Assembly: GCA_001600815.1 (NCBI GenBank)
Contig: BCKZ01000019.1
Location: forward strand, 249,981-313,980
Direction: 5' to 3'
From: Alloascoidea hylecoeti
Lineage: Eukaryota
DNA length: 64,000 nt
In this document: positions 1-64,000 of the stretch, in pieces
Layout of the letters: the number at the start of each line of letters is the position of its first letter
How positions within the stretch are numbered: position 1 is the first letter of the stretch
Translations under genes and position numbers: made by a program
Notes under the pieces: model-generated
Seen by the model: only the letters and a program-made list of their open reading frames with translations
Database searches by the model: none
What the model was told of the DNA's origin: nothing

Positions 1-75
1 ACTTCAAACTATGATTTACCTTCTGGGTTTGTTGAAGAAATTTTATTAAATGATAAATATGATCTTGTTTTATAA
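1..75 (+). CDS. probable 3' end of a gene entering from the left edge (…TSNYDLPSGFVEEILLNDKYDLVL*)
   Basis: Frame 1 is open to TAA at 73-75 with host-like codon usage, followed by AT-rich terminator-like sequence. Confidence 0.4.
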   Translation, partial: TSNYDLPSGFVEEILLNDKYDLVL

Positions 76-299
76 GTTTTTATAATTAATTGGATAGTAT
101 ATAACTTTACCATATAATTCTAATATATATTCATCGTGCTGTTTCAAGTAATCTCATAGACTGCTATTGTTTGAATATTAATAATAAACGTTTAATGTTT
201 AATAATTTATAGCAATTATTATCAGACGTACCAGCTGACCAAAAAGCCATATGACCCCCAGTTTACTGATCAAGAGCGTATACTTCCAACAATTATACC

Positions 300-710
300 C
301 TAGACCCATTCAATTGAAAACTAAACTGACTAGTCTTAAAGATGATACCAGAGGTTAATATATTACTTTATTTCCTCATGAGATGACAAACTCTGATGCT
401 TTTAAAATTGATGAAAATGGAATCCACTATGTCTCATTGGTAATATTGCTGAACCTTTTCCATCCTTTGTTTTAACTACTTCATTACCACCGAATTGTTT
501 GATCATGTAATCCAGTTCATTTTATGATTCTAAAATTGTTACACCGAATAATATTTGGGGATTGATAATACCAAGTTTTTAAACTCCGACAGCAACAAGA
601 ACAGTTAGCGTTGAATTAATGAGATTTGAAATAGTTGACAGAATTGGAAAATAAATTAGCAGAAGCTTTGACTATACGGTCTAAACTCTTAAAAAAATAT
701 TTGGCCACTT
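300..710 (-). pseudogene. malate dehydrogenase pseudogene fragment
   Basis: Minus strand translates to KLGIINPQILFGVTILES and FGGNEVVKTKDGKGSA, matching the MDH motifs LFGVTTLD and QFGGDEVVKAKDGAGSA; has stops, frameshifts and an internal deletion. Confidence 0.7.
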
Positions 711-1011
711 TTTGAATAGAATATTTAGTATACGTGAATAGATAAAATATTAATTGGGTTTTGCTGATTACAAATTACCGTATTCATTATTTCCGTTTAT
801 ATCTTATAGTTATATTATATATCAGCCAGCTCTGTTAACTGCATTTTTAAGAACCTTTTGATCTTAGCGCTTGCTTTCTAATCTAAGATATGTTAAGTTT
901 ATAACTTATATTAAATAACAACTATCTAATATAAGAATCACGACTGAATCTATAAGGTGTATCGGGTAATGACTATCTTTAATAACCGGATTTTAATTAT
1001 CCCTATCACAA

Positions 1012-2712
1012 TTACACTTTAGCATCATGCTCTTTAATGTATTGTTTGATCTCTTCTGCTTCAGGCGGTTTATCATCCTTTTTACTATTGAAAAGTACAA
1101 TTCCATTTTCTAAAGCACTCTTTTTTTCTTCTCTTTTATAAAACCATAAAAGAACAAAAGCCCAAACAAATTGTGAAAATGCAAAGCAACCAGTAGCTAT
1201 AAATCCTTTTTTATATCTTGGTTGATCCGTTGTGGGGAAAGTTAAAATTGAAATCCATGCTGATGATGATTGCCCTATCATATAAGACAATATCCATATG
1301 ATCGCTCTCTCTTGACCATCATGTCTTAATATATCATTAAACCAGCCGAAAGTTACACTAGCTTGGGACCAGCACATGTATTGTAAACTGAATGCGAACC
1401 ATTTGGCTCTCTCAGGTATATACCAAACAGCTAATAAAATGTTCCCCAACAAATTCCAAAATTGTGAGAATGCAATTGCAGCAAATCTGGATCTAAAGGC
1501 ATCAGCACCAAAACAAATTATAGTAACCCAAAGAATACCTAGAGCTGGTGTTAAAGTAGACATTTCATTCAATTTTGGAATACTATATCTCTGTAAAGAT
1601 TTAAGCCATAGAACATATGCACCACTAGCAGTATTTGAATTATTCCATAAACAAATATTCATTATACTTAGTACATAAATTTTCCATCCAGAAATTACTT
1701 TCCACCATAATTTCTTATCAAAAAATGGAGTTTCATGACCTGCTGGACCAATATTTGCAGCTTTAAGCCTCCTTCTTGCTAATCTAATTTCTTCATCAGT
1801 TAACCATAGAGAATAACATCTATTCGGAGTTCCTGGAATGAGAAAAAATCCTAGTATACCAATTGGAATTGTAATTATTGCATCTAAAATATACATCCAT
1901 CTCCAACCTTCAAGCCCATGAACCCCAGCTAAAGTTTTGGCAGTTGCAGTTGCTAGTAAACCAGCAGTGATGGTACCTAACATCTGTCCCCAATAATTAA
2001 TAGCACCTCTTCTTCCTAATTCAGAAGGTTTATACCAACTTCCAAATAAATAATGAACACATGGATAAAAAGCAGCTTCAAAAACCCCCACAAAGAATCT
2101 TAAAGCCATTAATCCATCCAAATTATGAACTCTATAGATACCAAGAGTACAAAGCCCCCAGCATATATCGAGACAAGGAATAACATAATGAAGAGGAAAT
2201 CGTGGGAAAATATACATAAAAGGAATTTGGAAAATAACAGCACCCACAGTATAAACGGCTTGTGTATTAACAAGATCATTACCTTTCATACCAATATCTT
2301 CTTTCATACCAGAAACATAAGCATTGTTCAAATTAACTTGATCAATGTATTTTAACCAATAAACAACAAAAGCATAAAAAGCCACTAATATATCAAGTTT
2401 AATTAATAATTTCTTTTCATCTTTTGGAGTACCTTTATCATACCATCTCCACCAGTCATGTTTATTTCTTTCAGCTTTATTATAGCGATATTCATATTCA
2501 TCAAAAAATTTCCACCATTTTCGATTTGCCTCGTCTCTATATTCTAAAACCCGAACTGTATGATCATCAACTTTAACCTTTGGGCTTTTTTCAAGCTCAT
2601 CTGTTTCTAGAGATTGTGGGTCACGCGAATCTTCTGAGGATGAAACAACCACTTTTTCTTCCTCTAAATCCTCAACTTCCCGTAAATGCGGAATCCATTT
2701 CCAAACGGCCAT
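1012..2712 (-). CDS. SEO1: MFS allantoate-family permease, Seo1-like
   Basis: 566 aa; EYRDEANRKWWKFFDEYEYR and EKKLLIKLD N-terminal motifs as in Seo1; GLEGWRW motif; about 12 hydrophobic segments. Confidence 0.9.
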   Translation of the reverse strand: MAVWKWIPHLREVEDLEEEKVVVSSSEDSRDPQSLETDELEKSPKVKVDDHTVRVLEYRDEANRKWWKFFDEYEYRYNKAERNKHDWWRWYDKGTPKDEKKLLIKLDILVAFYAFVVYWLKYIDQVNLNNAYVSGMKEDIGMKGNDLVNTQAVYTVGAVIFQIPFMYIFPRFPLHYVIPCLDICWGLCTLGIYRVHNLDGLMALRFFVGVFEAAFYPCVHYLFGSWYKPSELGRRGAINYWGQMLGTITAGLLATATAKTLAGVHGLEGWRWMYILDAIITIPIGILGFFLIPGTPNRCYSLWLTDEEIRLARRRLKAANIGPAGHETPFFDKKLWWKVISGWKIYVLSIMNICLWNNSNTASGAYVLWLKSLQRYSIPKLNEMSTLTPALGILWVTIICFGADAFRSRFAAIAFSQFWNLLGNILLAVWYIPERAKWFAFSLQYMCWSQASVTFGWFNDILRHDGQERAIIWILSYMIGQSSSAWISILTFPTTDQPRYKKGFIATGCFAFSQFVWAFVLLWFYKREEKKSALENGIVLFNSKKDDKPPEAEEIKQYIKEHDAKV

Positions 2713-3543
2713 TACAAAAATGAATTGCTAGTACTGTTTTATAAACTTAAACTATTTTGTACTGGGTACCCGACACAAATGTTTTTCATATAAAACTATT
2801 TCTCAATTATGAACAATGGCCAGCCACTTTGCTATATATACTACTACATGTTTAGTTACTCAGGTTTAATACATAACTTACTCTTATTCTTACAGGTATT
2901 TATTACGCCATATTCAGGTGACATTGCGAATTTTGTCGTAACTGTCGTAAGACTAAGGAAATATGCAATATAAGTATGAATATGAACAAACCAAAAGTCA
3001 GCCTCTCTCAGTTAAATATAGGGAATTTTAATCGCTTCTAAGCTCTTCAACTAACTGGATTGAGCAATGATTCTTTAAACTTAGGAACACAAAGCTTCTG
3101 TCACACTAAAGTCAGGTGGAAGAGTCGATCAGACAAGTTTAGTCGACCAAAATATTACTTTTTTCTTTAAATTTACCAGTATATAATTAAAGGAGGCTTC
3201 TGAATTGTTACGCCAAAATAGGTATATACCTTAAATGCGGAATACTGGGCGGCTCATAATAGCAGGTGCTAAATATATAATGTTTCAGCATTGCAGATTT
3301 GTATATGGTCCCACGGTTGATTTAGTTTTGGAAATTAAGCTAAAAATCATATTTTTATATGGAATATGATCATTGAAATTAATATTAAGAAAACATGTAG
3401 CTATAGACAATTAACATTAAATCTAGAAGTTCAAATTACATTAAAATTTAAACCCTTACATAAAATATATATTTAACTGTTATTTTTATTTTATTTTATT
3501 TTATAAGCATTCAATGGCATTGTAATAGTTCACCAGCTATTTT

Positions 3544-3594
3544 ATGCTGTTATATTTGAAATGCTGTTATATTTGAAATGCTGTTATATTTGAA
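3544..3594. repeat. 17-bp tandem repeat x3 (atgctgttatatttgaa)
   Basis: Three exact copies read directly. Confidence 0.9.
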
Positions 3595-4464
3595 ATGTTG
3601 GTAGTCATTTAGAATAAATAGGACGACGGTATAAAGGACAGAATCAATAACAGAAGGGATATATGCATTGGTGCAGATTTATAGTGACAGCCGTGCGACA
3701 TAAAAAGTTTTATATATGGTTCATAAGAAACACACGTACAAAAACTAAAATATTTTTCAAATTTTGATAAAAATTATTTATAAAATTATTGTTTATATAA
3801 AATATATCACAATTGGTGAAAACCGCAAAACACAGGAGTCGGTAGTTCTCTTCATAGATCTTAGAAGTCTTTGGCGTCGTTAGGCAGGTGGATTACGTCG
3901 TAAAGATGAAGGCTGTTCGCCGCATAATTCACCATTTCCATGATTTCATCATCGTTACAAAGAGGTAAAATCTTTAAAATCTCTCTCATAACTGAACTTG
4001 CTCTTGATGATGGCTCCTTCAAGTTTTCTGGTGGATTGAAAACTTTGCGTGGCTCCGGCACAAAACTCATATATATGAATCAGACTATCCTTCACAATAT
4101 TCTCCCACCAGATCGGTTAATCACTTAATATTCCTTATGTGGGGCCTTCATATGGAATAAAATTATTGGCAGTTTTGTAGCCATACCATAATCAACAAGT
4201 TATTCTAATGCGACAATGAATTCCTGAACAAGAACTGATATTTGAAAAGTGACAGATTGGTTGAAATTAGTTTATTACTTTTATGGTCGAGTATTCTTTT
4301 TTTTATAACCAAGCTTGCATTTCTAGCAAGAGGAAATTTTATTAACGGACGAAGTCTTACTAATAGTGCGGTGATTCTTCCTTCTAGTTAAATTCAGGTC
4401 CCCAGGCACTGGCTACTGGAACTCTCCAGATGTTTTCGTAGTAAACATATGCCAGTATAAGGAA

Positions 4465-4797
4465 TTTTTTTTTTTAACTTTACATATAATTTCCAATTAA
4501 AATATCTAAATAATTTAAATCTTCTAACTAAAAACTATTAAGTTAAGGAAATTAATCCAAGAGTATAAAACCTCTGCTTCTTCTTTATTTTTATTTTTAT
4601 TTTTATTTTATTTTATTTTATTTTATTTTATTTTTTATCTCAAATATTTGGACAATCTTTCACATTTTTGCTGACATGTAGAATATATTTCACATAACCT
4701 AAGCTAAAAAGATGGACACATTATGCTTCTTCTGGATCTCTTTTGTAAGCTTTTTTTATTTGGTTCCACTGTTTCCAATTATCATCAGGGAAATTTA
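4465..4797 (-). mobile_element. 5'-truncated LINE fragment (family B) upstream of tRNA-Val
   Basis: Minus strand encodes NWKQWNQIKKAYKRDPEEA*CVHLFSLGYVKYILHV, homologous to about 42300-42420; ends ATGTAAAGTT+poly(A) like 42910-42928. Confidence 0.8.
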
Positions 4798-4850
4798 GGG
4801 TTTAACGTCTACGTATTATAATGTTAGAGAATTTTAAACTCAAAGTCACA

Positions 4851-4923
4851 GGTCTAGTGGTGTAACGGTTATCACGTCTCGTTTACACCGAGGAGGCTCC
4901 GAGTTCGATTCTCGGCTGGATCA
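4851..4923 (+). tRNA. tRNA-Val(UAC)
   Basis: Cloverleaf with anticodon arm TCTCG-TT TAC AC-CGAGG, T-loop GTTCGATT and downstream T runs. Confidence 0.95.
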
Positions 4924-5013
4924 CAATTGAAAGATAACAAGGTTCTTTATTCAAAACATTTTTTTCGATCATATTTTTTCATTAGCCCCTTCATTTCTTT
5001 TCATATTTATATA

Positions 5014-5481
5014 TGAAATTACAAAGAAAATATGGTTCTATAACCAAAAAGTGATAGAACTAAAAGAAAAGGAAATTGAAGTGAAATCTTTTCTTGATTT
5101 TAATCATAAGGAAAGAAAATATTTAAGAGCGGTAACCGTTTTTTTGGTTAGAAAATATCACCGAAGATATTATCAACAGGAGACTAGTTTATCAGTATCA
5201 CAATGGTGTAAAATGATTGAAAGGGACTCCACAAAGCTTTGTTCTAAATCACTTAGGTGCTATGGACAAAAAAAGAAAAGGAGGAAAGATGTATAAATAT
5301 TACATCCTTTATTCGTATTGATTGAGTAATAAGTTGGAAATGGTGGCAATAATACTATAAAATGTAACATTACTCAAAAAAGAGTGAACCTATAACATTA
5401 GTAATAGGTATTTTTGCCTAGTAATAGGTCTTTTTATTTTCACAATTTTTTGGTTGTTATAAAGCAGTTTAAAAAAAAAAA
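5014..5481 (+). mobile_element. LINE 3' end (family A) downstream of tRNA-Val
   Basis: Close match to the reverse complement of about 38835-39302 (ORF2 C-terminus plus 3'UTR); ends in an A tract at 5471-5481. Confidence 0.9.
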
Positions 5482-5489
5482 CTCTTCAC

Positions 5490-5830
5490 TCTCCGGGAGT
5501 GAATCAATCTACCTGGTAAATTATACAAATGTATCCTATGCTTACAAAACAGTTCTGAAACAGAATATGTTTAACAGTTGCTTACTGAAAACTATTAATA
5601 TTTAACTCACTTATTGGAAAAGATCTATGTTTGAATGATTTGATTTGTTCACCCTTAGAAGATTCTCAGTTTATAAAACACATAAGACTTAGTGTGATAG
5701 TAATATGGCAAATACGGGTCCTTAGACGCTCTAGTTCTATTGATTTAACATTGGAGTCCTCATCAATTATCAAATTGGCGAATATGGAAAAAAGAAAATT
5801 AATTCAAAAATTCAAATAAAGTAGATGATC
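5490..5830 (+). mobile_element. degenerate LINE ORF2 C-terminal fragment (family C)
   Basis: Encodes KCILCLQNSSETE (CCHC-finger start) and later VIWQIRV; resembles the KCILCLQP fragments at 37475-37860. Confidence 0.65.
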
Positions 5831-6583
5831 ACGTTAGATATGATCTCAGACTTGGTTTTACCGTACAGGTATTTAAACCGTTATTATATAAATATTTAAT
5901 AATTCTTTTTATCCTCTTATAGATTAGCTAGTATAATTTATACCGCTAATAAAACGACTAGGTAAAAAAAAAATCAGTTAAGAAGTGCGCGGGTTTGCTC
6001 TTATTCGATCTTTCTTTAGAATTGCAGCTTGACATTGATAGACAAGCTATTTCTACCATATCATCAAGCATCTCCGATTCAGAGGTATTGCGATTGGCAA
6101 CCACAGGTAACATCAGTTGAAATAAATGAAATATAAGGGTTTTAAAAAAAATTCAATAATAGTAGTTTACCAATGAAAAAAGGACCGTCAAGGAGAAAGG
6201 AAAAAGAAGAACTTTTGAATTTTTTAAAGAAATTTCAACTATTTTTGTCTATGCATATAGCATGTACGTAATATAAGTGTAAAAATATACAATATAGTTA
6301 TAGAGTAACTAATTGATAATAAGTATAATTAGCTATAAATTTTTAGTAAACAGCTTATATATATAGGCACTGATGATTAATCGGTAATAAACCAATTATA
6401 TAAGCACTAAAGTGTCATATTGTCATATATCAATAAAACAACAATAAATGATGAAAGATTTTAATTGAATCAGAAACTTTGTAATTGCAATTGGTGTTTT
6501 ATGTCACGTGTAGACGTAGGAGTCGATACACATCACACTCTGTGAAGAGAATACCAACCTGAGATTTTTCACGATTAATAAAA

Positions 6584-7570
6584 ATGTTTCGATTAGCAGT
6601 TCTCAAACGTCAATGTCTCTCGAAACCATGCCATTTAGCTTTAAAACCAACTGCTTATAGCTTATCTAGGAATTTTACTACTTCATATATCATACAAAAT
6701 AAGGAGATTAAAAAGGATGATTCCAAAATCCCTGATTCAACATCAAAATCATCAACACCATCCAATTCCGAAGAAGTAAACACTTCTGGATTTGATTTCA
6801 ATAAACCAAGAAAACCTCTTTCACGTGTTGCAATTGGAACAAAGATTGAAAAAGATACTGTAATTGAAAGAAGAGATCCATTAAGTGAAATGTTAAGTTG
6901 GAAAGCTGGTGTACTTTTCTTACTTGTTGGTTTTGGTTTAACATTATATTTCAATAAAGAAAAGAAACGATTAGCACTTGCAAAGGAAGAAGAAGAAAAT
7001 AGGGGATATGGTAAAGTTCTAGTCGGTGGTCCATTTAAATTAATAGATCATGATGGTAATGAATTTACAGAAAAGAAATTATTAGGTAAATTCTCATTAC
7101 TTTATTTTGGTTTCACCAGATGTCCTGATATTTGTCCTGATGAACTTGATAAAATGACAATTATCATTGATAATTTGAAAAAAGCAGGTATTGAGAATTT
7201 TCAACCAATTTTTGTAACTTGTGATCCTGCAAGAGATCCACCACAAGCTGTAAAAGATTATCTTTCTGAATTTCATCCTGATATTATTGGCTTAACAGGA
7301 ACTTATGAAGGTATTAAACACATGTGTAAGAAATATCGTGTCTATTTCTCGACTCCAAAGGATATTAAACCAGGTCAAGATTATTTAGTTGATCATTCTA
7401 TTTTCTTTTACTTAATGGATCCTGATGGAGAATTCATCGATGTTTTAGGAAGACAATACGAAGCTGATACAGCTACTGAAAAGATCAAGGAACATATTCA
7501 AAATTTTGTTCCTAAAGAAGAACGTGAGAAAAAGAAAAATAAGACTGGAATTTTTGGATTTTTTGGTTAA
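6584..7570 (+). CDS. SCO1: cytochrome c oxidase copper chaperone Sco1/2
   Basis: YFGFTRCPDICPDEL (CxxxC), DYLVDHSIFFYLMDP, single TM segment and mitochondrial presequence-like N-terminus. Confidence 0.95.
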   Translation: MFRLAVLKRQCLSKPCHLALKPTAYSLSRNFTTSYIIQNKEIKKDDSKIPDSTSKSSTPSNSEEVNTSGFDFNKPRKPLSRVAIGTKIEKDTVIERRDPLSEMLSWKAGVLFLLVGFGLTLYFNKEKKRLALAKEEEENRGYGKVLVGGPFKLIDHDGNEFTEKKLLGKFSLLYFGFTRCPDICPDELDKMTIIIDNLKKAGIENFQPIFVTCDPARDPPQAVKDYLSEFHPDIIGLTGTYEGIKHMCKKYRVYFSTPKDIKPGQDYLVDHSIFFYLMDPDGEFIDVLGRQYEADTATEKIKEHIQNFVPKEEREKKKNKTGIFGFFG

Positions 7571-8946
7571 TGGATGCTTCCAATAGCTTTAAAGATTTCA
7601 ATTCGTTTATATAGCAATAAATTCAAATACAACACTGTATATAATTTGATTATGATTAGTTTACAAATACAAATAAAGAACCCCATAGTTTAATGATTCC
7701 TTTTTTAAATTTTGTCTCTTGTTTCTGCCACACTACTTGTAAGTTATATGAATGAATTTGTTTTTCTATTAAAAGTTTAGAGGTATTAAACTATTTTGTT
7801 GCTCGGATTGTAAGACAACAAATGATTCACCTGTTAATGTTAAACTTCGTGTCAAATAATAGAGAAGGTAGAATGTTTATTAGGCTTGAAATGCTTTCGG
7901 CTGTCAGATAAGTTTTACCAAACATGGTGCCTTTATTAAAAGGGCGGCCAATATAGCGAAGGCCAAGAGTAAGTAATTATACAATTTGTCCTTCAATCAT
8001 CAAGATCCAGTGAGGGTATGCAAATTATAGAAAAGACCTATTGCACAACCAAGGCAATTTTTCCAGTTAGTTATAATATAAATTACTCTAATGATGAAAT
8101 ACTAATCAACTCAATCAACTAGAAAGGAACGAAAAAAAAAAAAAAGAAGGATTATCATACATGGTTCAACGTATTAATAGGATACAGGTGAAACTATTGA
8201 TTTTACTTAGATCTGAGTTTTTACTGATCATTGATTATTATTCTGAATACTAACTTATAAAGATGTTTATAACTACATTATAGGCCAATATAATGCTTAT
8301 CTATGTTCTTATCTTAAGATTTTCAAGAAGGGATGTCTAATTACTTCTATTTGAGATACTTAACTTATTAGTTTAGTAAGATGGAAATAAAATCTTTTTA
8401 TAATTAGGGTTACAAATTATATCACTATAATTATTCGTTCTATTCTTACAAAATCACTATAATCTTATAATGAGAATTGTTTTAAGTTTAAAGTCACATT
8501 TATAACTTATAGGATATAATAGAACAACACATTTCTGCACTCTTTGAGTTTAAACCTCATAGCCAGGAGAAAGGGTGACTGGAACTGCCAAACCAACAGC
8601 TGGAAAGCCAGTGATCTTCGGTGAGATCGTAGGAGTCTAACAGGAATATTGCAAAAAATTCTGAAGGAGAATACGCGATATTCGGCTGACAAAGTGATTT
8701 CAGGGAAACTAGTGTATGGAAACAAAAGAAGAGATTGTTAAAATTAAAAGAGGGATTACAGATTTAGATTTGTAAATCACAGATGACCAGTTTACATAAT
8801 GAAAGCTATCTTTTTCCTTTTCTTCTGATCATAATTTTAACGACCAAAGAATATCATATCAGTTAGTTATTATAAGCAATAGTAATAATATATTTTTTTC
8901 TTTTTAAACTAAATTAATTAACTAGATATAGATAACAATAATAAAT

Positions 8947-11673
8947 TCATGAAATTCCATCACTAACAGCTTTAGCTAATGATTCATTTTCAGCTCTTGC
9001 TTGAATTTTAACAGTAACACCATTTTTTGAACTATAAGCCATTTTAACAATAGCAGCAACTTTTTCACCATTAATTGATTTACCAAATAATTTAAGTGTA
9101 TGAGAAGCATTTGAAGTAGCTTCATCTGTACCTTCAACAGGAGTCATTGATAATAATTCAGTAATTCTAGAAATTGCTTCTTTTAAACTTGTAATTTCAG
9201 ATAAATTATACATTGCAACTTCACCCCCACTTAATTCATCAAAAGCATGGGTAAAATTACCAATATAAGATGGAGTAATAAAGTCACCAGCAGTTATATC
9301 AAGATCTTCAATTGGATATTCATCACTAAATCCTTCATCTGCTGGTTCACCAGTACTTGGATCAATTTCTTTTGTTGTAAAATTTATAACATTAGTGAAA
9401 GTACCAATTGAATAATCAGAAGATGACCTTTCAAAACTAACATAAACAATACCTTCTGAATTTGGATCAAGTCTTTCAATTGGTAAAATAAAACTTTCAA
9501 TATAATCATCATTATCAGGTTCAGCAAGTACTGAAACATCTTCTAAAATAGTATCAGTTAAAGTATTGCTAATATTAAATTGTAAAACTAAATGTTTTGA
9601 AAATAAATGTTTAACACAAGTAACATAAAATTCACTTTCTTTTTCAGTTAATTCATTTATTATTGAACTATTTAATAATTTTCCATAATTTGAAAAATTA
9701 TCAATTGATGTTAATTCATTAATATATTTTTGTGATTCTAAATCTCTTTTAATTGTTTTATCAGCAGAAGTTTCTTTCTTTTCAGTTTTAATAATTGGTG
9801 TAACAATTGTATTTGAAGTTTTTAATTTTAAACTTTCTTGTTTTGCTTGTTCATTTGAAATAATTGGTATATCTGAAATATCAAATTGAATAACAAATCC
9901 TGAACTATTACCTAAATAATTTGCAAGTTTATATTCTAAAACAGGTAAAGAATATTTTCCTTCAGGTAAAATAATATTTTTTGCATTTTCTTTTGAATTA
10001 TTATTTTCATCCAATAAATCTAAACATAATGCAGCTCTATCACGTACTTCATCATCAACATCATCTAAACTTCTTCTTAATAAAACTTTAATACTTTTAA
10101 CAATATCTTTATCATCAACAAGAGCAAATTTAGATAATGCAACAACAGCAGCAGCTCTAACAGTCGAATTTTCCAAAACAACTCGATTATAAATATAACG
10201 AATATACATATTTGGATTATGAGTATTTGGACCTTCTTGACCTAATAAATAAAGAATTCGAACGGCTAATTCAACATATTCACAATCTTCAATAAATTCA
10301 CATAAATGAGCTAAAGTTGTATCTCTTGATTCTGGAACAAATTTAATTAAATCAAATAATGATTCAACAACTGCATTTTTGAAATTATAACCACCCTCAT
10401 CTCTTAAAGAATCTGAAAAAAATCGAATCATACTTGAATGTTTTGATGGGAATTTTAAAGCTAATGATCTAATTGCATCAACAACAATAATTTTGAATTC
10501 ATCAGTAATTTCATCCATAAAACCAGAAATTTGTTTCATTAATCTATCAACACTATTTTCATTACCAGTTTTTAATAAAGTGGTAATTGCATAGGTTGCA
10601 ATTGATCTATTATTATCACTAATTAATGATTCTAATTCAATATTACAAACACTAACAATTTTTGAATGAGTTAATGAAAATTTATTTAAAATTCGAATTG
10701 CTGAAAATCTTGCAACAGTTCTTGGTGATGATAAAAATAATTGTAAAACATTAACAGCTGATGCAGCTTGTTTATCATTAACATTTTTAATTTCTAAAAT
10801 TGTTTTAGCAGCTTCTAAATCAACTGAATCTGCCTTATGTTTTAACCAACCCTCTAAAAATGGATATAAAGAATTTGAAAGACTTGGATCATCATCAAGA
10901 ATTTTAGCAATGAAACGAATCAACATAACGATTGCATTTGGACTACGTAGAGCATTTGCATTTGAAAATTGTTGAATAAATCTTAATAAAGCCATCTTAT
11001 CATGACTTCTTAAAGTATATAATAAACCAATTGCATGATATTGAGTCATTGGTTGAGAATTTTGCATATAACCATAACCATAAGAAGCTGGATAAGTTTT
11101 TTGAGCAAGTACAGCTTCTTGAGCTTCATTTGACCATCTTTTAACAACATCTTTTGCAACAGGAGAAAGATGATAGGAAGAAATCAAAGCTGCACTACTA
11201 ACAGCAGGAATTGAATCAACAATCGAATTTTTAATTAATCTTTCAATTGTTGGGATTGTTGAAGGATCAATTACTCTAATTAAACTCCTAATGGCATCAG
11301 GTTTATAAATAACATCACTTTTAACTTGGACATCTTTCATAATTGAACTTGTAACAATGAAAACATTAATGCCAACAGAACTTGCCAATTCTTTAATTAT
11401 TAATAGAACAATTTGTCGAAGACGTGGATCTTTATGTTGAAACAATTTAGAAATACCAAAAAATAAATTAGTTGCTTCGTTTTCAGGGAAAGTTTCACCA
11501 GTATAAAGTAAATTAAGTAATTTTGCTATTAATTGACGACTTTTTCTTGGTTGTATTGGAGTAATATTAAATACTTTTATACATTCTTGATAAACAGCCA
11601 TTTTATCTGGAGGACTTCCAGATTCTAAATCATCATTTTTCTTATAAGTTGAAGTAGACATTGTGATTTTCAT
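8947..11673 (-). CDS. SEC21: coatomer gamma subunit (start may be the ATG at 11661)
   Basis: 908 aa; LCEFIEDCEY, YIRYIYNRVVLEN and DDEVRDRA gamma-COP motifs. Confidence 0.95.
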   Translation of the reverse strand: MKITMSTSTYKKNDDLESGSPPDKMAVYQECIKVFNITPIQPRKSRQLIAKLLNLLYTGETFPENEATNLFFGISKLFQHKDPRLRQIVLLIIKELASSVGINVFIVTSSIMKDVQVKSDVIYKPDAIRSLIRVIDPSTIPTIERLIKNSIVDSIPAVSSAALISSYHLSPVAKDVVKRWSNEAQEAVLAQKTYPASYGYGYMQNSQPMTQYHAIGLLYTLRSHDKMALLRFIQQFSNANALRSPNAIVMLIRFIAKILDDDPSLSNSLYPFLEGWLKHKADSVDLEAAKTILEIKNVNDKQAASAVNVLQLFLSSPRTVARFSAIRILNKFSLTHSKIVSVCNIELESLISDNNRSIATYAITTLLKTGNENSVDRLMKQISGFMDEITDEFKIIVVDAIRSLALKFPSKHSSMIRFFSDSLRDEGGYNFKNAVVESLFDLIKFVPESRDTTLAHLCEFIEDCEYVELAVRILYLLGQEGPNTHNPNMYIRYIYNRVVLENSTVRAAAVVALSKFALVDDKDIVKSIKVLLRRSLDDVDDEVRDRAALCLDLLDENNNSKENAKNIILPEGKYSLPVLEYKLANYLGNSSGFVIQFDISDIPIISNEQAKQESLKLKTSNTIVTPIIKTEKKETSADKTIKRDLESQKYINELTSIDNFSNYGKLLNSSIINELTEKESEFYVTCVKHLFSKHLVLQFNISNTLTDTILEDVSVLAEPDNDDYIESFILPIERLDPNSEGIVYVSFERSSSDYSIGTFTNVINFTTKEIDPSTGEPADEGFSDEYPIEDLDITAGDFITPSYIGNFTHAFDELSGGEVAMYNLSEITSLKEAISRITELLSMTPVEGTDEATSNASHTLKLFGKSINGEKVAAIVKMAYSSKNGVTVKIQARAENESLAKAVSDGIS

Positions 11674-12159
11674 CTAATTATTTGTATTGTGTTGGTTTTT
11701 ATCAATAATTAGAGATATACAAATTAGTCCACGTGTCAGATAAACAATTTGAATCAGATCAGTTGTTTATATAAAATAAGAGCACACACTACCGAAAAAA
11801 AGACTTTCCAAGTACCAATTTAAACAAATAAAAGTGCGTAGCTGCTTAAAAGATCTGGTAAATACTGACAAATACTGCTTTGTTGGCAGTTTGGGAGGTT
11901 TAGAATCTAAACGAAGAGGCCGGGTAACTACGGTGCCTGGAGGTCATGTGATCACAAATGACCACTGTCAATTCATCAAACGTTATCATAGTTCATGATA
12001 CATGAACTGACGAATATTAATTTTGATCTCATACAATGACAATTAATATATTTATATAAGACATTATATCCGCTGTTTTTTTTTTACTTTTACTTGTATA
12101 TATATAAACTAATCAATTTATTTTAATTACTGTTTTATACAAATTTAAAATTTACTAAA

Positions 12160-12687
12160 ATGAACTCTACAACTGAACCAACTAGTACTCAACAAATTCA
12201 AACTCCAGAGAAAGTGGGAACAAATGTTAGTGATGGCTCGCCTTGTGAGGAAATCACAGATCGTCGTCATCACAAACGAAGTTTGGTACAATTACAATAT
12301 CATATCGATAATATATCTACCAATGGCAGTAAATACCCAGAAACCGTAGGTAATACTCTCAATGATTATATCCTTAGTAAAAGTAATGTTCAAAGTGAAT
12401 ATTGTTATCCACCAGCAACTACGGTCAGTCAAGACAAATATTCGTTTGGTGGACAATTGCAAGGTGATAAAAGTGCATTTAACAATAATATTGGGATCGG
12501 TGTTGGATCTAAACCTCGAGATGATTATCAATCATCAGCTGGAAATAACTATACAACCGCCACTATCAATAATGGTAATGATAGTTATAATCCATATAAG
12601 GGAAGAGATATTAATAAAAATGATAACTCAAACCGCATTGAAAATTCAAGACAAAAATATGTTAACGAAGATTCTCGAAGATATTAA
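12160..12687 (+). CDS. hypothetical Asn-rich hydrophilic protein, 175 aa
   Basis: ATG in AAAATG context, TATA-like elements upstream, host codon usage; no family recognised. Confidence 0.65.
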   Translation: MNSTTEPTSTQQIQTPEKVGTNVSDGSPCEEITDRRHHKRSLVQLQYHIDNISTNGSKYPETVGNTLNDYILSKSNVQSEYCYPPATTVSQDKYSFGGQLQGDKSAFNNNIGIGVGSKPRDDYQSSAGNNYTTATINNGNDSYNPYKGRDINKNDNSNRIENSRQKYVNEDSRRY

Positions 12688-14169
12688 CGCTTAATTTATA
12701 AAGGCTAACGAAGATAATCATAATTAATAATATTTAATATAAATCATATGTATCATACTATAGTATAATAATATTTCATAATCGTACAACTATTCACTGT
12801 TTGATCCAATTAAATTCCTGTATCACTTCATATCACCGAATATGTAATACATGGCTTGGCCGAAACTAAGTGTAAATGCTGTATAAACTGCATGATGACA
12901 TATTCTGCATCTGTGTGCCAACGTTTCCTATAATGTACGCCAAAATGCCATATGACCTCTTGTCGTTCAAGACAGGATGAACCAATTGGCGTCCAACATT
13001 TCCTTTTCTGTTGATCCCCACCTTCTTGGAACCTGTAATGAATATTCTGGGCCTTATTGAGATGTTTGCATGTGTGTGGGTGCTCGGTTAATATTCTTGT
13101 TACTTTTTAGATTGATGATTCGTTAAATTCACCAATTAATCTACAAAATTGATTTGAAATCCGTTGATATTTTCCAATGCAATTGATTAATATTAGAAAA
13201 AATGAATTAGAAAGCTCATAATCATAATTTTTTAATGTGATCGTAGCTGTAATTACACCTCCATGATTTCATTAATTGCAATGCTAAGGATAAGTGCAAT
13301 CTTGATAATCCCCATCATACCTGAATTAACTCTACCATTTAATTTTTCCAGTGAGTGTTTTACGGGGCTCAGGTACATACAGTAGATGAGCAGCCCTCGC
13401 AGAAATCGAATATTCTTTCATGAAATCGGCCAACCATTTCATATACCTGTATATTTTTTATCAGTCTCTTCGGCGGGACCTTCGTATACAATAGGCGTAT
13501 TTTTAGCCGGTTTAATTAAGTTTTTGAATGTTATATACCAGTTATTTTTTGAAACTCAAGAATTCAAGCCGTCTGTCATACGCAATGCATTGATCATGAT
13601 ATTGCTGCAAAATTTCTCTTCTACTCTATATTTTACAATAACATTGCAATGATCTGCCGAAGGAATAGCTTCATTTATTCGATATAAATTCTTCTATATC
13701 TCAACAGTTTGACCATAAGTAGAGTCAGACTCATATTCTTTTTATTATTATAACTATTAGGAGATCATACATTTTTGATGTATTAATATAGAATTGTTTG
13801 TTATAATACTCCATTTTCTCGTTGCATCAAAATGTAACGTTTTGCTTTGTTTTATTAAACTTTACGATTGGATGATTTTTATTTATTTATTATATATATA
13901 TATATCTATTGCTTAGGGAAGATGTGGGAATAACGAAGCTCTTTTGCAATCTTGTTATGGGATCCTTTAGAGTTCAGCCGTGCGAAAATAGTGTCACCTC
14001 TAACAAACTTTTTAGGAGACCAAACATGGTCAAGAAATGTGTACAAATTAATCTATTTGTTGTGGTTAAAGATCAATTTGAATATATATGTAATTATTTA
14101 CCTACATCATCAATATTAATTGCAATTTACTTTTCAAAATTCAAGGTATTAAAACAAGAAAAAAGAAAA

Positions 14170-15186
14170 TCATTTTCTTGAGGTATAAGTAGTGCGCAGA
14201 TATTCTAGCATTTTGTTATTATTTAAAGCATTCATTGCTGCTTTTCGTTCTCCCTTTTTTTGGCTGCTCGCTTCACCAATACCTAAAACTATATTATTTG
14301 CCGTTATCTCCATTCTCTTCATCGGTGAATTAATTGATGAAAGGCAAGTATATTTAGGTATTAAATTGTACTTCGCTAATATCTCATAGATTGTACTCTT
14401 TGCATTCAGATTAATTAAAATATCAGGAATTTGAGTATCCAAAGGTTGTGGCGCACCATTTTTCTGTTTAATTTGATTATTCGAAGTTTTGTTTTCACTT
14501 CTTTTTGCATTTTCTTGTTTTTTATTATTTTTACCTTTGGAATTTGAGTTTTTTGAGGGGTTTTGTTTCCTCTTATTTAGTAACGGCTCCATTAATTTAT
14601 TTAACCATGGTTGAATTCTATCATATGAATCATCTTCAAGATATAATCCTCCGATATATGATTCTATCAAATCTGCATAGATTTTTTCATTATGTTTGCC
14701 TTTATCAAGACATAATTTTGATTTCATTCTATTTTCTAATCCATATAAATGTGCCCATTCTATTAGTGTTTTATTATTAACAATACTTGATCTTGTTTTT
14801 GTTAATATACCTTCATCGACATGAGGGAATCTTTGATATATATTTAATGTTGTTAAATGATTAAGAATAGAATCACCAAGAAATTCAAGACGTTCATTAC
14901 TTAATTTGACCCTATTAACTTTACCATTAACGAAGGATTTATGTGTAAATGCTAAATCTCGAATTTTTGCATCCTTGATTTCGGGTAGTTTTGGCGGCCA
15001 TGAGTTATCTGTCTTATTCAATATAGGATCTTTCTTAGCCTTAGAGCTCTCTGTATTCATTTTAAGAAGTAAGTCAAGCTTCTTTGAAATTTCTTGAAAT
15101 TGTTCATTGATGTGCTCGAACTTTTCATTAATCTCAGATTTGAACTCTTCAAATTGAGGTAGATTAATGGGAGTTGATTCAACCAT
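14170..15186 (-). CDS. RNase III of the Rnt1/Dcr1 family with one dsRBD and a short N-terminus
   Basis: WPPKLPEI, HKS, NERLEFLGDSILN and YADLIESYIGG motifs; C-terminal dsRBD NAK…LGIG…AAMNAL…KML. Confidence 0.9.
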   Translation of the reverse strand: MVESTPINLPQFEEFKSEINEKFEHINEQFQEISKKLDLLLKMNTESSKAKKDPILNKTDNSWPPKLPEIKDAKIRDLAFTHKSFVNGKVNRVKLSNERLEFLGDSILNHLTTLNIYQRFPHVDEGILTKTRSSIVNNKTLIEWAHLYGLENRMKSKLCLDKGKHNEKIYADLIESYIGGLYLEDDSYDRIQPWLNKLMEPLLNKRKQNPSKNSNSKGKNNKKQENAKRSENKTSNNQIKQKNGAPQPLDTQIPDILINLNAKSTIYEILAKYNLIPKYTCLSSINSPMKRMEITANNIVLGIGEASSQKKGERKAAMNALNNNKMLEYLRTTYTSRK

Positions 15187-16380
15187 TTTATCTTATTTAC
15201 TTGCTCAAATTACTTGAGTTCGTAATGTGAGATATAATAATATCAATTCTGATAAATTTGGTAATAAATTATTAAGTAGTTAGTTAATTCTTTTGTGTGA
15301 ATATATACATGAACTATTTATCAACCTTTAATCTGGGTATACTCATAAAATTGAATTGGTTTGATTATAGGTTTTAGAGATATTTAAGTGCAATACCTAT
15401 CTGAACTACCTCGACTGTGTATCTTATTATGACTCTTATACGCCTATATATATTATGTGTCGATGGATAGTGCATAAATATAGGGATAGTTCCAATGATC
15501 GTCTTACTCTATAAATACCTCTACTCTTTTATTTATACACACTAACCGTACAATACATAAAATCTCAACAATATTATCAACATATGCCTATAGGGAGAGA
15601 ATTTCAGGTCACAAATGGTGTCGTTATGGCTACGGATATTCAGCCCAATTAGCAGATCCGAGATAAAATATCCTTCCGCAAAAGTCTCCAAATTATCTTT
15701 GAATTCATTGAATGCTATTTTTGCTGTTGGGGCCTTGATCTCATCAGCTGCTTGTTCAATAAAACATATTTCCAGACTTACGTGGAAGATCTTATATAAA
15801 TGTTCTTATTCTCCAACATGTCAGAATTGGAATTCGAAATACATGTACTATATGCCATTAGTATATGGTAAGAAATCTAAGGATCCTTTCCACAAAATTG
15901 ACGATATGAGGTATAAAGATTGGTGACTGAACATTAGTGTATCAAGTGTGCGATAATTTGTAGTCAAAATGGTCGAATATTTAGGGGAATTGAAGTGGAT
16001 TAATAAGATTGATAAATCGCCAAATAGTATCTTCGTGACCAAATAATAAGGCAAATAAGCGATTTAAGCTTTTCTAAACAAGATACCGAAATATTATTAC
16101 CACTCAACTTCTTTCTGTTAAAACTTGAAACACACCCACCAAATACTTCACCCAACTGCCACTCAATTCATAGTGGAAATGCTGCAAGTCAAGAATAAGA
16201 GACAGGCTATGGAAGATACTAAAGATCATGGGCATAAGGAGGTCAAGATAACCAAATGTTTAGATTCCAAAACAAGGGCTAATTATAACGGTTAAACTTG
16301 TATTGATTGTTTAGTAAATTCAATAGATTAGTTATTATACTTGTGATTTGTAAATATTAAATTCTAAGGAATAAAAAAAA

Positions 16381-17799
16381 TTATTCATGTATTTCTCTAA
16401 CTACTTTATCAATACTTCTTGCAAAATATTCAACATTATTTGAATTTAAACCAGCAAATGATATTTTCCCATCAATTGGCAAATAAACATGATATCTATC
16501 AACTAATACTTCAATTTGTTTTTCAGATAACCCAATATATGAAAATATTCCATTTTGATTTATTAAAAAATCCCATGAACCTGGTGTTTTTAATTCTTCT
16601 TGTAACCAACTTTTTAATAAATTTCTAATCGTCGATAATCTTTTTGAAATTATTTTTAAATCTTTTAACCATTGATTATATAAATTTTTATTTTTTAAAA
16701 TAATTGAAATTAATTTAATTCCAAATGATGGAGGATTTAAAAATTCATTTTTAATTAAATTTGATAATTGAAATTTTAAAGAATTTGAAATCATTTTATT
16801 TTCATATCCATTTTCTTCATTATTTTCATTATTTAATATAAAATGTAAAAAACCAGTTCTTTCACCATATAATCCAAAAATTTTCGAAAATGATTGACAT
16901 ATAATAAAATCAATTTTTTTTGATATAAAAAATTTAATAATCCAAGAATCTTTTAAAATTGAATTTCTCTTATTTGAAAAACCTTGAAATGCAATATCAA
17001 AAATTGGAAATAATTTTTTAATTTTAATTAATTTATAAATTTCAATCCATTGTAAATGTGATGGATCAATACCAGTTGGATTATGACAACAAGATTGTAA
17101 AATAATAATTGATTTATTTGGAATTTTTTTTAAATATTCAATCATTTTTCTAAAATCAAATGAATTTTTTAAGTTTGCATTATAATATGGATATTTTTCA
17201 ACTTTTAAACCAACTTTTTCAAATATTGGAATATGATTTATCCATGTTGGATCTGATACATAAACTTGTGCTTTATTATTTGTATCCGAATTTGAATTTG
17301 ATTGTGGTTCTGATTCTGATGATTCAAAGTCATAAAATTTTGATATGAACAATGCGGCCAAATGAATTGCACCAGTTCCTGATAATGTTTGAACACTTAC
17401 GGAATTTTTCGGAATCTCAATTTCAATATCATCATCACCATCATCATCTCCTTCTTCTTTATCATCTTCAACATCAATCTCATCTTCTTCATGAATTTTA
17501 ATCCCACATGCAATTTTTAAAGCTAAATTTCCAACATCATCTCCTAACCCCGAAATTGGTAAATATTCATGATTATTATTTTGATCATTTTCAATTAAAA
17601 ATTCTTTTGCCAATTGAATACTTTTAAAAACAATTGGTTTACCAAAATCATCACGATAAGAATTAATACATAAATTCACTTTATCAATTGAATCATCATA
17701 TTTATACTTTATAGCAAGTTTGAAATTAACATCTGGTGATGATGATGTATGTGACGTAATAACTGAATGGAAAACAGATTTTTCTTTTGTTAAAGTCAT
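16381..17799 (-). CDS. aspartate aminotransferase-like protein (class I PLP), divergent
   Basis: QTLSGTGA, PTWINH, HNPTGIDP and QSFSKIFGLYGERTG (PLP lysine) motifs; several catalytic substitutions (see findings). Confidence 0.85.
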   Translation of the reverse strand: MTLTKEKSVFHSVITSHTSSSPDVNFKLAIKYKYDDSIDKVNLCINSYRDDFGKPIVFKSIQLAKEFLIENDQNNNHEYLPISGLGDDVGNLALKIACGIKIHEEDEIDVEDDKEEGDDDGDDDIEIEIPKNSVSVQTLSGTGAIHLAALFISKFYDFESSESEPQSNSNSDTNNKAQVYVSDPTWINHIPIFEKVGLKVEKYPYYNANLKNSFDFRKMIEYLKKIPNKSIIILQSCCHNPTGIDPSHLQWIEIYKLIKIKKLFPIFDIAFQGFSNKRNSILKDSWIIKFFISKKIDFIICQSFSKIFGLYGERTGFLHFILNNENNEENGYENKMISNSLKFQLSNLIKNEFLNPPSFGIKLISIILKNKNLYNQWLKDLKIISKRLSTIRNLLKSWLQEELKTPGSWDFLINQNGIFSYIGLSEKQIEVLVDRYHVYLPIDGKISFAGLNSNNVEYFARSIDKVVREIHE

Positions 17800-18284
17800 T
17801 GTTTAATCAATTGATCAATTATTCAATTGAAATTTGAATTGAGAGAATGAAAAAAAAAAAAGACTTGGATAGTTTAAAATAAGAAGAAGATAAGGGGTAA
17901 GAAAAAGAAGAAATCGGAAAGGTAGATCCGATTCTAAAAATATCTGATGTTTATTGATCAATTGTGGTTATGCGGCCATACATAACAATTATAAACTTAA
18001 CAATTAGAAAAACATTAAATACTATAACTATAAATAATAAAAATTATAAACATGTTAATTTATATACTATTAATATAATGTATTATTAAATATTAAAACT
18101 TTCTCAAATATATATAATTATATAAACTTATTATATAAAATAAAGATATAAAGATAAAAACAGAATATAAAAGATTAAAATAAAAAGATAAAAGATAATT
18201 AATTTAAAATGTAAAAAATTGGAAGACAAACAATTAAAAATCAAAGACAAGTTTATAGCAATATTAATTAATTTTTATCAAAAA

Positions 18285-20198
18285 TTAATCTTCCATTGGT
18301 GCTTCATCTTCAAAACCATAATCACCTTCATCATCAACACCAGCATCTTGATATTGTTGGTATTCACTAACTAAATCATTCATATTTGATTCAGCTTCAG
18401 TAAATTCCATTTCATCCATACCTTCATCAGTATAAGAATATAAATAAGCCTTTCTTCTAAACATTGCACTAAATTGATCACCAATTCTTTTAAATAATTC
18501 TTGAATTGAAGTTGAATTACCAACAAATGTTGCGCTAATATCTAAATCAATTGGTGGTACAGAACAAACAGCAGTTTGAACATTATTTGGAATCCATTCA
18601 ACAAAATAACCAGTATTACGTGTTTGAACACTATACATTTGATCTTCAACTTCACGTACAGAAACTTTACCACGGAAAAATGTAGCAGCAGTTAAATATC
18701 TACCATTTCTTGGATCAGCAGCAGCCATCATATTTTTTGGATCAAATAATTGTTGAGTTAATTCAGGAACAGTTAAAGATCTAAATTGTTTTGAATGAGC
18801 AGCAGTTAATGGAGCATAACCAATCATAAAGAAATGTAAACGTGGGAATGGAACTAAATTAACTGCTAATTTTCTTAAATCTGAATTTAATTGACCAGGA
18901 TATCTCAATGATGTAGTTATACCAGACATTACAGAAGATACCAAATGATTTAAATCAACATAATCGGGTTGTTTTAATTTTAAAGTATGTTCACAAATAT
19001 CATATAATGCTTCATTATCAATACAAAAAGTTTCATCAGAATTTTCAACTAATTGATGAATTGATAAAGTTGCATTATATGGTTCAACAACAGTATCACT
19101 AACTTTTGGTGAAGGTAAAACAGAAAAAGTTGCCATCATTCTATCAGGATATTCTTCTCTAATTCTTGAAATTAATAAAGTACCCATACCAGAACCAGTA
19201 CCACCACCTAAAGAATGAGATAATTGGAAACCTTGTAAAGAATCACAATTTTCAGCTTCACGTCTAACGGCATCTAAAACAGAATCAACCAATTCAGCAC
19301 CTTCAGTATAATGACCTTTTGCCCATAAATTACCAGCAGATGCTTGACCATAAATTAAATTATCAGGACGGAATAAACTTCCATATGGACCAGAACGAAC
19401 ACCATCAATAGCACCAGGTTCTAAATCAATAAGTAAAGCACGTGGAACGTATTTTGAATCTTGAGCCTATTAAATTTTCATGAGTTAGAAACTGATCAAT
19501 CGATATTGTTGGAAATTAATGAATTTTGAATTTTGAATTTTGAATTTTGAATTTTGGCTTTTAAATTTTTAAATTTTCCGACCAGTCTTGTTCATTGGAA
19601 ATGGACACATACCTCATTAAAATAAACATTCAATCTCTCCTTTTGAAGCGGGGAACCATTAAATCTAAAAAACAAAAAAGATTGTTAATTTCCATCAACA
19701 TAGCCATTCAGATAAACATATGAGATTGTGTACTTACTTTCCAGTTTGATCAATGGCATGTTCGCCACAAAGTGTCTTCCTATATCAACCGTAACGTGTT
19801 AAAAACCCAATTATCTCCAATAGCAAGAGGAAAAACTAAGAATAATGATATTTACCAAAAAGCAGCACCCTTTAAAAATACGATATTAGTAAATTAATAA
19901 AATTATTATGAAATGGATGAATCAGATCAAGTGAAAAAAAAGCCTGTGGTTTTTGTAAACAAACAAAACAACCACACCAACATCAACACCGACAAAAAAA
20001 AAGGAATCCTCAAACAAGAAAAAGAAAACAGACATATCCATCAATACCAAAAAAAAATAAAAAATACTTACAACTTGGTTACCACATTGGCCAGCAGATA
20101 AATGAATCTATAGTTGAAAATTCAAGAAGGTTAGTATTCATACCAGATCGAATACATTAAATTAAAAACAAAAACATAAACCATACAATTTCTCTCAT
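18285..20198 (-). CDS. TUB2: beta-tubulin, 6 exons: 20187-20198, 20072-20107, 19856-19869, 19738-19779, 19613-19664, 18285-19466 (445 aa)
   Basis: Splicing at GT..AG sites restores [31 protein letters not shown]…; GGGTGSG signature; total length 1338 nt is in frame. Confidence 0.93.
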
Positions 20199-20623
20199 TT
20201 TTATAGTATAAAACGCGTAACGTAAAGGGTATCAATCAAAAATGTATTAATATTAATGTTTTTTGTAAAAATTAAGAAAAAGAGACTCCTTTTTTTCCTT
20301 TTTATTATTCCAAAAATATCCTCGAAGATCTGGAAAAAAAGGAGGAAAATGCAAATCCATTTTGTCAAAACAAACAACACCCAAACATCCGGGGTTGTCT
20401 GGGAAACGCCCCGGAAATACACTCCTCCAAGTTACGGCACGTTTACAATTTATATGGAAAAGTGTATTAATATTGGAATTAATTGAGAGACAAGAAGTTG
20501 TAACAATCCATATGCAAATAATATAAAATAAGATAAAATATAAGATAAAATATAAGATAAAATATAAGATAAAAAGTAAGTAAAAATAAAAATAAAATAA
20601 AAACATGAGAAAAATAAAATATA

Positions 20624-21840
20624 TCAATTAATAACCCTTCTGTCTTCTCCTTCAGGCTGATTTTGTGTCTGATTTCCATTTGCATTTTGAGTCGTAGCGC
20701 CTCTTCTTTCGCCTTTCCATTTCTCTTGCATCTTCATCTGTTCATACTGTATAACAGTCCAATCAAACAGACTTCCATAATAATTCTCTCTTTTATAAAA
20801 ATCATCAAATAATGTCTTTAAATATAAATAATCAGGGCGTGCATTGAAAGCCAATGATCGACAATAACTAATATATCTTTCAAATTCTTGTGGTAATCCT
20901 CTACACAAAGTAGCAACTGGAGTTGACATTTTTTTGTCCATTATTCGTTCATATTTTTGTTTTTTAGTATTTGCTTTGAGTCCTTGCCATGGTAATGAAC
21001 CTTTACAAAAATAAACAAGCATATAACCAAGTGATTCCATATCATCTCTTCTTGATTGTTCATAACCCATATGTGTATAAATACTAGCATATCTAGCTGT
21101 TCCTGTTAAGCTTTTATGTTCTCGATAAGGAATATGGACATTTGTTCTTGGATCTCGAAATCTTTTTGCTAATCCAAAATCAATAGCATAAACCTGTGTT
21201 GATCTTCTACCAACTCCAATTAAAAAATTATCTGGTTTAATATCTCGATGTATAAAACTTCTAACATGAATATATTCAATTAATTTTAAAAGTTGCAATG
21301 CTAATAAAACAACTGTTGATATTGAAAATTCTCGATTACAAAAGTTTAATAAATCTTCAAGTGATGGTCCTAATAAATCCATAACTAGGATATTATATCC
21401 TAATTCTGTTCCGTACCAGTGTATATTTGGTATTCCGGGGACTCCTGCAAGGGATTTGTATCTATAGTTCATTAGTCATGATTCATAAACCATAAAAGTA
21501 AATAAACATACACTTTGGCTTCATATTCCAACTGTGGATGCCTTGCACCCACTTTTTCTAACTTAACGGCAACTTCCTGGTCCCATAAGATATTACTCCC
21601 TTTAATCATATTAGAATCACCATAATCATCATACTCATCATATTTTATTCAAAATTCAAAACATACCAAGAAAAATCTCACCAAAAGAGCCACTACCGAG
21701 CTTGCGCTCAAGTCTATATTTATTACCTATAATCGTTTCCACCCTATAATCAACAATAAAAAGAAAACAAGATTTAAAACAATAGATTAGATTATGAATA
21801 TTTTTTTGGGGGTTAGTTGCTTTGTGTATAATACATACAT
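20624..21840 (-). CDS. casein kinase I, Hrr25/delta-type, 4 exons: 21839-21840, 21667-21743, 21512-21599, 20624-21461 (334 aa)
   Basis: Spliced product [25 protein letters not shown]…[11 protein letters not shown]…[10 protein letters not shown]…[11 protein letters not shown]; all three donors are GTATGT. Confidence 0.88.
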
Positions 21841-22698
21841 TTTCTGAATGGGGTGGGTTTTTAAAAAGGAGAAAAAGCAAATTTTAAAGAAAGAACACAG
21901 AGTGGCTTTTGTTTTTGTTTTTGAGTAGTGTTGTATGCATCCATCACCTCTACAACCTTACTAGTAGTAACGACAGCAAGAACTAAACTATTTTTATGTG
22001 CTCGGGCTCGAGACCTTTTTTGAACAACAAATGAAAATTTGCTAATTTCATACTTGTGTGTTTGTTGGTATTTTGCTATTTCATTACATTTTTTGTATTT
22101 TTTCATATTTTTTGTATTTTTTTTATATTTTTTAAGAAGTTCGATATTTTTTTACTTGTTATCCTTCGATCCGAATACACTTGAAATTACCCACCCATCA
22201 AGTGATAATCTAACGTTTATAACCAATACACTAAATTAATTTAATTAAATTTACGTTTATAATTATATTCAAAATCTATTCTAAAATAGAAAAGTTTTAG
22301 GTGATATATTACAATATTCATACCTATATTTTTCAATCTTCTAATTAATATTAATTATGAAATATCAAATGAAAGATTTTTTAATAAATAGTTCCAGGAG
22401 TAAGTAATATCTTTTTATTTTTTCTTTAATTTTTCTTTAGTTTTTCTTTAATTTTTCTTTAATTTTTTTTTAATTTTTTTCTTTCTTAAAATAATGATGA
22501 TAAAAAATATTCTTAATTTTGAAGGGGGAAGATAATAAATTAATGCATATGACAGACAGGTCAAAAAAAAAAATGCAAAGAAATCAAAACTCAAAAAATC
22601 AAAAAAAAAATTAAAAATGTTACAATTTTAGTTTAGTTGTCTTAAAATGTTGCTGCTTATTTCTGTTTCATAGTATTAATATATTCACTTTTATCATT

Positions 22699-23206
22699 TT
22701 AATGAATAATTTTCTTCATGAATTTCTTAAATGAAGCTCCTATTCTCTTAATTAAACAAGGTTTCTTTTCCTTTTCTTCATCATCTGATTTAACTTCTGT
22801 TTCTTCTTTAGCCGTTTCTGGTTCCTCTGTTGTTTCTTCTTCCTTTTTACCTTCTTCTTCATTAACTGCAGCTGAGGTTGAGGGCGTTTCTTCAATGGTG
22901 GTTTCATTGGAAACGACAGCAGGAGGTTCAGTAGTTAGTGTAGTAGATTTAGGAACTGATATTTCTTCATCTTTGATATCTGTTGTGTTTGTTTCAATTT
23001 TTGGCTCTGAGGTAGAAAGCTCAAGAGGTTTCTAATTTCATTTGAAATGTTAGTATAATGTAAATATACATATGATTAACTAGATCTAATGAAAGGAATG
23101 AAGAATAAATATAAACATTTACTTATTCTTTCCCCTTCAATCCAGCCTTTTCGTATAATCACTAATCACTTATTATAAAACTTACTGTTTCAGCAATGGC
23201 AGACAT
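22699..23206 (-). CDS. small acidic Glu/Thr-rich protein, 2 exons (23186-23206, 22699-23031), 117 aa, absent from the ORF track
   Basis: ATG TCT GCC ATT GCT GAA ACA|GTAAGT … TACTAAC … TTAG|AAA CCT; second exon is open for 110 codons to TAA. Confidence 0.75.
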
Positions 23207-25625
23207 ATTGTTATGATATTATTATTATAATTAAGGTGAAGTTGAAATAGAAGTTTTGTTGATGTTAAGTTATGGAGTTTCGTAAGCAACTTTTAAAAAT
23301 GCTTGGATTCGGTTTAATAAAGGAATGAATGAATGAAGAAGAAGAAGAAAGGGAAAAAATGAGAAAAATAATAACTTATTTATATCATGAATTAATGACA
23401 AATAAGTTTAGCTATAAATTTTCTATGATGCATACATATAGGAATAATGGAGAATTAATTATAACGTTAACGTATATTAAACAGGGTCTACCTTAAAATT
23501 AATTCGTGTAATTGTAATTTTCAATTCAGCCTTAAGGGCGCTTGTTTTATTCAAGGAAAGAATGATTCTTAAAATTAAACAAAACGTGGATTTAACTAAA
23601 GCTAATTAAAATGATAATGATATCATGAGTTGTTATGTTATATTTTTGGTTATAGAAAGAAAGTCTCACCTCTTCCCGATTCTTTTTAATAGATAGGTCT
23701 TAATATATGCTAATGAAGACTTCAAAGATAAACACTTTTTAATTTTAATATTTTAATAAGACTTTTTGCTATAATTATCTAAATTTAATGAATAAGTGTA
23801 TATTAAGGCCTATCGATTTTATACATAATAATTAATATTATTATAAAAGTGGTATAAGGCTTACTGTTGAATTTATAGTTTACGCATATGCATACTCCAT
23901 AGCTTGTTAATGTAGTCCTATTATGAGTCCTATAGCATAAAATGCTTGAAAGGATAAAATAGTTCATAATATCTTTCTCTGGGACTAGGCGATAAGACCA
24001 GTAAGATATCGCCGTTTGATAATGAATTCTAACCTTGGCTAATACCTGTTTTAAACATCAAGACTTGTTTTTCAACCCATTCCAATTTCAAGACCTATCA
24101 ATATACAGCGATCCACAAAAGCAATTTTTAAGGACTCCAACCCAAATGCATTCAACCCATATGCATCCATATTGAATATTACACATATTTGAATTCACAT
24201 TACATCGCGATTGGTGCTGTTTCAGGATCAATAATTCCAAATTTATACTAATTTATACTATATGGGCTTTTGTATTCATTCACTCAGGCGTGATGATAAT
24301 AATATCGATATGTGAATCTTTTAAAATTTTTACTAGTGATGTCCTATATAAACTAGTGAGTGTTCTTATAGGTATAGCTTAACATTTAATATCTATTGAA
24401 TGAATATTATAGGATTTTGAAATTTCAGACTATAAAAAAATACCTGGATCTCTAGCTAGGCTTAAGTTGTATCCCATCACACCATCTTTTTTTTTTTTTT
24501 TTGAGCTTTATATAAATCATTAGTTAAGTTAATTAATATCATCATATGTTTATGCATAAATTTGTAAGGAATAGAAAAACAACTAATAATATAAATTCTT
24601 ATAAGCACATATTAGACCGTTTAATCCTTAATTAGTTAACACAACCAAAAGTGATAAAAAGAACCTTTTTTATAAATAGTTCTCCTAAATAGTAGTTATA
24701 AACTATAAATACGGAGATCTGCATACTTATAGGTCTACTTGTACCACGTTATAATCTCAGCTACATGTTGTCTCTACAACTCTTTTCATGTTATTTGCAA
24801 TTGAATAATTTACTGACTTGAATTAAAGGTTTACAGCTAGATCATATAATCTCAAAGGCTTAGGAGTTAAAACATTAGAATGGGTTATATGAAGTTCTCA
24901 ATTCAATGTCTTAGCCCACTCATACCGTTTAACTCGTGCATAATAATTTCCATTAGATCTAGATTAAAATGGATCGATTAAACTATCAGTTGCTAAAACC
25001 AAAGAGAAATTCATCATGCCTTACAAATCACAAAGGTTACTACATTATAATTTAGATATTTTGTTATTATAACATATTTTCTTTGAGTCTCATTTAAGGT
25101 TTCTTTCGAATTCTAGATATAGGTGTATGCCAGTATTTAGTCACGGACCACACCATTCAATCCAGAAGATTCTGTGATGGAACAATTAAGCCGATAGGAA
25201 ATACTTTTATCGCATAAGAAGGACTTACTGATGGAACGGCTGCTTATCTGCTGCATACATTTGAGTTCTGTCTCGAAGCCACGCAAAAAAGTGACACAAT
25301 CCATCAGAAAACTTGAATGTGCCTTCCTCTATAGGTAACTCAGGTATGACGTGAATTTCTAAGATTATGCCTATTTTTATTTAAAAAATAACATTGATGA
25401 AATCATGTAAATGGTTATTTATGCGAATAGTATGTCTCCATCTTTACGAGGCCTTCCACTTGATACTCGTAGAAGACACATGTATTTAACTCCCTAAAAA
25501 TAACTTCCTAAAATTCAAACTAAATAATATACTCTATCTTCCGAAATTTTTGTATGTTTTCACCCATATACCCATAAAAATATATAATTAAGTGAAAGTA
25601 GTAATCATTAACAAACTTTCAATAG

Positions 25626-26903
25626 CTATATCCAATCATGAAACATATCTTCAAGTTCATCTTTCCATATTTGAATTGAGCCCCCATTTTTCTCATCGAA
25701 ATCAACAACAAAATCTTTAAATATTGACAAATCTTTAAAAACAATCAAATATTTACTAATTTGATCCATATAAATTTTTAATTTATTTTTATAATTGAAA
25801 TGATCTTGATTATTATCATTAATTAAATTATATTTTCTTATAATTTCTCTAAACTTATTAGAATTAAAAATATTTTCTTTAAATTTTTTTGAAGATGATG
25901 AAGGATTATAAATATCGTTAAAATTATAATTTTCATTAATTACAGTTCCAAAACTCCAATTATTATTTTTATAAAATTTTTTAAATTCTGTTTTATCTGG
26001 GGTATAAATAATTGGAATATATTCAGTAAATTCTTTTGAATTAAAAATATAATATCTTGTTTTTATTTTATCAATAAATAATGGACCAATTGGATTTATT
26101 AATGATGTTTTATTTTTACATAAATTAAAATCGATATCATCTAAATTTCTTTTATTGTTATTAAAAGTATTGTTATTATAACAATTAAATATAACACCAA
26201 TTGATTTTGACATTAATGATTTTGGTTTAATTTTCATTAAATTTGAATATGAATATTTTTCCCAAATATTTGAATAATTATTTGAATGAATATTTCTTAA
26301 AAACTCTTTACTTCTTGATATTTTATAACATACTTTTTGCTTTTGTTTTTGTTTTTTTTGAATTTTGAAATTTTGTTGGCGGTTATTATTTGTTTTAGTT
26401 ACAAAATGACAAATAGGATTTTCCCAAATTGTTTCTTCAAAAGCTTTAGTGATCAAATTATTTCCATGATCATCATTATTTCCAATCATACCTTCTTGAT
26501 CTTTAACAGGCATATTATAAGTAGCATCGAAAATTAAAAATCCTCTTGTACAATAATGTAAATGAACTTTATGAGTAGTTTTCATTTTTTCAAACAATGA
26601 TTTATGATTATCATCATTATTAACATTTTTATAATTTAAATTTAAACTTAAAGGAAATTCTCTCGAAATAGAATAAGCAATTTTAAAACCAGTATAAGGA
26701 TATAATGGTGGATCACCTTTTCTTTTATCTTTATATCTTGATCTTGATGGATCACATCGAATATCCATAATAGCATTTTTGTGAAACTCATTAATTGGCT
26801 TGATTTTTTGAACATCAATTGCTTGTGTTTGAATTCGCAGAAACCTAGACAGAAGTGAAAAAATAAAGAGGTTTAGAATAAGCTTGAAAGATAACATATG
26901 CAT
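25626..26903 (-). CDS. hypothetical 425-aa protein with N-terminal hydrophobic signal/anchor, Asn/Lys-rich
   Basis: Long ORF in very AT-rich DNA; hydrophobic residues about 4-19; no family recognised. Confidence 0.7.
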   Translation of the reverse strand: MHMLSFKLILNLFIFSLLSRFLRIQTQAIDVQKIKPINEFHKNAIMDIRCDPSRSRYKDKRKGDPPLYPYTGFKIAYSISREFPLSLNLNYKNVNNDDNHKSLFEKMKTTHKVHLHYCTRGFLIFDATYNMPVKDQEGMIGNNDDHGNNLITKAFEETIWENPICHFVTKTNNNRQQNFKIQKKQKQKQKVCYKISRSKEFLRNIHSNNYSNIWEKYSYSNLMKIKPKSLMSKSIGVIFNCYNNNTFNNNKRNLDDIDFNLCKNKTSLINPIGPLFIDKIKTRYYIFNSKEFTEYIPIIYTPDKTEFKKFYKNNNWSFGTVINENYNFNDIYNPSSSSKKFKENIFNSNKFREIIRKYNLINDNNQDHFNYKNKLKIYMDQISKYLIVFKDLSIFKDFVVDFDEKNGGSIQIWKDELEDMFHDWI

Positions 26904-27622
26904 TGATTACATAGATGTGTTGAAGATAAGTTTAAGAGGTGTTTTTAATTGAAGGTCTTAAGAGGTTTTTGTGTACCAACATAACATTTAATGCTACATC
27001 ATGTAGCAGTTAAGAATTTTGCAATATTTCTGTGACATAAACAGTTATTATAGAACTGTGAAATTTTCTTATACTTATATGAAAATCACAGAGATTTCTG
27101 AATGATTTCACCAAAGACAATTCCTTCTGATTAAACGAAATTTACTATGTCCACACTCCACATCTAGAGCCAGGTATAAGCTTATAATTTTGAATAAATT
27201 GATGGAATTTAATGTATGATTTAACCCCACCTGAATATATCAAAAAGTTATTACTGATTGGGTCTATTTTATGTGAATATAATGTCAACAAAATCACAAC
27301 TTAATATTAGAATATTCGAATGTTGATATCCTTAGTAACTTGATACATTATACCTAGCTATATAGTATATATTAATAGATATAGCAATACCATGGTAGAA
27401 TATAGGGCTTTATAATTTAAATTTAAATTTATATACAATAAGAGTCAGTGTAGTACTAAATATGACCTTTTATCACAAACAGAGTTCTAGAAGTAAAACA
27501 TGCATATATAATTGTTAGTTTGGTGATAAGTTTAGAACCTTCAAGTAGATCACTTAAAACTAAATCTTTTGTGTGAATCAACGTTACACCAAATAGACGG
27601 TGAGGACTTTCTACATTGAGGC

Positions 27623-27662
<40 letters not shown>

Positions 27663-27701
27663 TAGAAGGCCCTGGAAAGCCAGAGAAGGGAGTAGGAACT
27701 A

Positions 27702-27858
27702 CAGTGAAATGGCGCGATTGGGAACGTCTCAACTGGGAAAACCTTCGGGTAACAGTCGAATATCGATGTTTACCCGATTATAATAAATAATGACCTGAGC
27801 ATAGTGCACCGGTGTATCAATCTCCGGCTGAGAGGTTCCCAATCGTGCCGTTTCACTG
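27702..27858. mobile_element. MITE, Tc1/pogo-like, 157 bp
   Basis: 24-bp terminal inverted repeats CAGTGAAAYGGCRCGATTGGGAAC (2 mismatches) flanked by TA on both sides. Confidence 0.8.
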
Positions 27859-27884
27859 TATGTAATTAATTGTACAATAGTTTG

Positions 27885-28245
27885 CGTAAATACCGACCAC
27901 TTGGAGACCTAAATATTCGACCACTTTTGCAAAAATATGCGCCCACGTGTTGAAATAATAATTAGACGACGTGATATAATAATATTCGAGCAAATGAACT
28001 ACGCTTTATATTAAATATTAGGCCACGTAATGCATAAAGGTTTAATCACTTATGGAATAATGTATTCGTTCATTTCTTCAATTCAATATTCGACCACATT
28101 TTGAATTAGGTATTCGACCACTTATTCAATTAATAGTTGAGCCACTTCATGCATAAATATACGATCGCTTTACACTTAATAAGCAACCGGTCTCTGAATT
28201 AAAATTTCGCCCATGACATGCATAAAGGTTCGACCATCTCTTAAA
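27885..28245. repeat. degenerate minisatellite of about 21-24 bp (core TATTCGACCAC / ATGCATAAA)
   Basis: Recurrent (ATT)CGACCAC at about 27894, 27915, 28088, 28111 and 28229, with ATGCATAAA variants. Confidence 0.6.
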
Positions 28246-29106
28246 TTAAATATTTGTGGGAGGATAGGTAGGGGGTTAGGGAAAGGAAAAATTTCGGTGT
28301 ATTATATATTTATAAAAAGGCGAAATAAGCTTACAAAAAAAACTAAACATTAGTGTTTCGAGGCAGCAGCATGGTTTTGGTTCGGACCCTAGAAAATAAC
28401 TAAATAACTGCCAAAACTTTGTTTTTGCAAACCTGCCGTGATTATACAGTGAATTAAATTGTGTCAAAACACGAATTGTTTAATACCCACAAATAACGAT
28501 TTAATTCTCTTTTATTATTTTAAAGACTTCAAGTTCTTTATTCATATGGAATTTCATGCTAAGAAATGACCTATAGACTATAAAATATGACATGACATGC
28601 TATTAAACATTGACAGCTGGTTAATGTCTCAAAGTTGTTATTTCAAGCATTGTTGACATCTTTTTTAAGGCTCATTAATTAATAATAAGTAATTATTCAT
28701 TCTATTTTATATTTGATGTATTAAATTGTCTCATAATGGAATTTTCATATCATAATCATTATTATGATTCATTAATATTAATCTTTAGATTTAAAACAAA
28801 ATTTGAACATTCATTAATGATTAAATGTATTTGTAAACTAGCTAATATTGATACTAAATAATTGTAAGCAAAACTGTAATTATGAATAACAAAAAAAGAG
28901 GAATAACAACAAAAAATAATAAGAAAAGTAGAAGTATGAAATATGATTTATATAATTTAAATATTGAATAAGTACCATGGTATGATCATATGATACATTT
29001 ATTCAAGTACACTTATATAAAGATGGCCAAGGGGTAAAAAAATATATTGTTGAGCAAGTAAAAAAAGAGCATGATATGATTTAAGAGATTTGTAAATTTT
29101 ATAAAT

Positions 29107-30213
<1,107 letters not shown>

Positions 30214-30327
30214 TCACGTTTAAAATGACAGATGTCAAATAAAAAAAGCAGGGAAAAGAGAAGAGAAGAAAAGAGGAAGAGAAAGAGAAGGAGACTCTTA
30301 AATATTTGATATCGATGCTTTGGGGGC

Positions 30328-30356
30328 TGAAACAAACCTACTCCGGAAAAGTTTCA
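30328..30356. promoter_or_regulatory. Ste12 pheromone-response-element-like pair (TGAAACA on +, TGAAACT on -)
   Basis: Exact TGAAACA about 170 bp upstream of the MAPK start plus a 6/7 match 22 bp away. Confidence 0.4.
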
Positions 30357-30552
30357 TGTTATCTTTTGCAAATTGGAAATGGGGTTCGATCCTCGTTGTT
30401 CAATTATTTATTTTAATTTAATATTTGTTTTGGCTCTGAAAATTTCAGTGATTTCCGTTTTCCGTGGAATTCCGAGTCTCGGATCCAAAAATATATAAAA
30501 CCTTTTTTCTTCCCCAACTTTTATTTTCATTTTCATTTTCCGACCAATCCCA

Positions 30553-32055
30553 ATGTTCAGAATTAGTACCATTGCAAGAAGAACTCCTCAAGCCGCCCGC
30601 ACCGTTTTGGTTGCCCGTACCGTTGCGGTTCGTGGATTTTCTGCTGTTTCTCAACGTTTGGCTGACGACGTTAGAATAGAAACCGATGCTTTTGGGGAAA
30701 TTGAGGTTCCTGCTGATCGATATTGGGGTGCTCAGACTCAAAGATCTAAACAAAATTTCAAAATTGGTGGAGTTCGTGAACGTATGCCAGAACCAGTTGT
30801 TCGTGCTTTTGGTGTCCTGAAGAAATCCGCTGCCATTGTTAATGAAAGATATGGTTTAGATCCTAAAGTTTCAAAGGCCATTCAAACTGCTGCTCAAGAA
30901 GTAATTGATGGTAAATTATCTAATCATTTCCCATTGGTTGTTTTCCAAACTGGTAGTGGTACACAATCAAATATGAATTCAAATGAAGTTATTTCAAATC
31001 GTGCCATTGAATTATTAAATGGTGTTAAAGGTTCAAAATCTCCTGTTCATCCTAATGATCATGTTAATATGTCTCAATCTTCAAATGATACTTTCCCAAC
31101 TGTTATGCATATCGCTGCTGTTTTAGAAATAAATAAATCTTTATTACCTGCTTTAACTGATTTAAGAGATTCTTTAAAAGCTAAATCTGAAGAATTTAAT
31201 CATATTATTAAAATTGGTAGAACTCATTTACAAGATGCTACTCCATTAACCTTAGGACAAGAATTTTCTGGTTATGTTCAACAATTAGAAAATAGTATTG
31301 CTAGAGTCGAAGCAGCCTTACCACGACTCCGATTCCTTGCACAAGGAGGCACAGCCGTTGGTACTGGTTTAAATACTAAAAAAGGTTTTGATGTTGCAAT
31401 TGCTGAAGAAGTTACAAAATTAACTGGTGAACAATTCTATACTGCTCCAAATAAATTTGAAGCTTTAGCTAATCATGATGCAATCGTTGAAGCTTCTGGT
31501 GCTTTAAATACAGTTGCTGCTTCATTATTTAAAATCGCTCAAGATATTAGATACTTAGGTTCTGGTCCAAGATGTGGTTATGGAGAATTAGCATTACCAG
31601 AAAATGAACCAGGCTCTTCGATTATGCCAGGAAAAGTAAATCCAACTCAAAATGAAGCATTAACAATGGTTTGTACTCAAGTATTTGGTAATAATGCAAC
31701 AATTACATTTGCTGGTGCATCTGGTCAATTTGAATTAAATGTTTTTAAACCTGTTTTAATTTCAAATTTATTATCATCAATTAGATTATTAGCAGATGGT
31801 TCAAGATCTTTTAAAGATCATTGTGTTGATGGTATAAAAGCAAATGAATCAAGAATTAATCAATTATTACATGAAAGTTTAATGCTTGTAACTGCTTTAA
31901 ATCCAAAAATTGGTTATGATAAAGCTTCAAAAGTTGCTAAAAATGCTCATAAAAAAGGTTTAACTTTAAAACAATCTGCTATTGAATTGGGTGTTTTAAC
32001 CGAAGAAGAATTTAATGAATGGGTCAAACCTGAAGAAATGATTTCTCCTAAATGA
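30553..32055 (+). CDS. FUM1: fumarate hydratase class II
   Basis: [13 protein letters not shown] signature; Arg-rich mitochondrial presequence. Confidence 0.97.
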
Positions 32056-32869
32056 TTTTTTCATGCATGTTATAAATAGATGTTGATATAGGGCCTATAC
32101 AAGAAAAGTAAGTTTTTTCATAATATTAACTATAAATGTTGATGATCTTATATTTTTAATTGTTATACTATACTGTAAAATGTTATAGACATCTCTGTGT
32201 AAGGATAATGAGTCTTAAGCTTGTAGATTCCGTTAATTACGTCTACATGTTAATACGTGACATTGTGTGTCTTGCTCTGTAGTTCGGTCCTCAAGATAAA
32301 ACTAGCTATAAAGGTCACTGGTGTTATATAAGCTTATAGGCCCTATATAATGCTAATGTATCACTATCACCTGTAAATTCTAAATTTCTCAATTTCAAAT
32401 AGAGACATTACTCTAAATCTCCAAACTAAGAATGTTGCTCTGCGACAGACACCAAAACAGTTGTTCGATGATTCTCAAACATCGATTCCACCATTTATAG
32501 AATCATTTCATAAAACTTGGACGATTAATAATATAAATAACTATACATGTTTTCTAAAGGCATTTCGATCGGTAAATATATTTACTCCAGTTCGTTCTGG
32601 AACTTTCCTTAAGTCGTAATCAAAATAGGAAGTTTTTATCAAATAACAAAATATAGAACCCTATTTCTTATTCAGACTGCCATTGGTGAGTTAAGTAAAA
32701 GGAGGAGATTCTGCTGTTTTCTCCTCTCTTCAAAATTTTTCTTCCTCGCCACCTTCAACAAAAGCTTGTCTTATAAAAAATATCCAACGTATTAGTAAAC
32801 ATATCGATCAATATCAATATCAACACCAATATTACATTTATCATTACTTCTAATTGCCCAAACATTAAG

Positions 32870-33923
32870 GCTGAATCATTTGCCATGACTCTTAAATACC
32901 ACAATGTCTATGCAAAATCATTCACCGTGAAACCGGCCATTATTTCGAAGTATCCCAATGTTCATGTCGAATCATTCACCATGCCCTTTACTTTTCCTAA
33001 TGTTTATACCAAATCATTCACTATTGTTTCTAAATTTCCAAATGTTTATATCAAACCATTTACCATTATCCATAAATATCCCAATGTTCTTGCCGAATAA
33101 TTCTTCATGGCTACAGCTTTTCCAAATATTGATGCTAAGCTATTCACTATTGTTTCTAAACTCCCCATTAACAATATCTTCGGTAAATGTGGTTATAAAT
33201 CGTATGCATTTACTTGTACAATGAATTTTCATTATTCTATTATTAATCTTAGACGTTTCGAATCCACTAAAGAAACAATTTCTAAATATTTATACCCAAA
33301 TATAAATGACAATATTAAGCGGCTCAAATACATCCTTGTTCCACCACCTCTTACGAGGAGAAAACATTTCAATTCAATTCAAAAGAAGAACAACAAATTC
33401 TTCATTTATTAAAAAATATTTATATTGGCTCAAAGCAAAGAAATATTCATACTGCTTTTAATAATACTGATTACAAATCAAATTTATTATTACCTCTGAT
33501 TGATTTAATCGAGTTGAAGGGAGTTAAAATCGCCTTTGAAGTAGTGGTCGAGGATTTTCCGCCCTTATTATTACAGTTAATTGACTTAACAGAAGAGGAT
33601 ATGTTAACTTACTTCTCAATGATATTTTAGAACCAGGGTTGAAATTGGTTTCTGAACCATCTAATTACTCATATTTAATAATCATCGATAAGGAATCATA
33701 ACTTTATGACGTAGAAATGGTTAATGATGGTATCGATTTGGTTATTGATTCTACGATTAAAATTACTTCAATTTCAAAAGAAGTACTTGAATTTCTTCAC
33801 AAAAACTTAATCGATGATAAATCAGATATGTATTTTGGAATTGTTGATCATTATCAAATTGACAGGATAATAGTTGAGATTATGGCACTTGGAATGAGAA
33901 GTAAAATTAAGAGCTCAGATTAA
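32870..33923 (+). pseudogene. disrupted gene containing ~12-13-aa tandem repeats (K[YF]PNVxxxSFT)
   Basis: ORFs 32885-33100 and 33107-33412 are in the same frame, separated by one TAA; about 6 repeat units; further coding-like fragments to 33923. Confidence 0.5.
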
Positions 33924-34131
33924 ATATAATCAGTTATAATAATGCTATACAACTATATATAATCTTATACTTTAATATAAATATTTACTATTTTTCATAT
34001 TTGATCTTATTTAGATAGCTGAAACATTAACAATTTCAATGCAAACTAAGAGCTTATATTACAAGAGCTATTGTCTGAAGGTTGGTTCCTTCACGAATAA
34101 AACAAAATAATAACGTCAGGTTTTTAGGAAG

Positions 34132-34183
34132 ATAAGACACATTCGGCAAATGGCCAAATAAGACACATTCGGCAAATGGCCAA
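34132..34183. repeat. 26-bp perfect tandem duplication
   Basis: ataagacacattcggcaaatggccaa x2. Confidence 0.9.
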
Positions 34184-34564
34184 ATGTGGCTGCGCTATTT
34201 GTAGATCACTAATATTTGTGATTGTTGAAGAGTATAGTATATCCGTATGTGACTTAATTCAATTTCACGCAGTTTTAAACAGTTATCACATTGTCAATAG
34301 GAACAAATTAACACTACGTGAGCAATCAATGGATCATAGTCTTTTTGAATATACGTGATGAGATTGTACAAGCCGTCTCAAGTTCTTGATCCTTATACGT
34401 AGATTCTTGGTAATGGATAAAGATAACATGCAAAGTTGGTTCAAACCACTTACAAATATGAATAGAAAAAATGACACATTTCAATTTCTGGAGTAGAAAA
34501 CGATATAGCTATTATAGATCCAAAATAGATTATAATACATAATAATATCTACTTCTTCTTATGA

Positions 34565-36310
34565 TTATTCCAAAAAGTTCGGGATATTTTTGATACAATC
34601 TTCTTTTGTACCATTTGGATTTTCTAACTGCCAACCAATAATTTTTTCTAAGATTGTTTTCATCCATGGACCAGGTTTTTTACCAGTAATTTTAGAAATA
34701 TCTTTCCCATCAATTAATTGCTTTAATTTCCATGATTCTTGTAATTTTTCATTATGTATATAATCTAATAAGCTTTCATATTGTTGAATAATTAAATCAA
34801 TTGAATCATCATTATTATTTGTGATATCTATAATAAGACTGTATGTTATAAATATAATCCATTTTTCACCAAGTTCTTTAATTAATAAACCAACTGATCT
34901 CCTTGTAAAAGATAGTTTTGATATTGAAGGATCAGAGTTTATAATATCTGATACTTTTGATTTATGAGAAATTATTTTATGAACCAATTCAGAATCATTT
35001 TTACCAAAATTTAAAGTTGATTTAATTATTGTAATAATAGCAGGAATTTTTTTATTTTTATTATCAATAATATTTATTAAATCCCATGGTTTCAATAAAA
35101 TTGATAATAATAATAATCTTTTATATTCATTATTAATTTTAAATATTTTAAAATATTTTAAATGATTTAAAGATAATAAATTATTATTTATTAATTTAAT
35201 TGATTTTTCTAAATATAATGATGTTTTAATTAAAGATATTTTATAATTTGAAGGAATTGTTTTTATATTTTCATTTGGTAATTTAAAAATTAAATTATAA
35301 TAATTAATTTCATTAATTATTGAAATACCAAAATCAGAATTAGAATTTTTTAAAATTTTCTCTATTTCTATTCCAATTCTTTCATTACTTATTTTTTTAA
35401 TGAAAGAAGATTTAATTTCATCTAATTTCATTGTATTAATCGATTCATTATCAATTTTAAAATTAAATCTTGTTGAAAATCTAATCATTCTTAAAATTCT
35501 TAATGGATCATCTTTAAACATAATGAAAGGATTTAAAGTTGTTTTTAATAAATTATTTTTTAAATCTTTTAAACCATTTTTAGTAAAATCTTCAATTTTA
35601 GAATTATTTAAATTATAAAATAATGAATTTATTGTAAAATCTCTTCTAAATGAATCTTGTTTTGCTGTTCCGAATTTCATAATTGGTATTCTTGATTTAT
35701 TATTATATTTTTCAAATCTTAAATTAACAAAATCAATTGATTGATTATATAATTCAATTGTTGTTGTTTCTAAATGTTTTGATTTTTCTGGATTCTCTTT
35801 TAATAATAAAGCATTTGAATGTGATTGTGAATTTTGAAATACATTTGGATACTTATCAAAATTTTCATTAATATAATCAATTAAAATTGACACAAACTGA
35901 TGTCCAGTCATTATATTTAAAGAAATATCAATATCATTAGATTCAAGACCAAGAAGTTTATCACGAACCCAACCACCAGTTATCCGAAGTTCCAAATCTT
36001 GATCAAAATCAATAGTTTCTGTATTATTCTCGTCGGTTCCATCAGCATTATGATATATGGAATCAGGATCAATATTAAGATTGTTTTTCATATCATCATC
36101 AATACTATTATTATATTTGTCTGTTGAAACTTTTGGAAGTTTAAAACGAGAATCTTTTAAATGTTTAGTAAAATCAAGTAGTAGGTTTTTGATCTTTATT
36201 TCAGTTTCAGTCAATTTGATATTTATATCCACCTTCCTTGCTAAAAGAGTATGATTACTCTCTAATTTAGTTTTATAATAATAATCATTATTATTGATCC
36301 GGTTATTCAT
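34565..36310 (-). CDS. CCA1: tRNA nucleotidyltransferase (CCA-adding enzyme); first ATG at 36310, frame open further upstream
   Basis: GGWVRDKLLG..DID, NPEKSKHLET, RRDFTINSLFYN, DDPLR and KPGPW motifs. Confidence 0.92.
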   Translation of the reverse strand: MNNRINNNDYYYKTKLESNHTLLARKVDINIKLTETEIKIKNLLLDFTKHLKDSRFKLPKVSTDKYNNSIDDDMKNNLNIDPDSIYHNADGTDENNTETIDFDQDLELRITGGWVRDKLLGLESNDIDISLNIMTGHQFVSILIDYINENFDKYPNVFQNSQSHSNALLLKENPEKSKHLETTTIELYNQSIDFVNLRFEKYNNKSRIPIMKFGTAKQDSFRRDFTINSLFYNLNNSKIEDFTKNGLKDLKNNLLKTTLNPFIMFKDDPLRILRMIRFSTRFNFKIDNESINTMKLDEIKSSFIKKISNERIGIEIEKILKNSNSDFGISIINEINYYNLIFKLPNENIKTIPSNYKISLIKTSLYLEKSIKLINNNLLSLNHLKYFKIFKINNEYKRLLLLSILLKPWDLINIIDNKNKKIPAIITIIKSTLNFGKNDSELVHKIISHKSKVSDIINSDPSISKLSFTRRSVGLLIKELGEKWIIFITYSLIIDITNNNDDSIDLIIQQYESLLDYIHNEKLQESWKLKQLIDGKDISKITGKKPGPWMKTILEKIIGWQLENPNGTKEDCIKNIPNFLE

Positions 36311-37129
36311 TTTGTTAATAGAATTTGTAGAATTGAAATGATGTTGATTTAATGTTATTAGATGGTCAATCGACACAACTTTCAACCCTGATGCTGATGG
36401 TTTAATTAATGAATAATGAGGAAACGGAGGAATTCCCCTTAATTTTTGAAATCTTTTTAATTTGATAATTGAAATTTTTGATAAGATATAAAAATAAGTT
36501 TATTTAAATCAAAAATGGAAATGTTTCACTTTTTCAAACATCCTTTCATTTTTTTTAATTCTTGCCATTTAAAATTATGTGCCATATAAACTAATATAAT
36601 GTATTCAATTGTTCCAAATCTTCTTTTCCTTCGCAAATCATTTTGTTTAGCTAGTGATCTTTTCCAATGAAATGTATGATTTTCTTAGTTTTGCAATGAT
36701 TGAATATGTGTTTTTCCAATCTACTTCATTTTTTAGTCGATTTGAAAGTATCCTTCTATCTTTTTATTTATTTTTTCTTTTTATAATAAGTAAGATATCT
36801 ATTGACTCAATAATCTAATATTGCTGAACGATTCCTGGAGGTCTACCCCATTGCCATTCCATATCATCTTTCCAATTTGTTAAGTCGTTAAAAGCTCTCG
36901 AGTATACGCTCCATCTTTTATTTTCATGTATTTGTAGTGATCCTTTACGATGCATTGATAATTTTCGTGTTGTTTGATTGTAATCTGCTTTGTATCTATT
37001 TTGCAAAACCCTTAACATTAACAGCCCAATCATCCTTAAAATATTTTGAATTATCATTTACTAAAGCTTCTTATGACTGATTTTAATCTCTATGCGAGTA
37101 TAACATACAGGAGGATATAGAGAGGTGGC

Positions 37130-37660
37130 TATTAAGTCAAAAATCACCAAATCAAATACGATGGGGAAAACACCTGCAAGCTTACCTTGAAACAACAAAA
37201 ACAGAGAAACCCACATAAAATAAACACCATCAACCCTATACTTGACGAATATAGCATTAAGACACTATGATCAATTGGAAGATCAGCCGATCATACCAAA
37301 CTAACACATCTAAAGGAACGTAATACAAAGGATTGGAAAGAATGGTGGGTCACATTATATCGAATGAATAAGAGGGAACCAGGATCGGTAGATTTCATTC
37401 ACAGGTTAAATCCCCGACATCACACTCATCACTGGAGTCCTACTTCATCGGAGCACAAGAATGGTAATCTAGATAAATGCATCTTATGCTTACAACCACG
37501 GGTATAAACTGAAGAACATACACTCAACAATTGGCAAACTATAACAACACTGTTCTGTTGTGCATACTTTGTTTATAACCAGGAATAGGAACAGAGGAGC
37601 ATATTTTTAGTCATTGTGAAATTAAGACAATGATATTAATAAGATTAATGGGTAATGATA
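37130..37660 (+). mobile_element. degenerate LINE ORF2 C-terminal fragments (family C-like)
   Basis: WKEWWVTLYRMNKREPGSVDFIHRLN, KCILCLQP and CILCL*PGIGTEEHIFSHC (CCHC finger). Confidence 0.65.
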
Positions 37661-37664
37661 TATT

Positions 37665-38215
37665 TGTACTCTAAGTTGTATTCCAAATTATTTCATGTAG
37701 CTCAGCTCTTTAATTATTAAATGATTTCTATCTTGGGACAAATTACATCTTCCAATGTTACATCATTACCCATTAATCTTATTAATATCACTGTCTTAAT
37801 TTCACAATGATTAAAAATATGCTCCTCTGTTCCTATTCCTGGTTATAAACAAAGTATGTATTTATTCAAAGAACCATTTGAATATTTTATTGATTTAAAT
37901 TCCTGCTGATGTGAAAAGTTCCTAAGATTCAATCTGTGGATAAAATCCGCTGTTAAAGGGTCTTTTTATGAAAATTTTCTATGATTTTCCACCGAACCTC
38001 TCCTTTGGTGCCTGTATTTATTTTTATTTAACCGATTTGGTATGATTGGTTCCAGTGTCTGGTTAAAGCGATTACCAGCTTGTCGGAAAGAAAGTAGTGT
38101 TCTCTAACGGCATAGCATGATTAGCATCCCATGTTTTCACGTTTTCACAAAATTCATAAGCGGCGTGTTCGTCTAAACTTGGTATTATTTGATTTGCTAA
38201 CTTCACTTCATCCAC
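37665..38215 (-). mobile_element. degenerate LINE ORF2 C-terminal fragment (family C-like)
   Basis: KDPLTADFIHRLNL followed by ILCL*PGIGTEEHIFNHCEIKT on the minus strand. Confidence 0.65.
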
Positions 38216-38250
38216 AATTGTAGATTATAAAAAAGTTTATAATAGAAGTG

Positions 38251-38640
38251 TTTTTTTTTTCAGGTGGCCTAGGTTGGGCGCTGCATGGGATGATTCCCTG
38301 CTTGAGAAGTTGCTGATAGGGAGCTATTTATTTGATATGACCCCAAATAGAGCATAAACAACCCTCCCGACCCTCCTAGGACCCCCTAAACCTAGTGATG
38401 ATTCCAATCTGAATCCCTCAGACGTGATCTCTGACTCAATTCAATTTTGTAAACAAATGGCAAAAGAAAGAAACGAGATCATAGCACTTCCTTATCACAT
38501 TCTAAATCCACGCTCGCAGCTGAACTTATTGTTTTCTGAAAGCAATTCGGAAATGGTTTTGCTCAAATACATAACATTTACGTATCACGAGCTCCTCTTC
38601 ATACACAACTCCTGAAATCGAAAGATCCGTTATTTCGTGG
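38251..38640 (-). mobile_element. probable LINE 3' end with poly(A), related to family A
   Basis: Ends GGCCACCTG+A10, similar to the family A terminus AGCCACTTG+A tract at about 38803-38819. Confidence 0.5.
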
Positions 38641-38651
38641 TTCGTGGGTAA

Positions 38652-38790
38652 TCAAGTGACCATTAAGGCTCTATATTAAACTGCTTTTTCTATAAATACT
38701 ATATTTATAACCAAAAAATTGTGAAAATAAAAAGACCTATTGCTAATGTTATAGGTTCACTCTTTTTTGAGTAATGTTGTTACATTTTAT
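38652..38790 (-). mobile_element. second copy of the family A 3'UTR
   Basis: Near-duplicate of 38811-38950. Confidence 0.8.
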
Positions 38791-41625
38791 TTTATTTTTT
38801 TATTTTTTTTCAAGTGGCTATTAAGGCTGTATATTAAACTGCTTTTTCTATAAATACCAAAAATTGTGAAAATAAAAAGACCTATTACTAGGCAAAAATA
38901 CCTCTTACTAATGTTAGAGGTTCACTCTTTTTTGAGTAATGTTGTTACTTTTTATAGTATTATTGTCACCATTTCCACCTTCTTACTCAATTAATACGAG
39001 TAAAGAATGTCTCATGTATACATCTTTCCTATTTTTTTTTTTTTTTTCCACAGCACCTAAGTGATTCAGAACAAAGCTTTGTGGAGTCTCTTTCAATCAT
39101 ATTACTCCATTGAGATGCTGATAAACTATTCTCCTGTTGATAGTATCTTCTGTGATATTTTCTAACTAAAAAAACGGTTACCGCTCTTACTATTAATTTT
39201 TTTCTTTCCTTATGATTAAGTCAAGGAAAGATTTCACTTCAATTTCTTTTTCTTTTAGATCTACACTTTTTGGTTAGAGGACCATATTTTCTTTGTAATT
39301 TCACATGTAGAGAATACATGTTCAAAGGATAATTCAAATTTATCATAGCAAGGACACCTTTTGTCTTTGAGGTTGTTGTAAAAATGTAAAAATAAACCAC
39401 TGCAGAATATTTGATAATCATCTATAACGTTTGATAGATAAAGGTTGTTTTTATGGATAATTTTCCATAGCAAACCCCATTTATTGACACCAATTTTGTA
39501 GGTTTTTTCCAATTCATATGGTATTAATACTTTTTGATTATTTGCTTTGCAAATGCTCCTCCAATTGAATTTGTCGAGTATTTCATTTTGTAAACCAATA
39601 AAGTCCTCTACGTTCAAACTTTGGGAGTTTGCTGCTTTATCTATCAATTCCATGGAATGAATGAAATCTTTAATAGACCGTAGACTTTTATTTTTAATAA
39701 ATTGTATGCTTATGTCACCAACTGTTGTGGTTTCCCAGAAATGGGATAAGTATGTGTTCCAGGGCTGGATTATTTTTAGATTTTGTTTGAAGTATTGAAG
39801 GTATTGCACATTTGCTGTCGAGAAATTTTCATGAAGATACTTATTATTGATTATTAGCATTTGATCCCAATCCAGGTGTAATAAATTATCATTTTTAGCA
39901 TTTTTTCCTTTTTCTATTATTTTATTTGCTAGTATTGAAGCTTTAACTCCATGATATATCATTTGTTCCCTGATTGTGATTTGGAGGTCATCATCTTCAT
40001 TGGTTAGCAAGGATGATAAATGATAGGGATGTCGGCCTTTCTGTTGAACCATTAGGTCTATCAGACCATAACCTCCACTCATTGCTGGGGTTGTTAATAC
40101 TTTGAGCGATACTTGTCCATATGTGCCTATATTATTTTTAATTATTTTCATAATTTTGTTCAAGATACTTTTTGGGGGTAGAATAAATTCCATCAGAAAA
40201 AGCATCTTGGACATCACGTATATATTTACTATTATGCACCTGGTTCTTATGTTATTATGGTGGTGAAATAGATATATCAATCTTGATTTAATATTTTTTA
40301 TCATCTCTTCCCAGATTATTCCGGGGTTAACTCCTCTACCCATTGATATTCCCAGATATTTGAAACTATTAACGACTTTATACTTGTTTAATGGTGATTG
40401 ATTACTTATAGATCGTTTGGAGTCCATTGGAAAGTATATTTTTGTTTTCCCATCATTAACCACCGATCCAGATGAACGTTTGTAAAGAGATAATGCCCTA
40501 TCAAGGACGTCTTTGTCGTTTCTGGAATTTATAAATATTGAAAGGTCATTGGCAAATAAGCTCACTTTAAGCGAGCGGATGTTTTTTTTTTTGCAGATAT
40601 AGAGACACCTTCAAGGTTGAGTTGTAAGTATTGAGATAACGGTTCGATCGCCAAAGCGAATAAACTAGGTGCAATAGGGCTGCCTTGGCGCAGCCCAGAC
40701 CGTAACAGGAATGATCTGGACTGGACGCCGTTTATTAGCACCGATCCTGTTTGGTTTGTGATGGACCCCATAACAGCTTTTATAAAATGAGGACCCAGGC
40801 CTAAATGATCAAGAACTCTGTGTATGTATGAGGCCTATCATATCGTAGGCCTTTTGGAAGTCCACCAGTACGAGCGCCTGGTGTGGGTTACGGGTAATAA
40901 ATTTAGTATCTAGATCAATGAATAACTAGCTAAGGTGAATATTGGTCGATATAGATCTCCCAGGAATAAAGGCTGTTTGGTGTTCTGACACAATTCCTTT
41001 TAGTACTGATTGGAGTCTAATGTTTAAAATCTGGTGCAGGATTCTTATATCTGAGTTTAGGAGAGAAATAGGGCGATATCCATTTATGTCACCTTTTTTG
41101 GCCTTATCCTTCAGTAATACAAAAACAGTATATGTCATAAAATTAGGAATCTCATCTGTCAGCATAGAGTTTGAAATTTTCAAAAAATCATCTTTTATAA
41201 AATTAAAAGCTTGCTTATAAAAGAAAGTTCCAATACCGTCCTGACCTGGGACACTATCTCGATTAGATCGGACAATTGCGTTCCAAAGCTCATTTAAGGT
41301 GATAGGGTAGTTTAGATGCATCAGATCATTGGATATCAGATGGCCGGGTTCGAAGGATGAGAATAATTGTGTTATAGCTCTATCGTCAATTTCCTTTTCA
41401 TGAAACACTTTTTAGGAAAGATATTCAACAACTATATTTTCCATTTCGCAATGATCATTCCATCCATTAAGTGAGGCTATTTCCATCCTTTTTGTCCGAT
41501 ATTTTTGGAGACGTAACAGGTCATTTAATGATTGCCCTTGAATGTTAGTTTTTGTTATAAGTTGAGCTTTTTCTAATTTATTTAGATTTAAGGACCAGAC
41601 CCCTTTATTCTTAAGTATAAAAGTC
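38790..41625 (-). mobile_element. 5'-truncated, frameshifted non-LTR retrotransposon (L1-clade-like, family A): RT, CCHC finger, 3'UTR and A-rich tail
   Basis: PGQDG, YRPISLLNSD, QTAFIPGRSI, DFQKAYD, GLRQGSPIAPSLF, FAND (YADD position), FKYLG, GGYGL and CPC…EHVFSTC motifs; endonuclease region absent. Confidence 0.92.
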
Positions 41626-41627
41626 AG

Positions 41628-41692
41628 TTATTGCCACCATTTCCAACTTCCTACCTTACCAAAAAGTTATGAAAATAATAAGACCTAATGTT
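41628..41692 (-). mobile_element. short rearranged family A 3'UTR remnant
   Basis: ttattgccaccatttccaactt and gaaaataataagacctaatgtt match 5331-5352 (reverse complement) and 38868-38980. Confidence 0.65.
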
Positions 41693-41750
41693 TAACATCG
41701 CAGTGCAGGCTATTCTCACCTTAATAAAAGAAGGAAGATGAAGGAAAAAA

Positions 41751-41822
41751 CTCCGATGCGGGGAATCGAACCCCGAACTGCCCGGTGAAAGCGGACCGTG
41801 CTAGCCGTTACACTACATCGGA
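41751..41822 (-). tRNA. tRNA-Glu(UUC)
   Basis: Reverse complement TCCGATG…GTCCG-CT TTC AC-CGGGC…GGTTCGATTCCCCGCATCGGAG followed by a T6 terminator. Confidence 0.95.
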
Positions 41823-41859
41823 TTACCTGAAGTCCAAATTCAACTCACTTTTAGCAGTG

Positions 41860-42928
41860 ATCTATATGGTTAGGAAGAAAGTTTCAACAATAAGAAGATT
41901 GCTCAACTATAAGAATTCTAAAGAAGATGATGTTAGGAAGCGATAGAATTGGGATCAAAATTATTGATCATAAATCCAAAAGATAATCATATAGAAAAAA
42001 ATGGGGCTTTTATCAAAAAGGCACTAGAGCTAAGGAAAAATATTAGATTTGCAGGGACCAACCACCACAAATATTAAATGAGATTGATTGGGGGATTCTA
42101 ATATCTAAAAACTTAATAAAAAAAATTTACTTTTAAGGTGGTCGTCTAGGTTCATGTCAACCCTGAATCAATAAAAAGATTTAGGGATCTAAAGAATAAA
42201 GAATTATCAAATAATTCTATTAAAACGATTAATAAGAAATTTTACAACAATGAAAAGAGAGTACTAAAACCGAACTATTTTTTGACAATCTAAAAGAAGA
42301 AAATTGGCAAAAATGGGGGAGTCATATTAAAAAATCATACAAAAGAGACCCTGAAGAAACACAATGGATTCACTTTTTCAGCTTAGGATACGTGAAACAT
42401 ATGTTTCATATTAACAAAAATGCAAAAGAGTGGTGGCATAAATTAGGTATATGTAGTCTTTGTCAAAATGGAAAAGATGATATTTATCATTTATTTGAAG
42501 ACTGTAACACAACCAGAATATTACACAAAAATATACTAGGAGACAAAAGTATAGGAAACAAAAATCTAATAATAGATACACAAGATAATAATATAAAAAA
42601 AGAAAGGCCTTTTCATCTCAAAGGTGTTAGAAATTAGGAAAAGTATCAAATTTGGAGGAACACCACCCGAAAACCTAAATGAAATAGATTGGGGTATCTT
42701 ATTTTCAAAATATTTAAGATAACATTATAAAATAAAAATACATACCGAAAATAAAATAAGCAAAGTGGTAAGAAAAAGAGATATAATAAAAACAAATAAG
42801 AAGAGAAATGAGAGAGAAATAAAGAAGAAGAAGAAGAGGTTTTACACGCATTGAGTGATTTCCTCAATTTAATAATAGAATATTTAAAATTAATTAGATA
42901 TTTTAAATTATGTAAAGCTAAAAAAAAA
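41860..42928 (+). mobile_element. 5'-truncated LINE fragment (family B) upstream of tRNA-Glu
   Basis: NWQKWGSHIKKSYKRDPEETQWIHFFSLGYVKH…CSLCQNGKDDIYHLFEDC (CCHC finger); ends ATGTAAAGCT+A9; 5' boundary approximate. Confidence 0.8.
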
Positions 42929-43588
42929 TTTGATTTCCTCAATTAATAATACAGTTTAAATTATTCAGAAGCTTTGGTTGGAAATTATGAGTAAAATAAA
43001 AAATAAATAAAAACTCGTTAGCATGTGGAAAAGCGGTATTGTTCATGAGTCAAGAATACGAATGAAAACTTTAAAACTCGAGAGAATGAGAATGTTATTT
43101 TTGGTCCTTACATATAAATCGATTAGAAAAGGCCCATAATTATGATTTTTTTATTTGAAATTATATGTTTCCCGAATGTAACCCATCCAGTACATGTATA
43201 TGATATTTTAAAAAATGTATTTGTATGGTTATTCATGTCTAAACCGGTACCATTATTATGGTTAATGATCCACTCGATAAATATATTTGCAATATTAATT
43301 GCATATTTATATGTATACTTAATTACATTTATAATCATATTCAATATACCGTTTAACCCTATAGCTATAATGATCTCTAGCAGAGCTCATCCTAGGCCTT
43401 ATAATCTAATAGTAATATCCATAATCATTGGAGTATCGTATCCTTTATCTATTAGCCTACAAGCTTAGTTATAAGACTTCACAAATTAGAGAAACAACAA
43501 AACAAATCAGATTAATTAATAATTTTTAGAGTACTTGTACTTCTATATTAATTTTCTTCTACCAGCGCTAGCTAACTATATATCGAAA

Positions 43589-44884
43589 CTAAAAAATAAA
43601 ACTACCGGGGCATTTTTTGGCTCCAGGAACTACACTTCTTCCTGAAGGAATAACCTCGATTTCGGACTCGGTTAGAATTGCTGAAGAATTTGATTGTGCA
43701 ATTGAAACCTCTAGACTGTCTATATCATAAACAACATAGGCTGAACTTAGAAAGGAATCACCTAATATAATTGTATAATCGGCTAAAGCATTTGACTGAA
43801 GTCCAAAATTGCATCTAGGTTCATTAGGACTAGCCCACAATTCTGATGGTTCTGGAATCATGAGGTCCGAAAGTTTGACTTTGATAGTTGCGCATCCGAA
43901 GGTATACTCGATAATTCTTTGATCGTTTTGGAAAGTAGAGCAGTCTACTGTGATATACTCCCCTTGAGTGTAGTTTAATCCAATAGATTTCAATATTGGC
44001 AACAAAGCGGCATTTGACAGATAAGTAAGAGTAGTACCACTATCCAAAAGAACTGGTTGTTTAACCGGAACGGTTTTCCCTTCAAAAGTCAAGCTGTCTA
44101 AGTAGGCACCCAAAACAGGAATTGGCAATGTAACCAACGGGAGCGTATATAAATCTCCAATATATAAATTACTATCAACTCCACCAAAGATAAGACTTCC
44201 TGAGGTGGTATTAGTACCATTCAAAAAAATAGAAAAAGCAGAAGATTGTGTAATTCCAGAGTCAGCTAAAGAATGTGGATAATTACGATAACCAAAAAAT
44301 TCGTGACTTCCTTGCCCAGCCAAAATACCATCAAACCCAAGACCTAAAATCCCACGTGAAATATCAGTGTTCTGTTTTGATAATCCAAGGGTAAAATCTT
44401 TAACTGTATGTCCACCAATAGTTACATCATCTTTGAACCACTCGCCTGTTGCGCTACTCTGATCTACATACTGTATTGTAAATAAATCTGAAATGTGTTC
44501 ATAAGTACTAGATTTCGATGCGTCATAAACACCATAAGTATTTATATCTGGATTATCACCAATAACCGCAGATTTAGAGGTAACCCATAAATCTGAAGAG
44601 CCAGTATCGATACTAACTGTAACTTTTTGAGGAGGATTTCCAACTTCAATGTCAATACCAAACCAAGAACGGTAGTCATAGGGAGTGAGATTTCCATCAA
44701 CATCTCCCGAATCCGAAGAAGCTGGTTTCAAATCATCTATTGGTGTAGCGACAACTCTTGATCTAACTTCGCGTCTAAATTCAAGCTGATTTACACCTGG
44801 AACATTGTTCACTTCTGCAAGAATAGTTGGAATCAATCCCAAGTATGCAATTGATAATAATTGGAAACTAAATTGATGTTTCAT
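43589..44884 (-). CDS. secreted aspartic protease (Sap/yapsin/Bar1-like A1 family)
   Basis: Signal peptide from the ATG at 44884; DTGSSDLW, flap Tyr (IQYVD), DSGTT and ILGDSFLSSAYVVYD motifs; no obvious GPI tail. Confidence 0.92.
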   Translation of the reverse strand: MKHQFSFQLLSIAYLGLIPTILAEVNNVPGVNQLEFRREVRSRVVATPIDDLKPASSDSGDVDGNLTPYDYRSWFGIDIEVGNPPQKVTVSIDTGSSDLWVTSKSAVIGDNPDINTYGVYDASKSSTYEHISDLFTIQYVDQSSATGEWFKDDVTIGGHTVKDFTLGLSKQNTDISRGILGLGFDGILAGQGSHEFFGYRNYPHSLADSGITQSSAFSIFLNGTNTTSGSLIFGGVDSNLYIGDLYTLPLVTLPIPVLGAYLDSLTFEGKTVPVKQPVLLDSGTTLTYLSNAALLPILKSIGLNYTQGEYITVDCSTFQNDQRIIEYTFGCATIKVKLSDLMIPEPSELWASPNEPRCNFGLQSNALADYTIILGDSFLSSAYVVYDIDSLEVSIAQSNSSAILTESEIEVIPSGRSVVPGAKKCPGSFIF

Positions 44885-46129
44885 CTTAATTGTTAAAATC
44901 CCAAAGATTTGCAAAGGACAAAAGAATGGTTTTTATATAATATTCATAGCCACAAGTAATTGCAAAAGTTAAGGTGATATGATCTGATCTTGAGGCGAAT
45001 CCCCAAACGTAAATGTATTTTAACTTTATATAAGTACTACATTTATGTTGTTGTATGCACATTTTGAATACCGCACCATATTAAATTCAAGTAACAATAA
45101 AAACTGTGATAAATAGAGTTATCTATTTAAGCTTTAATGAATGACTAATTACCAAACATACTAATTAATTAAAACATTAATCGAAATTTATCAAACTTTA
45201 TTATATCTCACATAACGAATCAAGTTATCTGAATCAGTAAATAAGATAAAATGGCTGAGACTAGTAACAACGATAGAACTACTACTAATACCCCAATTTG
45301 AGGATTTAAGATCTGAATTTGATGAGTTCAAAACTGACATCATTTCCTTATTAATCCCAAACGAATACATAACATCACGATTCATATTTAAAAATAAATA
45401 GTTTTAAACGAAGACAAAGATATAAAATAGAATTGCAATCTTCCAACTGAGCAAGCATAATAGGTAGATAAAAATGAACCATAATAATATACAAACTAGT
45501 GAAAGATAAAAACATTATTTAGCCATAGATCAACTCTACATACATAAATGCTACAATTAGTTAGTTCTATCACAGAACAATCTATGTATGTGAACGGCTT
45601 CTATATTCAGCTGCGGCATTGGATTTTATCTTTTGGATCGAAATTTTAAAGTCAGAGTGAACTAAATTTAACAGTAACATCAAACTAAGTATAATATTAT
45701 CGAAGACCCTGTTGTCCTCCAAATTTTGCATTGAATAGTGATCTAACTCCAAAAGACAAAATCCAATCCTGAGAGTAAGATATATTCCCTACTATCGATA
45801 TATCTCTGTGTTCAGTTTGGTGTTCAGTATAATGAGATTAAATAGATTTTAATGATGGCATTTATAATAATATATATATATATTACTTTTTTTTTGTAAT
45901 TCGTAGCTTTAACAGAACAATGTAGTGGAATAGGTCTATATGTAGTATATGGTTATGCGGTCTAGTTTTGTAGAAGTTTTCTGTCATTTTATTAAACCAA
46001 CCATATTAATATATGTTGAACATGTAAAGTTCAAGCCTGTCATCATCTTTCTCTCTTATACAACTGTTAGATGATAAGTTGGTCCGAGACCATGTCAATT
46101 TCCAACCGGCTTCTAGTGTAAGGAACCAC

Positions 46130-46470
46130 TTATAAAAACTAAAAAGCTCTTATAGTTCTGACCCCTAGTCTGACACACTCATACTATTCAGTGGGATCAA
46201 CCCGTACCTGTATACCAAACACTTTATGAGTTGTTGGACCACCAAGGAATGTTGAGGCAATAGCAGCTAAAACATTCTTATCGTCCAATTTTAATCTGTT
46301 CAAGCAAACCGATTCCAATAATGTTTTGTTTTACCATTACCTTCCAAAGCATCCAAAAAGTAAACTTGAGCAGACGGTTCATTATCACAAATATCCTTGA
46401 AAAACTAATTTTGTATGTTAGATAAAGCTAACCGGTCAATTTACCGTCTGATTCCTGTTAGGATAGTTGA
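46130..46470 (-). mobile_element. Helitron-type PIF1 helicase relic
   Basis: FFKDI…VYFLDALEGNGKT (Walker A), frameshift, then KNVLAAIASTFLGGPTTHKVFGI, comparable to the PIF1 pattern FLDGPGGTGKT…VLAVASSGIAA..L.GG.T.HS.F.I. Confidence 0.65.
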
Positions 46471-46995
46471 TTGGGGGTAAATAATCTCCTCATATTTTTA
46501 GAGAATATTACTGTTGTAGGTATTTCATTTGCAAAAATCCTGTTGCGTAGAAATTTTGAATAGAGAAACTCTTTCTGTATTATACACAGTTGGGGTCTCC
46601 TATAATTTCTCCACCAGAAATCTTTTCCGACGAGGAGGCTAATATGAGTTCAGCAAACGGTTAGTGACAATTTAGAAAATCAACGAACAAAGTAGTGGAG
46701 AGCACGATCTGGCAGTAAACCAATTTATAATCAGATATGAAAAATATTGAGATATAAGTTATAGAATTCGAAGATGACATTCTATAATTTGAAGTAGTAT
46801 TTCAATTGCATCAATACTAAATATTATTAAAATGTTATTATACGCTAGTATAATCATCTAAACATTATGTACTACTTGATATACAGTTTAAGATTTTGGC
46901 GAAGTCTCAGTGGCTGGTTATAGTATTGCCATTTTTTATTTGAAGTGGCATATCCAAAAAGTCTTAGGAAGTGAAGATTGAAACCGATAAAAATA

Positions 46996-47980
46996 TTAGA
47001 AAAGAAATAAAAAAAAATACCAGGATATTGTGGTCTTTAGTGAGGGCCAATGGTTTTGTAAATTTAACTTTACAACCAAAACCGGGCTTGTTGTATACTG
47101 ATTACTATCGCCGCCTTTCCGATTACTATCAATTTCCTGTTTAAAATCAGCATCAGCATCTTCATCTTCATTTTCACAATCACAATCATCTTCACAATCA
47201 CAATCTTTTATAAAATTTTCACAATCTCTTATAAAATGTCCCTGTACCCCACACCTAAAACAGGTCACTTCAGGAGAATGTCTGACATAATGTCATTTAG
47301 CACCACAAAAGTCACAATTTGTTCTTTTCGTCCTTCTAGAGTGTTGAAAAACTAAATTCACTTTATTTGGTCAATAGTCACTGGCATGAACAAATTTCCT
47401 AACTTTCTTGACACTTTAGAAAACCTCATATCAAAAGTTGGTGAATTTATGATTCTTTCATTTGATGTATCATTGTTCAGGGATGCTAAATACATATAAC
47501 CCTCGAACTCATTTTTACTAAGAGTCCGAAACTGGTCACATATTCGAGTTACCTTCATTCTGGTCTCATTTTCATCTATTCTTTTCAAAGTACTTCCTTT
47601 AAAAAGATCATTCATCGCTTGAAGAACACCCATGATGGTTTAGTGGAATATTTTTCTCGAAGACCGGCAAAAATCTCACGACCATACCATCTATTATGGG
47701 CAATGACTCTAATTACTATCTCAAGCAATATTCTATCCAAACCGTATTCATGAGGGCAGCCATTGTGTAAGGATTACAATCATAAACTGGAGGAAGTTCA
47801 CCATAAAACAACGCCAAACCAATAGAATCAACTTTTGATAAAATCAATTTACTCCATTCAATACAGTTTAGTGAATCTGATGCCAACTTCTGTTTTTTTT
47901 TATCGATATGGGAGTTTTTTGGTCCAGCCAATAAAACTTTTCTCATTTCAGTTTCCCATATACCTTTACTTTCACTCATT
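46996..47980 (-). pseudogene. degenerate gag-like ORF with two CCHC zinc knuckles
   Basis: CDFCGAK*HYVRHS and CFRCGVQGHFIRDC at the end of frameshifted ORF fragments (47716-47980, 47358-47633). Confidence 0.6.
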
Positions 47981-48961
47981 TTAAAAATATATCCTACTAG
48001 ATTAGTTATTTTACTAGGTAATAGGGAGTTACATTTATTTATATACTCCTTTTTTTTTAATTTAAACTTTCTCATTTTGGAGCTTCCTTGTTGGCATTTC
48101 AAATTTCGCAATCTTTCCCGATTTTATTTTAGATTTATATCATATAACTTATAACCTCAACAATATTAATGCTTATAATCGATCTTTATTAATTAATAAA
48201 AGATATTTTTTCTGTTATCAATTTACTAGAGGTAGGATATAGGCAACTTAGGTCTCAGGAGACCTAATAATTTCCAATATCAATAAAAATAAGGAAATTT
48301 ATTCCTAATTATATAAGATGATAATACTGTACGTAATAAGTGATAATTAATCTCATTATAACGTTACTGTTCTTTACATATATAATTGTATAAAAAATAA
48401 AAATAAGCATATATTATTTAGGGAATGATCTATATTTAAAGTGATTGTAGGATTGCCTATAGGAGTTTAAATTTCAATTATAAAATAAAAATGAGCGAGG
48501 TTGAATAAGGATCAACTTATAAAATGAATGAAAGAAAATAGCGTGAATAGATATAAAATATAACAAAAACACAAACACAAACTCCAAAGCCAACACATAA
48601 AAAAAGATTAAAGAAAAATAATAAAAAAAAGGAATGATTGTATGTGAAGGTTAGTTCTGTTTTCAAGTATCACAGTAATATTAATAGTGTGTCATTTAGG
48701 GTTTAAGTTTGCTATGATAATAGTTTTTCTTTTTTAATAATAGAACTTTGTATTGTTTTGTTGTTTTAATTTAATATTTCTTTATTTATAAATTGATTTA
48801 TTAGTTAATATATTTCCATTTCATGATTTTAAGCCTCAATTGTATGTTGTCGTATTATTAAAGATGTAGTAGTTATAATTATTAAATGTAAATATTTTTG
48901 GCAACATCCAAACTTTGAGGACAAAATAGTGATAAGTAAACTGCATTCATCATCATCATAA

Positions 48962-49522
48962 TTATAAAGCAGTGAACAAAGTTGGAAAAACACAAAGAAA
49001 AGTAAGAATAATCAATTTACGAGATTTCAAAGGATTGATTGATTTCTCTGCTGCTGAATTTGATATAGAACCTGTAGTACTACTACTTTCGCTACCTGTA
49101 TCTGTAACCCGTGAAATTGATAAAAAAGAGGTTGTTACAGAGGCAGTTCCGCTACTAGTTTCAGAACTACCAAAAGGTGAAAGATCGGTAAATATATTTG
49201 TTTCCCTTGTATTTGTTGTTACTGATGTATTTTCATTATATTCTTGTGTGTCGAAAAGTAAGCCTGTCATGGAAGCTGAAACCGATGATAAAGTTAGGGT
49301 GAGGATCGATCCAGTTGTTAGTGTGCCGGAGCTTGTTGAGTAAATGTGACTTGTTGAGGGTTCAACGTATATAGTAGAGGTTTTAAAAGGTTTATATTGT
49401 GAGCCTGATGAAGAGGTATACAAAGCATGGGACATGTTTACCTTACCTGTTATATAAAGATCGGTATCTAAGGTGGAAAAGGTGGTTGTACTGGTAGTGG
49501 CATTGTTAAATTTAAAAACCAT
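48962..49522 (-). CDS. Ser/Thr-rich protein with GPI-like hydrophobic C-terminus; N-terminal signal missing, so possibly a truncated cell-wall gene
   Basis: S/T-rich body, SNSAA omega-like site and hydrophobic tail. Confidence 0.5.
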   Translation of the reverse strand: MVFKFNNATTSTTTFSTLDTDLYITGKVNMSHALYTSSSGSQYKPFKTSTIYVEPSTSHIYSTSSGTLTTGSILTLTLSSVSASMTGLLFDTQEYNENTSVTTNTRETNIFTDLSPFGSSETSSGTASVTTSFLSISRVTDTGSESSSTTGSISNSAAEKSINPLKSRKLIILTFLCVFPTLFTAL

Positions 49523-50159
49523 GATGACCTAGGCACGTATTATTGAAACTGTAGTAATATTACTGAAACTGTACTGAAGATTTATGTCGTAATTATAAGA
49601 GGTTCAACAGAGCAGTGAAATATATATTCTCTTGAAATGAAGTTGTAAAAGGATTGTATTTATGATTATTCGGATCGCCGCAAAGCTTTTAACAAAAGTT
49701 ATATAAGGAATATATATTGTCTACAGCTGATCGTGCGATAAAATTAAGACTGTGCGTATAGTCCTAATAATTGTATATTAAAAGGTGCATTTAATGGCGT
49801 CAAGCCGGAACTGAAGGGGATATCTGAGTGCAAAAGAATGGAAAAGATAAAAAAGTGGAAAGAAAGTTTAACCATCCCAAAAGCCTGAATCAGACGGAGT
49901 TGCAATAATTATTTACCATAAACATACAAAACAAAAAACATCTATTATTTTGTTACGAATGTTATTTTATGTTGAGTTGTGCCAAAATTTATGAAACTTC
50001 ATGCAGATACGCGGAATACCGTTTTGGGATGCTGTCACGTGTATAACATTAGGGCTCACTCGCGTGAAAAAAGAAGTCACACAAGCAGATTCATATTTTA
50101 TATTTCCATCCAAACCTCCATTCAAGGGATCTTTACCAACAACTACAACAACCGACAAA

Positions 50160-51007
50160 AGTAAGTGTGTTTTAATGTTTGAAATGTGAGGAAGGACTAT
50201 TCATTTTCTTGTTAATACGACAATATCAAATATGATTATGAATATGCAATGAACAACATTAATGGTGTTGATGGATTTAGTCTTGGTGCTGAAATTTTTC
50301 ATTGCAACAAAAAGTCCTTACCTTGAATCACATTAAACCACAACTCTTTTCATTGATAATGGTCGACTAACAATCAATTTATAAATTTTATTCTAGTGGG
50401 TGCCTATAAATATTTGGAAGAATTGAGCAGAAAGAAGCAGTCCGATGTCTATCGTTTCTTGCACCGTGTCCGCTGCTGGGAATACCGTCAAGCAACTGTT
50501 ATCCACAGAGCTTCAAGACCTTCCCGCCCTGATAAGGCTCGTCGTCTTGGTTATAAAGCCAAACAAGGTTTCGTCATTTACAGAATCCGTGTCCGTCGTG
50601 GTGGAAGAAAGAGACCAGTTCCAAAGGGTGCTACTTACGGTAAACCAACCAATCAAGGTGTCTCTCAATTGAAATATCAAAAATCCTTACAATCTACTGC
50701 TGAGGAACGTGTTGGACGTAAAGCTGCTAACTTGAGAGTTTTGAACTCTTACTGGGTTAATCAAGACAGTACCTACAAATACTTTGAAGTCATTTTAGTT
50801 GATCCTCAACATAAAGCAATCAGAAGAGATGCTAGAATCAACTGGATTGCCAACCCTGTCCATAAACACAGAGAACAAAGAGGTCTTACTTCTGTTGGAA
50901 AGAAAAGCAGAGGTATCAACAAAGGTCACAGATACAACAACACCAAGGCTGGAAGAAGACATACCTGGAAGAGAAACAATACTTTGTCTTTGTGGAGATA
51001 CCGTTAA
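50160..51007 (+). CDS. RPL15: 60S ribosomal protein eL15; exons 50160 and 50397-51007
   Basis: GAYKY…[15 protein letters not shown]; intron 50161-50396 (GTAAGT…GACTAAC…CTAG) splits the start codon as A|TG. Confidence 0.95.
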
Positions 51008-53260
51008 ACGGTTTGCAAAAGCATATTCTTATATATTTTTTCTTATATAATCTAATTTTATATGCTTTGTAAAAAATTTATGTTGTAGTATAATAAGGAA
51101 TAAAAAAATTCTTAAATAATTAAAAAGTGTACCAGTATTCTCTATAGGTTAAAGTTCACGCTCTTTGGAAAAATCCTTTATTTAAACAAAAGAGATTCTT
51201 TTTGAATAGAAAGATTAAAGAAGACGTTGATCATTATTTATTTTAAATGCGTGGTTTATATTTCTATTATTATCACGGTTATTGGCAGTCGTTTTATTAT
51301 TTTTGTTGATCGTTGATCGTTGATGTTGTTTTTGGTTTTAATGGTGACGACTCTTGAAATATATATGTAATTATCTTCAATCGTTTGTTTAATTGATGTA
51401 ATTAATGTATTTTTAATATCAGTTTCTAATGTTAAGACTTGTATTAGGGTCATCACGATTTTCTGATGGTCTCATGATTAAGTGAAGTCATTGTATTAGT
51501 TGATGCTCTTTTTACATTCATTGATATTCAACAAATTTAAAGCATGAATATAATTTTGTTTAATTGAGGAGAAAAAAGCTTCTGATTGTTTATACTTATT
51601 TACTATATCATCAAAAATGTATATAAATCGATGAATCATTCACAATCAATAAAATTTAAAGGTCTGTGCCTACACAATAAACTTTGGACTCTTTTGAATA
51701 TCATATTATTTCCAATTAACATGGATTTTTTTGTTAAAACATATTGGTGAGCAAATAAATATGTAAAATAGTCATAGTATTTCAGTGGGTTTTAGTATGG
51801 CTACGTAAGGGCCCATACATTTAAAAAGTGGATTTCGCCGAAGGTTTCTGCGAGATCACTTTTAAACCTGAAAGAAAACAGAGAAAAGAGGATATGTGAG
51901 AATCTTTGATCGTATAACTATAGCGCTATATGCCTAATTGCTAATAGAAACCGTAGATTATAGTAACTGTATAGAAAATATCAATGGGCATATAAATATG
52001 GCAAAAACGGTATAAATATTTCAGATTAAAATGAATATCAATTCATGTAAGACTATCAATTATGATGAGAAAATAACATCCATTTAAAAATGAGAACCCA
52101 ATTTATTTTTCATAAATCTGTGAACTAATTCCTAAATTTGAACGACACATCCCTTTATGAAAAGAAAAGAAAAAACCTGTACTGAAATAATAAGAATTCA
52201 TAAAAGGATATCATCATTAATATCAACACTAACTTAATCAACAATTACACAATTGTATTTAAAAGGTACAATTTTCTTTTTAATTTAAAAAGAGGGTTTA
52301 AAAAGGTTGAGAACAGAAGTTTCCCGGAATGCAAATTAATATGAGATTTATGGGGTTAGATATAAGAAAGATTGAGATCCGAAGACTATGAGTGTAAAAT
52401 TTAAGAAAAAGATGGTAGTCCATTCCATTCAATTAATATAGTTAGATTGCCAGTAATTAGACATTTTTTTGATTGAGAAGCTTAAGTCTTGATAATAGTT
52501 GTGTTTTCTTACCTCTAGAATTGATGCGAATGCATTTTTTCCTGTAAATTTGATTTCATACTATTACCGACAATATTCATGTAATTTTATGTTTTTTTTT
52601 TCTTTTCGATTTATTTATAATCTGTCTTTTAATATTAATTATTTTTGATATATATTCTTTTCAGCTATATTTAACCTTTATCCATGCCTTACATTGTTTT
52701 ATACGAATTCTAATGTTCTGCTGTCTGATCAAAAAATTATACTTACTACAGGATGTTCTCTTTAATCAGAGGAAATGGAGCCCAAATCCGATTGATGATG
52801 AACTTATAGCTAAAGATATTTCCATCAGATACCTCTATAGAGTCGGCAAAAAGACCTTTTCCAATGGTATCCGCTTTCAATTAAATTTACCATCAATATT
52901 ACAATTCCAAGGTTCACTATCTATTATAACTGTATCTACAAATATGACCTTATAATAAGCCAAGTTATAGATTCCCAAAAAAGATTTAGCTTTGAATTTG
53001 GATTCGAAACAATTTTTGTTTTCTTTCGCTTTTAAATATAAATGATATACTTGAAGGTTTCAAATTCAACACTACATTCAAACTAATTAATATAGAAGTT
53101 GGGAGTCCATGTTTTACCTCTAAAACTCCGTTTCGGATAAAATATCAGTATTATTGCAATTACACACACTCATAGGTATATAAATTATAAAGTCATCTAT
53201 TGTAATATGGTATTGTTATATAAGAATTAACATAATAATATAATTTATCACCATCTAATA

Positions 53261-54766
53261 TTAAGTTGTGATTTTGTTGACATTGTATTCACGTAAAATT
53301 ACAGGAACTGAACTTGCAGGTGAACTACCCCATTCAGTAATAACTTTTTTAATATATTCAGGTGGAGTTAAATCATACATTAAATTCAAGATATTTAACC
53401 CATCAATTTGTTCATAATCACCTAATGGATCCTGTTGAATTATACTTTTGTTAACCTTACTATTATTATTATTATTTTGATTTTGATTTTGATTCTTCTT
53501 TTGTTTAGGTAATTCCTCTTTTGCAGCAATTGGTTGTTTTAAAAGTTCTGCCAATGTGTATCCTTTCTTATTTGGTTTTTCTGAACCAATTATTGCAATA
53601 TCATCAGGATCACCAAGTTCATTCATTGTAACACTATCTAGTTGAACCTTTTCACTAAATTTAATACTTTCAGAACATACTAGAACAGGGATATTTCTAT
53701 TTGTAGCTGTCATTGCTACTAATGCTGTACCAACTCTAGCATATAAACGACCATTTGAAAGCATTGAATGAGCACCAAGGAAGACAGTATCAACACCATC
53801 AAGAATAGAAGCCAATGATGTAATTAATACATAGACACATTTAACCCCAGCTCCAACTAATTCTTTAAGTAATTGTTTACCTTCAAATAGTGGACGACTA
53901 TCAACAATAATAACTGTAAAATCTTTTTCTTGTTCTTTGTGAGCATGTATAAAAGCATCTTTTAAAACAGTAGAATTTGAAAATGTAAGAACTGTACTTC
54001 CATTATGAATATGTTCATTTGCTGTTTCAACAATAACTCTACCAGCCAATTCAATTTTTTCATTTATAAAACTATTAATATCATTACATAAATCAGATTT
54101 TGCTTCAGAATCAATTTTATCAATAGAAACTTTTGAAATTCGTTGTTTTAACCATCTAATAGCATTACCCATTGGAACACTTAAAGGACGTGCTAATTTC
54201 AAATAATCAATTTGATGACTTAAATGAGCAGTTAAATTTCTACTTAATGTTGTTCCATGTGGAGTAAAATAATCATTTATAACATCTTTAAAAGTAATAA
54301 GCATTTCTTTACATCTTTGAATAGAACCAACAATTGAATAAGTTGAAATTTTTAAAGCTAATTTTAAAATTGCTGGATGAATAACTTTTGCTAAAGCTAA
54401 TGGTGATAAATCAAGTTTTGTTTCAGGATTATGTAAATGACCAAATAAAACAAGTCCTTTTGCTTGTGGTTTAAAAGGTGTTTGATTTTTTATAACGACA
54501 TTTGTATCAACGATTTTTGATTGTGATTGTTTTCCACTTTTAGAATTTCCTTCATTGGATTTAGGATTTGATTTAGAAGATTTTTCTGATTGGTGTGGTG
54601 ATGGAGATCCTACTTTACTTTTTTGGCGTCTTAGTAATTTTTCCTTTTTTTTCAACTCCTTCAATTCCTTATTTGATAACGTTTTTTTACCCTCTGGAGC
54701 TGGTGAAGCAGTTGAAGAAGGAGGATTTGATGGAGCAGAAGCAATAGAAGGGCTTGTTTCGGACAT
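53261..54766 (-). CDS. GCD2: translation initiation factor eIF2B delta subunit
   Basis: IHPAILKL, ARPLSVPMGNAIRWLK, NELGDPDD and YDLTPPEYI motifs. Confidence 0.95.
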   Translation of the reverse strand: MSETSPSIASAPSNPPSSTASPAPEGKKTLSNKELKELKKKEKLLRRQKSKVGSPSPHQSEKSSKSNPKSNEGNSKSGKQSQSKIVDTNVVIKNQTPFKPQAKGLVLFGHLHNPETKLDLSPLALAKVIHPAILKLALKISTYSIVGSIQRCKEMLITFKDVINDYFTPHGTTLSRNLTAHLSHQIDYLKLARPLSVPMGNAIRWLKQRISKVSIDKIDSEAKSDLCNDINSFINEKIELAGRVIVETANEHIHNGSTVLTFSNSTVLKDAFIHAHKEQEKDFTVIIVDSRPLFEGKQLLKELVGAGVKCVYVLITSLASILDGVDTVFLGAHSMLSNGRLYARVGTALVAMTATNRNIPVLVCSESIKFSEKVQLDSVTMNELGDPDDIAIIGSEKPNKKGYTLAELLKQPIAAKEELPKQKKNQNQNQNNNNNSKVNKSIIQQDPLGDYEQIDGLNILNLMYDLTPPEYIKKVITEWGSSPASSVPVILREYNVNKITT

Positions 54767-54933
54767 GATTTATTACTTCTGCTTAGGATGAATCATTTTA
54801 AAATGACTGAAATATTCAAGGTCGGGTAACTCCAGGTCATTGAAAATTAATGTAGCGTTACAAGCTTATAAGAAAATGTTGCTGATTATCGAATATATAC
54901 ACTACTATAATCTCAGCTACAAAAGAATATAAT

Positions 54934-56157
54934 CTATTTACTTTCTTCTTCTTTAGAGTTTTGTCGAGCCGCAATTCGCTTCTGTCGAAGTTGTCTATTT
55001 TGTTGAATTCGACTTGTTCTTATCGCAGCTTTTGTCTTCTTTTTTTCATTAATTTTAGCATTATTATCAACAAATTTTAACCATTCATCACTTCTGTGAC
55101 CTAGAAATTTATAAACGAAATCACTTCTATCGGCCTTGACAGTTTTAGCAGCTTTTTCATAATTTGAAATAAATTTTTCAAGAGTTTGTTGAAATGTATC
55201 AAAACCTTCTAAAGTTACAGGTTCATTATCACCTTTAACAAGAGATAATTCATTCAATGATCTTTTAATAGATTCATACAATAGTTCATTATTTATCAAA
55301 AAACTTCGTGTAAGAGCAAATTTATTTCCTTCTGCAATTTCTGGCATATAAGATTCCAAAGTTGTAAATTCTTCAATTGGTTTAGCATTTGCAATTTTAA
55401 AATGTTTATTCATTAATTTTTGTAAAACAGGAACATGTTTTGTAAAATTATCATTTTTCATTAATCTATGAAATGAAGCAGATGCAACAAGATTTGCAAC
55501 TGGATCCTCTTTAGCAATTTCATTTGTTGTTTTTACAGCTTTAGATAGAAAATCTCTTAAATTACCATTGAAATTCACACCTTTTTTAGTACCAGTAATA
55601 TAAAGATAATAATAAAAATATGCCAATCTAATTGTATCAGCATTGATCAAGTCCTTTAAAAATTTACGTTTGTAAATTGCACTGAGTGCTGTGAAAAAAC
55701 GATATTTTGAAGAATAAGAACCAGCAGCCCAAAGAAATGAATAAATATGACTTGGTTTTAAATACTCTGGGTATTTTTCACCAAATTCAAATAAATTATT
55801 CTTTGTTTTTATAAAATTTTCATGATTTAAAGAATATCTAAAAGCATCAGATAATACAGATGATGGTGGAATACCATGATATTCTTTTGTCTTTGCAGGT
55901 TCACCATTTGGTAAAATAATATTATAATGTTTTAATTCATCAAAATTTCGTTTTCTATAAATTAATTTTCTTCTACCTGATTTCATTGATTTATATTCAA
56001 AATAATCTTGAATTTTTGAATCAAAATCTTCCCATTTGTGTTTGGTTGGGGTTTTGTAAGGAACAGCCATAAAAGCATATGCTCTTGACAAACAAATGGA
56101 GCCATTTAAAAGGCCGCTGATAGGTCTTAAAGTTGTCGAAGCCCTTGCCTTTAACAT
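54934..56157 (-). CDS. mitochondrial protein, probably mitoribosomal Mrp13-like (inferred from synteny)
   Basis: Arg/Ser-rich presequence, basic 407 aa; tandem upstream of GCD2, as MRP13 is in S. cerevisiae; no sequence motif recognised. Confidence 0.55.
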   Translation of the reverse strand: MLKARASTTLRPISGLLNGSICLSRAYAFMAVPYKTPTKHKWEDFDSKIQDYFEYKSMKSGRRKLIYRKRNFDELKHYNIILPNGEPAKTKEYHGIPPSSVLSDAFRYSLNHENFIKTKNNLFEFGEKYPEYLKPSHIYSFLWAAGSYSSKYRFFTALSAIYKRKFLKDLINADTIRLAYFYYYLYITGTKKGVNFNGNLRDFLSKAVKTTNEIAKEDPVANLVASASFHRLMKNDNFTKHVPVLQKLMNKHFKIANAKPIEEFTTLESYMPEIAEGNKFALTRSFLINNELLYESIKRSLNELSLVKGDNEPVTLEGFDTFQQTLEKFISNYEKAAKTVKADRSDFVYKFLGHRSDEWLKFVDNNAKINEKKKTKAAIRTSRIQQNRQLRQKRIAARQNSKEEESK

Positions 56158-58499
56158 ATTTAACGATCTAATTCCCTTTGGGCTGAATTTTTGAAACTGT
56201 GAAATCTGCTGAATTTCATGTTCTGAAATTTACGCAATGTTTGCATGGGAAGCAAGATTGATTACGAATATTTCAGCACGTACTAATTATAATCGTTACC
56301 ACTCACAAGAAAAATGACTGAGTAATTTGAAATTTATATAGAGTCAAGTTATGCAATTTCATACACATTGGGGAATTCAGAGAAACGGAGAATTTGCAAT
56401 TTTTTATTATTGTTATATTATAGCTAGACCTAGGCTTAGAGGCCATTTTGTTACCCGGATTGCCAAACAAGTGATTCACCAACGGAACTACCTATATCCA
56501 TAGGATCACTTCGTTTTATTCTTGTGCTGAGTACCTTTGGATCCGAAAATATTTATAAAAGAAGGAAGTCTAGGATGAAGTATGAAAAGGAAGCCGTGCT
56601 TCACTGCTTAATGTGGCTAACAGTAAACTTAAAAGCGTAATTTTATATTTGGTAGTTGTTTTCAATATATATATATATACTCATCCCCAGGATCAACTGA
56701 AAATAAAGACGAAGATGTAAGGTGTTATTTCCCTTGCTCCTTTACTGAAGTTGGGAATCTGTTTACCAAAATTTGAATTTTCTCTGAGAATTAATTAATT
56801 TCTAGAGTGTTTTACAATTGGCAATCAAAATAAATAAATATAATGAACACATAAACTTATAATTATTTACACAATCCCTACATGTAATTATATTATCATT
56901 CAGAAGATATCAAAGATTTAAGTCGTTTATAATTGTATTTTTAGTTTTAAGTTTAAAAGATTCTTAACAAGCTTAGATATACTTGGTCTCCTTATTATGT
57001 TCATAATCATTTATGTGTGATAAGTAAATAATTTTAGTGCAAACGAAATCGGATCAATAATTGACCTGTAGTTCCTCGCATTGTAAGCAAATATTAACCA
57101 ATTACATATATAGTAAAATGTATAACAGATAGTGTCGAGTTGGGATTTCAGCACATCAGCCATAACGAAAAGTACAGCGTTGAAGAATAATTTAAGCTAA
57201 GCTTAAAAGATAAAAAACAAGTGGTTTTTTTTTTTTTTTTCAAAAGTCATTCCAAGTGATGATATATTGACAGATAATACATCCTACATATAGCTATAGT
57301 TTAACAGAAACTTAGATATATACTCATAATTGATTATTTCTTAACATTGAAAGTCGATCGCGATGCGGCTAAAAGTCAAAGATAAAATTCTGATAGTATT
57401 AAAGGCCGACATGTTTGTAAATAATGTAAGGAATTGTTCGTCATATATTATACCAATATTTAAATTATTTTTGGATTTCATTTCATATAAATCTTTATAG
57501 TAATATAAATACACCGAGCCTTGAGATAATCACTAGTGATACGATAATTACTGAAATGATTATAGTTAGAATATAAGACTTAATAAATCCGACTTCAAAT
57601 TACTATTACTAGAGTAATCAATCTTTATATCTACATTCTTACTTTGAAAATATAAATCTAAACCACAATCTCTTTATGTTCATTCAATAGCTTAAGATCT
57701 ATAATCCAGTGTAGTATATATATACGCCTGCTAATACCTCAGTTTCAGCGGAGGTACTACCTTCCTCGGCAAATAGTTGAGATATTGCTTTAGCTGTGTA
57801 GTTCATAAGATTTTATATATAGTGGTTAAAAATCACTAAAGATGAGATCTTCCCAAATAAAGTTTATCAATAGCATTAGGTGTCTTAAACCAAACATTTA
57901 AAGGAGATTGACGCCACAATATTAATAAAGCTTCAACTTTTGCCCTGTAAAAGAAACAAAATAATACAGCATAAAAAAGGTTGCATAAGATTACGTGTTT
58001 CTTTGTGATGCCGGAGACTTTTTTCCTCTCAAGCAACATAAGTGATGTTGGAAAGCGTCAGATTGATGAGAGAAGCATGGGAGCATCAAATCTAGAAGGT
58101 GAAGATTGAAGCACACGCTCAAGAAACGTTTCGGTCACATTCTAGATTAATAATTCGGCCCCATGAACCAGTAATATTCGTCATCTCAATTAATTTCGGC
58201 CACCTTGCAATAAATTCAAGCTTACTAAAACTTTTATGACCATGGGGTACCGCGGTAATATATATAGTGCTAATGGTTAATAGAGTAATAGATAATTAGT
58301 TATGGAAAGTTAGTTGGAAGGCTCTAAGTAACGGAAACTGATTACATCAATAAGAGATTAAGTAATACAAGAGAATCAACTTTCATTAAACTTATAAGAG
58401 TACTTAGTATTGTAAATAGATCTAGAGTCGCCGTTCGAGCTAGAAATGCGTTCGGTCTCGGTCTTGTTCATTTCAGAGGGTAGGCAATACACCGTTAGG

Positions 58500-58650
58500 G
58501 TAAACAATTCCATATTGTTAACTCCTCAAATAAATGTTGGTTATGCTCAAAGGATCCAGAATCAACTGAACATCTTATCAGTGATTGCCAGATGGGAAAA
58601 ATGTTATGGAAAAAATTAGAAGAGATATTGGGACCCATTATAATCGGGTG
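58500..58650 (+). mobile_element. LINE CCHC-finger fragment (distinct family)
   Basis: NKCWLCSKDPESTEHLISDCQMGKMLWKKL. Confidence 0.7.
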
Positions 58651-58986
58651 TGTAATAATATACAGAACAGACCAAAATATAACTGCTGCAGGTCCACCGT
58701 TTGCATTAAACGTAATAGCCTGTTTTGTAACATACATAATAATAACTTATACTTTTGATATCATATTCTTATAAATTTTTTTATTTATAACTAGGCAATC
58801 TTTCCAATTGATCTTATAATACTTTTCTCTGCTAGTGAATATTGTGTATAATATGATCAGTGAAAATATTGGCAAATCATCTCTTACCCAGGCATCAGTA
58901 TTAAACGGTGTTGAACTTAAAACAACATTATCCACAAAGAAGGAGATGATATGGAAATCCCATCACTATTCCGATCAGCTAATACA

Positions 58987-60500
58987 ATGGCAGATGACGA
59001 ATCAATGGAATTTACAGTATTTTCTGAAGAAGAAAAAGCTAGTAAAGATGATGAAAACGTTGAAGGTTTGAATTTGGAACGCATAAGTACAACAAGTGAT
59101 TATAATGACCATCACCAGGATCCGGACACATATAAAATAAGATATAAACGTTTAACGCCACAGGAACTAGATTTATTTAAACGACAAGAAACTACTAAAA
59201 TCACGGGAATACTGGAAGTTGATGAATCAACAGCTTTAAAACTACTGGATTTCTGGTCCTGGAATAGTGATCGATTAGTTAAGTCATATTATGAAGATTA
59301 TAAACGAAGCTGGTGTGTTTTTAAACCAAGATAGAATTCCAACATTTAATGGAATTAAAATCATAAAGGAACAACCTAATTTTATGTGTCTTATATGTTG
59401 TGATGATGAGGATTTGGTATCCATTTTTTTACCATGAGAACATAAATTTTGCCTCAATTGTTATCAACCTTATATCGAAAGAAAAATCGATGAGAAAAAA
59501 ATCAGTTTATTAAAATGCCCTGATCCAAGTTGTAAAGTTACATTATCGGAAAATGATATCAAACAAATAGTTTCAGAAGATTATTTTAACAGATATTTGA
59601 AATATTCTAGTCAATCATTTGTTACAAGTAAAAAGAATATTCATTGGTGTCCATTTCCCAATTGTCCAAATGCTGTTGAATGCGAAGTTTTTAAACCTAA
59701 TCATTTAAACCTAATCATTTACAGAAAATAATTCCTACAGTAAAATGTATAACAGGTCATGAATATTGTTTTGGTTGTGGATTAAATGAATCTCATGAAC
59801 CAGCACCATGCAAACAAGTTGATTTATGGTTTAAAGCTCGGATAGTTTTAAGAACAAGAGAATATCCAAATTGCCACTCTCCCATAGAGAAAAATGGGGG
59901 TTGTAGTCATATGACATGTCAATCCTGTTGTCATCAATTTTGTTGGCTTTGTTTTGCTCCGTGGCTTTCTCATGGAAGTCGAGGTAATAAATACGTATAT
60001 AATAAATTTTATACTGGTAAAGGTGATGAGAATGAAGCAGAGAAAAGAATGAGTATGGAAACCTCTATGTTAGAATTAACAAGATATTTATATTATTACA
60101 ATCGTTATAAAAATCACGAAGAATCTAATAAAATCGATAGAAACTATTGAAAAATAAAAGAAAGAAAATGGAAATGTTATTAGATGATGGTATGTCATGG
60201 GTCGGCGTGCAATTTTTACAACAATCATTTTAACGAAATGTAGGAGGAAAACATTTAAATGGTCCTATACTTTTGTATTTTATTTACCCAAGGAATAAAA
60301 ATTTAACAGCTATATTTGAAAAAAATCAAGCAGATTTAGAAAGAGCTGTTGATAATTTAGCTGAGATGTTTTTAAAACCAGTTAATAAATTGAAAGATTT
60401 GAAGATTAATATGCTTGATGCTTCAAGATATGTTGAGAATAGATGAGAAGTTCTATTAAAATTTGCTTAAGAATTAAAGAAAGGTAGTTGGACTTTTATT
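58987..60500 (+). pseudogene. Ariadne/Hel1-type RBR E3 ubiquitin ligase pseudogene
   Basis: Acidic N-terminus, RING1 remnant CLICCDD…HKFCLNC…CPDPSC, IBR WCPFPNC, RING2 IEKNGGCSHMTCQSCCHQFCWLC, Ariadne RYLYYYNRYKNH…NQADLE; several frameshifts and stops. Confidence 0.85.
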
Positions 60501-62614
60501 ATTATTATAAAAAACTTAAGGCTATCTAATCCTTTTGAAAGCAAAAGGGAAACAAAACGAATGAAATTGACAGTCCAGGCTTCAGATATGATATTGAAGG
60601 AAGATGTTAGTAGTAAAGGTTTGTGTCAACTTTTATGGGATATAAGTGAAAGTAGCTAAAACTACATATTGACTATTAGAATTGTCTCCGGTGATATTTA
60701 GACAAGTTGATGAAGGTGATTTGTATTTTATTTAGTAATATTTCCTCTGGGCATTAGTCTACCTGCCATTCATAATATAATTAGTACCAACTATATTTCC
60801 CAGGAGCTTCTATTTGCTTTCACACTGAAAACACCTATCTTGGAAAATGAGTTTCTAGAGAGCTTAAATTTACCGGTAGTTCTGTTATATATGCTTTAAA
60901 ATTGCATATCAGAAAGCTTTAAGTGTGTGGAGAAAAAAGGATATGAATCCAAGGATACTTTCTTATTACAAAAAAAGAGCGCTGATAATTAATTAGCAAG
61001 CTAGTTGAAACTCTAATTGATTGAAACTGATGAAGAGAATCAATTTTCATTAAATATTCATATATCACTATATAAAGTAACCGAGTCATATGTATAAGTT
61101 ATATATAAAGGTTGGAGAACGCGATTTCTACATGTACTTTGTTTGGTGATATTTCCTTGAGAATTAGTCTTAAACCAGGATTCCGCTTTTATAAATTCTG
61201 TGTATTTCAGACTGAAACAACTTATTTTTATTAATTATCCAGGTTTAATTCATGTTCTTATTCATATTCTTATTAAAAAGAGAAGATATGAAGTTAGATC
61301 AAAAGATTAGAAAACGAATGAAAATCAATAATATATTGTACAGAAACTTAAATTGAAAAATGAAAGTTTAAATTATTATTAATGTATCGTGTACCAACTA
61401 TTTTAAAAGAAATATCATATAATTTCAAGTTATAAGTTATAATTAAGCGCTAACAATTAACCAGGAATTCGAATTAAGCTTAAAGGAAAGAAAAAAGACA
61501 ACAATTGCAGGAGTAGATCGATCATATCTAGAATAGAAGTAAAAAACATATAAGTTACTAGGATATATTAATAATTACAATTGATCAAAATGATATATCA
61601 AAATCATTGATCAAAAAGATGTTTAAAAAATTTAAAACTTAATTATATAATATCTTGCAATTGTATATTCTTTTTGTGTTTTTTTCTATATTTGATTTAC
61701 TTTTATAAATTTAAAATTTTAAGAAACCAACAATTACAGTTTAAATTTCAATTTAAAATAAAATGAAAAAAAAGGAAGCCTTAAGAATTTGTTTTATAAG
61801 GTAATATAAAGCATATAATTATAAAGTTATAATAATATTAAAATCAAATCAAAGAACCAGAAAATCAACATCGAAATCATACAAATAAAAAATATTTAAT
61901 TTAAAAAATAAAAAAAAAAAAAAGAATGAAAACAAAACAAAACAAAACAAAACAAAACAAATAATAACAGTAAATAATACTAATATAATAATAATTAGTA
62001 TTATAAACAATACTTCTCCCATAATTATAAACAATGATTTAAATAATGATAAACTAATGAATCCAAATAAAATCAACTTAAAAACATTGGAATATGCTAA
62101 CAATTAAAATTTAAATGACACAAAGGAAAGAAAAAAAGAGGAACTTTAAAGAGGAGGAATACAATTAATTGGAAAAAATAAAAAACTTATCATAGATGTA
62201 GGTTTTAAATGTTTGGTTAGAGAGTGATAATTAAAATTAATAATAATGATTAAAAAAAAATTTTTTTTTGAATTGAATTGAATAGAATAAAAGATAAAAG
62301 TCAAATGATTGTCATTAGTTAAGGAAGTGTCTTGTTCATAAATATAGAAAAAAAAGGAAAACAATAAAAAAAGAGTAATTAATGTTGTTGATTTTGATTT
62401 TTTTTGCATACATGTTTTTTTTTTTTTTTTTTTGTGATTGATTGATAAGAACAATTTCGGTTTGAAATTTGAATTAAATTAAAAATAGAAATTGATTATG
62501 TTGAATAAATCAATTGATTAATATGACATCATCTCAATTATTAAAAATATTTTTAACAAAAGAGGGGAGTCCAAATGATAATAACATCATAAGATAAATT
62601 CCAACTTTTTTTTT

Positions 62615-63045
62615 TTATCCACAACAGAAAGTAGTAATTCTAGTCCAAAATTTATTATTTTTCGATGATCCTGAATCATTTCTTGTATTTGTAACCGCCA
62701 ACTGTTGTTGTTGATGTTGTTATTTCAATTTTAATTAACTTATTTCATGCTTACATATCCGATATGCAGTGCAGATCAATCATCAAATGATCTACATATG
62801 TTTCAGATTTATATTAAACTACATGCCTTGCATATTAGATATGCAGGGGTTACGTGGTCATTCATATACTACAGCAAGCCCCTTAATATTATTGCCACCT
62901 CCTTATTATTATTTAGCCTATATAGTTACATATATAAGACAGTTAAATCCATTGGATTTAACTCTCTACTTTTTCTTATTCCTATTTAATATACTATTTA
63001 CTTTATCTTTTTTACTCTATCAGTTTTACCGATTAATAGTTGATT

Positions 63046-63078
<33 letters not shown>

Positions 63079-64000
63079 TTGTTGCTGCTGTTGTTTTTGT
63101 TGTTGTTGACGTTCTTGATGTTGTCGTTGTAATTCTAAAGCATCATTTTGTTGTTTTAATTGTTCTTGTTGATTTTGATATTGTTGGCGTTGATAATCTA
63201 ATTGTTGATCTTGTGATAAAGATGAAAGGTGTTGAGATCGATGTTGACCAGAATATTGAGTATTTCTAAAACCAATTGTTTGATTATTATTAATAATATT
63301 ACTATTTGGTCTTGAAAATCTTTGTTGTTGTTGTAAAGGTTGTTGACGGCCTCTTCTTTGAGCAGAATTAGATCTTAAAACAACATTATTTGGAGGTGGT
63401 AATTGATCACTTAATCTTGCATTACTAATACGCTGTTGTCTAATTCTTTCTCGATCACGATCAGGTGGAGTAGCATGCCCATAACCATGTAAATTTGGTT
63501 TCCTGTTAATTTCAGTATCAAAACCTCTACCACCGTTTAATTTCTTCCAATCATAATTACCATCTTCAACTTCTCCAATAGATAATAAAGCATCTGTAAA
63601 TAAACCACGTAAATAATCATAATCTGGAGTATCTTCAAAACTTAAATTTCTAACATAAGTTAAATATTGACCAAATTGAATTGGGAAACCTTCACATAAT
63701 TCCATAATAACAGTAGTTTGTTTTTTTTCACCAATTTTTTCATATTTTTGTTTGTTTGTTGGTGCTTTTAAACCCTGCCATGGTAAACTTCCTCTTAAAA
63801 AATACATAAAAACATGACCTAATGCTTCTAAATCATCACGTCTTGACTGTTCACGACCAAGATGAGTATTTATACTCATATATCGAGCGGTACCACTTAA
63901 ACTTTTCCTTTCACGATAAGGAATATGTCTCTTTGATTTTGGGTCTCTATAAAATTTAGCCATTCCAAAATCAATCATATAAATCATATCAGAAGATTTT
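62615..64000 (-). CDS. casein kinase I, Yck1/Yck2-type (5' part outside the window); poly-Q tail; probable last exon 62615-62701 ending FCCG*
   Basis: [37 protein letters not shown] and LNGGRG motifs, Gln-rich tail, and a detached [12 protein letters not shown] segment. Confidence 0.9.

Follow-up and report, generated by a model that had tools for sequence, protein, structure and literature searches.

The two tRNA genes and their neighbours

The window (the whole 64-kb stretch of DNA analysed here) contains exactly two tRNA genes, on which ARAGORN and Rfam agree, namely tRNA-Val(TAC) at 4851-4924 on the forward strand (Rfam RF00005, 59.2 bits) and tRNA-Glu(TTC) at 41751-41822 on the reverse strand (58.9 bits), the target genes of locus 1 and locus 2, respectively. 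In the sequence a T6 terminator directly follows the 3' end of tRNA-Glu and a T7 run lies ~40 nt 3' of tRNA-Val. By protein similarity the host is a budding yeast, in keeping with an earlier note on this DNA, which had spoken of LINEs in a yeast. Some 42 kb of the window lie outside ORFs of at least 150 aa, and 300 TTAAAA sites as well as 131 runs of A8 or T8 were counted in it.

Both tRNA genes (2/2) are accompanied by fragments of two element families, with family B upstream and family A downstream, and all these fragments are 5'-truncated, dead and, by their appearance, remnants of L1-like LINEs. The upstream B copies are oriented opposite to the tRNA, with 5' ends 54 bp (Val, a distance counted from a candidate target-site duplication) and 71 bp (Glu) away, while the downstream A copies run in the same direction as the tRNA and begin 83 bp from it at Val and 63, 96 and 122 bp from it at Glu; every A and B copy directs its 5' end toward the tRNA and its poly(A) end away from it. 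Such a common architecture, comparable to that of the TRE5 and TRE3 elements (B upstream in opposite orientation, A downstream in the same orientation), is what the earlier note had proposed, and ARAGORN, Rfam, BLAST and the alignments agree in establishing it at both loci. The distances given there, ~55 bp for B at tRNA-Val (54 measured) and ~60-120 bp for A at tRNA-Glu (63-122), stand, but the ~40 bp for B at tRNA-Glu has to be replaced by 71 bp. Likewise, neither family recurs in the 64 kb, as had been observed, the other BLAST matches being simple AT-rich repeats only; A and B are both real, but the supposed total of two LINE families rises to at least four (A, B, C and D).

Family A on the downstream side

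Val_A (5008..5481, +), a family A 3' end comprising 3' UTR and A11, begins 83 bp after tRNA-Val, and its positions 5008-5472 (+) are 88% identical over 479 bp (BLAST) to 39309-38834 (-) of the copy at tRNA-Glu. The latter, A1 (38786..41627, -), is 2.8 kb long with a 5' junction 122-123 bp after tRNA-Glu; it is 5'-truncated at about residue 380 of ORF2, keeps RT and the C-terminal zinc knuckle, is interrupted by at least four frame breaks and closes with a 3' UTR followed by A-rich sequence as its tail. Two RVT_1 matches (E 1.3e-7, 31.9 bits against a cut-off of 29.6, and E 2.2e-4) are accompanied by tblastn and profile matches covering HMM positions 413-1076 of 1151, and the copy aligns to about residues 380-1100 of APE-RT-zinc-finger LINE proteins of roughly 1180 aa. 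Against a LINE profile built from 47 full-length relatives family A gives E values of 6e-66, 2.7e-40 and 4.5e-27.

A1 itself sits in an earlier A copy, A_old2, 27 bp from that copy's 5' junction, and its insertion has split A_old2 into a proximal part (41628..41654, -), aligning to 38986-38960 and with a 5' junction 96 bp after tRNA-Glu, and a distal part (38652..38785, -; recognised by alignment and by repeat families D6 and D9), in which the proximal part resumes in register at 38785 and which ends in the canonical A terminus ...GGTCACTTGA. In other copies poly(A) follows straight after this terminus, as indicated by a contig loose end at 38652, and contigs of public runs show that other genomic A copies extend beyond 41629, past the 5' junction of A1. 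Closer still to the tRNA gene, ~63 bp after it, lies a 31-nt scrap resembling the family A 3' UTR (A_old1, 41657..41687, -), for which local alignment to 38884-38855 has 28 of 31 columns identical, 2 mismatched and 1 gapped. Family A had been rightly recognised on this side of tRNA-Glu, but what had passed for a single copy resolves in the alignments into A1 nested in A_old2, plus the A_old1 scrap.

Family B on the upstream side

B_Val (4465..4788, -) is a 5'-truncated family B 3' end with an internal deletion, its 5' end facing tRNA-Val and its terminus reading ATGTAAAGTT followed by A11. Its positions 4467-4632 and 4653-4786 (-) match 42928-42770 and 42432-42296 (+) at 71-74% identity (BLAST), and both the peptide W..W..IKK.YKRDPEE..FSLGYVK (in translation) and the ATGTAAAGYT-poly(A) terminus, previously reported as common to the B copies, are indeed present. 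A candidate target-site duplication, AAATTTCC (4789..4796, -), has a partner, AAAATTCC, adjoining the poly(A) at 4461-4468; since the candidate is short and matches at 7/8 positions, it is modest evidence of duplication.

At the other locus, the alignment distinguishes three B pieces upstream of tRNA-Glu, B1, B2 and B3, arranged head to tail such that each new copy abuts the proximal end of the previous one. B1 (41894..42125, +), oriented opposite to tRNA-Glu, is the C-terminal coding end of a diverged B subfamily; it was aligned to B2 and is missing the usual 3' UTR. Contigs of other B copies part from B1 at 41894 and 42114, and with a 5' junction at 41893/41894 the distance to tRNA-Glu is therefore 71 bp and not ~40 bp. 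A likeness of 41861-41893 to B2 was rejected as chance because the contigs of the other copies part at 41894. No B copy is longer than B2 (42237..42928, +), in which an ORF at 42254-42634 encodes a zinc knuckle and a 3' UTR leads to the terminus ATGTAAAGCT and its A9; the start at ~42237 is approximate, the 5' boundary lying somewhere in 42126-42254, and B2 matches zf-RVT (E 0.0016), the LINE profile (E 1.3e-9) and, by tblastn, P0019 and P0013. B3 (42930..43013, +) is an 84-bp terminal fragment with its own A-rich tail, which abuts the poly(A) of B2 and aligns with both B2 and B_Val where these end. The single copy formerly placed at ~41860-42928 is family B, but in three pieces. The nesting of A, taken together with the head-to-tail order of B, establishes that tRNA-Glu has been hit repeatedly.

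Families C and D

Beyond Val_A, and in the orientation of tRNA-Val, lies C_Val (5513..5975, +), a 3' fragment assigned to a third LINE family that is A-like; it has the zinc knuckle KCILCLQ... and A10 at 5966-5975, and with Val_A removed its 5' end would fall ~115 bp after the tRNA. It matches 37462-37513 and 36618-36668 (tblastx/blastn), and the LINE profile weakly (E 0.24). Both matches fall in C_Glu (36600..37860), rearranged family C debris with pieces at 37271-37662 (+), 37700-37858 (-) and 36618-36668 (-), the piece at 37700-37858 corresponding to a 100-nt inverted repeat, I2, which is 97% complementary; LINE-profile matches (E 2.2e-5 and 0.57) and tblastx also link C_Glu to its family. 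C_Glu departs from the pattern, being far from tRNA-Glu (~0.8-1 kb beyond it once the A array is removed) and having its largest piece in the opposite orientation. A fourth LINE family, D, is represented by a zinc-knuckle remnant at 58499-58771 (zf-RVT 26.3 bits), far from both tRNA genes. Rfam searches at E up to 1 found no hidden Pol III gene near C_Glu and no Pol III gene within 2 kb of D, and the tRNA-Val spacer compared with family C scored 23 against a shuffled mean of 25, that is, at control level. The zinc knuckles of A and C are more alike to each other than to that of B.

The class of the elements

From their domains and tails families A and B, and probably C, are probably remnants of L1-like (APE-type) non-LTR retrotransposons; RVT_1 in A, the zinc knuckle, the poly(A) tails and the profile matches all speak for the earlier assignment of A and B to the LINEs. 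An RT of non-LTR type is retained by A, while for B, C and D no more is left than what follows it. In this part A, B2, C and D show a zinc knuckle with the motif C..C...H....C, with profile matches over positions 988-1098, the zf-RVT scores of B2 (19.5 bits) and D (26.3 bits) being below the Pfam cut-off of 27.5, and a Pfam search of the element and flank ORFs of the window gave no match to an RNase H domain. The APE region lies beyond the 5' truncation of every copy; 5/9 of the full-length relatives scanned carry Exo_endo_phos or Exo_endo_phos_2. Truncation at the 5' end is found throughout, and tails are A11 in Val_A and B_Val, A9 in B2 and A10 in C_Val. Target-site duplications sought at Val_A, A1 and B1 gave no clear case, the 8 nt at B_Val being the sole candidate.

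An exhaustive HMMER protein search returned as close relatives four short fragments of 69-82% identity, full-length proteins reaching ~30% at best; neither the window nor the protein searches yielded an ORF1, an endonuclease or an intact ORF2 of these families. Among longer proteins, word-based searches gave nothing for A or B, which is weak evidence, the 449-aa A ORF had no matches among sequences of solved structures at E up to 0.01, and the protein atlas contained for these families generic RVT_1/zf-RVT clusters only. Because 0/76 flank ORFs match LTR-element families (integrase, RNase H, protease, gag), the debris did not arise as a side effect of Ty-like elements.

Placement relative to the tRNA genes

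Five of the seven primary LINE insertions lie within 125 bp of a tRNA end, for which a uniform null gives ~1e-8, and chance placement beside tRNA genes is very unlikely. Given this proximity, A plus B would by chance repeat their side and orientation at the second locus with a probability of 1/16, a value of 1/4096 applying only if all eight fragments are independent, which stacked copies may not be; the consistency of side and orientation, in a pattern that rests on two tRNA loci within the 64-kb window, is moderately significant only.

Similar geometries are known from the social amoebae. In a 2018 review (PMC5911963), upstream insertion is given for TRE5, at 40-54 bp from tRNA genes and in opposite orientation, and for NLTR-B, at 39-64 bp, while TRE3 shares the orientation of the tRNA gene and lies 40-150 bp downstream of it; the ORF1 protein of TRE5-A binds TFIIIB, and targeting requires the B box and TFIIIC. 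The same review lists TRE5, TRE3, NLTR-A and NLTR-B, all dictyostelid, as the tRNA-targeted LINEs, and states retrotransposon insertion downstream of tRNA genes for dictyostelids only (PMC5911963). By a working definition after Spaller et al. (2016), the placement of family B is TRE5-like at 2/2 loci, with the 71 bp at tRNA-Glu exceeding the ranges of both TRE5 and NLTR-B, and a TRE3-like placement is found for Val_A (83 bp), for A at tRNA-Glu (63, 96 and 122 bp) and for C_Val (~115 bp without Val_A), C_Glu being the misfit.

Family B resembles the L1-type TRE5 of Dictyostelium discoideum (TRE5-A/B/C) in side, in orientation and in having its 5' end toward the tRNA, and the relatives of family B share with TRE5 an ORF2 of the APE-RT-zinc-finger type; the hosts differ (amoeba versus budding yeast), the distance of B is longer at tRNA-Glu, and no ORF1, A-module or C-module is visible in family B because all copies are truncated. 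Family A, by position, resembles TRE3 of D. discoideum (TRE3-A to D) in side and orientation; to our knowledge yeast has no external B box (compare the TRE3 host). The occupancy of one tRNA gene on both sides seen here also occurs with TRE3 and TRE5, which according to the available text of one study together flank 13% of D. discoideum tRNA genes (PMC5006619). NLTR-B of Polysphondylium pallidum is a LINE outside the TREs that lies upstream of tRNA genes as family B does, and therefore a preference for tRNA genes has evolved more than once; where A and B have a zinc knuckle, NLTR-B carries RNase H instead of a zinc finger.

Zorro3 of Candida albicans, Ylli of Yarrowia lipolytica and Ace/Bri/Can of Scheffersomyces stipitis, so far as the accessible accounts go, share with our families the host group, an L1-like build, poly(A) tails and frequent 5' truncation. 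Unlike A and B, Zorro1 and Zorro2 lie in subtelomeres and Zorro3 goes to poly(A) tracts (PMC7175516), and for Ylli and Ace/Bri/Can those accounts report no association with tRNA genes. The 5' flanks ...TTTATATA (Val_A), ...AAATTTCC (B_Val) and ...CAACAATAA (B1) are free of the poly(A) that would recall Zorro3. The elements of yeasts that use Pol III genes as landing sites, as here, namely Ty1-Ty4 of Saccharomyces, Tca8/beta, Tyl3, Ylt1, Tyl6 and Tj1, are integrase-based LTR elements, all inserting upstream of the tRNA, whereas A is a LINE and lies downstream. Reviews and literature searches gave no description of tRNA-targeted non-LTR elements in fungi, dictyostelids being the only hosts named, and the earlier note was likewise not aware of any.

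Proposed directed integration and its alternatives

We consider it likely that A, B and probably C are yeast L1-like LINEs whose integration was directed to Pol III genes. The Pol III transcription complex on the tRNA gene could retain the element ribonucleoprotein, such that the element endonuclease would nick an A/T-rich site a fixed short distance off and target-primed reverse transcription would proceed from there in the direction of the tRNA. The B lineage would then use the upstream (TFIIIB) side, ~50-70 bp from the mature 5' end and in opposite orientation, and the A/C lineage the downstream (TFIIIC/terminator) side, ~60-125 bp from the 3' end and in the same orientation, renewed hits at one distance producing head-to-tail stacks and nested copies. 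Priming on the T-run of the Pol III terminator cannot explain A, since it would be expected to give the opposite orientation, with poly(A) beside the tRNA. The fuller proposal, that a budding-yeast lineage evolved upstream (B, TFIIIB side) and downstream (A/C) Pol III-directed LINEs of its own, apart from the dictyostelid TREs and with reverse transcription toward the tRNA, appears to us evenly balanced; the separate origin is suggested by the distance between the hosts and by the ~30% identity to the nearest proteins, and tethering by Pol III factors, if general, would be expected to leave the same pattern genome-wide.

Replication offers a different route to the same geometry. Replication forks pause at yeast tRNA genes, human L1 shows a lagging-strand bias, and LINEs of any family might in principle prime on the lagging-strand template at tRNA-stalled forks without contacting Pol III; forks converging on a tRNA gene would indeed be predicted to leave the mirror geometry seen here, with 5' ends proximal and poly(A) distal on both sides. 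We nevertheless hold this to be unlikely, because B is upstream in 4/4 cases and A downstream in 4/4, for which a family-blind process has a chance of ~1/64 (a weaker figure where stacked copies depend on one another), and because the tight distance windows suggest a molecular ruler. That insertion was random and selection kept only the copies in harmless tRNA-adjacent DNA is quite unlikely: the flanks of tRNA genes are classic safe havens in the available text of PMC5006619, and all copies here are old and dead, yet A and B occur at the tRNAs only, with ~42 kb outside long ORFs to choose from, and selection leaves the orientation, the side and the head-to-tail stacking at one distance unexplained.

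Preference for A/T-rich or poly(A) tracts, with clusters built by self-nesting into older A-rich tails, could account for A1, whose insertion site in the older A copy is A/T-rich (...GGCAATAA|...), and for B_Val, whose candidate target starts with an A run, and has a precedent in Zorro3 of Candida (inserting into poly(A) tracts in the available part of PMC7175516). It is very unlikely, however, as a general explanation, given that the many TTAAAA sites and A8/T8 runs of the window leave A and B at tRNA flanks only, that later B copies adjoin their predecessors at the proximal end and not at the A-rich tail, and that poly(A) is absent beside the 5' junctions, unlike Zorro3. The succession of tRNA-Val, 83 bp and a 474-bp LINE tail with poly(A) in one orientation bears a superficial likeness to a tRNA-derived SINE or read-through chimera, in which tRNA head and LINE tail would belong to one Pol III transcript. 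No such unit is found: the T6 (Glu) and T7 (Val) terminators separate each tRNA from its element, the copy at tRNA-Glu measures 2.8 kb and includes an RT, the two tRNAs are different and full-scoring, and family B lies upstream in antisense, all of which makes a chimera extremely improbable. The same order of elements at both loci would also follow from one segmental duplication, which the earlier note had named as one case that would overturn its reading, if an improbable one; since the tRNAs (Val versus Glu), the spacers, the truncation points and the divergence (12% for A, 26-34% for B) all differ, and BLAST likeness is confined to the elements amid unrelated spacers and flanks, a common duplication is excluded.

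Were the directed integration of A, B and C confirmed, fungi would have their first case of non-LTR retrotransposons aimed at tRNA genes, a niche that in yeasts has so far been assigned to LTR elements such as Ty1-Ty4, and the A/C lineage, as downstream insertion is stated only for dictyostelids, would be the first retrotransposons of any kind downstream of tRNA genes outside them. A yeast with upstream and downstream LINE lineages would make a strong case of convergent 'safe-site' integration, implying that the Pol III complex can steer target-primed reverse transcription in fungi too, and would open the reading of TFIIIB or TFIIIC by a LINE to yeast genetics and to the well-described structures of yeast Pol III. 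Without a genome-wide pattern the finding would be an ordinary cluster of dead LINE fragments.

Copies elsewhere in the genome

An exact 25-nt family A pattern had no matches in metagenome, viral and prokaryote-genome collections, and a protein-guided metagenome scan gave 592 pattern matches, of which 0 were confirmed. Contigs from four public runs establish that A and B are both multi-copy in the genome, 237-333 contigs per run aligning to the 8-kb stretch at a likeness of at least 80%. Summed contig depth, which is not equal to copy number, amounts over the 3' end of A to 13-22 times that of the flanks and declines toward the 5' end of A; it reaches its highest bin, at 27-31 times the flanks, over B1. 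Contigs aligned to the stretch also display joints with short sides (20-31 letters), for example 41822>42993 and 38682>42072.

LINE families beside the two tRNA genes

The window contains two tRNA genes on which ARAGORN and Rfam are concordant, namely tRNA-Val(TAC) at 4851-4924 on the forward strand and tRNA-Glu(TTC) at 41751-41822 on the reverse strand, and both are bordered by the same two LINE families, A downstream and B upstream, as an earlier note had claimed from the sequence alone. For family A the claim is borne out by 88% identity across 479 bp between 5008-5472 (+) and 39309-38834 (-), and by an RVT_1 match in the copy at tRNA-Glu, which extends 2.8 kb with broken reverse-transcriptase reading frames and aligns with residues ~380-1100 of endonuclease, reverse transcriptase and zf-RVT proteins of ~1180 amino acids. 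Family B is equally real at both genes, comprising two blocks of 71-74% identity between the loci, with a peptide and the terminus ATGTAAAGYT-poly(A) common to its copies; it is older than family A. As the note had also stated, neither family occurs elsewhere in the 64 kb, BLAST yielding no further copy of A or B within the window. Protein searches for an intact element of A, B or a third family, C, yielded neither a full-length copy nor an ORF1 or endonuclease.

The tRNA-Val locus

Upstream of tRNA-Val, the family B copy (4465-4788, -) carries a tail of 11 A residues and is possibly flanked by an 8-nt duplication, for which AAATTTCC and AAAATTCC are the candidate copies. Further upstream, at 3538-3600, a 17-nt unit is repeated three times in tandem. 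On the other side of the gene the family A copy starts 83 bp past the tRNA and likewise ends in A11, and ~30 bp past this tail begins a fragment of family C (~5513-5975, +) with a tail of 10 A residues and a zinc knuckle matching the C debris at 37462-37513 and 36618-36668. Since the C fragment would start ~115 bp past tRNA-Val once the A copy is subtracted, the latter looks like a second insertion into the same spot.

Nested and stacked copies at tRNA-Glu

Contigs of four public sequencing runs (X1-X4) were aligned to an 8-kb stretch at this locus at a likeness of at least 80% (237-333 contigs per run). Downstream of the gene, 41687-41657 and 41654-41628 align with two distinct parts of the family A 3' UTR, and the second of these pieces resumes in register at 38785, reaching the canonical A terminus at 38652 (repeats D6 and D9). 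This continuity across 41628/38785 means that the 2.8-kb copy with its A-rich tail (A1, 41627 to 38810, -) interrupts an older, short A copy. Some contigs from A copies elsewhere in the genome extend beyond 41629 and others stop at 38652, followed by poly(A), which confirms both the truncation point of A1 and the terminus of the family. The 5' junctions of family A thus resolved lie ~63, 96 and 122 bp past tRNA-Glu.

The A array and the C debris are separated by ~790 bp of G+C-richer, single-copy DNA (37860-38650) in which neither Pfam nor Rfam gave a match. Each of the four runs has one contig, at single-copy depth, that connects sequence similar to the window as far as 37932 with the 3' end of a tRNA-Glu gene (41749); the joint omits 3816 bp, and its shorter side measures just 30 letters. 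Such a contig could come from a further tRNA-Glu locus whose flank is similar, or from an allele without the A array and another 700 bp.

Upstream of tRNA-Glu, the earlier note had described a single B copy; the family is present there in one orientation, and alignment separates it into three pieces. B1 (41894-42125, +) is supported additionally by contigs of other copies, B2 (~42237-42928, +) by a weak zf-RVT match and a LINE profile (E 1.3e-9), and B3 (42930-43013, +) has its own A-rich tail. Other B1-type contigs part from the window at 41894 and 42114, so that B1 begins 71 bp from the tRNA and does so without the usual 3' UTR. Each later B copy adjoins its predecessor on the side toward the tRNA, the order to be expected if insertion recurred at a set distance from the gene.

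Copies away from tRNA genes

Two placements show that proximity to tRNA genes is not universal for LINE remnants here. The C fragment near tRNA-Glu (36600-37860) is rearranged, lies ~1 kb from the gene even with the A array removed, and has its largest piece in the opposite direction. It contains an inverted repeat (37563-37662 and 37759-37858; 100 nt, 97% complementary, 96-nt loop), the bin of which has ~2x the flanking contig depth, and which could reflect 5' inversion by twin priming as the LINE inserted, or a palindrome formed later. Fragment D, of a fourth LINE family (58499-58771, +; zf-RVT E 1.2e-5, profile E 2.1e-7; zinc knuckle CWLCSKDPESTEHLISDC), sits in a stretch of 2.8 kb without genes, the nearest tRNA gene being 16.7 kb away, and Rfam gives no match around it within 56200-59400, even at E values up to 1. 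D is a counter-example: LINE remnants in this genome are not all at tRNA genes.

Chance and repetition in the genome

Seven primary insertions are counted, one each of A, B and C at each locus plus D; five of them lie no more than 125 bp from a tRNA end, for which a uniform null gives ~1e-8. Neither space nor endonuclease-type sites are limiting, as ~42.5 kb of the window lies outside ORFs of at least 150 aa and TTAAAA occurs 300 times. Given proximity, the second locus would agree with the first in side and orientation with p = 1/16 for A plus B, or 1/4096 with all eight A and B fragments, where the stacked copies may be non-independent. The proximity of LINEs to tRNA genes is therefore firmly non-random, while a strict rule of side and orientation is supported, with few events behind it.

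Contig depth, when summed, is raised 13-22-fold at the 3' end of family A and falls toward the A 5' end, as expected of 5'-truncated copies, and it rises 27-31-fold over B1 and ~4-5-fold over the 3' half of B2. We read these values only as indicating families that are multi-copy in the genome, summed depth being no copy number.

Proposed integration at the Pol III complex and its rivals

In all tRNA-proximal copies the 5' end faces the tRNA and the poly(A) end faces away. With target-primed reverse transcription, the primer nick would be distal to the tRNA gene and the cDNA would be made toward it, an orientation that fits a LINE particle tethered to the Pol III complex during integration. The local cut sites are A/T-rich in appearance, like those of L1-type endonucleases, which prefer TTTT/AA. 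For the downstream family, priming on the T-run of the Pol III terminator was considered and rejected, since it would reverse the orientation and leave the poly(A) end beside the tRNA.

The geometry and distances of families B and A resemble those of Dictyostelium TRE5, which inserts 40-54 bp upstream of tRNA genes in opposite orientation, and TRE3, whose insertions lie 40-150 bp downstream and share the tRNA's orientation, as given in a 2018 review (PMC5911963); there, ORF1 of TRE5-A is described as binding TFIIIB, and the B box as required for targeting. From orientation, distances and this parallel, we consider integration guided by the Pol III complex the best explanation, and a reasonably probable one. 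The placement described in the earlier note is confirmed and extended, and the TRE5/TRE3-like reading is its best explanation, on the evidence of two loci. The main rival, in which insertion follows fork stalling and uses the lagging strand, predicts the same mirror symmetry of copies about the tRNA but does not predict that each family keeps to one side. Worse fits are passive survival of insertions beside tRNA genes, targeting of poly(A) tracts, SINE-like chimeras, and a segmental duplication of one locus.

The 2018 review tabulates only LTR elements next to tRNA genes in yeasts and only dictyostelid non-LTR elements, confines downstream insertion to dictyostelids, and describes the target specificity of fungal LINEs as not yet worked out (PMC5911963); Spaller et al. 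2016 similarly place TRE-like elements in dictyostelids only (PMC5006619). Among yeast LINEs, Zorro3 is directed to poly(A) tracts, Zorro1 and Zorro2 are found in subtelomeric regions (PMC7175516), and the text seen reports no tRNA association for Ylli (PMC5014426) or for Ace, Bri and Can (PMC8546629). Full-text searches of the main texts of openly accessible papers found none on fungal non-LTR elements that target tRNA genes. We infer, solely from the distance between the hosts and from low identity, that families A, B and C originated independently of the amoeba elements.

The host and other features of the window

The window is AT-rich (G+C ~30%) and carries ordinary housekeeping genes of a eukaryote, encoding coatomer gamma, fumarase, CCA-adding enzyme, eIF2B delta and an MFS transporter. 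In comparisons with PDB entries, the fumarase reaches 797 bits with 1yfm and 704 with the best mitochondrial fumarate hydratase entries; for eIF2B delta the scores are 393 bits with 6i3m, 328 with 5b04 and 240 with the entries that follow. Presuming 1yfm and 6i3m to be Saccharomyces cerevisiae proteins, 5b04 to be from Schizosaccharomyces pombe and the remaining entries human, we take the host, on these scores, to be a budding yeast (Saccharomycotina). The DNA of the window is also present in three isolate runs of one organism and one wood-decay metagenome. ORFs of at least 150 aa cover just 33.5% of the window, a small share for a budding yeast. There are very few CTG codons (8 across 15 long ORFs), the single one in fumarase falling at a conserved Leu. 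At 27205-27564 lies an inverted, partial and decayed duplicate (66-75% identity) of 53031-53387, which comprises the 3' end of the eIF2B-delta gene (53261-54766) and its downstream flank; the duplicate looks like the gene relic of an old segmental duplication. A tandem array of four copies with a 42-nt period occupies 32937-33178.

Follow-up and report, generated by a model that had tools for sequence, protein, structure and literature searches.

L1-like retrotransposon tails around two yeast tRNA genes are consistent with tRNA-directed insertion and with layering by lineage

Results

LINE tails lie on every flank of two tRNA genes

The sequence-level reading covers two tRNA loci within the window, by which we mean the whole 64-kb stretch of DNA that was analyzed. 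The best named relatives of a host gene are from Saccharomycotina yeasts (54–56% identical), and the host is not a dictyostelid. Both tRNA genes are intact and have T runs on their 3′ side, and their spacers are unrelated between the loci:

4851–4924, plus strand: tRNA-Val(TAC), the second locus
41751–41822, minus strand: tRNA-Glu(TTC), the anchor of the pile, with a T6 run directly 3′

Behind tRNA-Glu, moving outward from the gene, the pile comprises the following pieces:

41657–41690, minus strand: S1, a family A 3′UTR sliver starting 61–64 bp behind tRNA-Glu
41628–41654, minus strand: S2a, 97–102 bp behind tRNA-Glu, taken to be an older A stub's 5′ half
about 38792–41627, minus strand: 2.8-kb L1-like copy of family A with reverse transcriptase (RT), thumb, zinc finger, 3′UTR and poly(A)
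about 38652–38791, minus strand: S2b, read as that stub's 3′ half, with no poly(A) run at its end
38251–38640, minus strand: B, a poly(A)-ended piece that aligns globally, with free ends, to the zinc-finger/C-terminal region of A
37665–38215, minus strand: C, the decayed tail of a LINE ORF2, zinc finger included and 3′ end lost
37563–37662, plus strand: inverted copy of 37759–37858, a fold-back of C (97/100 identical)
37100–37560, plus strand: C2, a C-lineage LINE tail (32 bits), its 3′ end lost
36775–37057, minus strand: D, an A-rich-ended piece with no significant match
36545–36720, minus strand: E, a further decayed C-lineage tail (9.9 bits)

A separate LINE lineage, U, was found upstream of both tRNA genes, and tRNA-Val is followed by pieces of the A and C lineages:

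41894–42120, plus strand: U1, a LINE tail about 70 bp before tRNA-Glu, facing away from it
42125–42930, plus strand: U2, a LINE tail that carries a zinc finger and ends in poly(A) (zf-RVT E 0.0016; 44.5 bits)
42932–43015, plus strand: U3, a short 3′ end with poly(A), of the upstream lineage
4467–4834, minus strand: U-lineage tail with poly(A), starting 17–56 bp before tRNA-Val and facing away from it
5008–5481, plus strand: A 3′ end, 84 bp behind tRNA-Val, with poly(A) and an ORF2 C-terminus whose frame is open
5482–5830, plus strand: C-lineage tail, decayed, abutting the poly(A) of the A copy (11.4 bits)

LINE tails thus lie within 125 bp on all four flanks of the two tRNA genes, a zone amounting to about 1.3% of the non-coding bases. 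The tRNAs sit in two of the three LINE-bearing intergenic regions (about 18 regions in the window; P about 0.02), and the majority of the window's long intergenic regions have no LINE match; one protein comparison covered 28 of 165 proteins, and the LINE-tail profile was built from 60 of 87 tails of relatives, with a reversed-sequence control maximum of 6.4 bits. A LINE relic at 58400–58790 has neither a tRNA nor a B box nearby. Neither the region at 58 kb nor that at 37.06–37.1 kb was found to conceal a tRNA or a B box, and no external B box was found 3′ of either tRNA. A tRNA-derived SINE was rejected on account of the intact tRNAs of two kinds, their T runs, the unrelated spacers and the tails that lie upstream too. 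A metagenome pattern scan returned a lone bacterial locus, without a tRNA or similarity to the window, which we attribute to chance.

The 2.8-kb copy is a dead L1-like element nested in an older one

The RT of the 2.8-kb A copy, supported by an RVT_1 match, and a weak zf-RVT match confirm the first-pass annotation of this minus-strand element as a LINE. The best solved-structure match of the RT is human LINE-1 ORF2p (E 4e-13), with R2 at E 1e-3; judged by these matches, the A RT is closer to L1 than to R2, which would class the element as L1-like. The copy is 5′-truncated and dead, carrying at least two stops, several frameshifts and an altered catalytic motif. Endonuclease and ORF1 are absent from it, and every LINE copy in the window is 5′-truncated; an endonuclease match occurs in four of nine full-length relatives (about 30% identical), above cut-off in two. 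CCHC zinc-finger motifs of the zf-RVT type were found in A, C2 and U2, with Pfam zf-RVT scores below the Pfam cut-off (E 0.022 and, for U2, 0.0016), and the first search found no homologues of the C-terminal frame among longer proteins. A-run ends mark A at both loci, B, U1–U3 and U at tRNA-Val, and are missing from S1, S2b, C and C2.

The 5′ junction of the 2.8-kb copy lies 123 bp behind tRNA-Glu, inside the older stub S2, and the similarity of another contig to family A begins at 41629. For the A-type 3′UTR at 41628–41690 and at 38652–38799, 0 of 300 shuffles reached any of the match scores. Both stretches had been called as A-type, which stands; the first (41628–41692), however, is not a single remnant but two slivers, S1 and S2a, and the second (38652–38790) is not a separate second copy but the other half of S2. 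S2a is identical to positions 5331–5352 of the tRNA-Val A copy at 22 of 22 bases, and S2b resumes 0–4 bases after S2a, in register (about 1–2% by chance). Because S2a continues in register into S2b, we read the two as one split A copy; on the evidence of this register, the 2.8-kb copy demonstrably inserted into an older A copy, leaving S2a and S2b as its halves. The two A UTRs differ by separate indels and substitutions, and private changes in the shared UTR are more numerous in the 2.8-kb copy than in the split stub, so that divergence fails to confirm the nesting order. S1, which has lost its own 3′ end and poly(A), matches the tRNA-Val A copy at 27 of 30 bases (0/300 shuffles as good; about 10% diverged). 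Of the two pieces nearest tRNA-Glu, S2a is older than the 2.8-kb copy by nesting, and S1 is undatable against it. Triple nesting, with S2 inside S1 and the remainder of S1 ending S2b, was rejected because the letters of other contigs place the extra bases of S2b in the family. A hidden A sliver was not significant in either tRNA spacer (264/300 and 235/300 shuffles as good).

Outer, upstream and tRNA-Val pieces

B had been proposed as a relative of A. Its end-free global match to the 2.8-kb copy agrees with this (0/300 shuffles and 0/263 random loci as good), but its local matches to A are not significant (reached by 12 and 41 of 300 shuffles), and 61 of 300 shuffles equal its end-free global match to the tRNA-Val A copy. 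B is thus probably a distant A relative, a much older A-lineage tail, with modest support from these alignments. It is covered by one contig, and no close copy of it was found in the contigs of the sequencing runs. Pfam searches on three frames each of B and D gave nothing useful.

The family C fragment at 37665–38215 scores 18.6 bits on the relatives' profile against the control maximum, which upholds its call as a LINE. C2, identical to C at 107 of 191 bases, faces tRNA-Glu, opposite to the rest of the pile; the pile had been described as a head-to-tail stack, which holds for most pieces but not for 37100–37560 and 37563–37662 on the opposite strand. Twin priming as the origin of the inverted segment is unsupported, as D does not match the C-lineage tails; later rearrangement may have produced it. 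The possible ORF2 tail at 36815–37057 is not sustained: profile, Pfam, and local and global alignments gave no significant match, and the sole protein match of D is weak, with a z of 5.9, a size also given by a control pair. E, which lies outside 36770–41692, the range of the earlier observation, matches C at the protein level (z 12.8), its nucleotide match not being significant.

At tRNA-Val, the A copy (5008–5472) is identical to the 2.8-kb copy at 423 of 462 aligned bases. The tail that follows it matches C globally at 103 of 176 positions (58%; score 103 against a shuffle maximum of 75), the local match not being significant (67/300 shuffles as good). The order A then C reported for this locus therefore holds for the lineages but not for one and the same C family, at only 58% identity. 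Upstream, U1 and U2 are identical at 132 of 179 bases, and the matches of U3 to U2 and to the tRNA-Val copy were equaled by 0 of 300 shuffles; U is known only from 3′ tails, and its start points are approximate.

Contigs of the sequencing runs bridge the pile

Single contigs span 37829–38689 in runs X1 and X4, 37829–38669 in X2, 41194–41777 in X1 and, across the fold-back loop of C, 37580–37841 in X2; the bridging contig of one run differs at 5 of 861 bases. The bridged junctions of the pile are not assembly errors, as contigs from three runs span them. Run X5, a small share, was left out of the evidence. Two further contig joints place a tRNA-Glu-like 3′ end beside a C piece starting at 37932 (3/4 runs) and beside an A UTR piece at 38750 (2/4 runs). 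They probably represent other loci; the joints rest on matches of 30 and 26 letters, 80% alike and separated by unknown sequence, and are of a kind often caused by repeats. The 15 joints listed, out of 20, include no empty allele; these come from contigs, which drop rare variants. At five junction pairs, a search for target-site duplications found only 5–7-base words, away from the junctions.

Insertions share a window and an orientation, and their order is coarse

A-lineage 5′ junctions lie 61–64, 97–102 and 123 bp behind tRNA-Glu and 84 bp behind tRNA-Val. These four junctions, one of which splits an older copy, support the proposal that elements entered repeatedly within a narrow window on the 3′ side of the tRNA; their spread over 61–123 bp speaks against a single fixed point of entry. 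Eleven of the 12 assigned insertions face away from the tRNA (binomial 0.003, the pieces not being independent), and seven of the eight assigned downstream insertions share the tRNA orientation, the exception being C2. Lineages are side-specific at both tRNAs. This geometry and the nesting of the 2.8-kb copy are directly visible at the loci.

The A lineage is near and the C lineage far at both tRNAs. Summed contig depth, which is not copy number and comes from runs that share the locus, drops with rank over seven pieces (rho −0.86 to −0.89); S1 and S2a were omitted from this test because their bin holds the tRNA. Depth also drops from U1 to U2, and close relatives of the pieces thin out with distance, except that B, nearer than C, has fewer. 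No junction fixes the relative positions in time of B, C and anything farther out. The proposed chronological record therefore survives as a coarse age order by lineage, A near and C far, which is supported; a strict copy-by-copy record is not, because the nearest slivers are old, one segment is inverted, neither a target-site duplication nor an empty allele was found, and no junction fixes the order of B, C and the outer pieces. B, C and E may nonetheless follow one another in age.

Discussion

We propose, with a probability of roughly 70%, that these are tRNA-directed L1-like families, with A, B and C inserting about 60–125 bp behind the tRNA and U in front of it, layered by lineage. The downstream set, made up of A, of B as A's older relative and of the C group, would insert about 60–125 bp behind the gene, in its orientation, by target-primed reverse transcription, and lineage U about 20–70 bp before it, facing the other way. 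Since the window would be tied to the tRNA and not to sequence, a new copy would land within the 5′ part of older material or beside that part. It would push most of that material outward and might split an old copy, leaving slivers on the tRNA side; the outcome would be ordering by lineage, not strictly by copy. Active targeting to tRNA genes would account for the arrangement, and, as the analogy of TRE5-A suggests, the Pol III machinery may serve as the tether.

A strict record, in which elements use one fixed entry point, older copies are shifted outward and distance equals age, is unlikely. It would fit A near and C far at both tRNAs, the fall of depth with rank, the greater decay of distal pieces compared with the open frame of the tRNA-Val A copy, and the report that, where a tRNA gene already has an element, later ones integrate ahead of that element (PMC5006619, Table 1 footnote). 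Yet S2a is nearer than the 2.8-kb copy and older by nesting, the nearest piece, S1, is already about 10% diverged, insertion points are spread over tens of bases, an inverted segment interrupts the pile, and depth does not order B and C. Random insertion at AT-rich open sites, with harmless survival beside tRNAs, is harder still to credit: the relic away from any tRNA and a sample of two loci speak for it, but survival bias predicts no narrow distance, outward orientation or side-specific lineages, and most long intergenic regions in the window lack a LINE match.

We consider it quite improbable that a founder near the tRNA received later copies in its A-tails by Zorro3-like poly(A) or self-targeting, which would make distal pieces younger. 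Pieces at 5482, 42125 and 42932 do begin right after a poly(A) run, and the lack of target-site duplications is shared with Zorro3 and Ylli, going by the portions available of PMC3956500 and PMC5014426. The 2.8-kb copy, however, entered a UTR and not a tail, no A runs precede the first pieces beside each tRNA, decay is greater in distal pieces, and founders on four flanks and side-specific lineages would go unexplained. Least probable by far is that the pieces arose by tandem duplication from a single insertion or reflect an assembly artefact, for which the repeated A 3′UTR and the 100-bp inverted duplicate would speak. The two UTRs changed independently, the lineages are only 56–65% identical, which excludes simple tandem duplication, and contigs of three runs, one of them differing in sequence, bridge the junctions; the view that the pieces are separate insertions is borne out.

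Our preferred reading, tRNA-directed families, has its closest parallels in dictyostelids. [quoted passage not shown] The A/C insertions share the downstream distance of TRE3 (TRE3-A to -D, Dictyostelium and relatives) at two loci, as well as the orientation in seven of eight cases; the TRE3 hosts are dictyostelids, whereas the host here is a Saccharomycotina yeast, and the likeness is one of geometry, so we do not file the yeast LINE as a member. Lineage U likewise resembles TRE5 and NLTR-B of Polysphondylium in lying upstream in opposite orientation, at about 17–72 bp (starts approximate), although its tails offer no ORF1, modules or RT for comparison with TRE5. Truncated TRE5-A copies frequently show target-site deletions (PMC3159450). 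In D. discoideum, 13% of tRNA genes carry both TRE3 and TRE5 (PMC5006619), and both yeast tRNAs are likewise flanked on both sides.

Among yeast LINEs, Zorro3 of Candida albicans and Ylli of Yarrowia lipolytica are described, in the portions available of PMC3956500, PMC7175516 and PMC5014426, as L1-type elements with poly(A) tails, 5′-truncated copies and no clear target-site duplications, all features common to the LINEs here. By the same partial sources, which name no tRNA preference for Zorro or Ylli LINEs, Zorro3 targets poly(A) tracts and has poly(A) on both flanks, whereas the 5′ junctions of the 2.8-kb copy, S1, S2a and the tRNA-Val copy lie outside A runs; Zorro1/2 are subtelomeric, unlike these tRNA-flanking LINEs. 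Ty1–Ty4, Tca8/beta, Tyl3/Tyl6/Ylt1 and Tj1 also accumulate next to yeast Pol III genes, but they are LTR retrotransposons and all insert upstream (PMC5911963).

The pile suggests tRNA-homing LINEs of a kind so far described only in social amoebae. The literature searched yielded no tRNA-directed fungal LINE, and a review places downstream-of-tRNA insertion only in dictyostelid genomes (PMC5911963); if the reading is true, fungi would here, within that literature, provide their first tRNA-directed LINE, and insertion downstream of a tRNA gene would be seen for the first time beyond the dictyostelids. A 2018 review suggested that insertion behind tRNA genes may harm yeast. We lean slightly towards the bolder view that a budding yeast independently evolved a full TRE3/TRE5-like system, with separate L1-like lineages for the 3′ and 5′ sides of tRNA genes and the 3′ habit kept through the C group, B and A. 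Kept across successive lineages, that habit would make tRNA flanks a layered, lineage-level fossil record, and the nested junction indicates that lineage and nesting, and not distance alone, should guide the reading of such piles. How TRE3 recognizes the region behind tRNA genes has not been worked out in the literature searched. A yeast LINE with the downstream habit would, if true, be a second, independent origin of it and could be assayed with a yeast as the host, a setting in which Zorro3 already transposes.

LINE copies behind tRNA-Glu

The window DNA is AT-rich and fungal, and the best named relatives of its coatomer gene are from Saccharomycotina yeasts (54–56% identity). ARAGORN and Rfam detected exactly two tRNA genes.

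Features around the two tRNA genes (A, family of the 2.8-kb LINE copy; U, lineage upstream of the tRNAs)
4467–4834 (−), U tail
4851–4924 (+), tRNA-Val (ARAGORN, Rfam)
5008–5481 (+), A 3′ end (Val copy)
36545–36720 (−), E
36775–37057 (−), D
37100–37560 (+), C2
37665–38215 (−), C
38251–38640 (−), B
38652–38791 (−), S2b, A 3′UTR
41627–38810 (−), 2.8-kb A copy
41628–41654 (−), S2a, A 3′UTR
41657–41690 (−), S1, A 3′UTR
41751–41822 (−), tRNA-Glu (ARAGORN, Rfam)
41894–42120, 42125–42930 and 42932–43015 (+), U1, U2 and U3

The 2.8-kb copy (41627–38810, minus strand) is a dead L1-like copy: a 5′-truncated ORF2 carrying stops and frameshifts, with a match to RVT_1 and a weak one to zf-RVT. Among solved structures, its reverse transcriptase is closest to human LINE-1 ORF2p (E 4e-13, versus 1e-3 for R2). 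At E up to 0.001 it has 262 relatives; among the 150 listed, four short proteins are 69–82% identical to it and all others at most 36%. A reverse transcriptase was found in 9/9 long relatives scanned and an endonuclease match in 4/9.

The first-pass annotation placed a short A remnant at 41628–41692 and another A 3′UTR at 38652–38790. Both are A sequence, but the remnant is not single, since 41628–41690 comprises two slivers: S1, which matches the late A 3′UTR at 27/30 positions, and S2a, identical at 41628–41649 to positions 5331–5352 of the Val copy (22/22). Nor is the second piece a separate copy, as S2b continues S2a in register, picking up at a position equivalent to about 5357 of the Val copy. 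Because the chance of two independent pieces meeting this closely is about 1–2%, we conclude that the 2.8-kb copy landed inside an older A stub (S2a plus S2b), 123 bp behind tRNA-Glu, with loss of 0–4 bases. No target-site duplication is left at this insertion; an A-rich stretch follows the insertion point, which would suit priming on poly(A) RNA. Counter to this order, private changes in the shared UTR, a handful only, are more numerous in the 2.8-kb copy than in the split stub; subfamily differences could yield the same excess.

Distal pieces and the tRNA-Val locus

Farther out, C is a tail with a zinc finger; in place of its 3′ end stands an inverted copy of its own interior (97/100), an inversion that a later rearrangement may have produced. 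Behind the inverted piece lies C2, a related tail (56% identical to C) on the opposite strand, so that the reported stack of LINE 3′ ends is a genuine pile but not a purely head-to-tail one. C and C2 face each other with their tails, neither retaining its 3′ end, at a 100-bp inverted repeat that is nearly perfect and encloses a loop of about 95 bp (37563–37858). E is a further C-like tail. For B, local comparisons resolved no relation to A; its end-to-end alignment with the A zinc-finger and C-terminal region, picked by eye, beats 300 shuffles and 263 random loci; repeated with the shorter Val copy, the test was not significant. D, compared for LINE kinship, could not be assigned to a lineage. 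From 37060–37100, C2 and D/E diverge in opposite directions, with a geometry like that flanking tRNA genes; a search for a tRNA relic there found none, and a lost tRNA gene would be speculative.

At tRNA-Val, a C-lineage tail comes after the A end. The claim that this locus repeats the order A then C holds for lineages but not for families, the tail being 58% identical to C.

Upstream tails, orientation and other repeats

The separate lineage U, which adds to a first-pass finding that had none of these tails, lies upstream of both tRNAs with tails directed away from them. Glu has three such pieces and Val has one, and they are 71–79% alike by BLAST. Altogether, 11/12 assigned insertions point away from their tRNA (S1, S2, A, C, C2, E, two downstream at Val, U1–U3 and U at Val; the count leaves aside B, D and the fold-back).

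A further LINE zinc-finger tail (58400–58790, plus strand; zf-RVT, E 8e-6) has neither a tRNA nor a B box in its vicinity and falls outside all tRNA-flanking families here by BLAST; LINE relics in the window are therefore not all tRNA-linked. It is adjoined from behind, in the same orientation, by the decayed remains of a RING-IBR (Ariadne-type) ubiquitin-ligase gene, a pseudogene interrupted by many stops and frameshifts (58980–60440, plus strand).

Several other duplications were observed. A 200-bp dispersed repeat with a remnant coding look (3885–4084 and 25247–25462, 70% identical; no Pfam match) has one copy 400 bp past the U tail of tRNA-Val, and two short pairs lie at 45160–45258 and 15179–15284 (78%) and at 61813–61932 and 18112–18239 (71%). 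Positions 27205–27564 (plus) are a 66–75% identical copy of 53031–53387 (minus), which holds the final codons and the 3′ flank of a gene at 53261–54769 that we take to be eIF2B-delta-like; this is possibly a truncated retrocopy, and no poly(A) was seen at it. The genes at 20624–21475 and 62998–63999, presumably casein-kinase-I-like, are ordinary paralogues (72% identical over 260 bases).

Public contigs

The stretch was present wholly or partly in 5/10 listed runs from three studies, one run possibly being the source sample, and four runs were compared with the window at 80% likeness. Single contigs bridge the C–B–S2b junctions in X1, X2 and X4 (5/861 bases different in X4), the tRNA–sliver–A junction in X1 and, in X2, the loop of the fold-back. 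Of 15 of the 20 joints, none omits just the 2.8-kb copy, so these joints gave no empty allele. Two joints, each across an unread interval, place a tRNA 3′ end next to a C piece at 37932 (30 letters, in three runs) and next to an A UTR piece at 38750 (26 letters, in two runs); the likeliest reading of these short joints is that they come from other tRNA loci neighboured by a C or A stub.

A and U1 had high summed contig depth, and U2 and C had less; B was covered at the level of one contig, and C2, D and E were covered least. Rank and depth correlated at rho −0.86 to −0.89 across seven pieces (S1 and S2a excluded), where depth is not copy number and pieces and runs are non-independent. Other contigs carried a different A copy that lacks 921 internal bases (on 40454–41629, three runs), U tails in tandem joined by poly(A) (on 42061–42906, one run) and an A 3′ end (38682) joined back to back with a U piece (42072) across an unread interval (three runs).

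Proposed mechanism and comparison with known systems

We infer that the tRNA gene, through a presumed protein basis of targeting, would position L1-like elements, which would insert by target-primed reverse transcription in the windows seen here, 61–123 bp downstream or about 17–72 bp upstream, the element's 5′ end facing the tRNA gene. This geometry, like the nesting of the 2.8-kb copy in the S2 stub, is observed. New copies would displace older ones outward, yet sometimes split them, and the age order would therefore be true of lineages and false of single copies. The proposal that repeated insertion leaves a chronological record is thus partly supported, at the level of lineages; the split S2 stub contradicts it for copies.

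In the parts of the sources consulted, TRE3 is described 40–150 bp downstream from tRNA genes and co-oriented with them, and TRE5 upstream in the opposite orientation, downstream insertion being said to occur in dictyostelids only (PMC5911963). A table footnote implies several elements at one dictyostelid tRNA gene, later ahead of earlier (PMC5006619, Table 1), so push-out as such is already known. Known yeast LINEs are described, in the portions seen, as having poly(A)-tract or subtelomere targets or no stated preference (PMC3956500, PMC7175516, PMC5014426); parts of further papers were also compared (PMC3159450, PMC13728883, PMC3747384, PMC4494074). No tRNA-directed fungal LINE was found in the literature searched, which covered papers outside subscription. 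Judged by insertion geometry, these A. hylecoeti LINEs appear to work like TRE3 and TRE5; given the different host, they are not classed as members.
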